From: Chiloscyllium plagiosum
Lineage: Eukaryota
DNA length: 64,000 nt
Direction: 5' to 3'
NCBI RefSeq assembly: GCF_004010195.1
Contig: NC_057754.1
Span: forward strand, 55,771 to 119,770
Numbering within the stretch: the stretch's first letter is position 1; each line of letters starts with the position of its first letter. Positions 1 to 64,000 of this stretch are shown here, in pieces. A program made the position numbers and the translations under genes. Below the pieces are notes generated by a model that searched no databases, was not told the origin of the DNA, and was given only the letters and a program-made list of their open reading frames with translations.

Positions 1-267
1 TCCCGACCTCTCCGCCCCCACCCCCGTCTGACCTATCACCCTCACCTTGACCTCTTTCCACCTATCACATTTCCGACGCCCCTCCCCCAAGTCCCTCCTC
101 CCTCCCTTTTATCTTAGCCTGCTGGACAAACGTTCCTCATTCCTGAAGAAGGGCTTATGCCCGAAACGTCGATTCTCCTGTTCCCTGGATGCTGCCTGAC
201 CTGCTGCGCTTTTCCAGCAACACATGTCCGGCTCTGATCTCCAGCATCTGCAGACCTCACTTTCTCC
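1..267 (+). mobile_element. Penelope-like element 3' terminus with hammerhead motif
   Basis: Similar to the terminus of the Penelope copy at 30560-30845. CTGAAGA-AGGGC-TTAT-GCCC-GAAACGTC at 143-170. Confidence 0.75.
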
Positions 268-546
268 ATTAACCAAAGTCCCACTTGTAATGTTCTCCAT
301 GAAGCATTGTATTCCATGCACGATGTCAGGAAGCTGATCATGGCATTGATCTCTGGCTCTGGAAGTCGCTGCCTCACATGGGCCTTGGAGGCCTTCACAG
401 CCAGCAAGAAAATGAGAGAGAACTTGGTTTTTTACCTGTTGATGATTCTGATTAGCAACTGAGCCAGATTCGCTCAAACAGGGAAACAGGTTCTGGGATC
501 TTTCTGTGTAGTGCACATTGCAACTAAAAGTAACTAGCAGGCTGGG

Positions 547-769
547 CAGAGTTAAAAATCACACAACACCAGGTTATAGTCCAACAGGTTTAATTGGAAG
601 CACTAGCTTTCAGAGCGTCATTACTTCATCAGGTGTCCTCCACAACCACCTGATGAAGGAGCGACGCTCCGAAAGCTAGTGCTTCCAATTAAACCTGTTG
701 GACTATAACCTGGTGTTGTGTGATTTTTAACTCTATACACCCCAGTCCAACACCAGCATCTCCAAATCA
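547..769. mobile_element. Small palindromic Penelope-derived insertion carrying hammerhead motifs
   Basis: Inverted arms about 548-635 and 647-734; 12-bp TSD TAGCAGGCTGGG (535-546, 770-781). Confidence 0.8.
650..678 (+). ncRNA. Minimal type-I hammerhead ribozyme motif
   Basis: CUGAUGA-A-GGAGC(GAC)GCUCC-GAAA-GC-UA, with stem I CAC/GUG flanks and a palindromic helix III (AGCU). Confidence 0.65.
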
Positions 770-1021
770 TAGCAGGCTGGGGTTATTTGTCTCGCGAACA
801 AGCTGGGGGAATGACCCTGAGCCAAAATCCTCCGAGAGCTGAGGCAGCCCTGATGGGCCAGTGGCTCCTTCCTGCACCATTCCAATTGTGTGTTTCAGAG
901 GGAGAGAGTATGATTTACTTTGCCCTATTTGTGGTTTGGTGGGTGCCAGGTGTTAAACACCATTCCCTGTGCTGACTGTGTGACTAAGCTGGGAGTCCAG
1001 TTTGTGCTTGCCCTGTTTAGC

Positions 1022-1725
1022 CAACTTGGAATGCAGGTTCATAGCTCCTTGAAAGTGGAGTCGCAGGTAGATAGGATAGTGAAGAAGGCATTTCCTTTTT
1101 TGGCCAGAGTATTGAGTACAGGAGTTGGGAGGTCATATTGCGGCTGTACAGTACATTGGTTAGGCCACTTTTGGAATATTGCTTGCAATTCTGGTCTCCT
1201 TCCTCTTGGAAAGATGTTGTGAAACTTGAAAGCATTCAAAAAAGATTTACAAGGATGTTGCCAGGGTTGGAGGATTTGAGCTACAGAGAATGGTTGAATA
1301 GGCTAGGGCTGTTTTCCCTGGAGCGTCGGAGGCTGAGGGGTTTATAAACCTTGTAGAGGTTTATAAAATCAAGAGGGGCATGGATAGGGTAAAAAGACAA
1401 AGTCTTTTCCTTAGGGTGGGGGAGTCCAGAATTAGAGGGCATAGGTTTAGGGTGAGAGGGGAAAGATGTAAAAGAGAACTAAGGGCCAACATTTTCACGC
1501 AGAGGGTGGTACGTGTTTGGAATGAGCTGCCAGAGGAAGCGGTGGAGGCTAATACAATTGCAACATTTAAAAGGCATCTGGATGGGTATATGATTAGGAA
1601 GGGTTTGGAGGGACATGGGCCGGGTGCTGGCAGGTGGGACTAGATTGGCTTGGGATATCTGGTCGGCATGGACGAGTTGGACCGAAGGTCAGTTTCTGTG
1701 CTGTACATCTCTATGACTCTATAAC
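1022..1725 (+). mobile_element. CR1 LINE 3' fragment (RT C-terminus and 3'UTR)
   Basis: LYSTLVRPLLEYCLQFWSP...RVWNELPEE peptides; tail ctatgactctataactc. Confidence 0.9.
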
Positions 1726-1874
1726 TCCTGATAGGGACAGAGTCTGAACGGGGAGGTTCCTCCTTAAGGTTGTACCCCTGTCACAGACACAACTTGTTAT
1801 TCCAAGTTTGTATTTTTGCAGCTAGAGGATCTTGTGTTTTGGAAATGTGTGCCTAGTATCAGAATGCAGCAACT

Positions 1875-2620
1875 TGTTTACTGTGATTAATGTCTCCAGT
1901 ATTTACTGTGATTGTTTACTGAGAGCCGTCCAGTTTTCACTGTGATCACTGTCTCCAGCGTTCACTGAGACTAGTGTCTCTGGTATTTACTGTTGATCAG
2001 TGTGTCAACTGTTTTGTGAAACCAGAAAAGGATGTACTGGCACGTGGAGGGATGCAGAGGTTGTTCACTAAGTTGATTTTGGACTTGAGAGGGTTGGTTA
2101 TGAGGAGAGATTGAGTAGATTGGGACTATATTCATTGGAATTTAGAAGAACTGGGGGGAGATCTTTTAGAAACATCCAAAATTACTAAGGGAATAGATAA
2201 GATAGAACCAGGGAGGTTGTTCCCACTGGCGGGTGAAACTAGACCTAGGGGGCACAGCCTCAAAATAAAGTGGAGCAGATTTAGGACTGAGTTGAGGAGG
2301 AACGTCTTCACCCAAAGGGTTGCGAATCTGGAATTCTCTGCACAGTGAAGCAGTTGAAGCTACTGCACTGAATGTTGGATTATGTTAAGAAGGCAGGTAA
2401 GTGGAGCTGAATCCATGAAGAGATCAGCCTGATTTTATTGAATAGCAGAGCAGGCTCGATATGGCATATGACCTACTCCTGCTCCTAATTCTTATGTCCT
2501 GTGTTTGCTGAGACCACAATGTCCAGTGTTTACTGGGATCAGTGTGTCCACTGTTCACTGAGACCAACGTCTCCAGTGTTTTCTCAGGACAATGTGTCCA
2601 GTGCCCAGATGCCAGTGTGA
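1875..2620. repeat. Degenerate ~25-bp tandem repeat (tgtctccagtgtttactgtgatcag) split by a CR1 fragment at ~2021-2498
   Basis: Units are visible at 1875-2020 and 2500-2620 on either side of CR1 sequence. Confidence 0.6.
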
Positions 2621-3351
2621 GACCTTTATTTGGTCCTGAATCACTCACTCAGCTGGAGCCTCCCAACAAATACAGAGATGTTGTCTATGACCATTACCCT
2701 TGGGGGGTAAGAGGGAAGCAGTGGAACCGATGAGGAGGGAAAGTACTGGTAGTGAAGGTGCTTGGGGGGAGAACTGGAATCTAGTAGAGTTTTCTTACTG
2801 CCACAGAGGTCTCCGTGTGCCTAATCCCTAAGCTGCTTAGCCCCTGAGCTGCCTCCTGCGAGTGGCCAGCCCCCAAGCTGCTCCCACAAGTGCCCAGCCC
2901 CCTGCAAATGTTCAACCCGAGTTGCCCCCCCCACGGGTGCCCACCCCCTGAGCTGCCATCTGAGTGCCCATTCCCCTCCTCCCCCACCACACCTCTCAAA
3001 GGTGCCCAGTTTTCATTCTCTCCAACTGAGAAATCAGACACTTGGTAAACAGGCCCAGAATCTGATGTTTGAGCCAGGCCAGGACTCATCAGCAGATCTT
3101 AAGGCCACAGAAGCTGACAAACTGAAATAGAAACCATGTGTTTACAAGGCTGTGAGGTCACTGGGATCCTGCTCAATGTCAAGTCATAACACATCACTCA
3201 GCCTCACTGGCCCCTGTGTTTTTATATCTTCCATGGATCCAAATAGCCCCCATTATTCCACCTCTCTGTTCCTATTTTCATTATTCCCACTGCTATCTAC
3301 ACATATTCTATATGTGGTTATATATCTCTATAAGTGTCTATATAGATATGG

Positions 3352-3577
3352 TTAAAATCACACAACACCAGGTTATAGTCCAACAGGTTTATTTGGAGGC
3401 ACCAGCTTTCGAAGCACTGTTTCTTCCTCAGGTGGTTGTGGAGCAGAATCATGCAACCACAGAATTTGCAGTAACTTCGAAATCTAGTGCCTCCAAATAA
3501 ACTTGTTGGACTGTAACCTGGTGTTGTGTGATTTTTAACTTTGCCCACCCCAGCCCAACACCGGCACCTCCAAATTA
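3352..3577. mobile_element. Palindromic Penelope-derived insertion (same family as 547-769)
   Basis: Inverted arms; 13-bp TSD TATATAGATATGG (3339-3351, 3578-3590). Confidence 0.8.
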
Positions 3578-3793
3578 TATATAGATATGGCTCTATATCT
3601 ATCCTGAATATGGATATACAGAGCTACCTCAGTCCCAATCTCCACACTGCAGCCTCACAACTCTCTGACTTCATGTTAACCCACCTCTACTCCAAATCCT
3701 TTCCATGTTCAACTTGTTCTGATGATCTGACATTCTGTGCTTGCTCAGCTGTTCTCCCTGACTCATCCTTGCCCCGTTTCAAACCTGGATTGG

Positions 3794-4297
3794 TTTATAA
3801 AGCTCTGGTTAGGCCCCATTTGGAGTACTGTGTCCAGTTTTGGTCCCCACACCTCAGGAAGGACATACTGGCACTGGAGCGTGTCCAGCGGAGATTCACA
3901 CGGATGATCCCTGGAATGGTAGGTCTAACATATGAGGAACAGCTGAGGATCCTGGGATTGTATTCATTGGAGTTTAGAAGATTAAGGGGAGATCTAATAG
4001 AAACTTACAAGATAATACATGGCTTGGAGAGGATGGACGCTAGGAAATGCGGAGACATTTCTTCAGCCAGAGAGTGATGGGCCTGTGGAATTCATTGCCA
4101 CAGAGCGCAGTGGAGGCCGGGATGCTAAATGTCTTCAAGGCAGAGATTGATAAATTCTTGATGTCACAAGGAATTAAGGGCTACGGGGAGAATGAGGGTA
4201 AGTGGAGTTGAAATGCCTATCAGCCATGATTGAATGGCGGAGTGGACTCGATGGGCCGAATGGCCTTACTTCCGCTCCTATGTCTTATGATCTTATG
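3794..4297 (+). mobile_element. CR1 LINE 3' fragment
   Basis: [19 protein letters not shown]...RRLRGDLIETYKI; tail tcttatgatcttatg. Confidence 0.9.
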
Positions 4298-5049
4298 GTA
4301 AGAACTGCACAGGTGAGTGTGACTATCTGTAATACTGTCCCCCCAGTCAGGTTACAGGCATTTTCTCACAGGATCTGTGAAAGGGGTCATAAATTTGATT
4401 TTTGCTGGGTTAAAATATTGAAGGTTGTGCAACTGAAGAGGATAAACATTTGTTTCAAAAACAGAATACTGTGGCACTGGAAAATTCAACTTTCAAAATG
4501 AACATTGGAAAAATTCAGCAGGTCAGACAACCTCTGTGACTAGAGATACAGAAGTGAATATCTCAGATTAGTTTGACCATAACAACTTTGTGTGACAGAA
4601 ACCTGGTGTATTCCCTCTGTTTCTCTCCATCTCCATAGACACTGCCTGACTTTCCAGCGTTTTCTGTTTTTATTTCCAATACTAACCTTTTATCGGATGC
4701 TGTATAAAATGGCAATTAAACACTTCAGTGCTGTGAGATTGATTTGAGTGTCACAAGGCTGGGGATGTTCTGAAGATGAAAAAACTCAGCATTGATGCAA
4801 TAAACATGTTGTATCATGTTTACAAAGTGAAATTAGATCTGAAACTTCCAGCACCTGCCAGAAATAGCTCCAAGGTTCCAAGGAAACTGTTGTCCAAGGT
4901 ATAATCAACTTTCAGCTGTTTTTGTTAGTTCAAGAAATGGGCAAGTACACAGGCAGAGAGATAGAAAGGGTGCAGAAAGGGACAGGCACGCAGAGAGAGT
5001 GGGACACAGGCAGAGAGGGACAGAGTGCGACAGAGAGATAGAGAGGAAC

Positions 5050-5358
5050 AGTCATAGAGATGCACAATATGAAAACAAACCCTTCGATCCAACTTGTCTA
5101 TGCTGATCAGATATCCTAAACTAATCTAGTCTTATTTGCCAGCACTTGGCCCATATCCCGCAAAACCCTTCCTATTTTATATCCATCCAGATGCCTTTTA
5201 AATGCTGTAAATGTATCTGCCTCCACCACTTCCTCTGGCAGTTCATTCCATACACGCATGAAAAGGTTGCCCCTTAGTTCTGTTTTAAGTCTTTCCCCTC
5301 CCACCCTAAACTTATACCCTGTAGTTCTGGACTCCCCACCCTAGGAAAAAGACCTTGA
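5050..5358 (-). mobile_element. CR1 LINE 3' end
   Basis: Reverse complement of the 3' end seen at 1400-1725. Confidence 0.85.
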
Positions 5359-8164
5359 CAGTCACACAGAGAGAATGAGAGTGGTCCCACAGACAGAGGG
5401 AGAGTGGGACAGAGAGATAGAAAGGGTGCAAAAGGGACAGGCAGATAAAGAGGAAGAGAGTGCTGGACAGAAAGATGGGAAGAGAACAGTGTAAGAAAAA
5501 TACAGACATATAGAAATTAAAACTCACACAACTTTGACCATCCCAGTCGAATACCGACCCCTCAACATTATAGAAATTAATACAGAGACAAAGAGATAAG
5601 ACAGTAACACAGAGACAGATGGTCAGAGATTAAGAGGTGGTCAGACAGAGAAAGAGAGATTGAGAGAGACAGATGGGGAGTGGGGAGAGAGATAAAAAGA
5701 GAAAGGCAGAGCTGGAGAAAGCAAGAACGTAGGAACAGGTTTTGGCTATTCAGCCTAGGAAGCCAGTTCTGCCATTTACTGAGATCATGGTTGGTCTGTG
5801 GGCCAACTCCATATACCCAGCTTTGGGCCATTTCCCTTCATACTTTTGCTTGACAAAAAAAAACTATCTAGCTCAGATTTAAAATTACCACCTTTCTGGG
5901 GAAAGTGTAGATTTAGGTAGAAGCTGAACATTATATTGAGATTGATCAATAAAATGAAACTGGCAGAACAATCTCAAAAAAAACCAAAAGATCTGAGGAT
6001 GCTGGAAACGGGAAATTGCTGGGAAAACACAACAGGTCTGGCAACATCTGTGGAGAGAAAGCAGAGTTAACGTTTCAGGTCCAGTGACCCTTGTTCAGTT
6101 CCGTTCAATTTTCCACAGATGCTGTCAGACCAGCTGAAATTTTCCAGCAATTTCTGTTTATGCGCATGATCTCAATGCTGAGAAATGGGAGGTTACTTTG
6201 GACCAAAAGGGATAATGCGAAGCAGTGAAAATCTTGGAACATTGTAGATGTAAAATAGATCAATAACATGTCTGAGGAGGTCCAGAAAAGAACTCATACC
6301 TCGTTAATGCTGGCGGTTTTATGTTTAGGACTAGAATACAGAGGGGTTAGATGTCACAGTTCAGTTGTACAAAGCCCTGGTTAAACCACAGCTGGGAGCA
6401 GTTCTGGGCACTTGACCTCAGGAAGGAGGGAGTGATCTTGAAGGGACTGCAGCAGAGGTTTACCAGAATGATCCACAGACCAAGGGTTACGCTAAGAGGA
6501 AATATTCAACAAACTCGGAGTTATATTACCTTCAATTTGAGAAGGCTAAGAGGTGATTCGATCCAGGTTTTAAAAGGGAAACTGAGAGGAACTGATTAGG
6601 GAGTGCAGAACAGTGGGGTGGTGGGTGGGAGGAATGTGTTTAAATTCAGGCCAGATATTTCAGGAGTAAAGGTGGACAATACTTACACGTACAGGGGTGT
6701 TCTGAGATTTCAAAGTCTCTTTCACAAAGTGTAATTGTTACTTATAAATCTGAAATCGAGAAGAGTTTTGTGTGAACCGATGGGGTTAAACGGGAAATGG
6801 AGCAAAGGTGGATATGTGGAGTTAGGTTACAGATCGTCTATCCTCTCAGTGAAGAGTCTTCTCCTGTTCCTCAACAGAGTGGCAGAGAGCAAGAAAAGGG
6901 GATTTTTAGCCTATATCTGTCTAGCTGTCTCCCTCTTTACCTCAATGAGCCTAATTTTAATTCTGTGCAAGTAGAGTTACAAACTTACCCACCTCGGTCT
7001 CTCTTCCCCCTTTAGCCTCAATCTTTGTATGTTCATCTCTCACAATCAATCAGTCTTCTCTCAATTGCTTTGTTTGTGTGACCACGTGATTATGTCTGAC
7101 TGTCTCTCACTGTCTCTTTTACTCACTATATCTCTGACTCTCTCATTGCTGTCTGCAACTCTGTCTTTCTCTGATCAATGGGGAACTCCTGCTTCGACCA
7201 GGTTTCTAGGGGTTGAGCTCTGTCACACTGAGTTAGCATTGAGGCATCTCGGCTCAGTGAATATTTGATCATCTGAGGCATGACAAAAGGCTCATTAATC
7301 CCCAGTGGGAACACAGCCACACTGCATGCACTGAAACAGTATTGGCACTGTGTGAGATTAGTGCTGGCAACCTCTGGCTATGAGGAGGGGGATGGGGAGA
7401 GGGAGAGAGCAAGCGAGGTACTCAGGGCGTTTGCAAACAATAAACAAACTGTAATGAATGTTCAGATCCCATCAGCGCAGATTGTCAATTTGAATTCAAT
7501 GCACATAAATCTTAAAGTAAAAATATTTCAGTAGAAGTGACTGTGAAACTATCTGATGGAAACACTTCACAAGTGTTCTTTCAGGACTAAAACCTGCCAG
7601 TCCTGCACTGTCCTCTCATCCCATACTGACTGAGCATTTACAGAGCTGTGCTATCCCAGTTCAACAAACGACTTTGGCAATAAATAAACCAGGCCTGAAT
7701 GAGAAGCGATGGGAGTACAAGGGAACCAAAGGTAACACAGGATTTATCAGGACTGTGAGTAATGCAGATTAAAATTGTGCAAGTCCAACGAAGCAAAAAG
7801 ATCGTAACAAATTCTGCTCCAACAAGACACTGGATGGGAGTGGCTGGAGAGATGCATGGGAGAAAACCCTGAAGTCATTTGTCAGCCATCCAAGTCAACT
7901 GTCCAACTGCAGGGTGCATCACAGGAGAATATGATCGTGTCTTTGCCTTTTGCATGCATCAAGAACAACAGCAGACCACACCCCCAGCAAAGACTGGGCA
8001 CTGAAGCCCGAATCTCCAGTGCCTGTATCATCCTTCCCCATACGAGCTAACAGCAGAACTTTCCCAATCCCCGAGTGTAAGATATGACTGAGTGGGGAGG
8101 AGGCTTCATCACTGAATAGGAAGCTTCTGGGTTCAAACCCCAGCCTGGTACTAACATTGGGAAA

Positions 8165-8740
8165 GCTGCACTGTCAGAGCGTTAGTGCCAAAGGAGCGCT
8201 GCACTGTCGGAGGGTCAGTGCTGAGGGAGTGCTGCACTATTGGAGGGTCAGTGTTATGAGAGCACTGCACTGTTGGAGGGTCAGCACTGAAGGAGTGCTG
8301 CACTGTTGAAGGATCAGTGCTGAGGGAGTGCTGCCCTGTTGGAGGGTCAGAGCTAAGGGAGTGCTGCACTGTTGGTTGGTCAGTGCTGAGGGAGTGCTGC
8401 ACTGTTGAAGGATCAGTGCTGAGGGAGTGCTGCCCTGTTGGAGGGTCAGAGCTAAGGGAGTGCTGCACTGTTGGTTGGTCAGTGCTGAGGGAGCGCTGCA
8501 CTATCGGAGGGTCAGTGCTGAGGGAGCGCTGCACTATTGGAGGGTCAGTGCTAAGGGAGCGCTGCACTTTTGGAGGGTTAGCACTGAGGGAGCCCTGCAT
8601 TGTCAGAGAGTCAGCGCCGAGGGGAAAACACCACATATCGGAGGGTCAACGCTGAAGGAGTGCCATACTGTTGGAAGGTCAGCGCTGAAGGAGCGACGCA
8701 CTGTTGGAGGGTCAGCGCTGAGTGAGTTTCACATGGTCAG
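8165..8740 (+). repeat. 33-bp minisatellite array (ggagggtcagtgctgagggagtgctgcactgtt), preceded by a tRNA-SINE-like head
   Basis: 11-aa periodic ORFs; B-box-like GGTTCAAACC at about 8130. Confidence 0.95.
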
Positions 8741-9689
8741 AGAGAGGATGACACTCTGAGGGACTGTGTTGAGGGCATGCTGTCTGGCAGACATAGAACA
8801 TTGAGATACTGGAGCAGTATTAGAGGGCCCATACCAAGGAGAGAGAGTGGGCTGCCTATAGGGGGCCACAGAGAGAAAGTGCTGCCCCCTCGGGGGTCAT
8901 AGGGAAGAGAGCTGCCACATCAGGGGCTCACAGAGAGCTGCCTCATCAGGGGGGCCAGACAGAAAGGGAGAGAGAGAGACTGCTGCCCCATCAAGAGGCC
9001 CCATCAGTTTTCATACAGCCAGAAACAGAGACCTTGTCCTCTCTCTTATATGTATGTTAATCATCAGCCATGTATGGAATGAAAATGAGGGGAGGTCTCG
9101 ATTTCTGGATCTAATGTTTATCTCTTCATCAAACACCAGAACAGATGGTCCCAGTGATGTTTGGAGAAATTTTCCAGCTCACTTCAGAATGTATTTTGAT
9201 GGTTGTGGAACCCTTTGGGGAGCCCTGAGATTGTAAAAGGTGGTATATAAATGCAAGTCTTCAGAAATGAAAATGTTGGCAAAGAGCAGGTGACCATGAT
9301 GCTGAGGAAACAGTTATTTGGACTTCTGTCCCTCACTGAACACTTATTGGTTAATTATTTTACAGTAATTGGAATTATTATAACCACCATAAGTGACCTT
9401 TAAGCACAAAGCAAGATGCTGCAATTTTATTTTGGGATATTAATCTTAATGATTACACTTCAAATTCAGTTGCAGCAAGGAATTTAAACTCAGTATTCAG
9501 TAAAAAAAAACTGAACTTTGTGCCCCTCGATCAAAAGAGGTATTACTAATCACAGAAACTTTTCAGGAGTGTTGTCTAACATTTAAGAACTGATATTCAT
9601 AGATCACTGGTCAAAGTTGATAAAACTTCAAGGTTTGTTTTTCTGGGGTATTAAGTGATCCGATTAATATGGTAGGCTGGTCCAGAAAA

Positions 9690-10735
9690 TTAAGTCACCT
9701 GGGATCCACAGTTGAGTTGCTAAGTTGGATGAAAAATTGGCTTGGTCATTGGAGACAGAGGTAGTTATGAATGGTGTTTTCTAGACTGGCAGTTTGTGAC
9801 CCGTGGTGTTCTGCAAAGATCATTACTGAGACCTCTGTTGTTTGTAATCAATATAAATTATTTGGATGAAAAGTAGGTGGTCTGATTAGTAAGTTTGTAG
9901 ACGACGCACAAATTGGTGGAATTACAGATAGTGAGGAAGGTTGTCAAAGGATACAGCAGGATATAGATCAGGGGTAAGTTGGGCAGAGAAATGGCAGATG
10001 GAGTTTAATCTGGCCAAGTGTTAAAAGTGAAGTATTTTGGGAGGTCAAATGCTCGAGGAAAGTATACAGTAAATAGGAGGACCCTTAGGAGCATTGATAT
10101 ACAGAGGGATCTTGGGGTGCAAGTGTATAAAGCTCCCTGAAATTGCCACACAAGTGGATAAAATACTAAAGAAGGCATACAGCATGCTCACCTTCATTGG
10201 TTGAGACATTGAGTATAAAACTATGTCTAGGCCACATTTGAAGTATTGTGCACAGTTCTGGTCACCACACTATAGGAAGGATGTGGAGGCTTCAGAGACA
10301 ATGCAAAAGTTTATCAGGATGTTTCCAGAATTAGAATGTATTAGCTATAAGGAGAAGTCGAATTGTTTTCGCTAGAGTGTCAGAGACTGAGGGGGTGATC
10401 TGATAGAAGTATATAAAAATGAAAGGGATGGATAGAGTGGATCGTTTTTCTCAGGGTGGTTTTGATTTAAGGTGAGAAGTAAGTTTAAAGGAGATGTGTG
10501 AGGTGTGTACTTTACATAAAGGTTGGTAGGTTCCTTGAAAGTACTGCCAGGCAAGATGATAAAAGCAGATATGATAGCAACTTTAAAATGTATTTAGATA
10601 AACACATGAATAGGTAAGGAATAGAGAGACACAGACCATGTGCAGCAGATGGGATTAGTTAAGAATGCCATCATGGTCGGCACAGACATGGTGGGCCGAC
10701 AGCCCTGTTCCTATCCTGTACTGTTCTTTGTTCTA
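9690..10735 (+). mobile_element. Degenerate CR1 LINE (RT region to 3' tail)
   Basis: Contains aagtttgtagacgac (KFADD-like) and a CR1 3'UTR ending gttctttgttct. Confidence 0.8.
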
Positions 10736-11359
10736 AATTAACTTTCAGACAAAGGAGCAGTGTTTTGAAAGCTAGTGATTTCAAGTAAACCTGGACTGTA
10801 ACCTGGTGTTGTGTGACTTCTGACTTTATCCAGCCCGATCCAACATCAGAATCTCCATACCTTGTTCTAAATGGTGGATGGTTTTGAAGGGCCTGAATGG
10901 CCTTATCTTTGCAATGGATGCGAAATCACTGAGGCCCACAGGGTGGCACAGCTGAGCATAGGGCCCCAACTGGCTCAATAACACCATCTACTGGTGCAGC
11001 ATATTCTTGCAGGTGTTCCACAGCATGGAAGTCACTCAGCCCATCTCCTTCCTATTCAGAGGGAGCAGTGATCTGAAAAAGGCCATTCAGTCCATCTAAT
11101 GTTGGAAAGACCACTTTTTTATCTTACTTAATTTTTGATTGTGGATTGAATTAGAAAAAGAATGGAAGGAATAATTCACAGAATCACAAATTGCTATAGC
11201 ACAAAAGGAGGCCATTCAGCCCATCGTGACTGAACTAGTTCCATTGCCTATAGCCAGTCTCCAGTCTTTTCCCCATATCTCCGTATACCAGAGAGACACC
11301 CTGCACAGAAACTGTTCCAGACACACACACACAATGCATTCAGACACCATGCCCAGATA

Positions 11360-11730
11360 CAGACATCCCATTAAGATGCTGCTGCACCCAGACACCCAAC
11401 AGGTCGCCCAGACGCTGCACCCATACAGACACGACATCCAACAGGTCGCCCAGACGCTGCACCCATACAGACACTACACCCAACAGGTCGCCCAGACGCT
11501 GCACCCATACAGACACGACACCCAACAGGTCGCCCAGATGCTGCACCCATACAGACACTACACCCAGACACCCAACAGGTCGCCCAGACGCTGCACCCAT
11601 ACAGACATGACACCCAACAGGTCGCCCAGACGCTGCACCCATACAGACACTACACCCAGACACCCAACAGGTCGCCCAGACGCTGCACCCATACAGACAC
11701 AACACCCAGACACCCTAGACAGATATCCCA
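11360..11730. repeat. 42/51-bp minisatellite (cacccaacaggtcgcccagacgctgcacccatacagacacga)
   Basis: About 7 near-identical units. Confidence 0.95.
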
Positions 11731-11769
11731 CACAGACAAAACAAATTCAGTGTACAGAGTTGAAAGCAT

Positions 11770-11775
11770 TTTAAT
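11770..11775 (-). terminator. Candidate polyadenylation signal (ATTAAA) of the PPM1-like gene
   Basis: ATTAAA on minus, upstream UGUA (11861-11864), downstream U/GU-rich tract TTTGTTTTGTCTGTGTG. A second ATTAAA lies at 12308-12313. Confidence 0.45.
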
Positions 11776-13099
11776 GTTCTGTTATAATATGTTAGTCTTA
11801 GAAATTGCTGTTTTCCTTGCTGAAGCCGTTTCTTCTCCCTATAAGGCCCCTCATCATAATTACAACAAAACAAAAGGCTAGCTTTTAACATTTCGACCTA
11901 AATGATGGAAGTACCAGGGCCCCATGCAAGATCTTCTATTCTCTCATCCCACAGGACATGGGGGCAGAGGGGTTGGGGGAAGGTGGAACCACTGAACCTG
12001 GGATAGAGTGGAGAGACCTCATGCTGATCCTTCCCACCACCCTGCTGAAACTGAGCAAGCAACCAGGGATAAAACTACAGGGAGATAAAGCTATGGAATT
12101 AAAAACACCCCCATTTCCTGCATGGAGATGGAAACTGAATTCGATCCAAGCAGTGTTTCAAGTGACCCATGTCAGCCAGTAATCTCCAATTCCCATCTCA
12201 CATTGATCGTCATACATAAAACCATCATGATTCAACGTCCAAAGATAATTTGTGTAAGTGAAGAGATCAGCAAACCCAAAGGCAGAATCAGTCACAGAGA
12301 CATGGAATTTAATCCCAAAGGGAACACTGCCTATCATGTAGAGTCTAGGATATAGTGACTCACAGGTCATTGTGACCGTCCAGAGACATTGACCATTGCA
12401 ATATAATGGCCATCCAGAGACATTGACTATCACAACATAGTGACTGTAACAACACAGTGACTGTCCAGAGACGCTGACCAGGCTAGATACACTGAGCCAA
12501 AACATTGTCCATTGATTCCACTGCTGACCACCTTCTATTCCTCACTGACCTCAGCAGCATGTCTGAGTGGATATTAACTCCTGTCATTCACATACACATT
12601 CTTAAAAAAATGTTGTCCCACGCACCACCAATACATTTTTTTTCAATCAGAAACTCCACAGTAGTGGAGCTGGCCCTTGGTCAGGCACAAGAGCTGATTC
12701 CTAATCAGACGACACCCTCTCAGTTATAGCAGGCGTATAGTGAGCCCAATGCTCTCTTGCACTTGAGTTTCTGGTCCACAACAGGAACTTCACTCGTTGC
12801 CCCCCCACCTCCCATTACTACCATTCTCCCAGACCCCTGACAAGGGGCAGTACCCACAGCTGAGATGAAGGCATCTCAACAAGACCAACTGTGGAGCTGA
12901 TACTGTCAGCTTCCAGCAGCAGCACAGATACACAGACACCAACGACTTAGAGCCATGCTCAATCTGGGATTGGTGGGGCTGGATTTAGTTTGCAGTGAGG
13001 GTTAAACTGGTTGAGGAAATGGAGCAGGAAAGTTCAGGTTACAACCAATAATAATGTGGCACTGACCATGGGAAGCCAGAACTTCAGCCCTACAGGCCC

Positions 13100-14545
13100 A
13101 AAGCACTAGGGGGGCTCTGTACAGAGGCGGGGATTAGGCTGCAGTGTGAAAGGGGCTCTGTGCAGAGGTGGGGGGAAGAAGCTGCAGTGTGAAGGGAGCT
13201 CTGTCCCGAGTGGGAAAGGGGCTGCAGTGGGAGGAGAGCTCAATGCGATGGGGGGGGAGAATGGGGCTGCATGTGAAGGGAGCTCTGTATAGAGGGGGGT
13301 GTGAGGGGAGCTCTGTACAGAGAGGGAAGGTGCTGGGGAGCTCTGTACAGAGAGGGAAGATGCTGCAATGTGAGGGGAGCTCTGTACAGAGAGGGGAAGG
13401 GGCTGCAGTGTGAGGAGAGCTGTCCCAAGTGGGGGAAGGGGCTACAGTGGGAGGAGAGTTCCGTGTGTATAGGAGAGGTGAGGGGCTGCAATATGAGGAG
13501 AACTCCGTACCAAGCAGGGAAGGGGCTGCAGAACAAAGGGGGGTTTGTACAGAGGGGGCAATGGGCTGCAGTGTGAGGAGAGCTCTGTACAAAGGGGGGA
13601 GAAGGGGCTACAGTGGGAGGAGAGCTCTGTACAGGGGTGGATGGGCTGCAGTGGGAGGAGAGCTCTATACAGAGAGGGAAAGGGGCTGCAGTGTGAGGGG
13701 AGCTCTGTACAGAGAGGGAAGGTGCTGGGGAGCTCTGTACAGAGAGGGAAGATGCTGCAATGTGAGGGGAGCTCTGTACAGAGAGGGGAAGGGGCTGCAG
13801 TGTGAGGAGAGTTTTGTACAGAGAGGGGAAGGGGCTGCAGTGTGAGGAGAGCTCTGTACAGAGAGGGAAGATGCTGCAATGTGAGGGGAGCTCTGTACAG
13901 AGAGGGGAAGGGGCTGCAGTGTGAGGAGAGCTCTGTACAGAGAGGGAAAGGGGCTGCAATACGAGGAGAGCTCTGTACAGAGAGGGAAGATGCTGCAATG
14001 TGAGGGGAGCTCTGTACAGAGAGGGAAAGGGGCTGCAGTGTAAGGAGAGCTCTGTACAGAGGAGCGGGAAGGTGCTGCAGTGTGAGGAGAGCTTGGTATG
14101 GGGGTGGGGTAGGGGAGCTGCAGTGTGAGGAGAGCTTGGTATTGTGTGTGTGTGTGTGTGTGTGGTGGGGGGGGGGGGAAGCTGCAGTAGGAGGAGAGCT
14201 CTGTACAGAGAGGGAAAGGGGCTGCAGTGGGAGGAGAGCTCTGTCCCAAGTGGGAAGGGGTTGCGGTGGGAGGAGAGCTCTGTCCCAAGTGGGAAGGGGT
14301 TGCAGTAGGAGGAGAGCTCTGTACAGAGAGGGAAAGGGGCTGCAGTGGGAGGAGAGTTCTGACCCAAGTGGGAAGGGGCTGCAGTGGGAGGAGAGCTCTG
14401 TCCCAAGTGGGAAGGGGCTGCAGTGGGAGGAGAGCTCTGAACAGAGGAGGAGGGGAAGGGGCTGCAGTGGGTGGAGTGCTCTGTGCAGAGGGGGGAATGT
14501 GCTGCAGTGGGAGGAGCGCTGTGTCTGTACAGAGAGCGAAGGAGC
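13100..14545. repeat. G-rich 39-40-bp minisatellite (ggggctgcagtgtgaggagagctctgtacagagaggggaa)
   Basis: About 1.4 kb of tandem units with variants and an embedded (TG)n tract. Confidence 0.95.
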
Positions 14546-14757
14546 TGCTGCACAAAAATGTAGAGGCTTCACTAAGACAAGGTAACAGCAACAATCTACA
14601 ACGTCCTGAAGGTTCTGCAGGCGACTGGCAAATAAACACATCCAAATATATAAATATGTCACTCAAGAATTCTCATCAGCAATTTGCAAGTGTCCTTCAA
14701 ACAAAGAATCCAGGGAGAGTGCTCTTCAGTCACACCCAGCTCATCTGGAATTTCACC

Positions 14758-14787
14758 TTACAATGTGGCATCGGGCTCCTGCAAATC
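14758..14787 (-). CDS. PPM1A/B-like phosphatase, terminal coding exon (DLQEPDATL*)
   Basis: Strong acceptor ttgttttgttcttggttctttag, phase 0, 9 codons + TAA. A short terminal exon as in PPM1A and the short PPM1B isoform. Total CDS 1164 nt = 387 aa. Confidence 0.75.
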   Translation of the reverse strand, partial: DLQEPDATL

Positions 14788-14919
14788 CTAAAGAACCAAG
14801 AACAAAACAAATCAAATCAAACTGAACAAAGTGATGATTAAACTATACACAATGCACAAACCTATGCACTGATGTGTTGGTTTCCCCCTTCATTGATGAT
14901 GGGCATATTTGTGCAGCCT

Positions 14920-16065
14920 CCTCCTCCAATGAGTTTTTTAATTGTCCACCACCATCGACCATCCAACACTGGATGTGGTAGGACTGCAGAGCTTAGATCT
15001 GATCCACTGGTTGTGGGATTTGTTAGCTCTGTCTATCACTTGCTGCTTCTGTTGTTTTGCATGCAAGTAGTCCTGTTTGGTAGCTTCACCAGGTTGACAT
15101 CCCACTTTTAGGTATGCCTAGTGGTACTCTTGGCATGCCGTCCTGCACTTTCCATTGAACCAGGGTTGATTCCCTGGCTTGATGGTAATGGCTGAGTGGA
15201 GAATATGCCAGGCCATGAAGTTAGATTGTGTTGGGAGTATAATTCTACTGCTGTTGATAGCCCACAGTATCTCATTGATGCCAAGTCTTGAATCCCTCAA
15301 TCTGTTTGCCACAAAACACGATGGAGGGTATTCTCAATATGAAGGCAGCACTTTGTCTCCACATGGACTGTGTGGTGATCACTTTTACTGATACTCTCAT
15401 GCCCTGTTTCGCAGCTATGTCCTTTAGGACCTGACCAGCTCGATCAGTTGTACTGCTGCCAAGGCACTCTTGGTGAAATGCCTCACCCAGAGGACATTCT
15501 GGTCCTTGCCACTCTCAGTGCTTCCTCCAAGTGTTGTTCAACATGAAGCAGTACTGAGTCATCAGCCGAAGGAGGATGGTACGTGGTATTCTGCAGGAGG
15601 TTTCCCTGCCCATGTTTGATGTGAAGACTTGTGACCTCATGCAGTTAGAAGTCAATGTAGAGGACCCGCAGGGCAACTGTATGCTACTGTGCTCTGCTGG
15701 GACTGTTTTGTCAGTGAGAGTGGTGATGGTACTATCAGGGACATTGTCCGCAAGGTTTGATTCCATGAATATAACTATATTACACTGCTGCTTGACTAGT
15801 CTGTGTGACAGCTCTTCCAATGTTGGCACTAACTCCCAGATGTTAGTATGAAATCCTTTGCAGAACAGAAAGGACTGTTCTTGCTCTTGTCATTTCTGAT
15901 GCCCTGATCAATGCATATTGTCTGTCTTGTTTCATTCCTTTTTTGAGACTTTTTAATGATTGATACAACTGAGTGACTTGCTCAGTCATTTCAGAGGATA
16001 GTTAAGAGTCAACCTCATTGCAGTGGCTCAGAAGTCACACGCAGGCCAGACCAGGTAAGGACAGA
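14920..16065 (-). mobile_element. Degenerate non-LTR retrotransposon fragments (endonuclease region)
   Basis: Peptides ITIKPGNQPWFN and LEELSHRLVKQQCNIVIFMES, typical of LINE ORF2 remnants. Confidence 0.65.
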
Positions 16066-16203
16066 GCAAGTCACAATATCATGGTACCATTACCTCTTTT
16101 CTGTTCCTGCCATGGACAGAGACAGAACTAGGTAATCTGTAATGGGGCAAAAAGACATCTCCTACCCATATACAAACGTCATCAGTTATTTGTAAATATT
16201 CAC

Positions 16204-16258
16204 CTCATCAGTGCTTGTAGGGGCCAGCCGATTGTAAACTGATTCGATTACATTCCGT
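16204..16258 (-). CDS. PPM1A/B-like phosphatase, coding exon 5
   Basis: (K)RNVIESVYNRLAPTSTDE resembles PPM1A/B KRNVIEAVYNRLNP. Acceptor ttctctcag, donor GAG|GTGAAT. 55 nt. Confidence 0.92.
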
Positions 16259-16399
16259 CTGAGAGAACAAACATCAAAAAAAACTTATTTCAACAAAGTG
16301 TTTCTGAATCAGAAATAATGCAGAAGAAGCAAGTGATCAGTAACTCTATCAGAGTCACAGGTTCTCACTCCATAATCCCACAGCAACATAAAGCTACAA

Positions 16400-16945
16400 A
16401 GTCAGCGCCGCAGTGTCAGAGGGTCAGTACTGAGGGGGCACTGCACTGTCGTAGGGTCAGCACCACAGTGTCAGAGCGTCAGTGCTGAGGGAGCACCACA
16501 CTGTCGGAGGGTCAGTGCTGAGGCAGTGGCGCACTGTCAGAGGGTCAGCAGTGAGGGAGTGCCGCACTGTCGGAGGGTCAGTGCTGAGGGAGCACCACAC
16601 TGTCGGAGGGTCAGTGCTGAGGGAGTGCCGCACTGTCGGAGGGTCAGTGCTGAGGGAGCAGCACACTGTCGGAGGATCAGTGCTGAGGGAGTGCCGCACT
16701 GTCGGAGGGTCAGCAGTGAGGGAGTGCCGCACTGTCGGAGGGTCAGTGCTGAGGGAGTGCCGCACTGTCAGAGGGTCAGTGCTGAGGGAGCGCCAAACTG
16801 TTGGAGGGTCAGCATCACAGTGTCAGATGGTCAACACTGAGGGAGTGCCTGTCGGAGGGTCAGCACTGTACAGTCATAGGGTCAGTGCTGAGTGGAGTAC
16901 CCACACAGTTGGAGGGTCAGTGCTGAGGGACCGTGCACTTTCAGA
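16400..16945 (+). repeat. 33-bp minisatellite array (in PPM1-like intron)
   Basis: Same unit as 8165-8740. Confidence 0.95.
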
Positions 16946-17075
16946 GGATTAATACTCGATCACCACTCTGTCAGTCATTGTGTTCGCTGGTGGGGGCTAT
17001 CATGGGTGGTGTTACTGTCTGGGACAAAGGGGGTGGGGGCGGTAAAGAGACGCAGACACTCTGAGGGCTCCGTAC

Positions 17076-17187
17076 TTGCTGATGAGGCCTCCTCCAGGTG
17101 GCAGGTTGGGAATGTTCTCGATGATCAGTGTATGCATTATGTCCAGTAACCCCAGAGGAGCATCCAGGCCAGACGTGGTCACCAACT
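17076..17187 (-). CDS. PPM1A/B-like phosphatase, coding exon 4 (C-terminal helical domain)
   Basis: Manual translation (E)LVTTSGLDAPLGLLDIMHTLIIENIPNLPPGGGLIS(K). Strong polypyrimidine tract + ttgcag; donor AA|GTACGG. 112 nt. Confidence 0.92.
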
Positions 17188-17404
17188 CTGCAAGGAAAGA
17201 ACAAAAAATACTGTGAACATCTTAGAAACAAATATAAAATGTTTGTGTTCATGAAGAGCTGAAATGAAGAAAGGGTGTGAAGAAGCAACATAATGTGGCC
17301 CACTCTGGTCAAGGATCAGGCTGTTCCTCTCGGAGATGAGGGAGACTTGAACTGGAGCTGAGGAATCAGCCAGCGAAGAAAGGGGCAGCTCCCAGCCTCA
17401 ATAT

Positions 17405-18170
17405 TTTGTTTCTATTTACTCAAAGGACATGGGGGGGGTCATTGACTGGGCCAACATTTATTTCCCATCCCTAACTGCCACATGAGAAGGTGGTGATGAG
17501 CTGCTTTCTTGAACCACTGCAGTCCATGTGCTGTCGGGGTACTCACAATGCCGTTAGGGAGGGAGTTCCAGGATTTTGTAGGAATGGTAATATATTTCCA
17601 AGTCAGGATTGTGAGTGGCTTGGATGAGAACTTGCAGATAGTGGTGTTTCCGTGTATCTGCTGCCCTTATCCTTTGAGATGGAAATGGTCATGGGTTTGG
17701 AAGGTAGAATCTATAGATGCTTGGTTAATGTCTGCAGTGTATCTTGTAAATAGTACTGCTGCTTGTGAGGGAGTGAATGTTTGTGGATATGATGCCAATC
17801 AAAATAGCTAAGTATAACTCTAATCAGTAGAGAATTTGCCCCCTGCTTCCCAGTGATTCCAGTTTTGTTCAGGGTCCTTGGTGCCCTACTCAGTCAAACG
17901 TGGCCTTGATTTCAAGGGCTGTCAATCTCACTTCAACTCTGAATTTTAGCTCTTTTGTCCATTTTCGAACCGAGGCTGTAATGAGGTCAGGAGCTGAATG
18001 GCCCTGGCAGAACCCAAACTGGGCATCACTGAGCAGGTGCTGCTTGATAGCACTGTTGATGACACCTTCCATCACGTTACTGATGGTTAAGAGTGGACTG
18101 ATTGTTCTGCTTTTTGTGTAAAGGGCATACCTGGGCAAAATTTCCACATTGTCAGCTAGGTGCCCAGTAT
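17405..18170 (-). mobile_element. LINE fragment (RT region and 3' end)
   Basis: ISPLLTISNVMEGVIN...AQFGFCQGHSAPDL peptide. Confidence 0.75.
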
Positions 18171-18449
18171 TGTTAAATTACAGATTGCAGTGAAACATTA
18201 AGATGACAAGGAAAGATCAGCTTTATTCCCTGACTGGATTTCCCGGTAATTTACAGCAGGGACTCTCTTATAAGGTGGAGTTTAGAATGAGGACCACAAG
18301 GTAAAATGTCCCAGGTTTAAATCCACCCCCAACACTGTCTTGAGGTCCAGGGGATTAAATAGAATACAGTCCATCACTGTGACAAATCTCACTCTTTGAA
18401 TGATCACACAAGATCACAGTCAATATAGGGGTAACTGACACAGCCTCTA

Positions 18450-19206
18450 GTCTGTAATGTTAAAATATTAAATTGTACTGTCTCTCTGGACAGGAATGTA
18501 ATTTTAAATGATTAAACTGTACTTTCTCCAAGAAGCTGAACATTCTGGAAGTGGGTGGGGGTGATATTCTGTCTCACAGATAGCATGCAGGAATGTGGAT
18601 GACTTTCCATTGAAATCCACACTTCATCTGGGCAGCCATTTACTACTATTTTACTGCTATTATCAAATTGAACTCTCATTTAGTCCCTTCCATTCAGAAA
18701 TGCTTTCATAGCCATTCTCCAGCCAATCAAATTCGTTTGCATGATCATTCCCTGATACCGAAGTATATCACACCAACATTGTCCGGAGAAATAGTGGAGC
18801 CAGAACTCATTTGCAGGGCTGCCCCGAAGTGAGGACATATCACACCTACATTGATTGTCTCGGGGAATAAAGGAGTCAGGAAATCATCTACACGATGATT
18901 CCCCAGGATTAGGGCATTTACATTATCTCTGAAGATGACCTCATCCTACCATTGTACCTGAGGTAACATGTGGTTATTGGGGAGAGGGGGGTTGACTAGA
19001 GTACCTGTGAGCATTATTAACTGACTTGTACAAAGGGGATGTATTTCCTTAGTTTGGGGCCTCTTTTGACTCGACTTCGCACACCTGCAAAGAGGGTCAA
19101 AGGGGTCACCTAGCTTGTACAGGCTTTAATAAACTTTAACTGTTTGCAGAAGTTAGTGTGTGTGAATTGCATCTTGTGCTTGAAACCTCGGGAAAAGAAC
19201 CTAACA
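18450..19206 (+). mobile_element. Possible solo LTR
   Basis: Internal direct repeats (tatcacacc-acattg), TATA-like tacaaagggg, AATAAA at 19128-19133, ends ...ctaaca. 5' end and TSD not found. Confidence 0.3.
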
Positions 19207-19302
19207 AGGCAATTCCCTCATCAATAGCTAAGATCTTTGAAGGTTTAACATGAAAGTGTCAGTCTCAAAAGGGCTCAGCCCAGCCTGCTTACAGCCTCTG
19301 AC

Positions 19303-19420
19303 CTTTCACTCGTGCTTCCAGGTATCTGTCAAGCTCAGCCTCCCTCTGTTTTGCTTCCTCCGAAGGTCTTGGGGCGTTCTCAAAGCACACCAACTCGATG
19401 CTTATGTTGTCCCGGCTGCC
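19303..19420 (-). CDS. PPM1A/B-like phosphatase, coding exon 3
   Basis: [39 protein letters not shown]. Acceptor tatgcag, donor G|GTCAGA. 118 nt, phase 0 to 1. Confidence 0.93.
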
Positions 19421-19839
19421 CTGCATAAGATGAACACAAACAGGAGCCCTGAGTTCAACTAGCCTAAAGCACATCATTTCAATACCAAACTAGCAATTCA
19501 AAACATCACATGCACAAGACTAACAATAACATGCATTTCAAAAACACCTTGCAACATCTCAGAACACTGCAAAGATCTCTACCAGCAAATGAACACAATG
19601 TACACACATGAAAAGAACCCACAAGGAAACTGATTAATGAGGGAAGAAAAGACCAAAAGAACTGCACATTCTGGAAATCAGAGACAAAAACAGAAATTGC
19701 TGGAAAAGCTCAGCAGGTTTTGCAGCATCTGTGGAGAGAAAGCAGAGCTAACATTTCAGATCCAGTGACCCTTCATCAGAAATAATGCTGCTGGATCTGC
19801 TGAGTTTTTTCAGCAATTTCTGTTTTTGTTTCTGTTAAT

Positions 19840-20180
19840 GTGACATATCTTGAGAGATAAAGATTGGCCAAATTCTTCCAAGTGCAAGATCTTCTCCCAC
19901 CCAAAAAGAGGATAGACACAGCTTCAGTTTGATGTCCCAACAGAAGATAACGCCTCAGACAGGTGCAGCTCTCCCTCAGTGCAGACCCTATGAGAGTGTG
20001 GCATTCCCTTAGCACTGACACTCCGACATTACCCGCTCCCTCGGCACTGACCAGCCGTTGCAGCGCTCCCTCAGCACCAACCCTCCAAGAGTGCGGCACT
20101 CACTAAGCACTGACCCTCCGAGAGTGCAGTGCTCCCTCAGCACCAACCCTCCGACAGTGCGGCGCTCCCTCAGCGTTGAT
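19840..20180 (-). mobile_element. Deu-domain SINE remnant fused to a 33-bp array
   Basis: On minus, the array units run straight into ...gaggcgttatcttctgttgggacatcaaactgaag...agatct...ggccaatctttatctctcaa, resembling the DeuSINE core as recalled. Confidence 0.6.
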
Positions 20181-20544
20181 TCTCATGGCTGGTTGGTGGG
20201 ATGATTACTGAATGGCAGAACTAGTGTGAGGGGCTGAATGGTCTCCTCCTTATTTTTATCAGGGAAGCAGATAGCAACACACCCAAAGGAATGTCTCTTA
20301 TAATGGAGCCTCCAGTTCCCAGTGTCTCCACTCCTCCAGCCACTGTGTCAATGTCAGGATTGTACAATGTCTCCTGCTCTCAGATCCAGCCTCAGTGCTA
20401 TAATGTTGGCTCCTCCTCTCCATCTATTAATGCTAGCAGGTCCTGACAATAAATCTGCTGCAAAGTGCACAGTGAGGGGCCCAGATTGTGGGAATAGGAT
20501 TTGGCAAAGGGCCTGACTTGGTCACCTCACAATATCTGTCCATT

Positions 20545-21910
20545 GACTCACGGATGTTGGGTGTCACTGGCTAGGTTAGCATTTATTATCCACCCTTAAT
20601 TGCCCTTGAGATAAAAGTGGTGAGCAACCTTCTTGAACCACTGCAGTCCATGTGCTGTAACAGACCACAATGTCCCTTTGGGAAGGAATTCCAGGATTTT
20701 GACCTCGTGACATTGAAGGAACAATGATATATTTCCAAGTCAGGATGATGAATGGCTTGGAGGGGAACTTGCAAGGGGTGGTGTTGCCATGTATCTGACG
20801 CCCTTGTCCTTCTAAATGGAAGTGGTCATGGTTTGGAAGGTGCTGGCTGAGGATCTTCTGTGCATTTCTGCAAGGCATCTTGGAGATGGTACACACTGCT
20901 GTTAGTGAGAGTCAATGGTGGGGGAATGGATATTTGTGGATGTAGTCGAGAGTATGTTGCTAGAAAAGCACAGCAAATCAGGCAGTATCTGAGCAGCAGG
21001 AAAATTGATGTCTCGGGCTGGAGCCCTTTGTGGATGTGGTACCAATCAAGCGGGGGCTGCTTTTTCCCGGATGGTGTCAAACTTCTTCAGTGTTGTTGGA
21101 GCTGCACTCATCCAGACAAGTGGGAAGTATTCCATCACACTGCTGACTTGTGCCTTGTACGTGATGGACACTCCCCTTTAGGAAGTCAGGAGGTGAGTTA
21201 CTCATGGCAGGATTCCCAGCCTCTGACCTGCTGTTGTAGTCACTGTGTTCATATGGCTAATCCAGTTCCATTTCTGGTCAATGGTAACCCCCTGGATTTT
21301 TGTTGATAATGGGGAATTTTGTGATGGTAACACCATTGAATGTCAAGGGGCAGTGGTTGGATTGTCTCTTCTTGGTGATGGTCATAGCCTGGTGCAAATG
21401 TTACTGGCCACTTGTCAGCCAAATCTGGATACTGTCCAGGTTTTGCTGTATTTCCATATGGACTGCTTCAGAATCCGAGGAGGGGGCGAATGATGCTGAA
21501 CAATGTGCAATCATCAGCCAACATCCCCACTTCTGACCTTATGATGGAGGGAAAGGCTTTGATGAAGCAACTGAAGATGGTTGGGCCTAGGACACTACCC
21601 TGAGGAGCTCCTGAAGAGATGTCTACTGAAATGACTAATCTCCAACAACCATAACCATCTTCATATGTGCCAAGTATGACTCCAACCAGAAAGTTTTCCT
21701 CCTGATTCCTATTGATTTGGTTTTGCTCGGGCTCCTTGAGGCTACACTCAGTCAAAAGCAGTCTTAATGTCATAGGCTGTCACAATCACCTCACTTCTGG
21801 AAATCAGCTTTTTTGTCCATATTTGAACCAAGGCTGTAATGAGATCAGGAGCTGTGAGGCCCTGGCAGAACCCAAACTGGGCGATACTGAGCAGGTTATT
21901 ACTGATAAGA
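20545..21910 (-). mobile_element. LINE RT fragments and 3' end
   Basis: ISSGAPQGSVLGPTIFSCFI...GMLADDCTLF RT motifs. Confidence 0.8.
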
Positions 21911-22139
21911 TTCTGCTATGGAAATACCCAGGTAAATGACATCCATTAGTCATAGCTTTGACATTCTCTACAGTCTTTGAACTCAACTCAAAGTTCATTT
22001 CCACTGAACTCTTCATTACTTGAGTTATGCACAATTAATTCCCGCATTTGGCTTTATAGGAACAAATTTGCTGAAAAAAGTAGGGAAAATTTCAGCCTTA
22101 ATCCTAACAAGCTCTAATATTCCTCTCATCAATTCATAC

Positions 22140-22545
22140 CTGAGTGAGTCCGTGTATGTGTGGGAGCCCATACCCCAGTGAAAGTCTGTGTGTGAGAAAG
22201 CCCGTACCCCAGTGAGAATGTGTGTGTGTGAAAGCCCATACCCCACTGAGAGTCGGAGAGTGTGTGTATCTGTGTGCGGGACCCGTACCCCAGTGAGAGT
22301 CACTATGTGTGTGGCAACCCGTACCCTAGTGAGAGTCAGTGTGCGTGTGGCACCCTGTACCCCAGTGAGAGTCAGCGTGCATGTGGCACCCTGTACCCCA
22401 GTGACAGTCAGCATGTGCGTGGCACCCCATACCCCAGTGAGAGTCAGTGTCCATGTGGCACTCTGTACCCCAGTGAGTCAGCGTGCGTGTGGCAACCTGT
22501 AGCCCATTGAGAGTCAGTGTGTGTGTGGGACCTGCACACCAGTGA
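22140..22545. repeat. 36-bp minisatellite (cccagtgagagtcagtgtgcgtgtggcaccctgtac)
   Basis: About 10 tandem units in a PPM1-like intron. Confidence 0.9.
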
Positions 22546-22892
22546 GGCACAGGTTCAGTTTGAAGTCTGTTTTGATTTTTGAGCATCAGTGTTAAAATGT
22601 CTGCAGGAAGTCTCGCTCTGTAATCTCTGACTAAGGGCTGACCCTCAGTGAGAAATGGGGCCTGACCCCATCCATACTGATGTTGTAGATTCAGGAGCCT
22701 GCCCTGCACATTGTCAAGGGCTGTGTCAGACACTATTGAGCAGGAGCTGAAAGGGGACGGTGTGTGCTCTGCATGAATGGAAGTTTTCAATCAGCAGGGT
22801 GTCTGCAGAGAACTATGTGCTAGCAATACTGAGTGGAGTCAGGGCCCTTTCATCCCTGGATAGAAATCAGAGTGTCACTCTCTCGATCTTAC

Positions 22893-23482
22893 CTTATACA
22901 GGCAAGTGTCTGCTACTAGATTGCAAATCTGTTCCAGGTCATCAGTTAGCTCGAGTCTGGATCGGACAAAGGCGCACAGTTCCTCATTGCTCATTACATC
23001 CCAAATTCCATCGCAAGCCAAGATGACAAACTCATCATCCTGGGATCGCTCAATCACCATGACCTCTGGTTCTGGAGAGACCAGCTGCTCCGTGGGACCT
23101 TTCCCATGCACACACTTGTAGTCGTAATCCCCGAGTGCACGGGAAACAGCGAGTGAGCCATTGACCCGCTGAATCATGACACTGCCCCCTGCATTTTGGA
23201 TCCTTTCCTTCTCACGTGGGTTACATGGCTTGTGGTCCTCAGTGGAGAAATGCACAGACTGACCCCGCTGCAGGACACCCCGGGAGTCTCCACAGTTTAT
23301 AAAGTAGACGTGTGTGGGTGAGACCAGGAGAGCCACTGCTGTCGAGCCACTGCGATCCATGTCGTTGTTCCCTAGTTCTGAGTCATTTCGCATACGTTCA
23401 TCAATGTTCAGGAATCCAGTCCTAATGGCACGTTTCACACTCTGGACAGCTGCTTGTGAATCACTGCCACCATCGATCATCC
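22893..23482 (-). CDS. PPM1A/B-like phosphatase, coding exon 2 (catalytic core)
   Basis: Encodes [46 protein letters not shown]. Acceptor ttttgcag|GG completes Gly with exon 1; donor AAG|GTAAGA. 590 nt. Confidence 0.96.
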
Positions 23483-24347
23483 CTGCAAAATCCAGAGAAG
23501 GGGTCAGGCACAGTTCTGCAGAATTGTATCACCTTCTTTTATTCCTTCCCCTCTACCCAACCTTCTCCAGAAATATATTTGGGTGTCTCTAAATAAAATA
23601 ATGGGGAGCAAACACAACTTACTGCAGCAAAGGGTAAATTTGGCTCAAGTTGGTCACACTCTCAGCTCCAGAAGGGTTTACTCCAGGTTTCCATTGAACA
23701 GCCTTGGGTTGTCAGATAATCTTCCACTCGGAGTCAGAGGGTGTGAGGTTTTCTCAGCACACCCTCCACAAACACGAGCACAATCTCCTGGCCAAAAGCC
23801 CTGGAGCAATGTGGGTTGGGTGTTAGCGTGGAGGCCAATGAAGGTCAGAAAGAGTGAGGAGCAGGAGGCACTGACATGCTGCAGTGTTCAGGGCAGAGGG
23901 GGGAATGATGATGGTGGTGGTGGTCAAAGTTGGGTTGGGGGTCTGGCCAGGATAGAAAATGCAGTCTTGCTATGCCCAGACCTGAATGGCCTACTGTAAT
24001 TACTGTGGATCCATTCATTATCAATTTACTTGGAATTGAAAGGTAAGATCTCACATGCATAAAAAAAGTCATAAAGTTGAAACAGCTCAAGAGACCATTT
24101 CGCACACTGTACCAGTGCTAATCCACCATGAAGCAACCCATTCAGTCCAATTTCCTTGACCAGCTCATTGTTTATTTCCCACCAGCCAAGTCCACTGCTC
24201 TACTCTAGACTGTAAGTTTATTTTGATGAAACACCCATCCAATTTCTTTCTGAAGTAATTTACTTACTCAACTTCCATCACCCACAACAATGCTGTGGCC
24301 CACACCATTATGACTCACTGTATAAACAACATCTCTCTGTATTTCTC

Positions 24348-24692
24348 AAAGAACAAAGAAAATTTACAGCCCAGAAACAGGCCCTTTGGCCCTCCAAGCC
24401 TGAGCCGATTCAAATCCACTGTCTAGACCTGTCGCCCATTTCCTAAGTATCTGTATCCCTCTGCTCCCCACCTACTCATGCATCTGTCCAGATGCATCTT
24501 AAATGAATCTACTGTGCCTGTCTCTAATACCTCTGCTGGCAATGCGTTCCAGGCAACTAACACCCTCTGTGTAAAGTACTTGCTGCATGTATCCCCCTTA
24601 AACTTTTCACCTCTCACCTTGAAAGCGTGACCTCTCGTTATTGAATCCTTCACCCTTGTAAAAAGCTTATCTCTATCTACCTCTATTCTCAC
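24348..24692 (-). mobile_element. CR1 LINE 3' fragment
   Basis: TRGHAFKVRG...WNALPAEV peptide. Confidence 0.85.
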
Positions 24693-24934
24693 CTGAAACT
24701 AGAAATTTGTGTCCCCTCGTCTTTGAATCATCGAATGAGAACAGCTCACCACTGTCCACACAAACCAGTTATAATCTTGTACACCTTAATCAAATCTTTG
24801 TCAGTCTCCTTTGCCCAGGAAAATCCTGAACTCTTTGCTCCCTGAGCTGTGTGCTTTATTTTGCGCAGGGTTGGGTATGGTATATTATTAGCTAAGAAGG
24901 AGGGAGGATTTGATGTGTCCTATAAGAAGCTCAC

Positions 24935-25193
24935 CTTTGAACTCCTGGTTGCTGGTTATGTGCTGGAGGAGGTTCTTGGCACAATATTTGGCAACCCCTG
25001 ATCCTGCATGCCCATCATAGATGGCAAAAAAGGACCAGTTTTTCAGCTGGTCCTGTAACTCAGGCACAGCTGAGTGAGCATCCTCCATCTCCACGCGCCA
25101 GCCCTGCATGCTGCACAGCCCATAGCGAATCCCATTCCCTTCACCATGATCATTTTGTTTCTCTGTTTTGGGGTGGTCCAGAAATGCCCCCAT
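24935..25193 (-). CDS. PP2C-family Ser/Thr phosphatase (PPM1A/PPM1B-like), coding exon 1 (exon begins at 25207 with 14 nt of 5'UTR)
   Basis: Encodes [12 protein letters not shown]...[13 protein letters not shown]...[10 protein letters not shown], typical of PPM1A/B. Acceptor tttgcag (25208-25210), donor AG|GTGAG at 24934. 259 nt, ends phase 1. Confidence 0.95.
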
Positions 25194-25466
25194 CTTGGAT
25201 CAGTTACCTGCAAATTTCAAAATATAAAATAAGTGACAGCAGGCATTAGGCAAGAGCCAAACTGGATCATGCCAAATACATAGCAAAAGACAAGAGCACT
25301 GACTTTCATACTTAGATGTGCAGGAAGAGCACCCACCACACCCACCCCAAAACCACCCACAGCCAGGATCCTCTGTGGGTTACAACTGACTTAACACTTA
25401 ATGGGTCAAAATGAGAACCACATTGTTGGACAATCAGTGCTGGGGGAGCGCCGCACTGTCGGACAG

Positions 25467-26940
25467 TTATAGAGTCATAGAGATGTACAGCATGGAAACA
25501 GACCCTTCCATCCAACTCATCCGTGTTGACCAGACATACTAACCTAACCAATTCTAACCAGATATCCTAATCTAATTCTAGACAGTCTGGAACTCCCTCA
25601 GCACTGACCCTACAACAGTGTGGCACTCCCTCAGCACTGACCCTACAACAGTGCAGCACTCCCTCAGCACTGATCCTCCAACAGTGTGGCATTCCCTCAA
25701 CACTGACCCTCCGACAGTGTGGCACTCCCTCAGCACTGACCCTCCGACAGTGTGGCACTTCCTCAGCATTGACCCTCCAACAGTGTGGCACTCTCTCAGC
25801 ACTGACCCATTTGCTGGCAGTTGACCCATATTCCTCTAAACATTCATATACCCATCCAGATGCCTTTTAAATGCTGTAATTGTACCAGCCTCCACCACTT
25901 CCTCTGGCAGTTCAATCTGTACACACACCACCCTCTGCATGAAAAAGTTGCCACTTAGGTCCCTTTTATATCTTTCCCCTCTCACCCTAAACTTATGCCC
26001 TCTAGGTCTGGACTCTGCCAACCCAGGGAAAAGACCTAGTCCATTTATCTTATCCATGCCCCTCATGATTTTATCAACATCTATAAGGTCACCCCTCAGC
26101 CTCCGACGCTCCAGGGAGGACAGCCTCAGCCTTTTCAACCCCTCCCTATAGCTCAAATCCTCCAACCCTGGCAACATCCTTGTAAAACTTTTCTGAACCC
26201 TTTCAAGTTTCACAATATCTTTCCGATAGGAAGGAGACCAGAATTGCACACACTATTCCAACAGAGGCCTAACCAATGTCCTGTACAGCCGCAATATGAC
26301 CCCCCAACTCCTGTACTTAATACTCTGACCAATAAAGGAAAGCATACCAAATGCCGCCTTCACTATCCTATCTAGCTGCGACTCCACTTTCAAGGAGCTA
26401 TGAACCTGCACTCTTTGTTCAGCAACAGTCCCCAGGACCTGACCATTAAGTGTACAAGTACTGCTCTGATTTGCTTTTCCAAAACGCAGCACCTCACATT
26501 TACCTAAATTAAACCCAATGTGCCACTCCTCAGCCCATTGGCCTGTCTGATCAAGATCCCGTTGTATGGTGAGTTAATCTTCTTCGCTGTCCACTACACC
26601 TCCAATTTTGGGGTCACCTGCAAGCTTACTAACTATACCTCTTATGTTCACATCCACTTCATTTATATAAATGATGAAAAGTAGTGGAGCCAGCACCAAT
26701 CCTTGTGGCACACCATTGGTCACAGGCCTCCAGTCTGAAAAGCAACTGTCCACCACTACCCTCTGTCTTCTACCTTTGAGTCAGTTCTGTATCCAAATGG
26801 CTAGTTCTCCGTATTCCATGAGATCTAACCTTGCTAACCAGTCTCTCAGGAGGAACCTTGTCAAACGCCTTGCTGATGTCCATATAGATCACGTCCATTG
26901 CCCTCATCAATCCTCTTTGTTACCTCTTTAAAAAACTCAG
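25467..26940 (-). mobile_element. CR1 LINE (RT through 3' tail), interrupted by a 33-bp array at 25581-25808
   Basis: GVPQGLVLAPLLF, KLAGDPKIGG, QFWSPSYRKD, RVVCVQIELPEE peptides. Confidence 0.9.
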
Positions 26941-27520
26941 CTGCAATGTTGGATGGTCAGCACTGAGGGCGTTCGGACTGTTGGGGGGAATGCAACTTGA
27001 TTAGGTTAGGATATCTGGTTGGCATGGACGAATAGGACCAAAGGGTCTGTTTCCATGCTGTACATCTCTGTGATTCTGAGTGCCACACTGTCGGAAGGTC
27101 AGTGCTGAGGGAACGCTGCACAGTTGGAAGGTCAGCATCAACGGGGCGCCACTCTGTCAGAGGGTCAGTGCTGAGGAAATGCTGCGTCATTGGAGGGTCT
27201 GTGCTGAGGGAGTGCTGCACTGTCCGAGGGTCAGTGCTGAGGGAGCGCTGCACTGTCCGAGGGTCAGTGCTGAGGGGGTGCTGCACTGTCCGAAGGTCAG
27301 TGCTGAGAGAGCACCACACTGTTGGAGTGTCAGTACTGAGGGAGCGTTGCACTGTCAGGGGGTCAGTGCTGATGGAGCATGCACCATTACAGGGTCAGTG
27401 TTGAGGTGCTGCCACAATGTCAGAGGGTCAGTACTGAGAGAGTGCCAAGCCATCGGAGGGTCAGTGCTGAGGGGGGACCACTCTGTCAGAGGGTCAATGC
27501 TGAGAGAGTGCCACACTGTG
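26941..27520 (+). repeat. 33-bp minisatellite array with a CR1 3' tail inserted at ~26990-27077
   Basis: Tandem units on both sides of the CR1 tail. Confidence 0.9.
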
Positions 27521-27827
27521 GATAAAGGAATGAGGGCAAGGAGAGGGGTAAATGGGGATGAGGACAGGACTGGGGTGAGGGATCTGAGGGGAGGGGATGG
27601 CAGCCAGCAGGCTGAGAGAGAAAACTAGGGGGTGAGGGGCTAGATTTTGGAACGGGTGTAAGAACTGAAATAGTTTGGGCACAAGGGACCGAGCTTAAAC
27701 CACACCTTAAAAAGTTTCGCGGGGCTTTTGGAAGACGAAGGCCGGACTAAACAATAAATAGGAAGTTTGTTCAGAGCCCAGTTTCCACCTCCAGCCGGTC
27801 CTACCCTGACCCTTCTGATCTACTTAC

Positions 27828-28230
27828 CCCTGGAGGTGAGGAGCTAAAGACGAGCTGCGTTATTTCAGCTGCGAACTGTTTGTTGCCCTGCACATCCCCT
27901 TTTGCTGGTGCCTGTGAAATGCGGCTCTTACCCCCTCGGTGACCCTGTTCCGGGGCAGCTCGGAGCCGCTCCCCCCCCCCCCCCCNNNNNNNNNNNNNNN
28001 NNNNNNNNNNNNNNNNNNNNNNNNNNNNNNNNNNNNNNNNNNNNNNNNNNNNNNNNNNNNNNNNNNNNNNNNNNNNNNNNNNNNNAAAAAAAACCCCGAA
28101 AGAGAAAAACAGATAAATACCCGGATCGGGGCTGGAATGACATCACCGGCAACCAATAGGCAGCTGCCACGTCACCGCCCCGAAACATGAAACACACACA
28201 TTGGCAACATTGGATTCGGAAAGCGCGCCA
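27828..28230 (-). promoter_or_regulatory. Putative promoter and non-coding first exon of the PPM1-like gene
   Basis: Consensus donor GG|GTAAGT (acttac 27822-27827). CpG-rich unique sequence with CCAAT/ATTGG boxes (about 28153, 28200, 28209), TGACATCA (28138-28145) and CACGTCAC (28168-28175) CRE/ATF-like sites. Spans the assembly gap. Confidence 0.6.
27986..28085. other. Assembly gap (100 N) flanked by poly-C and poly-A runs
   Basis: Seen directly in the sequence. Confidence 1.
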
Positions 28231-28259
28231 GGATGGAGAGGGATCCCTCCTGGAATTGA

Positions 28260-28390
28260 GTGATTTGGAGATGCCAGTGTTGGATTGGGGTGGACAAAGT
28301 TAAAAGTCACACAACACCAAGTTATAGTCCAATAGGTTTAATTGGAAGCACACTAGCTTTCGGAGCGTCGCTCCTTCATCAGGTGATAGT
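28260..28390 (-). mobile_element. Penelope terminal fragment with intact hammerhead motif (28354-28382)
   Basis: Minus strand reads CTGATGA AGGAGC GAC GCTCC GAAA GCTA. Confidence 0.75.
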
Positions 28391-28528
28391 GCTGGTACCT
28401 ATTGGAATCGAGAGGGATCCCAGTTGGATTCAAGAAGGTATGCTCAACGGGCTAGAAATGGATGTCCATTGGGATAGAGCGGGTTCCCACAGAGTTCAGT
28501 TCCTGTTTAGGATTCCTGATGGGATCAT

Positions 28529-28747
28529 GTGGGTGGCACAGTGGTTAGCACTGCTGCCTCACAGCGCCAGAGACCCAGGTTCAATTCCCACCCCAGGCGA
28601 CTGACTGTGTGGAGTTTGCACGTTCTCCCCGTGTCTGCATGGGTTTCCTCCGGGTGCTCCCGTTGGGTGGCGCTTCGGCGGGGCGGTGTGGACTTGTTGG
28701 GCCGAAGGGCCTGTTTCCACACTGTAAGTAATCTAATCTAATCTAAT
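28529..28747 (+). mobile_element. HE1-type tRNA-derived SINE (internally deleted)
   Basis: A box tggcacagtgg, B box ggttcaattcc, V-domain-like tgtggagtttgcacgttctccc, (aatct)n tail. Confidence 0.85.
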
Positions 28748-28769
28748 GTGGGATAACAAACCTGACTGC

Positions 28770-30845
28770 CCTGTCGACCTATCTTTTCCACCTGCTCCTG
28801 CCCCACTGAACGTATCTCTGAAGACCTTGACACTGTCCTGCCTCCTTGGTCCAGGATCATCCCACATACATTTGGGTCACCCATGCCTTCCACCTTCTTC
28901 ATGACTTTCGGTTCCCCGGTCCCAATGCCTCATCTTCACCATGGACATCCAGTCCCTGTACATGTCCTCCTGCCAGGACAAAGGCCTCCAATTCCTCCGT
29001 TTCTTCCTCTCCTGCCGACCCAACCAGTACCCCTCCACTGACATACTCATTCGATTGGCTGAACTGGTCCTCACCCTCAACAATTTCTCCATCAAATCCT
29101 TCAGACCAAAGGGGTAGTCATGGACACCCACATGGGCCCCAGCTATGCCTGTAGCTTTGTCGGCTGTGTGAAGCAGTCCATCTTCTGTAGCTACACCAGC
29201 ACCATTCCCCACGTTTTCCTCCACTACATCAATGACTGTATCGGCACCACCTCGAACTCCCATTGGGAAGCTGAACAGTTCATCAACTTTACAAACACCT
29301 TCCACCCTGACCTCAAGTTCACCTGGACCATCTCCGATCTCCTCTTCCTGGACCTCTCCATCTCCATTTCCAGCGACCGACTCAACATGGACATCTACTT
29401 CAAACCTACCAATTGCAACAGCTACCTGGACTACACCTCCTTCCACATCCCCCTCCTGCAAGAAATGCTATCCCTTACTCCAAATTCCTCTGCCTCTGCC
29501 ACATCTGCTCCCAGGAAGACCAATTCCACTCCAGAACATCCCAGATGGCCTCCTACTTCAAGGACCACAATTTCCCCTCCCATGTGGTCAACAATGCCCC
29601 TCAGCGCATCTCTTCCACTTCCTGTACCTCCACCCTTGAACTGCAACATTGATAGAACCTCCCTGGTCCTCACTTTCCACTCCACCCAACCTCTGGATAC
29701 AATGCATCATCCTCTGCCATTTCCGCCACCTACAGTCAGATACCACCACCAGAGATATATTTCCTGCCCCACCCCAATAGCATTCCACATAGACCATTCC
29801 CTCTGTGACTCCTTCGTTAGATCCAAACACCCCCACCAACCCTCCCTCCACTCCCTGCACCTTCCCTTGCCACCGCAAGAGGTATAAGATTTGTGCCCGC
29901 ACCTCCCCCTCACCTCCACCCAAGGCCAAAGAATCGTTCTACATCCGGCAGAGATTTCCCTGCACATCCAAACACCTCATCTACTGTGGAGAAAGTGAGG
30001 TCTGCAGATGCTGGAGATCAGAGATGGAAATGTGTTGCTGGAAAAGCGCAGCAGGTCAGGCAGCATCTAGGGAACAGGAGAATCGACGTTTCGGGCATTA
30101 GCCCTTCTTCAGGAAAATGATTTTCCTGAAGAAGGGCTAATGCCCGAAACGTCGATTCTCCTGTTCCCTAGATGCTGCCTGACCTGCTGCGCTTTTCCAG
30201 CAACACATTTCCACCTCATCTACTGTGTCCATTGCTCTTGATGTTGTCTCCTCTACATTGGGGAGACAGGACGCCAACTCACAGAATGTTTCAGGGAACA
30301 TCTCTGGGATACACGCACCAAACAACCACTCGGCCCTGTGGCCAACCACTTCAACTCCCCCTCTCACTCCGTCAAAGACATACAAGTCCTGGGACTCCTC
30401 CATAGTCAATCCTGGCCACCTGATGCCTGGAGGAAGAACACCTCATCTTCCACCTTGGGACCTTCCAACCAACATGAGATCAATGTTGATTTCACCAGTT
30501 TCCTCATCTCCCCTCCCTCCACTTATCCCAGATCCAACCCTCCAACTCGGCACCATCCTCTTAAACTGTCCTACCCATCCATCTTCCTTTCCACCTATCT
30601 GCTCTACATTTCACTCTGATCTATCACCATCACCTCACACCTTCATCTACCTATCACATTCCCACCCACCTTCCCCCTAGCCCCACCCCCTCCCATTGAG
30701 GCCCCCTGCCACATTCCTGATGAAGAGCTTATACTTGAAACATTGATTCTCCTGCTCCTCGCATGCTGCCTGATTGGCTGTGCTTTTCCAGCGCCACACG
30801 TTTTGACTCTGATCTCCAGCATCTGCAGTCATCACTTTCTCCCAG
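28770..30845 (+). mobile_element. Penelope-like retroelement (degenerate RT, GIY-YIG endonuclease, 3' terminus)
   Basis: HMGPSYACSFVG, HYINDCIG, FLDLSISI, PVANHFNSPSHS motifs; frameshifted. Terminal degenerate hammerhead at 30717-30744. Confidence 0.88.
29989..30213. mobile_element. Perfect 94-bp-arm palindrome inserted in the Penelope element
   Basis: Arms 30025-30118 and 30120-30213, 1-nt loop; 16-bp duplication CACCTCATCTACTGTG (29973-29988, 30212-30227). Confidence 0.9.
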
Positions 30846-32034
30846 GATCATGTAGGAGCTGGTTGCTTTTTGAGAGACATGCTTGTGATATTATCATTGC
30901 TTATAATCTGCCAGTCTAAACAACTCATCCTTGTCTTCCTTAAGATACCTGACAGTCTATTAGAAGCATGACGTTTAGTTGGAAACTAATTGCTTAATAT
31001 TACCACTGATACTTGAGGAATGTAATATTAGTACATAACAATTTGTGGTCATAAATGTGTGCTAGAGTCTTCCATACCTTGACAACAATTTCTTATGTTA
31101 CTGGAGGTAACACAATATTGCCAGATGGTAAAACAGCCAACAGCAGTAAAGGTCTGGATTGTGACCTGGCTGGGTTTTTTTAATGGGATCAAATAGGACA
31201 CAAGATCGCAGGGGAGTGGATGGTAGAGGGTGGTCAGGAATGTGGAATTTGAAACACAAACAGATCAGCTGTGATTATACTAAGTTGATGGAACAGTCTG
31301 AATGGTTTATTTTTACTCCTATTCTTTACATGGGTCCAGGATCATGTGGGATCATGCACTACATGTGCATTGGGGTCCTACAATATCCAAACAGGATTTC
31401 CAATGTGATGATGAGGATTCCAAGATTGTACTAGATCAGGGGTCACATGGAAATTAGGATGCAGGCAGACTTCACTGGGATCACCTGGTATCTCGGATCA
31501 CAGAGAACTTGGGATTGGTTGGTTTGCAGACAAGATTCCAAATAGCATCACTCAGGACAAGGGATTATGCAAATCTAGACACAATTTTGTATGGGATTGC
31601 TCAGGATCTTGGGTGACAAGGGATTTGAAATTATTTGGGATTCAGACAAAATTCCAAATGGGATTGCTCAGCATATGAAATTGCATGGAGATCTAGATTA
31701 TTTAGGATCAGGGCCAGATTCTAAGTTAAATCCCTTAAAATCTATGGTATGAAGGCAGAATTCCAAATGGGATTCACTGGAATATAGGATTTATTGAAAC
31801 TTGAACAGGATTCCAAAACGGATAATTTGGGATCTGGGATCTTGCAGGGTCTGGCAAACAAACTGGACTGTGCTGCCTTACCCATATACCTTCACCTGCC
31901 ATTCTCACCAACCCAAAATACCTCAAAACACAATTCCCTCATCCCCATTATCCCAACAACCCAGCATAATCCTCACCTTACACCCAATCCCAGTCAGAAC
32001 CTCAAACCCTTAAACATTCTCCCTATCTCTCACC

Positions 32035-32768
32035 TAAGGTCCTCGGGAGTGTTGCTGAATAAAGAGACCTTGGAGTGCAGGTTCATTGCTCTGTGAAAAT
32101 GGAGTTGCAGGTAGATAGGATAGTGAAGAAGGCATTTGCTATGCTTTCCTTTATTGGTCAGAGTATTGAGTACAGGAGTTGGGAGGTCATGTTGCGGCTG
32201 TACAGGACATTGTTAGGCCACTGTTGGAATATTGTGTGCAATTCTGGTCTCCTTCCTAACGGAAAGATGTTGTGAAACTTGAAAGGGTTCAGAAAAGATT
32301 TACAAGGATGTTGCCAGGGTTGGAGGGTTTAAGCTATAGGGAGAGGTTGAACAGGCTGGGGCTGTTTTCCCTGGAGTGTCGGAGGCTGAGGGGTGACCTT
32401 ATAGAGGTTTACAAAATCATGAGGGGCATGGATAAGATAAATAGACAAAGTCTTTTCCCTGGGGTCGGGGAGTCCAGAAATAGAGGGCATAGGTTTAGGG
32501 TGAGAGGGGAAAGATATAAAAGAGACCTAAGAGGCAACTTTTTCAATCAGAGGGTAGTACGTGTATGGAATGAGCTGTCAGAGGAAGTGGTGGAGGCTGG
32601 TACAATTGCAACATTTAAGAGGCATTTGGATGGGTATATGAATAGGAAGGGTTTGGAGGGATATGGGCTGGGTGCTGGCAGGTGGGACTAGATTGGGTTG
32701 GGATATCTGGTCAGCATGGATGGGTTGGACTGAAGGGTCTGTTTCCATGCTGTACATCTCTATGACTC
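32035..32768 (+). mobile_element. CR1 LINE 3' fragment
   Basis: 139-aa RT C-terminal ORF and ctatgactc tail. Confidence 0.92.
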
Positions 32769-35700
32769 ACCCCCACATCCAACTCGAACATTCATTACTC
32801 TAACATCCCCAATCTTTCCAACCCAAAGTATGATCCCATTCCCACATTGACCGACTAGCATTTGGGGACCATTTGTACCTCTCAAGCTGATTGCAGAGCG
32901 GGGAGGTGGGTGCATGGAATAATCTTACAATCTCCTTCCTGTTCCTCTACCTGAGGGACAGCAAATTAATAGTCACAGTGAAACCAAAAACAAACAGAGA
33001 ATGGTGAAAGTGCTGCGTGGGTCTGGCAATGGCAAGGGAGACAGAGTTAATGTTTGAGGTCTATGACCTTTCCACAGGATTGGTGCTACCTTATTCAGCT
33101 TGGAATAATGCCTCCTAATCCTTCCCTAATCTACATAATTGAAACAAACTATCAACTGAGATACAGTCTATTCCTTTTATCATTCCATAAACCTTGATCA
33201 GATCTGAAGTGAATCATTCCAGCCCTCTTGATTTATCTTTGATAATGAGATGTTTTTAAACCAAGAATTAGTCTTATTTCAGTGCTCCTTTCACCTGTTC
33301 CAGATCCAGTATCACCCATGTCATGTACAGAAGCCAAAATCTGTACACAATATTTCAACGGAAGTTAAGCCCTTGTCAATCAGTCTACAACTGATGCAGA
33401 CAAACTTTCAGTGATAGAAAGCTTTAGGAACCATGTGGATCTGCACATTATAAACTGGAGGGATTGGGACTCCAAGTGGGTCACAGGTTCAGAGGCAGCA
33501 ATGACCTCTGACAAACTCTGACTGAATTAGAACAGCCTGTCTCTAAGAACTCGCTGCACCACTCTCTCAGCCCCCACTTCCTGTCCCTCTGAAGAGGAGT
33601 CTACTGAACTCAAACATTAACTTAGTTTCTCTCCCCACAGACACTGACAAACTTGCTGAGTTTCTCCAGCATTCTCTGTGTTTGTCTCTGCTCCCTGAAA
33701 TCGCACTAAGGGGTCAGGGCAATTTTCAAACTAGAAATGAGATCTTAGTGGGAAAACATTTGGGTAGCCCTGATATAGCTCCACAGTGAGATGCTGCAGA
33801 GTTGGGGCAGAGAATAGGGGAGGGAAGGAGTGGGAGTTGGGTGTCAGCAGAGAGTGGAGAACCTACTATCATGGTGGGTTTTGGGCAGCTCTGTGGAATA
33901 TTTGAACAGTACAGGGGCCGCATCATGGTTTTGATAGACAGTCCCAAGGCCATCACATGGGGTGAGTTGGGGGCTTTCCCAAAGCTCAAAATCCTTGTAC
34001 AGGGAGGAACTCACACTGGGTGGGAGTCTTCAGGCCAGATCGGACTCAGGATCAGTTTGGGACAGCCACCTGGATTAATAATGGGCAATACCTCACAGAG
34101 CGTGGTGAGTGTCTGGAACAGGCTGCCAGAGGTAGTGGTGGAAGCGAGCACAATTTTGTCATGTAAAACACATTTAAAAAGGTACATGGATGGGATAGGG
34201 ATGGAGGGAAATGGACCAAATGCAGTTGGACTAGTTTAAATTGTGAAAACTGGGCAGCATGGGTTAGTTGGGCTGAAGGGCCTGTTTTCATGCTGAGGAC
34301 CTCTATGACCTGAGGGAGTTGGGTGAAGAGAGAACCAGGCTTTGTGATCGCGGAGCAAATTATTGCAGATGGAGTCATAGAGATGTACAGCACAGAAACA
34401 GACCCTTCGGTCCAACCCGTCCATGCCAACCAGATATCCCAACCCAATCTAGTCCCACCTGCCAGCACCTGGCCCATATCTGCTGGAAACTGTATTGAAA
34501 ACAAAAATTGCTGGAGATCACAGTGGGTCGACAGCATCCATGAAGAGAAAACAAGCTAACATTTCAAGTCCAGATAGAGTCGAAATGTTAGCTTGCTTGC
34601 TCTCCATGGATGCTGCTTGACCCACTGTGATTTCCAGCATTTTTTTTTGTTTTCAGTTTGTGATCAAACACACACAGACAAATTAAATTCGCATTGGGGG
34701 AGGAGAGAAAAAACAAAGACAGGCAATTTCCAAACTTCAAAAAGGACCCTGAGTATTTAATCAGTAATGACGACATCCAGGAGCGCCTGTGTTATTGTGA
34801 AATATCCCAAGGAATAGGAACATATTTAGCCAATAGAGTAATTCTCAGCTGCACCCTTTGCTCCTACCATCTGGGGGGGGTCACTGATTTGGGGTGTCAA
34901 GCTTTGTGGTTGTCATCCACAAGCCCCAGGTAAATATCATGTCTCATAACTGCTGCCCTCTTCTGAGGAGCCCCTGAACTGTCACAGTATCAGCTTGAGC
35001 AGGCACAGGTTTAAGCTTTCACCTCTAACTCAGAAAGTCATGGCTTTGGGCCCCATTCCAAAATGTGAATGCATAACCCAGCCTTTATTAAAAAACACTT
35101 TGAAAAGTGCTAAATAAACACAAGCTTTTTCTTTCTACAAGCCTTATTACTGGTTGCTGTTGGAAGGTCTTGCCTTCCCACCACAGCCCACCCTCACCCC
35201 CATCCCCCCAGCTGAATCGGGCACCCCTCTGTTGAAAGTTCCACAAGGTGCACTCAATAGCGCTGAGTCCCTGTAGCATCCAGCTGGCACTCAGACAGCT
35301 TTATGTCCTCGATGTAAAGACAGCGAATAAATCAGCTTATTGCCAATTTGCTGAGTCTGTGCTGTGAATGCAATGTTTCACTGCATCACACTTAGTAATG
35401 TGCTACAGGCAGATAGAAGTCTCTAGAAGCTAGCTCTTCACCTCACTATCCACCCTACTCTTCATTTCAGTGTTTGCCTATGATATTCAGCCTTTATTCC
35501 TCTTTTCTCTCCCTCCCCTGCTTTATTCTCCTCATAAATCTGCTTGTACGTCTTTCATTTCTTTATCCACCATTTCTTCCAGTCACTTTCTTCCCCCCTC
35601 CTCAACCGCCTCCCCTATTTTCCCTGCTACTGCAGTGTTGAAAATGTTGTTCAGGAACGTCACTCATCTCCTCGCCCACCCCCATTTCTCTCCTCTTTTT

Positions 35701-35904
35701 GTGTTATGTGGTGGGTGTGAGCTGTAGGGTGATCACACATTTTAACCTGAAACAAACCATTTTGGCAGAGTTTATAAGAAGCAGCAGCAGCAGCAGCAGA
35801 GCTTTGCATTATTTCAGCTCAGTTTGATTTTGGATTATTATAATCAGCAAGGTTACAGACTTTTCAATCTTTAAACAGATTGCACAAAATCAAACTTTGA
35901 TTAT

Positions 35905-37385
35905 AAGATCATGATAAATAGGAGCAGGAGGTGGCCATTCAGCCCATCAATTCGCTAAGATCACAACTCATCTGTCGGTGATTTGGAGATGCCGGTGTTG
36001 GACTGGGGTGTACAAAGTTAAAAATCACACAACACCAGGTTATAGTCCAACAGGGTTAATTGGAAGCACACTAGCTTTCGGAGCGATGCTCCTTCATCAG
36101 GTGATTGTGGTTCAACTCCATTTTCCTGGCTGTATCCCATCACCCTTAACTCCCTTGTCAATCAAAAATATAATTCAGCCTTGAATATATTGAGTGACAT
36201 CAACTCCACTCTTCTCTGGGGGAGCGAATTCCATAGATTCCTCAGAGGAAGGCCCCTCCTCATCTTGACCTTAAGTATGAGACTCCCTTATTTTAAAAAC
36301 TCACTCTAGATTCCTCCACAGGCCCCCTCAGAATCTTCTGTGTTTCAATAAGATCACCCCTCATGCTTCCAGACTCCAAACAGGATGGTCCAATCTGTTC
36401 ATCATTTCCTTGCAAGGCATCCCACTCATTCCAGGAATCAGGAACTTTATCTCATGCTCCAAATAGAAGTACGTCCCCCCTGAAGTAAGGAGACCAGAAC
36501 TGTAGTGCTCCAGGTTTGGTTACACCAACACCCTGTATAGTTACAGCAAGACTTCCCTACTTTCATACTCCATTCCCCTTGCCTTAAAGGATAGCATTCC
36601 ACTTGCCTTCCCCATTACTTGCTGTTACCTTTGTGTGGACTTTGTGTGATTCACATACAAGGACAGCCAGAATTCTCCCTACTGCAGCCTATAGTTCCTC
36701 TTCATTTAAATACGTGCTGCTTTTCTATTCTTCCTGAAAAAAGTGGACAAGTTTGTTTAGCTATATAGTAACCCATCTGATAAATTTTTGCCCCTCAATT
36801 AAACTATCAATGTTTCTTCACTGATTCTTTGTATCCTCACAACTTGCTTACTATCCAACTGTGCATCAGAAGCAAATTTGGCTACAATGTAGTCAGTCCC
36901 CTCATCCAAGTCACTGATGTAGATTTAAATAGTTGAGGCCCCCGCATTGTGACATTGAGTCATAGAGGTGTACAGCATGGAAACAGATTCTTTGGTCCAA
37001 CCCGTCCATGTCGACCAGATATCCCAACCCAATCTAGTCCCACCTGCCAGTACCCGGCCCATATCCCTCCAAATCCTTTCTATTCATATACCCATCCAAA
37101 TGCCTCTTAAATGTTGCAATTGTACCAGCCTCCACCACATCCTCTGGCAGCTCATTCCATACACGTACCACCCTCTGTGTGAAAAAGTTTGTGACACTTC
37201 ACTAGTTACACGTTGCTAACTGAAAAAGACCCACTTACATTGACTGTTTCCTGTTAGTCAGCCAATCCTCAATCCATGCTGACATTTCACCTCCAACACC
37301 ACAAGTCTTTCTTGTGTGTGAAGACTTTTTATGTGGCACCTTATCAAATGCTGTTTGAAAATTTAAATTCAACACATCTACAGGT
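35905..37385 (-). mobile_element. Degenerate CR1 with nested Penelope terminus (35978-36110, hammerhead 36072-36100) and younger CR1 3' end (36957-37188)
   Basis: Similar to the other copies in this window. Confidence 0.75.
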
Positions 37386-39249
37386 GCAGCACAGTGGTAA
37401 TGTCCCTATCTCTGGACCAAGAAGTCTAGGTTCGGCAACATGACAGAGGTGTGTCATAATGTCTCTCAACAGGTTGATTAGAAAATCAAGAGTTAGGTTC
37501 TAATTGGTTCATTTGGTGGTGGTGTTTTATTCAAGAATTTAGTTCTTCATGCAGCGTCCACTAATACCTTCAATATCTTTGCACACGTTTGGGGGCCGGG
37601 GTGCATTATCTCGCTCTCAAAAACCAGTTTAATTTAGTGGCCCCAAACCAACATTTTCTCCTCAGTGGTATTTTAGTTTTTGATTTTTTTTTTGGTTCTT
37701 GTCATGTTGCCCTGATTTGCTGATCTTTTAATTGAGTTTTTGGGTTTATTTAAAACAGAGGAGCTGGTTCTTCCCCAGTAAGGGGAATGGTTTCTGAATA
37801 GGGTACAGTTCAGAAGAGAATTGTGAAACCAGTGTTTATGCTAAACTATTAATTTTCAATAAAACCCTTGTAAATCTCAGAATCTTTTGCAGCCTCATTC
37901 CAAATATGCATACTGGTGTGTAGAACATAATTCAACTCTGTCTTCACATTCTTTCAGTTGCCTTTATTTGAGCTTAACACTTAATTTCCTTGCCCACTTC
38001 CTCTTCTGCTCCTGCTTTTCAAACCCTGGCTCTAGAGATGAGCAGCAAGAGGTAAGTCTCAAGCTGAGAGTTGGCACTGACAGGATAGGTCAACAAACAT
38101 CAGAAGCTACTCACATTTTCAGTTATTGGACCCTCCTGGTGCCTTAAATGCATGTAAATATAGTCTTATTCAGGTAAAAGATGCCTTTAGTTTGTTTAGA
38201 TACAGTCAAACTCCAATGTTGGTTTGTTTCCTTGATATATTACTTTACAGACCGAACTGCATTTGTGACTGTGTGTGTATAGGTGTATATATAAGTAAAC
38301 CTTTTTTTAAATGAATAAAGTATATTTTGACATTTAAAAATGTTGCCAATGGGAGTCACATGTCAAGTGTCAGGCCTAATGTAAAACTCCCTATGCTTGA
38401 ACAATGTTAAACCAGAACAACTTTAAATGGGGACTAACTGTATACTACCTGCCCCAGGTTCCCAGTTTACATCTTTTGAAAATTTTTTATATTTGTTATA
38501 TCTTTTTATGCTAGTTGACAGATGCCAGACAGTTTCTGTTCACTTGGCTCCTTAACTAGCTTGCAACTGTAAAGTTCTAAGTCAGAGTCTGACAGCTAAC
38601 CTAAGTTATAGCGAGACGAAGTACCCAAGAGATTCCCACCTGCAACAAATTGTCAAGTTAACAGCAAGACCTCGTTGTGTCCAACTTCCATCACAGTCTG
38701 TCAGCTCCCCTTCTGAATGCTGCAATGAAGGACCACAGTGCAAAGTGTGATAAACAGGTGCCACTTAGCTGCTGTGGGCAACAGACATCTCACTGCTAAA
38801 TCCTTTTGCACTCATTTCTTTCCCCATATGTCAATCTGTCAATGGGAACCCAGGGAAACATTCTGAACTACCCTCAGATTAATCATTCTTATTGACTATA
38901 CATTGTCAATATAGGCTGAGTGCTGGCCTTGTTTTTCTCACTGGCAAACAACAACAGTGGATTGAATGTGATTTGAGACGAGCTCAGAGCTCCAGCACTC
39001 CATGATGATTCAAATAGTAATTGGCTACTCAGCATGATCCATAGCCAAAGAGAAGCCCGATCTCACTGACCTGCCCTGACTCAGCAGACCTGACTGCTGA
39101 GCTCCAACTCATCAACATTCACTCATATCTCATTGACTCTCACAAGGTCAAATGTGAATAGCAATGAGGTACACCCGAGGGTCACACCACTAGATATGGG
39201 GAAATGTTAAAACAGAATAGTCATGGTAACCTCAGTTAGTACAAGAATT

Positions 39250-39800
39250 AGAATACTGTGTCCAATTTTGGGCCCCACACTTCAGGAAGGACATACTGGC
39301 ACTGGAGCGTGTCCGGGGGAGATTCACACGGATGATCTCTGAATGGTGGGCCTAACATATGATGGACGGCTGAGAATCCTGGGATTGTATTCATTCGAGT
39401 TTAGAAGGTTGAGGGGAGATCTAATAGAAACTTACAAGATAATGTATGGCTTAGAAAGGGTGGACACTGGGAATTTGTTTCCATTAATTGGGGAGACTAG
39501 GACCCATGGGCATAGCCTTAGAATTAGAGGGAGTCAATTTAGAATGGAAACGAGGAGACATGTCTTCAGCCAGACAGTGGTGGGTCTGTGGGATTCATTG
39601 CCACGGAGCGCAGTGGGGGCTGGGATGTTAAATGTCTTCAAGGCAGAGATTGATAAATTCTTGATCTCACAAGGAATTAAGGGGTACGGGGAGAGTGCAG
39701 GTAAGTGGAGTTGAAATGCCCATCAGCCATGTGTGAATGGTGGAGTGGACTCGATGGGCCGATTGGCCTTACTTCCTCTCCTATGTCTTATGGTCTTAAG
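39250..39800 (+). mobile_element. CR1 LINE 3' fragment
   Basis: RRLRGDLIETYKIM...LWDSLPRSAV peptide. Confidence 0.9.
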
Positions 39801-40304
39801 AATTGAACCCACACTATTGGCATCACTCCGCGTGGCAAACCAGCCATCCATTCAACTGAACTAATTGACCAGGAAATGACTTAAAAATTGCAGCAAAAGA
39901 TATCTTACTCTAATAGGTAGCATCAATAATCCCAAAGAAAGTACCTTTTCCCTCAGTGATATGTTTTGGAGAAGGTTCCTCAGACAGAACCTTCCAAACT
40001 CACAAACACTTCCATCTAGAAGGACAAGGGCAGCAGACTCATGGGAACACCACCCCCTGCAAGTTTCCAGCCAAGCCACTCACCATCCTGACTTGGAAAT
40101 ATATCATTGTTCCTTCGCTGTCATTGGGTCAAAATCTTGGAGTTTTATCTAACGATAGTAGGAGCACCTTCACCACGTGTTTGAGGTGGTGTGTCACCAT
40201 CACCTTCCCAGCAATTAACAACTGGCAACAAATTCAAAATGTGCCAGCAGCACCTATTCAAGGAATACCAACTAAAATAAAAAATGAAGGATGTGGTATA
40301 TATC

Positions 40305-40520
40305 AAAGACAAAGTGAAGGAGTGGTGGGGTATATCAGAATGACACAGTAAAGGATGTGAGTAAACAACAAGGTGACAGTAAAGGGTGTGGGGTATATCG
40401 GAATGATACAGTAACGGAAGTGGGGTATATTGAAATGTTAAGAGTAAAAGGTGCGGCGTATATCAGAATGATACAGTAAAGGGTGTGGGGTATATCTGAA
40501 GGACACAGAAAGGGTGTGTA
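40305..40520. repeat. Degenerate ~32-bp tandem repeat (gatacagtaaagggtgtggggtatatcggaat)
   Basis: About 6 visible units. Confidence 0.7.
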
Positions 40521-40999
40521 TGAGTGATTTATGTAATGGAACTGATGCTGTATTAAGCCTTGTGTCACTGTAGGATCCTGTCAGAGAGCACATTCTAAAG
40601 AAAGATTGACAGATCCCAGGCCTGGTTATCACAGTGTTAAAACTGAGCATAGATCTGTATAGCTCTTGTTTATCCAAATGTGCAGCCAACTGATTTGAAC
40701 AAACTGAACGAAACAATAAGATCTAAATATAGTTAAAACGTCAGCCAAGTTATCTTCTAATGGATTTATTTTAAACAGTGACCCCCCACCCCCATCACCC
40801 TCCTTGAATATGCTGACTCACAGTGGATAATGGTTTCTGAGGCCTGGGATCATCTCTGCTAACATGTCCAAGTGAGTGACCTTTTTCCTTTGTTATCACA
40901 CACAGAAGGCTGGGAGAAGTGGCTGACTCTGCTCTCTCAACTGAGGTAGGAGGTGAGCGTGTTTGGGGTCCGCACAACAATTTTCCCTCGGAACAACAA

Positions 41000-41340
41000 C
41001 ATTGCGGTTCTGAATCCATTCCAGCAACTTGAGATGCTTAAAGTCAGCCATCGCATCCAGTGCCATAGAGAGGATGTGTCAGACTGTTAAAGGGTCAGTG
41101 CTGAAGGTGTGCTACACTGTCAGAAGGTCAGCGCTGAGGGAGCACTGCACTGTCGGAGGGTCAGCACTGAGGGAGTGCCACATTCTTGGAGGGTCAGTGC
41201 TGAGGAAGTACTGCACCATAGGAGGGTCAGTGCTGAGGGAGTGCTGCACTGTCAGAGGGTCAGTGCTGAGAGCAGTGCACTCTTGGGAGGGTCGGTGCTG
41301 AGGGTGCATTGCACTGTTGGAGGGTCAGCACTGAGAAAGT
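41000..41340 (+). repeat. SINE head followed by a 33-bp array
   Basis: ggttctgaatccattccagcaacttgag...catccagtgc leads directly into the array units. Confidence 0.8.
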
Positions 41341-42599
41341 GAAGGCTCTCCACTGACAAACATCCCAGACTTTATTGCTGCTTTATAATAATAATAGCGC
41401 AATTTTCAGCTTAAATAAAATTGATGCAAGCAAAATCAGGTGAATGCTACACACAGGAATTTGTATTTATGTAGCACCTTTAACTTAATATAACATCTAT
41501 TACCCACTTTTCAGGAGCATTATCAGACAAGTCAGCCACATAGGGAGATATTAAGTTAGGAACAGAAAACCCAGCCAATGGGAGGAAGCTAGAGAGTTTA
41601 TGGACCAGGAAACTGAAGGCTGATGGTCAAAGGGGTTTAGGACGTGTGAAAGATCAGTATTGGAGGAGCACAGAGATTTTGGTAGCTTGGAAAGATGAGG
41701 AGTTTACAGAAATGAGGAGTTGGGAGTGAGGGAGTGTGGGAGAACTGTTTTGTAGGAAATGTCCAGGCGGTTGAGCTGTTGTGTACTGCATTGGTCATAA
41801 CTCATGAGTCAATAATTAAGAACAGTCTGATGGGGTTTCTCACTGCCCTTATCACCAAGATGTTTGTAGGTCTACCTGCACCAAATGGTCCAAGAAGAAA
41901 ACTCACCTCCACCTCGTCAAGGGCAAGAAGAAATGGTCAATAAATGCTGGCCAAGCCAGCAACCCCCACATCCTACATTAATGAAAAAAACACTGAACTA
42001 CAGCAGTCTCTTAATCAGGGTTCGTACAAATTCACCCAATGTTTACTTAACGTAGAATTTCCAGCTTTAGAGGACACAGTTGCAGTTCAGAAGAAAAAAA
42101 TACATTGTATCTTACGTCAAGTATAATATCCTTACCCATATAAAACAATACGTACTCTGACATTGTGCCAGGAACAATATATTACAAATTAATTTGCTAC
42201 ACTTTGCTACAATGCAGTACAAAGTCAAAGAAAAAAAATTACTTTATGTTCACGTTTCTCAACAATGAAAACAAACCTGACAAAATAAGTAAACAATTAC
42301 ACTCTGGATGACCTCAAACTCTCACACTGACAATTTCTGATGTGAAAGGCGAAAGTTAGTGAAATTTCAACACAGGGAGCGCTGGAGGAAAGGGGACTGG
42401 AGAGATTAAATTCAGTCTGTCTCTCTGAGGCCTGGGCCTCAATACAAAAGAATCACCTAAAGTGATGAATTAGTAAAGATTAGTGATCGGCAATTGTAAA
42501 TACTGGTCATTTCCAGTCACTATCTCAATAATTGCCTTGCTTTCTCTCTTTTTAAAAGCAGACTTCTGTTCTCTTATCAAATCCCTTTATGAGTTGATG

Positions 42600-42872
42600 T
42601 TCATAGAATCCCTACAGTGTGGAAACATGTCATTTGGCCCAACAAGTCCACGCTGGCCTTCTGAAGAGTATCTCACCCAGACTTATAACCTGCATTTCCC
42701 CTGATTAATGCACCTAACCTGCACATCTTTGGATTGTGGGAGGAAACTGCAGCACCCGGAGGAAACTCACGCAGACACGGGGCGAATGTGCAAACTCCGA
42801 GTCATCCGAGGCTGGAATTGAACCCTGATGCTGTGAGGCAGCAGTGCTAACCACTGAGCTACCATGCCACCT
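42600..42872 (-). mobile_element. HE1-type SINE
   Basis: Reverse complement of the head and body seen at 28529. Confidence 0.85.
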
Positions 42873-43084
42873 TTCTAAACTCTAGAGTCTGGCAATTGTG
42901 CATTCACTAGTCCTTACACTCATCTGTCACTGGCTAGGTCTTCAGTTGACTGTAACTCTAAGATCTGAAATTGTCATCCTTTTAATGTCACTGCCGTTGT
43001 TTACAACCTGACCCCACCCCTAAAACGTGCCACTTTTTGACTCCTTGGTCAACCTACTTAACATCACCAGGGTTGTAGAATCGT

Positions 43085-43992
43085 AAGGCCACAAGGTATA
43101 GGAGCAGAATTAGGTCATTCAGTCCATCGAGTCTGCTCTGCCATTCGATCATGGCTGATATGTTTCTCAACCTCTTTCTCTTGCCTTCTCCCCATAATTT
43201 TTGATCCCCTTACTAAGTAAGAACCTATCTATCTCTGTTTCAAACACACTCAATGACCTGGCCTCCACAACCTTCTGCGGCAATGAATTCCACAGGTTAA
43301 CCACCCTCTGGCTGAAGAAATTCCGCTTCATCTCAGTTCTAAAGGGTCATCCGTTCACTCGAGGAACATCTTCTCCACATCCACTCTGTCCAGGCCTCCC
43401 AGTACTGTATTCTGTAAGTTTCAATGAGATTCTAAAATCCACCAAGTACAGATCCAGAGCACTCATCTGCTCCTTATATGACAAGCCCTGCTTCTTCAGG
43501 AGCCTTCTTTAGAAACCTTCCAATGCCAGATCATCCTTCCTTAGATACAGGGTCTAAAACTGCTCACAATATTCTAAATGTGTGGTTTGACCAAAGTCTT
43601 ATACAGCCTCAGCAGTATAGAGTCATAGAGTCAAAAACTCCCTGCTCTTGTATTCTAATCCTCTTGAAAAGAATGCTAATATTACATTTGCCTTCCTAAT
43701 GAACCTCCATATTAACCTTGAGAATCCTGAATGAGGAATCGTAACTCTCTTTGTGCTTCAGATTTCAAAGCCTTTCCCCGTCTAGAAAATAGTCTACACC
43801 TCTAATCTTCTGGGCAAAGTACATAATCTCACCCTTTCCCATATTTTATTCCATCTGCCACTTCTTTGCCCATTCTCTGAGCATTTCTAAGTCTTTCTGC
43901 AGCCTCCTCAACACTCCCTGTGCATCTATCCATTTTGGTGTCATCTAAAAATTTAGCAACAATGCCCTCAGTTCCTTTGTCCAGATCGTTAT
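43085..43992 (-). mobile_element. CR1 LINE fragment
   Basis: Reverse complement has KFLDDTK-like (tgctaaatttttagatgacacc) sequence and a CR1 3'UTR. Confidence 0.8.
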
Positions 43993-43994
43993 GT

Positions 43995-44665
43995 ACTGAG
44001 TGAGCACCACATTTTCAGATGGTCAATGCTGATGGAAAACTACACTGTCAGAGGGTCAGTGCTGAAGGAGGGCCACTCTGTCGTGGGTCAGTCCTGAGGG
44101 AGTGCTGCACTGTCAGAGGGTCAGTGCTGAGGGAGCAGGCACTGTTGGAGGGTCAGTGCTGAGGGAGCGGGCACTGTCAGAAGGTCAGTGCTAAGGGAGC
44201 GGGGACTGTCAGAGGTTCAGTGCTGAGGGAGCAGGCGCTGTTGGAGGTTCAGTGCTGAGGGACCGGGCACTGTCAGAGGTTCAGTGCTGAGGGACCGGGC
44301 ACTGTCAGAGGTTCAGTGCTGAGGGACTGGACACTGTCAGAGGTTCAGTGCTGAGGGAGCAGGCGCTGATGGAGGGTCAGTGCTGAGGGTGAGGGAGCAC
44401 TGTCAGTGCTGAGGGAGCACCGCACTGTTGGAGGGTCAGTGCTGAGGGAGCGGGCACTGTCAGAGGTTCAGTGCTGAGGGACCAGGCACTGTCAGATGGT
44501 CAGTGCTGAGGGAGCAGGCACTGCCAGAGGGTCAGTGCTGAGGGACCAGGCACTGTTGGAGGGTCAGTATTGAGGGAACGTCACACTGCCAGAGCAACAG
44601 TGCTGAGGGAGCGGGCACTGTTGGAGGGTCGGTATTGAGGGAATGCCGCACTGTCGGAGGGTCAA
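43995..44665 (+). repeat. 31-33-bp minisatellite array upstream of the RTN3 promoter
   Basis: About 20 tandem units of the same family. Confidence 0.95.
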
Positions 44666-45059
44666 TCATTTCTGTAATATTCAATTTTTTGCATCTTTTG
44701 AATGTATTTGATATATGTTTTAAAAAATGGCTTGCCCCTTTGTTACAGCTCCTTCAACCACTTCAGGTTGTCTCTGCACTTTGCAGCGTTTGGCGAACTG
44801 TTGTAATTTAAGAGGGAGTAAACTCAGATCCTTACACTCTCCAGTGAACTGACGCTTCCCCCTTCCCCCACGCAATCACTAGCGTAACGAAAGTGCAATA
44901 ATATTCTCCTGAAATTCAGCATTGACTGTAAGCAGGTGACTGTCTAGTTGCACTGTGTGGGATCATTCCCCAGTGCCCACGCTACGTTGGTCCCTCACTG
45001 GCCATCTTGCTTGTGTTGTGTTGGACTGGGCTGGGCCTGTCTAACCCAGTGTCAATCAG

Positions 45060-45240
45060 TCTGTGTTTTTATGGTAGCGTCCCCGCCCTTCCTCAAAGGT
45101 CGAGATCCTCCTCCTCAAACAGAGAGAGAGAGGATTCTTTGCTCAGGGCTCCTCCCAGTGAGCAGAGGCTCTCTGCCTTGCGCGTCCAGAGTCTGGGGCA
45201 GTTTCACCAGGAGAGGAGCTGGGAACAAGGCGGTTGCAAC
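45060..45240 (+). promoter_or_regulatory. Putative RTN3 proximal promoter/5'UTR
   Basis: Sp1-type GC box and CpG-enriched unique sequence just upstream of the exon-1 ATG. Confidence 0.5.
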
Positions 45241-45325
45241 ATGGAATCTCAGAACCAGTCTTCCCTCGTTACCTCGTCTGGAGAAAGCGGGGATGCAGCG
45301 GTTTCCTCTTCGGGAGTGTCTCTGG
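45241..45325 (+). CDS. RTN3: Reticulon-3 coding exon 1 (MESQNQSSLVTSSGESGDAAVSSSGVSL)
   Basis: Good Kozak context gcaacATGG, Ser-rich N-terminus, consensus donor G|GTGAGT in phase 1 that joins in frame to the downstream exons. GC box CCCCGCCC at 45081-45088. Confidence 0.7.
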
Positions 45326-45596
45326 GTGAGTCAGGACTGCGGCGACATTCCCTCCTGAAAGCACCGCATTGCACAGCCCGATCCCAGGCAGGGCCTGGGG
45401 CCCTGAACAGCACCATCAGGGACAAGGACAGGGCAGAGGAGAGCAGGAAGGGACAGAGATGCGCAGGCACCAGAGGGGGTAATGGACTGGGATGGAGCAC
45501 TGAGTGTGGAGCCTGAAACAGCGATATGGCCTGGGAAGAGGAATTCAAGATGGGTTCAGGCTCCACGCCCGTTTGTGTGCGGCTGAAGCGTTGGCC

Positions 45597-46199
45597 ATGG
45601 AGAAACCATGGAAGTGTGGCGACTGTGGGAAAGGCTTCCATTTTCCGTCTGCCCTGGAGACTCATCGGCGCAGTCACACCGAGGAGAGGCCGTTCCCCTG
45701 CACCGACTGCAGGAAGGCCTTCAGACATTCCTGCCACCTGCTGACCCACCAGCGGGTCCACACGGGGGAGAGGCCCTTCAGCTGCACTGTGTGCGGGAAG
45801 GCCTTCAGCAAATCCTCCAGCTTGCTGACCCACCAGCGGGTCCACATGGGTGAGAGGGCATTCCCCTGCCCTGAATGCGGGAAGGTCTTTACCAGGCCTC
45901 TGCCCTGCTGAGGCACCGGCGGGTCCACAAGGGGGAGAAGCCCTACAGCTGCACTGTGTACGGGAAGCCCTTCAGCTTGCCCCAACTTGCTGGCCCACCA
46001 GCGGGTCCACACGGGGGAGAGGCCATTTCCTTGCCCTGAGTGTGGGAAGGCCTTTACCCAGGCCTCCAACCTGCTGAGGCACCGATGGGTCTACAGATGG
46101 GAGCGGCCCTTCAGCTGCCCTGAATGCGGGAAGGCCTTCACCCGCTCCTCCTACCTGCGGAGCCACCAGCAAGTTCACGTACCATCGCAGGGCGATTGA
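45597..46199 (+). pseudogene. C2H2 (Kruppel-type) zinc-finger gene, about 7 fingers, frameshifted
   Basis: MEKPWKCGDCGKGF...HTGERPF linkers. -1 frameshift near 45893 gives TGA at 45909-45911; a second shift near 45983 restores the frame. Cys to Tyr in finger 5, His to Tyr in finger 6. Confidence 0.85.
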
Positions 46200-48085
46200 A
46201 GGAATGACGGCCAAATGCCATTATCGACTGGACTATCAAACCATTTCTGGGGATTCCTGGGTTTGAATCCCGCCGTGGCAGCTAGTGGAATTGGAATATG
46301 GTCAGAAATCTGGAGTGAAACCATTGTCAGTGGGGTTGGGGTGGAAGAAATCCCCATCTGATTCACTCAGCTCCTTTTTAGGAAGGAAACTGTTGTTGTG
46401 GGAGAGGATTCACTCAGACATCCCAGCTGTCTCCTTTACCTAGTCTGGCCGACAGCAGTGTAGTTGACTCTACACTGCCCATCCAACTTCCTTGGATACA
46501 GGATACAGGTTGAAGTCCACAATCACTGTCCCCCCAACTCCTATCAATAATGACGTTTCCCCCCATGAGTTGGCGTTCTGTAACTCTCCTTTGCTCCGTT
46601 GTCGCTGACATTGGGGTGGCAGAGTATTCAAGGCGAGGTCTGCATTGTTGCCCCTGACACACTCCATCTCCTGCCACTCCTCTTTCAATAAATGAAGTGC
46701 CAGTGTTATCCGTGTTGATACACTCTGGACTGGACAGCCCCATCCCCAAAAAAGAGCATATCATATAGGTTGAAATTTCTGAAAAGTACTGAGGATGGGG
46801 CTTTGGTGGAGGTGTTAGTATTCAGATAATGCACCATTGGTCATTAGAATCTCTATCTACCTTGGTGGCTGGTTGTAGCATTTTCCACTGCATTATCTTG
46901 AAGAACTGCTGCGTTCTCCCTTGTGTCATGGCCACCCTCTCAAAAGAGGAGGTCTGGTAATTATCGTGTAGCTGTTTGTGGGAGCTTACTGCATGCAAAT
47001 AGACAGCATTTCCTATAGTACACTTCAAACCTATTTGAGTGAGGTAGTCTTTGGCTGTGAAATGTTTTGGATCACTGAGGTTGTGAAAGATGGTGTAAAT
47101 ATTTTCTGCAGGATAATCCCAGAGAAAAAAATGTCACTGGGGGTCAAAGTCTTGGCACTCCCTTTCTCACAACACTGGGGGCTACCTGTACCAAATGGAC
47201 TACAGCAGTTCACTCCCACTTTAGCGATGGGCAATAAATGCCCAGCCCAGCCAGACACGCCCACATCCCAGGACAAAAAAAAATCTTAAGTTTAAGATGT
47301 GAGTGACATGGGACGATGATTGAAAGGTACAATGGGCAGAGTTAAGGCCAAGACATTGAATATGTTCTGGGAGGGGTTAGGTTTTGTTCTTAGAGAAAAA
47401 GGGATTAAAGGGAATGGGAACACAGCAGGAACAGAGTTCAATGATCAGATTTATTTGGTGAAGCAGGCTCAAGGTCTACTCCTAATTTCTGTTTCTGTCC
47501 TCTTTCTGAGGAGGAGTGGGTGTGAAGGAGGCTTTGCCCTCCTTGGAAGACCCCTGCACTGTTCTCTTTTGCAATCCTGCTTCCTTTCTTCCTGACCAGA
47601 CATGCTGTTGAGGAGACAGTAGGTCCAAATAGGTTAGGACTGAGTGGGCTTTCTCATGCATCTTGTGCTCATACTGTCTTGCGAGCTTGCTTGATCTCTT
47701 GCATCAGCCGGTCAGGATATGAAAGAAGCAGCCAGGGGAACTATGTCACTGATAACAACTCGGGTTGCAACATCCAATGACCAGACACGGGACTACATAT
47801 TCACTTTGTTTGTGGTTTATTTTTTACCTCACTGACAGTGTGATTGTGACACTCAGCTGCTCGTGAACCGTTATACAGCTAACAGCTTTTGACACCCTGA
47901 TATTTACTTTCTGCCTTTTCCATCTTTTGGAATTGATGGACCTCAATCCCCAACCTGAGCTGCTAGTTTGATGGGGCACAGTGGTTTTCCTAAGTGTTTG
48001 TGGAATCTCACTCATAAGAAATGCATTGCACTATTACAATACAAACTAATTCACTGTAGTATTGTGATTCGTTGCAATATTTGAG

Positions 48086-49025
48086 AGTCATAGAGATGTA
48101 CAGCAGGGAAACAGACCCTTCAGTACAACTTGTCCATGCTGACCAGGTATCCTAAATTAATCTAGTCCCATTTGCCAGCATTTGGCCCATATCCCTCTAA
48201 GCGCTCCCTATTCATTCCCATCCAGATGCCTTTTAAATGTTGTAATTGTACCAGCCTCCACCACTTCCTCTGGCAGCTCAATCCATATATGTATTACCCT
48301 CTGCGTGAAAAAGCTGCCCTTCGGGTCCCCTTTTTTACATCTTTCCCCCCCTCATCTTAAACCAATGCCCTCTAATTTTAGACTCCCCTACCCTGGGGAA
48401 AAGATCTTGGCTATTCACCCTATCCATACCCCTCATGATGACTTTTTAAAAAAAAAACACAAAATTGACATCCCTGCCCTGGCCTCTCTTGGTCCCATCT
48501 GACATGTTCATTTGACACTTTCTCCTCAGTGGTCCTAAATGTGTTCAGGATGAGATGCTGCCCTCTGCTAAACTCTTCTTTGCTGGACTTGAGCTCCAGG
48601 CCACAAGACCATTTGGCCCATCGAGTCTGCTTCTCCATTTAATCATAGTTGATATGTTTCTCAACCCATTTGTCTTCCATCTCCCCATAACTTTTGATCC
48701 ACTTACTAAACAAGAACCTTTATATCTCAGTCTTACATGCATGCAATTACTTGGTCTCTACAGGCCTCTGTGTCAATTAGTTCCACCACCCTCTGTCTGA
48801 AGAAATTCCTCCTCATCTCAGTTCAAAAAGGTAATTCCTGACACTTTGCCCTCAGATCTTAGTCTCTCCAACTAGTGAAAGCAAGTTCTCTACATCCATG
48901 CTATCCAGATCTCTGCTTTCAGTAGGTTTCAGTGACATTCCATCTCATCTTTCTAAACTCTATCGAGTATAGACCCAGAGTCCTCCACTACTTCTCCTAT
49001 GACAAGCTCTTGATCCCTGAGATCA
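48086..49025 (-). mobile_element. Two CR1 3' fragments (48086-48445, 48600-49025)
   Basis: Reverse complements of CR1 3' ends. Confidence 0.8.
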
Positions 49026-49121
49026 CTGTGTCTAGGGGGTGGATTTGGGGGGGCAGGAGGTCATTTTTCAGCTGCAAAATGAAAGCATTACCTGTGATGC
49101 CTCCTGGAATCGAATTGCCAG

Positions 49122-49446
49122 GATGGCACAGTGGCTCAGTGGTTAGTACTGCTGTTTCTGAGTACCAGGGACCCAAGGTCAATCCCAGTCTTGGGTGACT
49201 GTCTGTGTGGAGTTTGCACATTCTCCCCATGTCTGTCTGGGTTTCCTCCCGCAGTCCAAAGATGTGCAGGTTAGATGGATCGTCCATCCTAAATTTCCCT
49301 TGGTGTCCAGGGATGTGTAGGTTAGACAGATTAGCCAAGGGAGTCGCAAGGATAGGATGAGGGGTACGTCTAAGTAGGATGCTCTTAGGAGTGTTGGTGT
49401 GGATTTGTTGGGCCAAATGGCCTGTTTCTGCACTTTAGGGATTCTG
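49122..49446 (+). mobile_element. HE1-type SINE, near full length
   Basis: ggatggcacagtggctcagtggttag head through gggattct tail. Confidence 0.88.
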
Positions 49447-51764
49447 TGGGAATTGCCTGCTCTTGCTCTCTGCCATGCCTCGATTGTGAGGAAGTGGCAA
49501 TCTCTTGGGTGAGTTCAGCAGAGTTGAAAGTGCATGGCTGGTGCCTGTGATGGAGTACCCCCCTGACTTTGTGTGTTGGTGGGGTGGTGCTGCTGAACCA
49601 TGAGGGGGAGGAAGCTGAGCTATTGGAGGGGAGATAGGTACCAAGAGAATTGGGAAGGAAGGTGAACTTGAACACTGGCACATTCTGTATCCTAACACAA
49701 TCAGTGTGTAATACTATTGTAATGTGTCTCGAGCTCACATTTTCTGGCTGTTTGTTTATAGTGCGTAATATCAAAATGCTTGCTGCCTTCAGAAAGTACA
49801 GGCAGTTCGATCCCTACGAAATTCCCTTTGCAGAGAACTGCGCTCTGGATTGAGCCTGCGTTTGTTTGTCAGCTTCCCCTGGCCTTGGGTAACAGTACAT
49901 CCACCCTGACTATGAAGTACATAGTCACAGAGGAGAGCAGGCTGCTGTCTCTCAGGCTGAGTTTACCCTGGAGGATCACCATAGCTCAGGGCTTCACAGT
50001 GACCTCAGCCAGAATGGTAATAAAGCCATGTTGTAGTTAACACTCTGTGTGGCACCTCATGTAAGAACACGAGAAAGAGGGGCAGGAGTAGGCCAGTTGG
50101 TCCCTCTAACCTGCTTCGACATTCAATACGATTGTCGCTAAGCTTTTTTTGGACTCAGCTCCACTTAGCTGCCTGCCCACCATAACCATTAATTCCTTTA
50201 CTCTTCAAAAATATATCTATCTTCACCTTATAAATATTCATTGAGGAAGCCTCAACTGCTTCACTGTGCAGGGAATTTCACAGATTCACAACCCTTTGGG
50301 TGAAGAAGTTCCTCCTCAACTCAGTCCTAAATCTGCTCTGCCTTATTTTGAGGCTGTGCCCCCTAGGTCTGGTTTCACCCGCCAGTGGGAGCAACCTCCC
50401 TGGTTCTATCGTCTGAACAGTGTGATGTTGCAGACAGGGAGGCAGATATTGGTTGGTGGCTTGTTCAGAGTCAGATTGTCTAGTTACAGCACGGAGAGAG
50501 CCCATTGTGTCTGGTCTGGTTATCTATTCATCAGTATCTTTTTATTTTACTGGCAGCTGTAGTATAAAATCAGCTTCACTGGGAGAGGGTGTGTACACTA
50601 ATTATAAATTGGAAATAGGTTTCTTCCAGTCTTTGGCAGTACGAAAGAGCAGTTGATTAGTTAATTAGGTAATCAGTAAAATCTATTTCTGCAGTTCAGC
50701 TAAGAGTATAAACTTTTGTGGCAGACAGTAGTATATTTAATGCTGAGTGAGATTCTTGATCAGTTGGGGAATCAAGGGTTACAGGAAAGTGTTTGAGAGG
50801 ACCATTGGATCAGCACTGTTCTTGTTGAATAGCAGAGCAGGTTTGAGGGGCCAAATAGCCAACTCCTGTTCATATTTCTTTTGGCCTTGCCTTTGAATGA
50901 ATGAATGATTGATTTGTTGTCACATGGAGATGCAGTGAAAACGTATTGCGTTGACATAAGCTGGTGCCATTTTGAGATACAAGAAGAGTAAAGGAAAATA
51001 CGTAAATAGAGTTGACCTTCATTGGCTGGGGTCTCAAACATGGCTTCTGCAGCGTCCCTGCTCTGGGTCTACTGCAGCCAGGAGTTCCTGCTGACACTGA
51101 TCCAGCAGGACGTCAGAAAGGTGAAAAAAAAACAAGTAAAAAATATGAAGAAAAAGAGAGAGAGAGAGAGAGAGAGAGACTGCAGCTGGCCTGGGGCAGT
51201 CTCAACCTGAACATGACCTGCTCCTCGTTCTCTGGGAGACACTGTGTTAGAGTAGAACAGTGTCCGGCTTATCCTGTCATTCCTGCCACTGGAGACTACC
51301 TCCTTCACCTGTCATTCTCCAGGTTTTAAAGACAATAAAACAAAACAAAATAAGAAGGTTTTTTAAAAGAAAGGAAAGGAAGTAAATGGATGTGGACGAG
51401 TCTTGGGACTGAGCCCTGCTGCCCTGCCACCATCTTGAATTTACTCAGGAAGTCTGTGTTCTAGTTCTCCCAGTCCAGAGGTGTGTTATACCACGTCTGA
51501 ACTGGTTGTTTTAAAATATCTATAAACCTAAAGCTCACGGTGCAGCTTGCAGATAAGAGTTTGGTGAACAGGGAATTCACGAAATTATTTTAATTACGTT
51601 TTTTGTTCTCCATTATTCAGTTCCTACTTCTGCAGAACGAGCAACTGTAGATTAGTATGTTTGCAACGAATAGTCTGTAACATTAAAATATGACAGGGCA
51701 ACTCAGCCAATTGGCATGTGGGCTGGTATGGATGCACCGTGTCCTTGATAAACAAGTGTCCGTC

Positions 51765-52135
51765 ACTATAGAGGTTTATAAAATCATGAGGGGCATGGAT
51801 AGGATAAATAGACAAAGTCTTCTCCCTGGGGTCGGGGAGTCCAGAAGTAGAGGGAATAGGTTTAGGGTGAGAGGGGAAAGATATAAAAGAGACCTAAGGG
51901 GCAACCTTTTCACTCAGAGGGTGGTACGTGTATGGAATGAGCTGCCCGAGGAAGTGGTGGAGGTTAGCACAATTACAACATTTAAAAGAGCATCTGGATG
52001 GGTATGTGAATAGGAAGGGTTTGGAGGGATATGGGCCGGGTGCTGGCAGGTGGGACTAGATTGGGTTGGGATATCTAGTCGGCATGGACAAGTTGAACCA
52101 AAAGGTCTGTTTCTGTGCTGTACATCTCTATGACT
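51765..52135 (+). mobile_element. CR1 3' fragment
   Basis: IEVYKIMRGMDRIN...WNELPEEVV. Confidence 0.9.
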
Positions 52136-52499
52136 GGCTGCATGAGGGCTTGAGAGCTCAGTGGAGCCTAGAGTCATTGTGATGATGGTCATGCCATCAC
52201 ACATTGGGAGTGTGCAGGCAGATAGGAAATTCATGTGCCTATGTAAAAGTCCCTTAAACACCCCTATCGTATCTGCCTCCACCACTACCCCTGGCAATGC
52301 ATTCCACACTACCATTCTGTAAAAACCCCGTCCTTAACATCTCCTTTGAAATTTCCCCTTCTTACCTCAAATGCAAACCCCCTCATTTTGAATATTTCAA
52401 TTCTGGGAAAAAGATTCTGAATGTCAACCCTATCTATCCCTCTCATAATTTTATAGACTTCTATTATCAGGTAGTCTAAAGAGAACCAGGCAGATCTTT

Positions 52500-54720
52500 C
52501 AAAAATTCCCTGGAAAAGTGTTTTGTTGTTCGGTTTTCTATTTTTGATAGTGGTGAGGGTGAGTGTTCCCTCAGGGGTATAGTAAGAGTCGAGTCAGTGG
52601 CATCATGAGTGGCTCATGAGGAGAAAGTGGAGAGGAGCAGTAGTGAAATGAGATATATTACTGCGGAACAGACAGGTGGTTCTCAACTGTTGATGTGATT
52701 CTCCGATATTGTGTTATCTCCATGGAGTCGCAGAGTGGCTGCAGAACATTCTGAGGAAGAGTGAACAGCTTGAGGTGGTTGTTCATAGCTAGGAATGGGG
52801 GATGGGCTCCTTTAAAGTAGTTTTCAAGGAGCTAGAGAGGAGATGAGAAAGCAGGACCTCAAAAGTGGTAATCTCAGGATTACTCTCAGGGTGAATTTAA
52901 CAATTGAACACATGGCTGGAGAACTGGTGTGAGAGTGGGCATCAGATTTCTGAGGCCTTGCAACTGGTTGTGGGATGGATGGGACTCTACAAGATGGACA
53001 GGTTGCATTTTAGTAGGACTGGAATTAATAGCCTCAAGAAGGTTTGCTGTTGGGGAGGATTTAAACTGGACAGGCAGGGGATTGAGAAATTGAAAGGGAG
53101 TTTGGATCAGAGGGAAACAGAACTGTGAACAGCAAGTAGAAATGCAATAAGTGAAATTAGGAACAGGTGAAATAAAGGCAAGAATCTAATAGAATATGGA
53201 TACTAATGAGAAGAATCTTAGGCATGATTAAAGGCACGCTATCTGAATGCACATAATATACCCAACATTATTGATAATTTGAGAAAAATTGAGTTTGATG
53301 TAAAGTGGCAACAAGATGACCAAGATTGGGAGCTGTATGTCCAGGGATATTGGTCTTTTAGGAATAATAGCAAAAAGGAAAAGGAGGTTGAGCTTCACGT
53401 ATTCTTAATTCTCCCTGAAAGTGGCAACAAAAGCAGACAGGGTGGTGAAGAAGGCGTATGGCATACTTGCCTTTATTGCTTGAGGAATTGAGTACAAGAG
53501 TCAGGATGCTATGTTGCAGCTTTATAAGTCTTTGGTTGGGCCACACTTAAAGTACTGCATTTGATTCTAGTTGCCACAGTACAAGAAGGATGTGGAGGCT
53601 TTGGAGAGTGTGCGGAAGAGTTTTACCAGGATGCTGTCTGGATTAGGGGTTATGAGCTTTAAGGAGAGGCTAGAAAAACTCTGGTTGTTTTCTCCAGAGT
53701 GGCAGAGGCTGAGTGAGACTTAATAGAAGTCTATAAAATTATGAGAGGGATAGATAGGGTTGACATTCAGAATCTCTTTCCCAGAATTGAAATGTTCAAA
53801 ATGAGGGGGTTTGCATTTGAAGTAGGAAGGGGAAATTTGAAAGGAGATGTTAGGGACGGGGTTTTTATAGCATGGTAGTGTGGAATGCATTGCCAGGGGT
53901 GGTGGTGGAGGCAGATACAATAGGGGTGTGTAAGGGACTTTTACATAGGCACATGCATTTGCAAGGAATGACCAAATGTTGGATCAGTTTTGATAGAAGT
54001 TAGGAAACAGGAAGAGGCAGAGAACATGAGAGGGAACAGTTTACAGCCAAACAATAGTGGTAATGTCAGGCATGGAGTAAGCCATGAAATTAATTATGCA
54101 CACAATGTTATAATAATGCGCAACTTAATTTACACATTCTAGGTGAACCAAATTAACACTAATGCTGTGTACGATGAATTACTAGAGTGTGTATCTGTTG
54201 GGTTTCTGGAATGGTCTGTTGGGCAGCCAATGAGGTTTCAGACTATTTAAGGATTAGCATTAGGTAATTAGAATTAATTAATAATATTGCTGTTAGGAAA
54301 TATCAAATTTTGCATTAGATTTGAACATTATGTAATTAATTTTGTAACTTGTGTAAATCTAAAGAAAGGAAATCATGAAGATATGAAGAACACATTGGTA
54401 ACCATAAAGGATTGGGGCAATAGATGAGCAATGCTGGTAATTTCAAGTATTCCATGGTCTCTAAGGCACAAGCACTAATGGGAAAGATGACCTAACTGTG
54501 GTTAGCAGAAGAAATTCAACATTGCATTTTATCGAAGAAAGTGTCTTATAATAATGCCAGTAACAGTGGTAAACTTGAAGATTGGGACCAATTTAGAATC
54601 CCTCAAAGAATGACCAAGCAACTCATCAAGGAAGGCTAATGAAAATTATAAATGCAAATCAATGAGTAGCATAAGGGTAAAGTATAAAAATTGTTTGAAC
54701 TATGTGAAAAGGAAAATGTT
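52500..54720 (+). mobile_element. Highly degenerate CR1 5' region (ORF1 esterase/endonuclease remnants) with a nested CR1 3' fragment (53410-53975)
   Basis: NTWLENWC...LYKMDRLHFSRTG resembles the CR1 ORF1 SGNH-esterase motif. Confidence 0.6.
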
Positions 54721-55089
54721 AGCTAGGAAGGAAATGCCATCTTTCCTTGGTCTGGCCTAAATATGATTCTAGACCCACTGCAATGTGGTTGACTCTTAAC
54801 TGCTCTCTGTGCAATTAGGAATGGGCTATAAATGCTGGCACAGCCAGCAGTGCCCACATCTTGTGAATCAATAAAGAAAACATAAAACACATTGCTAAGT
54901 GCCCGTGATAGGGAGTGAATGTTTGTGGATGTGGTGCCAATCAAGTGGCCTGCTTTGTTCTGGATGGTGTCTGGCTTATCAAGTGTTGGAGCTGCATCCA
55001 TCCAGGCAAGTGGGAAGTATTCCATCACACTCCTTTGTGCTTTATAGATGGTGGGACAGGCTTTGAGGAGTCAGGAGGGGAGTTTACTT

Positions 55090-55368
55090 TTAGATTAGAT
55101 TCCCTACAGTGTGGAAACAGGCCCTTCGGCCCAACAAGTCCACACCAACCCTCTGAAGAGTAACCCACCCAGACCCATTTCCTTCTGACTAATGCACCTA
55201 ACACTATGGGCAATTTAGCATGGCCAATTCACCTGACCTGCATATCTTTGGACTGTGGGAGGAAACTAGAGCACCAGGAGGAAACCCACGCAGACACGGG
55301 GAGAATGTGCAAACTCCACACAGACAGTTGCCCAAGGATGGAATCGAACCTGGGTCCCTGGTGCTGTG
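55090..55368 (-). mobile_element. HE1-type SINE nested in a LINE fragment (54722-55520)
   Basis: (agatt)n tail and V-domain on the reverse strand. Confidence 0.85.
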
Positions 55369-56714
55369 GATAGTGGGGCATTCAGTGATGGTAATGTTAT
55401 TTAATATTAAGGGGTGATGGTTAGATTCTCCTTTTGGAGATGGTCAGTGCCTGGCTTTGTGTGATGCGAATATTACTTATCACCTTCAGCCTGGGTATTG
55501 TCTAGGTTTTACTGCATTTGGACTGGGTCTGTATTCACTTGTTATACAGTCTGAGGCATGACTTCATTGAAACTTATATAATCAAATGGCCCGACACGGT
55601 AGATGTAGTGAGCATGTTTCCCCAGATTGAGTCCAGAACCAGGTGGCATAATCTGAGGGATGAAATGAGGAACAATGGTGAGAAAATGTTTGGTACTCGG
55701 AGAATGATGAGAGAATGTTTGGTATTCTCTAGCCCAAAAACTGTGGAAGCTCAATCACTGAGAGTACATTCAATACCGAGATTGCTAGATTTCTGGAGAT
55801 TAATGATAGTAGGTGATATAAAGTGGCGTGGGTGGTTTTATCGATGATCAGTCATGAGTGGAGCAGGCTTGTGGGCCGAATGGCCTACTAATGTTCCTAT
55901 GTTTCTTCCAGGTGTGCATTTTCTAGACTCTCCAGCACAGATCAAATAATCTGACGTGGTGTGTCCCCAGACTATGGGATGGAGAGTGGCATCAGTGTAG
56001 TGTAGTGTATGGTATTGTGTGTGTCACTGTAGATGCATCGGAATGGAGGAGACTGGGAAACTGAAGTTCTCCATCTCTCTGAAACGATGGTGATTTCTTA
56101 TGGTGAATAAGATACTGTTTGGCAAGTGGTATTGGTCACCAGAGGTAACCAGGTTGAGGAAAATCGGGAAAAAGACCTAAGGGGGGGGAGATGAGAATGT
56201 TTTATTTGAGACAGCGAGTTGTTGTGATCTGGGATGCACTGCCTGAAAGGGCAGGGGGGAGCAGATTCAACAGGAACATTCAAAAGGAGGGGAATTGGAG
56301 AGATTTGCAGCGCTGGGGCAGGGAAGTGGACGAATTGGGAAGATCTTTCACAAAGGCAGTACAGGCACAGTGGGAGGAATAACCCTCCACCTTCTGTGTG
56401 GTTCTATATGATTTGATTATTTTTGAGAACAAGACATTTTTATACATGTACAACTCTGAACCAGGCCATTTGCTCCATTGGGTTGGTACTAGTGTCTATA
56501 GACTCCTTCACTGCAGTTATCTGCTTCCAGCTGATCATCTTGTTTCCTTGTTGGAACAATTGAACTGTTTACCTCTTCCACTTGCTCTGAGAATGGATTC
56601 CATGATGTAATGACTCCCTGCCTCTCCCAGCCCTGATGGGGGCATTTGGGAACTTGCTGAGATTTTGGAAGTGAGTACTTTCCGCCTCTAATCCCACCTG
56701 CTGGTTGTTAAATC

Positions 56715-57440
56715 CCAGAAACAGTCAGAATGCTGGTGAAATTCGGCAGGTCTGGCAGCATCAAGAGAGAGAAATAGTTAACATTTTGAGTCCAGCTTTA
56801 GGGCTGAACCTATTGAAAAATAGTAGGTTTGTGCTACTATCAGAGGGGTGGAGGAGGATTGAGGGGAACAGATAGAGAGGTGCCCAGAGAGAAAAGATAA
56901 AAGGGATTGTTAACTGTAATAGAGGAGTGCCATAGATGAAGAGTAGGTGTTAATAGCAGAAAATAGGTCAGCCCAACTGAGAGCAAACAAGAGACTGGGT
57001 TGGGGAGTGTGGAGTCAGAATGAAGGACAGTGATCATGTTGAACTCCGTGTTGAGTCCTGAAGGCTGTAAAGTGTCAAAATGAAAAATGAAGTGGTGTTT
57101 GCTCAGCTTGCATTCAGCCTCACTGAAACATAACAGCAAGCCCCAGGGTGGAAACATTTCCATGCAGGAGATGGTGTGCATAAATAACAAGCTACTGGAA
57201 GATTTAGGTCATTTCTAAGCACACGGAGGTGTGCTGCAAAGCAGTCACCCAGTCTGAGTTTGGCTTACCCAGTGTATAGGAGTCTGCTTTGTGAGTAATG
57301 AATACAGCTGACCAGATTGAAAGAAGTACAACTGAAATGCTGCCTCAGCTGGAAGATGTGTTTGGGGCCTTGGACGGTGAGGGGGTGTAAGTGAACGATC
57401 AAGTGTAACACCTTCTGTTATTGGATGGGAAGGTGCCTTT
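56715..57440 (-). mobile_element. Degenerate Penelope-like fragment
   Basis: KLSKHHFIFHFDTLQPSGLNTEF resembles the PLE GIY-YIG C-terminus. Confidence 0.65.
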
Positions 57441-57865
57441 CAATAAGTTCTGAATCCAATTAGCCTCAGAACTTATTGAGAGGCAGTAATCCCTGTGACT
57501 TTGAAAGGTATCTTGCTGAACTTGAGTGGAATAATACACTTTGGAGCATTACTGTCATCTGACCCATCCTCTGGCTCACCACGAGCAATGCCATGGAAGA
57601 TCAATGAGCCTAGGGAAATCAGGACATTGATGGTGAGAGTAGATGTTTCTAATGATTCAAAAGCAGAGGATAGGAGATGTTACAAGCTGTGCGGACAGTG
57701 TTAATGGCTATCTCTGAGCTTGTCTGTACTGGTTGGGGGGGGGGGGGTGATAATGAGGAGTCTGAGTATCTCAGTTGGGAAATGGGCAGAGGCAGGAGAC
57801 CCATTCTGTCACTGTGTTACAGATTCCCTCGGGGTCTAATTATCTGCTATTTTTATATTTTTCAG

Positions 57866-57910
57866 ATAATTTGCTTTCTTCTTCCTCTCAGCATATCTCT
57901 GTAACTGAAG
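57866..57910 (+). CDS. RTN3: RTN3 small exon 2, (D)NLLSSSSQHISVTE, with GC-AG donor
   Basis: Acceptor tttttatatttttcag; donor AAG|GCAAGT. 45 nt, phase 1-1. Resembles the mammalian RTN3 exon-2 peptide DSFVSSSSSQPVS as recalled. Confidence 0.75.
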
Positions 57911-59860
57911 GCAAGTTTAACCCTCTCTACCTTTACTCTCATTTCCCTATAACAGTGTTTATAGGTTTGTAAATTATAAAAATAGAATCTTCAATGTCAG
58001 TTTAGCCAGCTTATCACTGAGCCCAGGGCCTAGATTACCATCTGGAGTCAATCGTGAGGTATCTGCCCACTTTTGCCCCACCCTCTCTCCAACCTGTTTC
58101 CAGTTGAGGAGGGGGTGGTTAACCCTTGGATTGTGACTCTTGGGGGAGGTGGAGAGATTGACCGTGGAGATCTGGCCTGGAGTTAAGGCCCAGCCATTGA
58201 ATGCCCTGGGCGAACATGGAGGGATTGACCCCAACGGGTAATGCTGGCCTTTCTTTGGCCTTCCGCATGGGTAACAGCAGCGTGTCTCCTCATTCTGCTT
58301 CGTGACAATCCATTTTAGGATCATTTTATTTAATCTTTCTGTTAAAAATGGCCACATTTTCTCTTGAACACTGGATTATTAATTAACCAGGTACCAGCAC
58401 ATCAAACCCAAAAGAGCGAGGTGAGTGGAAAGGCAAATGGGCATGAACACAAGCTGATCATTATCAGTCTATGTTGGTAGACTGCAGCAGTTCAAGAAGG
58501 CAGCTCACAACCACCTTCTCAAGAGACATCTAGGGACGGGCAATAAAACTGACCCAGCCAGTGATACCCACATCCCACAAATAAATTTTTTAAAAGTTTC
58601 TAAATGCAATCTTTTAATCATACTTTAATGAATCTGCAAATTTATATTGAGACTGTGGCAGTGATTGGGAGTCGGTCCTGAATTGTTATGGTGCAGTGAG
58701 ACCATTCAGCCCCTCATGTCTGCATCAGCTATCTCAGTATTTTAATTTGATGCCAGTCTCCTCTGTTTTCCTGGTAACCCTGCACATTGCTTCTGTTTAA
58801 ATAATTGTCTAGCACCCTCTTGAATGGCTTGTCTGAACCAGCTATACTTCCAGGCCCTGACCCAACCACTGTGTCTGAGAAAACGTTCTCTCTTTTCAAT
58901 TTGCTGCTTTTGCAAATCACTTCCAACCTTATTGTGAAGTGATCAGGATTCAGAAGACAAGGGGGAGCAGTTTATCTCTCTATAGTTTCTGACCAAATTC
59001 CTTGTTGTTTTTTGAAAACTTCATCTAGTCTCCTCTTAGTTTTTCTTGCAGAGGAGAAGACAGTCTCCGTTTATCTCCAATCCATCCTCATCATTGAAGT
59101 GTCTCATCCCTGAAACCATTCTCCAATCTTTTCTGCTGTCTCTCCAGTGTATTTAGATTCTTCCTATAATGTGGTCCACAGAACCATAAATTCTATCTGA
59201 ATTCTAACCAGTGTCCTATATAAGTTCACTATAACCTCCCTCAGATCAAATTAAACACTGATCGCGAACCTACGCATGAAAATAATTGTCATTGAGTTTG
59301 AGGAGTCAGTTCCTAGACTCCGAATTGCTTGGCTTTATTTTTTTTTGTCTATTGCGATAATTAATAGGGCCCTTTCGAGGGGAATTGTCTTTATCCTGGT
59401 GTCTCAATGTAATGTTCTAGCATCTCTGGTTGAGGTGTGGGATTGTGGGAGGGAGTGGGGTTCAGAAGGTGAAGTTAAATGTATTTATTCAGTAGTGACA
59501 ATGCTCTTTCTAAAGGCAGAAGATTATCCAATAAGACCTATCCTTTTCTCTTTGAGTTGTAGTCTTTATGCCTATTACTGGCTGCAGATGTTGTCATATG
59601 TTTATGTTGAGTTTTCTGTTCCCTCTTTGTTTGCCATTTTTCTTCCTAACCACTCCATCTCGTAAGGAGGGGGTTGGTGAGGAGTGCATTTTGCTTGGTG
59701 CTGCATTGCTGTTGCTGATTATTTGTGAGGCAAGTCTCCTTCCATGCATGGCTGCTGAGATCGTTTCTGTTACCCTTGCATCCACATAGCATTGCATGCT
59801 GTGAGACTGGTTTGTCTGGTTTTTATGGTTTTCTGAATTTCTCTTGCTGTCTGCTCACAG

Positions 59861-62581
59861 AGAGATTGCAACTCCAAACGCTCCTCTCTGGTCACAGTCT
59901 GTCTGCACAACAGCCGAGCTGTGTGAGCGTTTCTGAGTCGATGGGGTCTTTCCAACCTTCTGCCCTTGGCTCTGTTGTGACATCTGACATGCTGTCAGGT
60001 CAAGGTGGATCTTCTGCCTTGATCCCTTCGTTGAAGAAGACTGCTCTGTCAGATACTGAGAAGGAATGTTTTGGATCTGCAGTCACTCAGGGAATGAGCA
60101 ACCTCTATGGGAATGATTCTGTAAATGACACAACCTTCAGGGGCTCTCAGCCTGGAGGAAGTGTCTTCAATAACTACAGTTGGATGAGCCAACCCGAGCT
60201 GGTGTTTGGGAAGCAGGAGTCTCAACGTGTATCGGAAGCAGTGGAGATTTGTCAAATTGAAAGAGTTCACCATGGGACTGGGGCAGTGCATGCTCCAGAG
60301 GAGCCAGCAAAAAGTGATCCTTCTTCAATTGATTCTTCACAAGAAGAAGATTCATTGGAAAGAATTAGTCCTGACTCTCCTTTCGAGGTCCTTGCTGAAA
60401 TGCAAGAGAAGGGACCTTGTGCTGAAGAGACACCAAAGTCATCGTTCATTGTGGATGAGCGCAGAGTGAATCTGAACCTGCCTCAGAAGCCTCTCCCAAT
60501 CACAGGAGGGATTAAGACTGATCCATTGAGTGAAGCAGTGTCCAAAAACAAAGCCGAAACAGTTGCTGCCATTGGACCAAAGTCTGATTTGAAGACAGGA
60601 GACCTTCCACAGGCTTTGCACTGCCCTCGAGTGGGTGACCAGCAGGAGATTCCTGATGGACAAAGCAACATTGCAGAAGGTGTCTTCAGGCCAAATGCCA
60701 CCACAGGAGGTGGGATGTCCACAGACATAGCTTCCAAAAGCTTTCACCCTTCTGTATGTGGATCAATGAGTAGACCACAGGATTTGATTTCTGGAGACCC
60801 AGTGTCTCGGCCGTTTGATAAAAGAAAGGTAGTCTGCGGTCTTGAAATGGACCTGGATCTTTCTGAGAGGATATTTCAGCCAGCACGTGGCCCTGGAACT
60901 GATGGACTCTCTCCTTATTCGTTGATCAAGATTACCCCAGATGAGGCTGTGAACCCTTCAGTGCAAATACCTACATCCACCAGTGCAGGCATCAAGATTC
61001 TGCCTGATGTTGGACATAGGTGTCCGATTGACCCTGTAAGTAGGAGCAGTGAGCCCTTAGCAGAGGTACCATCCAGAGACCCAATGAATGAGCCACAGCC
61101 TTTGAAGAAAGAAGCAAAGGAGATTTTCCCCAGTAAAGAAACTTGCCAACTCCCTGAAGATCCAACTTTAAGCTGGGGCAGCTCGCAATGTCCAACACTT
61201 GAAGGAACCACTGCCCTTGACCATGTTCTGTCTGCGAGATTGGAGACTGCAGAGGCAGATAGTTCCGGAGAATCGGATGACACTGTTATTGAAGATGTCA
61301 AATCCGGTCCAGTGGGGACCCTACTGTATAGGAAGGAGAAATCGGGTGATATAGGCACCACTGAGAAACTGGTTTGTGCTCCAGTATTAAATGTTAGGGA
61401 AAGCAGAGAGCAGGTGCTGAGTGACAGACAGAGAGAGTCTGTGAATCTTCAATCCACAGGCCCTGGAGGAGATAGAACACAGTCTGCAGAAACCAAAGAC
61501 CATCCAGCAGAAAGTCCAATACTGCCTGGAGCTTCACCTGGGCTTGGTCACAGTGGAGACATTGTGCTGGAGCAAATACCAATAACTTCACAAGAAGTGG
61601 TACCTTCAGATACTGGTGTTTCGCCTTTCCCATCTGCAGCTGCCAGTCACCAATTAGATATGCATATGTCTACAGAGGAAGGAACTAGCAAATGTGAGCC
61701 AAGATCCAGTTCTCCGATCTTGTCAACCTTATCTCATGTGGACCAATCACACTGGCACCCACCTGGCCTGTCTCCAACTGATCCTGCCACCACTCAGCTG
61801 TCAGCAGACTCTCCTGTCTCCGTTGACGGTGCTGATACTGAAGAGCTTTCTATGGTGGAAGGACCTTCTCCTTTACAAGAGATGATCTGGAGATCAGCAA
61901 TATCGCAAAGGGGCCACGTTCTCGGAGGAATGCAGCCTGCCCCAGTGGCAACAGCTCCACCCCAATCAATCATTGTCAAATCCACACCCATAGTCATTGA
62001 AACCCCTTCACTCATTGTCAAATCAACCTCTGGACCAGGAGGGGCCCTGGAGGGAGCGACCGAGGGAACAGAGAGGACCCTGGAGGGAGCGACCGAGGGA
62101 CCAGCAAAGGCGCCAGAGGGAGTTGCCACAGGAGCAGTGAGGGCCCAGGAGGGAGCAGGTGAGGGAGCAGCCAAGGCTTCAGATTCCATGTCACCATCTT
62201 CAGTGGAATTGACTGGAGTCCAACAACCAGCCATGAGGCAGGAAGTCACCAAACCCAGCCCTTCAGGAAGGAGGGACACACAGAATGATCTAAGAGCCAA
62301 AGATGGACAGAGCTTATTAGGGTCTGGTGACAGAGCCCAGCCCCAGTTAACCACAACTCCCCAGGCACTGAGCAAACTAACCCCCCAGCAAAACCCTGCC
62401 ATCAAGAAAACGGGAATAGTCAAAGGCACAGCCCTTTGTCTGGCCCAGCCCCTCGTGGACATGGCCCCTCCCAGTGATTCCAAAGTGAGACCAGAGCTGA
62501 AACCACAAACTGTCTTGGAGCCTGTGCAGATGGAAAGGCCTGTTGGTGGGGCAGCTTCTGATAGGCTGAGTAAAATGGCAG
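59861..62581 (+). CDS. RTN3: RTN3 large (RTN3L-specific) exon, 2721 nt, intrinsically disordered region
   Basis: Lies within the 963-aa ORF. Acceptor ctgctcacag (59860), donor GCAG|GTAAAA, phase 1-1. Contains RTN3-diagnostic motifs SPDSPFEVL (60367-60393) and DSSGESDDTVIED (61258-61296). Confidence 0.88.
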
Positions 62582-64000
62582 GTAAAAGCTTTGCTCTCTG
62601 TACCTTCCTCATTTGATTAACTGCACCCATTGTCTTTTAACCCATTTGTCATCACCTTCATAAATCTGACCTACGTGCACTGAGCTGTCTGTCTGCTGAA
62701 GTCTGTCTGTGTGAATCCCCATCAACAGCCTCAAGGTGTGTGAGATCCTGTTAGTTTATTTGTTTAGATTCTCACCCCATGTTCAAATCCCTCTGCGGCC
62801 CTGACCCTCCCTATCTCTCTCACTTACTACAATACCCCACACTCCTCCCTATCTCTATGACCTCCGCCAGCCCCTATATATTCTCCCTATCTCTGTGTCC
62901 TCCTCCAGCCCCTACAACCCCTTCCGATCTCTGTCACTACCTCCGGTTCTTGCCTCTCCAGCATCCCCCAGTTCCCATTGCTCCACCATTGGAGGTTGTG
63001 TCTTCAGGCACCTGGAGCCCAAACTTGGGAATTCCCTCCCTAAACCTCTCTGCATCTCTCCCTCCCCCTCCTGGTCTCCTGGAGATTAGAAGGCTGAGAG
63101 GTTCTCGTTCTCCCTACTCCCAGTCCTCGCTTTTGATGATGGCATAACTCGTGGTGAGTTGGTGGTGGGAAGGTCATTTGGTTGTGGGTGGTAACACTCC
63201 TAGATATTAAAAACAAGAATGAGAGGTGATCTCATTAAAAGGTAAAAGAGGCTGGAGGGTTTGGACAGGCTGAATATCTAGAGGATAGGCTGGAACTGAT
63301 AGGAGGGGTGATGGGCTGGAGGAGGTTACAGAGATAGGGAGGAGTGTGGAGGCCAGAGGAAGTTTGAGGGAAAGGACACTCTCATTGAGGACAGATGTGG
63401 ACAAATGTCCTGTGTCAGAGGGTGATTAGTGTTCTGCAGGAGGTAGTGGTGACTGGGTCATTGGATTTATCTGGAGTTGAGTTAGATTTTGGATGGGAAA
63501 TGTTTGTAAACCGGTTGACCATTCCTGTTCTGAGTGACTGATGGAGCAGAATACACTTTGGTTCTGCTATTGGCCAGTTCTAGTTTCGTTGATTTTACCT
63601 CCCTCATTCAGTGCCCTCTGCACCATTTATTTAATTCAATCTCCAACATCCGCAATGGCAGGATTCAAACCCAAGTCTCTGGGATATTGCCCGACACTCT
63701 GGGTTAATAGCTTAGTTATAAAACCACCTAGGTCATTGCTTCCCCTTATTGTTTATGTTGCTGCAAAGTAGAGGCTCACTAGATGGGTGCATCTCTGGCT
63801 AGGCCAGCATTTAATGCCCATCCCTAATTGTCCAGTGGGTAATTATGTCACCCACGTTGTTGTGGATCTGGAGTCACATATAGGCCAGACCAGGTAAGAA
63901 TGGCAGATTCCTTTCACTGAAGGATATTAGTGACCCAGATGGTTATTCTGACAATCAACAATAGTTTCCGTGGTCATCAGTAGACTCTTAATTCTCGATT

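Follow-up and report, generated by a model that had tools for sequence, protein, structure and literature searches.

A PPM1A-family phosphatase gene next to the likely RTN3 of Chiloscyllium plagiosum: very probably a fourth ohnolog kept by sharks and rays

The closest described relatives of the gene presented here are the phosphatases PPM1A, PPM1B and PPM1N. In PPM1A, roles have been assigned to residues R33, E37, D38, D60, G61, H62, D239 and D282 (PMC3730172), and the N-terminal Gly2 has been described as a myristoylation site (PMC13325838). On the chromosomal scale, gnathostome microchromosomes have been reported to retain ohnologs after biased loss (PMC8302630), and a fourfold paralogon has been described that takes in human chromosomes 11 and 19 together with the EHD and ATL families (PMC6298421); the PPM1A family is not named in the passages of these two papers on which we draw. 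Retention of ohnologs in sharks is a known kind of event, and the case described below was not found in the literature searched. It concerns a phosphatase gene, here called PPM1X, in a stretch of 64,000 nucleotides of the C. plagiosum genome (NC_057754.1, positions 55,771-119,770, forward strand), hereafter the window, whose own numbering we use. PPM1X resembles the microchromosome ohnologs in its small chromosome (C45, 13.66 Mb), its higher GC3 (0.56 as against 0.40 and 0.44) and its membership in a paralogon as a loss-prone copy (PMC8302630; PMC6298421). We propose that it is very probably the fourth product of the two early vertebrate genome duplications, beside PPM1A, PPM1B and PPM1N, and that sharks and rays have kept it.

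PPM1X lies on the minus strand and has six coding exons (1164 nt, 387 aa) in an intact frame whose product equals record P0002 (Table 1). All six introns, five between coding exons and one at the 5' exon junction, are spliced in contigs of three runs, the junctions being found in one contig in X1, in one in X3 and in two jointly in X5; these runs are not labelled as RNA and are presumed to be so from their spliced joints. Three of the six junctions also occur in the raw RNA reads of X19. Contig 1 of X1, which shows the 5' exon, carries 105 further, unplaced letters, and CpG o/e is 0.60 at this exon compared to 0.21 in the spacer. The product matches the PP2C (PF00481, E 6e-82) and PP2C_C (PF07830, E 7e-27) domains and keeps the equivalents of all the PPM1A residues listed above. 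R33, E37, D38, D60, H62, D244 and D287 are invariant across the PPM1X-clade rows that cover them, G61 is present in P0002, and Gly2 is found in nine of ten rows, the tenth being truncated. An earlier note on this DNA had described an intact 387-aa PP2C with Gly2, the ED, DGH, DG and DN motifs and a C-terminal domain, and the frame, the Pfam matches and the spliced contigs bear this out; the interval that it marked begins at the PPM1X stop codon (14758) and ends at the donor of a large reticulon exon (62581). PPM1X is a predicted myristoylated Mg2+/Mn2+-dependent Ser/Thr phosphatase, for which we infer enzyme activity, myristoylation and substrates from PPM1A only.

Table 1. Features of PPM1X and of the neighbouring reticulon gene, in window positions
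Feature	Position	Strand	Remarks	Basis
PPM1X non-coding 5' exon	27824..27983	-	upstream end meets assembly gap (N) 27986-28085	
PPM1X 5' exon junction	25203/27824		GT-AG	seen in X1, X3, X5, X19
PPM1X coding exon 1	24935..25193	-	aa 1-86; Gly2, R33, E37, D38, D60-G61-H62	sequence and spliced contigs
PPM1X coding exon 2	22893..23482	-	aa 87-283; D152, 14-residue stretch, D244-G245	sequence and spliced contigs
PPM1X coding exon 3	19303..19420	-	D287-N288, lineage-specific E292; C-terminal helical domain begins	sequence and spliced contigs
PPM1X coding exon 4	17076..17187	-	C-terminal domain, LPPGGGL	sequence and spliced contigs
PPM1X coding exon 5	16204..16258	-		sequence and spliced contigs
PPM1X coding exon 6 and stop	14758..14787	-	3' UTR reaches at least 14410	sequence and spliced contigs
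Reticulon (likely RTN3) putative first coding exon	45241..45325	+	phase-1 donor; GC 0.57 region	sequence only
Large exon of long reticulon isoform	59861..62581	+	phase-1/phase-1, 907 codons	putative boundaries, from splice signals
SPDSPFEVL	60367..60393	+	resembles human RTN3 LIR ESPFEVIID	
SGESDDTVIED motif	61264..61296	+		

PPM1X aligns to PPM1A (PDB 1A6Q) over residues 1-378 (E 3e-174) and, like PPM1A, is divergent from a reticulon, but identity is only 65-69%, PPM1A has its own ortholog on C10, and the approximately unbiased (AU) test rejects a grouping with shark PPM1A (26 rows, p=8e-5). PPM1B reaches the best identity (68-69%) and has in common with PPM1X Gly2, the catalytic residues, PP2C_C, the downstream introns and an SLC3A neighbour; however, it forms a separate clade on a separate chromosome, the genome's own PPM1B being on C9, and PPM1X differs from it by a codon 87 intron, by 17 fixed residues of its own and by showing no long PPM1B-type tail. 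PPM1N is likewise a fast-evolving paralog and is fused to SLC3A-type sequence in a lizard model, yet it is 56% identical, begins with an N-terminal extension instead of a Gly2 start, and coexists with PPM1X in the horn shark. The 17 residues are PPM1X-specific in the paralog alignment, and position 292 is a glutamate in PPM1X and hydrophobic in all 47 other aligned rows. The codon 87 intron, an extra one of phase 1, closes coding exon 1, and the introns after YK and ASK occupy the same positions in PPM1X, PPM1A and PPM1B, which rules out a retrocopy.

The local order is SLC3A2 <- PPM1X ... RTN ->. The next gene found downstream on the same strand as PPM1X is SLC3A2, which scores 113 bits against 4F2hc and 36 against rBAT, and beyond it lies an OTUB1 exon (120 bits versus 66 for OTUB2); judged by where RTN3, SLC3A2 and OTUB1 lie in human, C45 presumably matches human 11q12-13. 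ATL3, which adjoins RTN3 in human, was not seen by the reticulon, no PF02263 match falling on C45 among 29 matches. The head-to-head arrangement put forward in the earlier note holds in the sense of a divergent orientation: about 17 kb separates the PPM1X 5' exon, which ends at the N gap, from the putative start codon of the reticulon (45241), a spacer that rules out a compact shared bidirectional promoter.

We regard the reticulon as likely RTN3, as the note had it, on the basis of a human RTN3 motif match, elimination among the four reticulon loci of this genome, and the neighbouring genes; its gene structure is read from sequence, with the joining of its exons predicted. SPDSPFEVL and SGESDDTVIED, two of the motifs on which the identification had originally leaned, are present and share one stop-free plus-strand frame of 965 codons, the latter being putatively RTN3-specific. 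The third, a small Ser-rich exon 2, had no convincing candidate in the parts of the intron searched. DSPFEVLAE of the C45 reticulon aligns with ESPFEVIID, a LIR motif of human RTN3 (aa 245-253; PMC5517149), and the other five human LIRs are unmatched. The 400-aa core of the large exon had no second match in the genome at E<1, and a PDB search for reticulons returned RTN4 fragments only. Reticulon-domain exons, three with PF02453, follow downstream outside the window (C45:126.0-129.3 kb).

The neighbours of PPM1X belong to a fourfold paralogous block. Reticulon loci are found on C45, C9, C10 and C41, EHD genes on C45, C41, C10 and C3, and an SLC3A2-type and a DUSP10-type pair on C45 and C9; a comparison of the C45 EHD with PDB gave no EHD1 entry among the matches. 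After PPM1B on C9 (99.6% identity with P0012, a shark PPM1B) come an SLC3A2-like paralog and SLC3A1, and on C10 PPM1A (100% identical to P0494) and the reticulon are divergent in orientation. SLC3A-type sequence is also fused to PPM1B in bird gene models and to PPM1N in one lizard model, so that parts of an SLC3A <- PPM1 / RTN -> order recur at the PPM1A, PPM1B and PPM1N loci. Identity between the SLC3A2-type exons of C45 and C9 is only 44%, and hence the C45 block was not recently copied from C9. The separate loci expected for the other paralogs were found for PPM1A and PPM1B and not for PPM1N, leaving the full quartet unseen here: only three PPM1A/B-type loci occur in the assembly, and no PPM1N came up genome-wide (queries: a PPM1X exon, PF07830 and horn-shark PPM1N) or with tblastn over 250 kb surrounding the C41 reticulon (about 15 kb N) and over a 150 kb stretch that comprises the VASP start and the sequence upstream of it (about 8 kb N). 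Its absence may reflect loss or an assembly gap, both of which fit.

The careful tree (26 rows) gives PPM1A, PPM1B, PPM1N and PPM1X as clades supported at 100/99 or better, and the same four are recovered in a quick tree of 57 rows (SH-aLRT 99-100). PPM1X lies outside PPM1B in all unconstrained trees, and in the 26-row tree it lies outside the PPM1A, PPM1B and PPM1N clades, each of which holds shark and bony rows. Together with the presence of both PPM1X and a PPM1N-type gene in one species, the horn shark, this upholds the suggestion of a fourth PPM1A-family copy. Two-by-two duplication is expected to give the pairing ((A,N),(B,X)), a shape recovered weakly (65/11, 19 rows), with alternatives not rejected; as sister group of PPM1X, PPM1B (p=0.35), PPM1N (p=0.27) and PPM1A (p=0.40) are all allowed, each pairing being backed by one site only.

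PPM1X could instead be a PPM1B duplicate from the cartilaginous-fish stem that was carried, introns included, to the RTN3 chromosome and evolved rapidly. PPM1B is its nearest paralog by identity (69% versus 65% for PPM1A), and orthologs are known from at least 13 named sharks and rays, with none from Callorhinchus or bony vertebrates among the matches listed, so that the clade is traceable only to the shark-ray ancestor. When cyclostome and invertebrate rows are left out (19 rows), support for PPM1B drops to 63/80, PPM1X joins it at 65/11, and a placement with the PPM1B of cartilaginous fish is still allowed (p=0.084; with shark PPM1B alone, p=0.027). With these rows as outgroups, among which there is no named invertebrate chordate, the AU test on 26 rows rejects PPM1X inside cartilaginous-fish PPM1B (p=0.021) and inside elasmobranch PPM1B (p=0.008). 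Phylogeny alone does not firmly exclude such a duplicate, and synteny carries that part of the argument: the copy would need to have inserted between SLC3A2 and the reticulon, oriented as at the other paralogs, and the adjoining SLC3A2 was not recently copied from the C9 paralog. We consider this origin improbable. A duplication that preceded both genome doublings or was independent of them, for example an early-vertebrate tandem copy, would agree with the attachment of PPM1X near the invertebrate and cyclostome rows in the 26-row tree, but that placement is unsupported (21/0, 30/81) and involves long branches, the PPM1X stem alone measuring about 0.45 changes per column; moreover, PPM1X stands alone, with no PPM1 copy beside it, in a position mirroring that of the other paralogs, and we give this origin very little weight.

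That PPM1X might be the shark PPM1N ortholog is suggested by the gap that it would fill in an assembly with three family members, by human PPM1N being divergent from RTN2, and by a PPM1N-type fragment (P0183) whose start appears to coincide with an intron in the loop that also holds the extra intron of PPM1X. Translations of the shark PPM1N P0406, however, make it look single-exon at that site, so the two introns are probably independent. Genuine PPM1N-type proteins, N-terminal extension included, occur in Heterodontus, Scyliorhinus and Callorhinchus, and the horn shark, Heterodontus, has both genes, PPM1X (P0485, 27.5 Mb contig) and a PPM1N-type gene (P0343, 41.9 Mb contig) whose product is 56% identical to that of PPM1X, which refutes the identity unless one record is mislabelled. 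In addition, the AU test rejects PPM1X within cartilaginous-fish PPM1N (26 rows, p=7e-7), and the VASP chromosome, with a reticulon of its own, is C41 and not C45. An orthology of PPM1X to PPM1N is hardly credible.

In the ohnolog reading, an ancestral SLC3A <- PPM1 / RTN -> block would have been copied four times in the two early vertebrate genome duplications. On the chromosome matching human 11q12-13, elasmobranchs would have kept the phosphatase, which would have disappeared on the way to humans and probably from bony vertebrates as a whole; PPM1X would then have changed rapidly along its stem and acquired its extra intron. More tentatively, the jawed-vertebrate ancestor may have had four PPM1A-family phosphatases, a quartet that the horn shark keeps, with reciprocal loss of the RTN3-linked copy in bony vertebrates and of PPM1N in carpet sharks; PPM1X, with stem substitutions of its own such as E292, might then have a distinct substrate range.

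No new mechanism is revealed by PPM1X, which would nevertheless complete the PPM1A/PPM1B/PPM1N quartet, reveal an ancient SLC3A-PPM1-RTN gene block and allow a natural comparison of the ways in which four copies of a central signalling phosphatase came to differ in their choice of substrate. It would also correct an orthology trap, since the sharks and rays concerned carry the gene under a wrong name: all 14 named records are titled 'PPM1B-like', in line with the automatic label 'PPM1A/1B-like' that had been predicted, and the true PPM1N orthologs of sharks and rays are in turn named 'PPM1A-like', 'PPM1A' or 'PPM1B-like'.

The earlier note's proposal that the window's minus-strand PP2C gene, here named PPM1X (X), is a fourth ohnolog beside PPM1A, PPM1B and PPM1N (A, B and N) that was lost in humans is well supported. 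Sharks are known to keep ohnologs that bony vertebrates have lost. The intact 387-AA gene described in that note was borne out: six coding exons (1164 nt) encode a protein identical to P0002, the C. plagiosum X protein, and the five coding junctions, together with a sixth to a non-coding exon, were present in contigs of all three contig runs (presumed to be RNA), with raw RNA reads of a fourth run covering three of the six. Five of the six listed coding differences between sequencing run X5 and the genome were silent. The sole N gap of the window (27986-28085) falls on the first exon of X and its likely promoter. As predicted from an expected label of the type 'PPM1A/1B-like', NCBI lists P0002 as 'protein phosphatase 1B-like [Chiloscyllium plagiosum]'; X is annotated, but its name is misleading.

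Residues R33, E37, D38, D60, G61, H62, D244 and D287 are all kept in X, of which D244 and D287 equal PPM1A D239 and D282, and the protein aligns to human PPM1A across residues 1-378; the catalytic and metal-binding residues of PPM1A are named in an excerpt of PMC3730172. Gly2, a predicted myristoylation site, is present; PPM1A and PPM1B are myristoylated at this residue (PMC13325838, excerpt). Seventeen positions are X-specific, being fixed in 10 X rows and shared by no more than a single row among the 41 from A, B, N and cyclostomes; among them is E292, five residues past the metal ligand D287 and hydrophobic in the other rows. X shares 91% identity with horn-shark X and 79-85% with rays; against the paralogs, the values are 69% for shark B, 65% for shark A and 56% for horn-shark N. 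Introns after YK and between ASK and R occupy the same positions as in PPM1A and PPM1B of this genome, and since these two encode the part around codon 87 in one exon, we count the phase-1 intron of X in that codon as extra. The PPM1N-type fragments P0183 and P0281-P0283 seem to start at an intron within the loop that holds this extra intron, and shark PPM1N P0406 seems uninterrupted there; possibly, intron gain was parallel in X and the PPM1N-type fragments.

The neighbouring reticulon has a 965-codon open frame on the plus strand that holds SPDSPFEVL and SGESDDTVIED, and its DSPFEVLAE matches the human RTN3 LIR, ESPFEVIID (PMC5517149, excerpt). Four reticulon loci were found in the genome, on chromosomes C10, C9, C41 and C45, the last of which contains the window (C45:55771-119770). 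The C10 reticulon lies 0.65 Mb from PPM1A and is oriented away from it, that on C9 shares its chromosome with PPM1B, and that on C41 with VASP, 3.3 Mb off. From human synteny and elimination, we take the C10, C9, C41 and C45 loci to be RTN1, RTN4, RTN2 and RTN3. The head-to-head arrangement stands as divergent transcription but not as a compact shared promoter, because the 5' ends lie ~17 kb apart, and a small Ser-rich reticulon exon 2 was not confirmed in the intron sequence searched. Just inside the inferred first reticulon intron (window:45597-46200, plus strand) lies a C2H2 zinc-finger array interrupted by frameshifts or stops.

Features of the PPM1X locus and related loci (window positions unless a chromosome, C, or another stretch of the same genome, L, is named)
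Feature	Position	Strand	Remark
X non-coding exon	27824-27983	-	spliced joint with GT-AG ends in contig runs
X coding exon 1	25193-24935	-	translation identical to P0002
X coding exon 2	23482-22893	-	translation identical to P0002
X coding exon 3	19420-19303	-	translation identical to P0002
X coding exon 4	17187-17076	-	translation identical to P0002
X coding exon 5	16258-16204	-	translation identical to P0002
X coding exon 6	14787-14758	-	translation identical to P0002
Reticulon first coding exon	45241-45325	+	suggested by splice signals
Reticulon large exon	59861-62581	+	suggested by splice signals
Reticulon-domain exons	C45:126.0-129.3 kb		beyond window; follow open frame
OTUB1 exon	C45:1.6-1.9 kb		Pfam screen and match
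SLC3A2	C45:~41.5-49.2 kb		same strand as X, downstream of X
Spin-doc zinc-finger (PF18658) frames	L021:6446-6949, L022:1772-2752, L023:8000-8548	-	just downstream of reticulon
DUSP10-like gene	C45:175 kb
Phosphatase exon of this DUSP10-like gene	L025:6112-6624 = C45:175112-175624	-
EHD gene	C45:3.47 Mb
SLC3A2-like paralog	L098 = C9:29978744-29979244	+	between PPM1B and SLC3A1

Tree rows were hand-picked from fetched proteins (57, then 26, then 19). In the 57-row quick tree and the 26-row careful tree, A, B, N and X each formed one clade at 99-100, which places the protein outside PPM1A, PPM1B and PPM1N as the earlier note had anticipated. On the 26 rows, AU tests rejected four groupings of X, namely with B of cartilaginous fish (p=0.021), B of elasmobranchs (p=0.008), N of cartilaginous fish (p=7e-7) and shark A (p=8e-5), and allowed X as sister to all B (p=0.35), all N (0.27) or all A (0.40). 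With cyclostome and invertebrate rows taken out (19 rows), X joined B at 65/11 and B support went down to 63/80; X with cartilaginous-fish B was then allowed (p=0.084) and X with shark B alone rejected (p=0.027). The phylogeny excludes X from N and A well but from B only moderately, because the rejection of cartilaginous-fish B fades without those rows.

That X is a single-gene duplicate of PPM1B nevertheless appears very improbable, since the copy would have had to land between SLC3A2 and the reticulon, in the same slot and with the orientation of its paralogs. A codon-score screen of 196 kb on C45 (13.66 Mb) gave the order OTUB1 exon, SLC3A2, X, reticulon, three Spin-doc zinc-finger frames, DUSP10-like gene and EHD gene, a list that is incomplete because only 30 frames or proteins went to Pfam. 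Beyond PPM1B on C9 come an SLC3A2-like paralog (29.98 Mb), possibly an extra SLC3A ohnolog, and SLC3A1 (30.23 Mb). SLC3A2 of C45 is 44% identical to this paralog and closer to human SLC3A2 (an 88-AA query from C45 scores 113 bits, a 167-AA query from C9 only 57); the C45 block was therefore not copied from C9 in sharks, which further argues against a PPM1B duplicate. In public gene models, PPM1B of a bird is joined to SLC3A1, and PPM1N of a lizard to an SLC3A-type frame, implying adjacency on the same strand, and the lizard model (P0127) suggests another SLC3A-type copy beside PPM1N. Taken with the C9 and C45 orders, these models indicate a PPM1-to-SLC3A tandem at B, N and X. The PPM1/RTN pair is divergent at A and X in this genome and at human PPM1N.

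Excerpted sources describe a 1R/2R paralogon that includes EHD and ATL and extends to human chromosomes 11 and 19 (PMC6298421), OTX and SIX paralogs at 2p, 14q and 19q13 (PMC2211742), and biased gene loss in the subgenome that became microchromosomes (PMC8302630). The DUSP10-like exon of C45 is 75% identical to true DUSP10 on C9, and its gene may be a second retained ohnolog. We know of no counterpart in human 11q13. The Spin-doc frames are possibly of transposon origin; ZFTA and SPINDOC come after RTN3 in human. PPM1B exons switch strand on C9 (29.79-29.94 Mb; L002, L055, L056), coding exons 1-2 being on the minus strand and the next on the plus strand ~150 kb off, probably through an assembly inversion.

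Three genome-wide searches found only three PPM1A/B-type loci, on C45, C9 and C10; by first exon, the C10 locus matches shark PPM1A (P0494) at 100% identity and the C9 locus matches shark PPM1B (P0012) at 99.6%. Separate PPM1A and PPM1B loci thus exist as expected, but PPM1N was found neither in these searches nor in a tblastn scan around VASP and the reticulon of C41, possibly reflecting lineage loss or an assembly gap; the earlier note's condition of a distinct PPM1N locus is thus not borne out in this assembly. The best 120 of 1939 matches to lizard PPM1N include three cartilaginous fish (Callorhinchus, Scyliorhinus and Heterodontus) and no carpet shark or ray; the three N proteins have an N-terminal extension common to lungfish, bichir, axolotl and teleost PPM1N. 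The excerpt of PMC11659304 counts 20 human PP2C members, only A, B and N being from this subfamily.

Five X orthologs were among the best 120 of 988 matches and six among the best 120 of 1909 in a second search (8000 candidates scored), the score falling from 845 bits for full-length X to 654 for the best PPM1B. Cluster look-up gave at least 13 species: two Chiloscyllium, Hemiscyllium, Stegostoma, Rhincodon, Cetorhinus, Carcharodon, Pristiophorus, Heterodontus, Mustelus, Mobula, Pristis and Hemitrygon. The X clade comprises 17 of 516 fetched family proteins (FastTree support 1.0), and the 14 with a species label are all elasmobranch. X is likely absent outside elasmobranchs, and likely only, because an ortholog that has diverged in bony vertebrates might score too low for the matches listed or sit inside a 50% cluster. 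No literature on X or its synteny was found in a search mostly without subscription papers, and ohnolog tables in genome-paper supplements may list X; PP2C evolution is reportedly the topic of Stern et al. 2007. Heterodontus carries both X (P0485) and N (P0343), on two contigs that differ in length.
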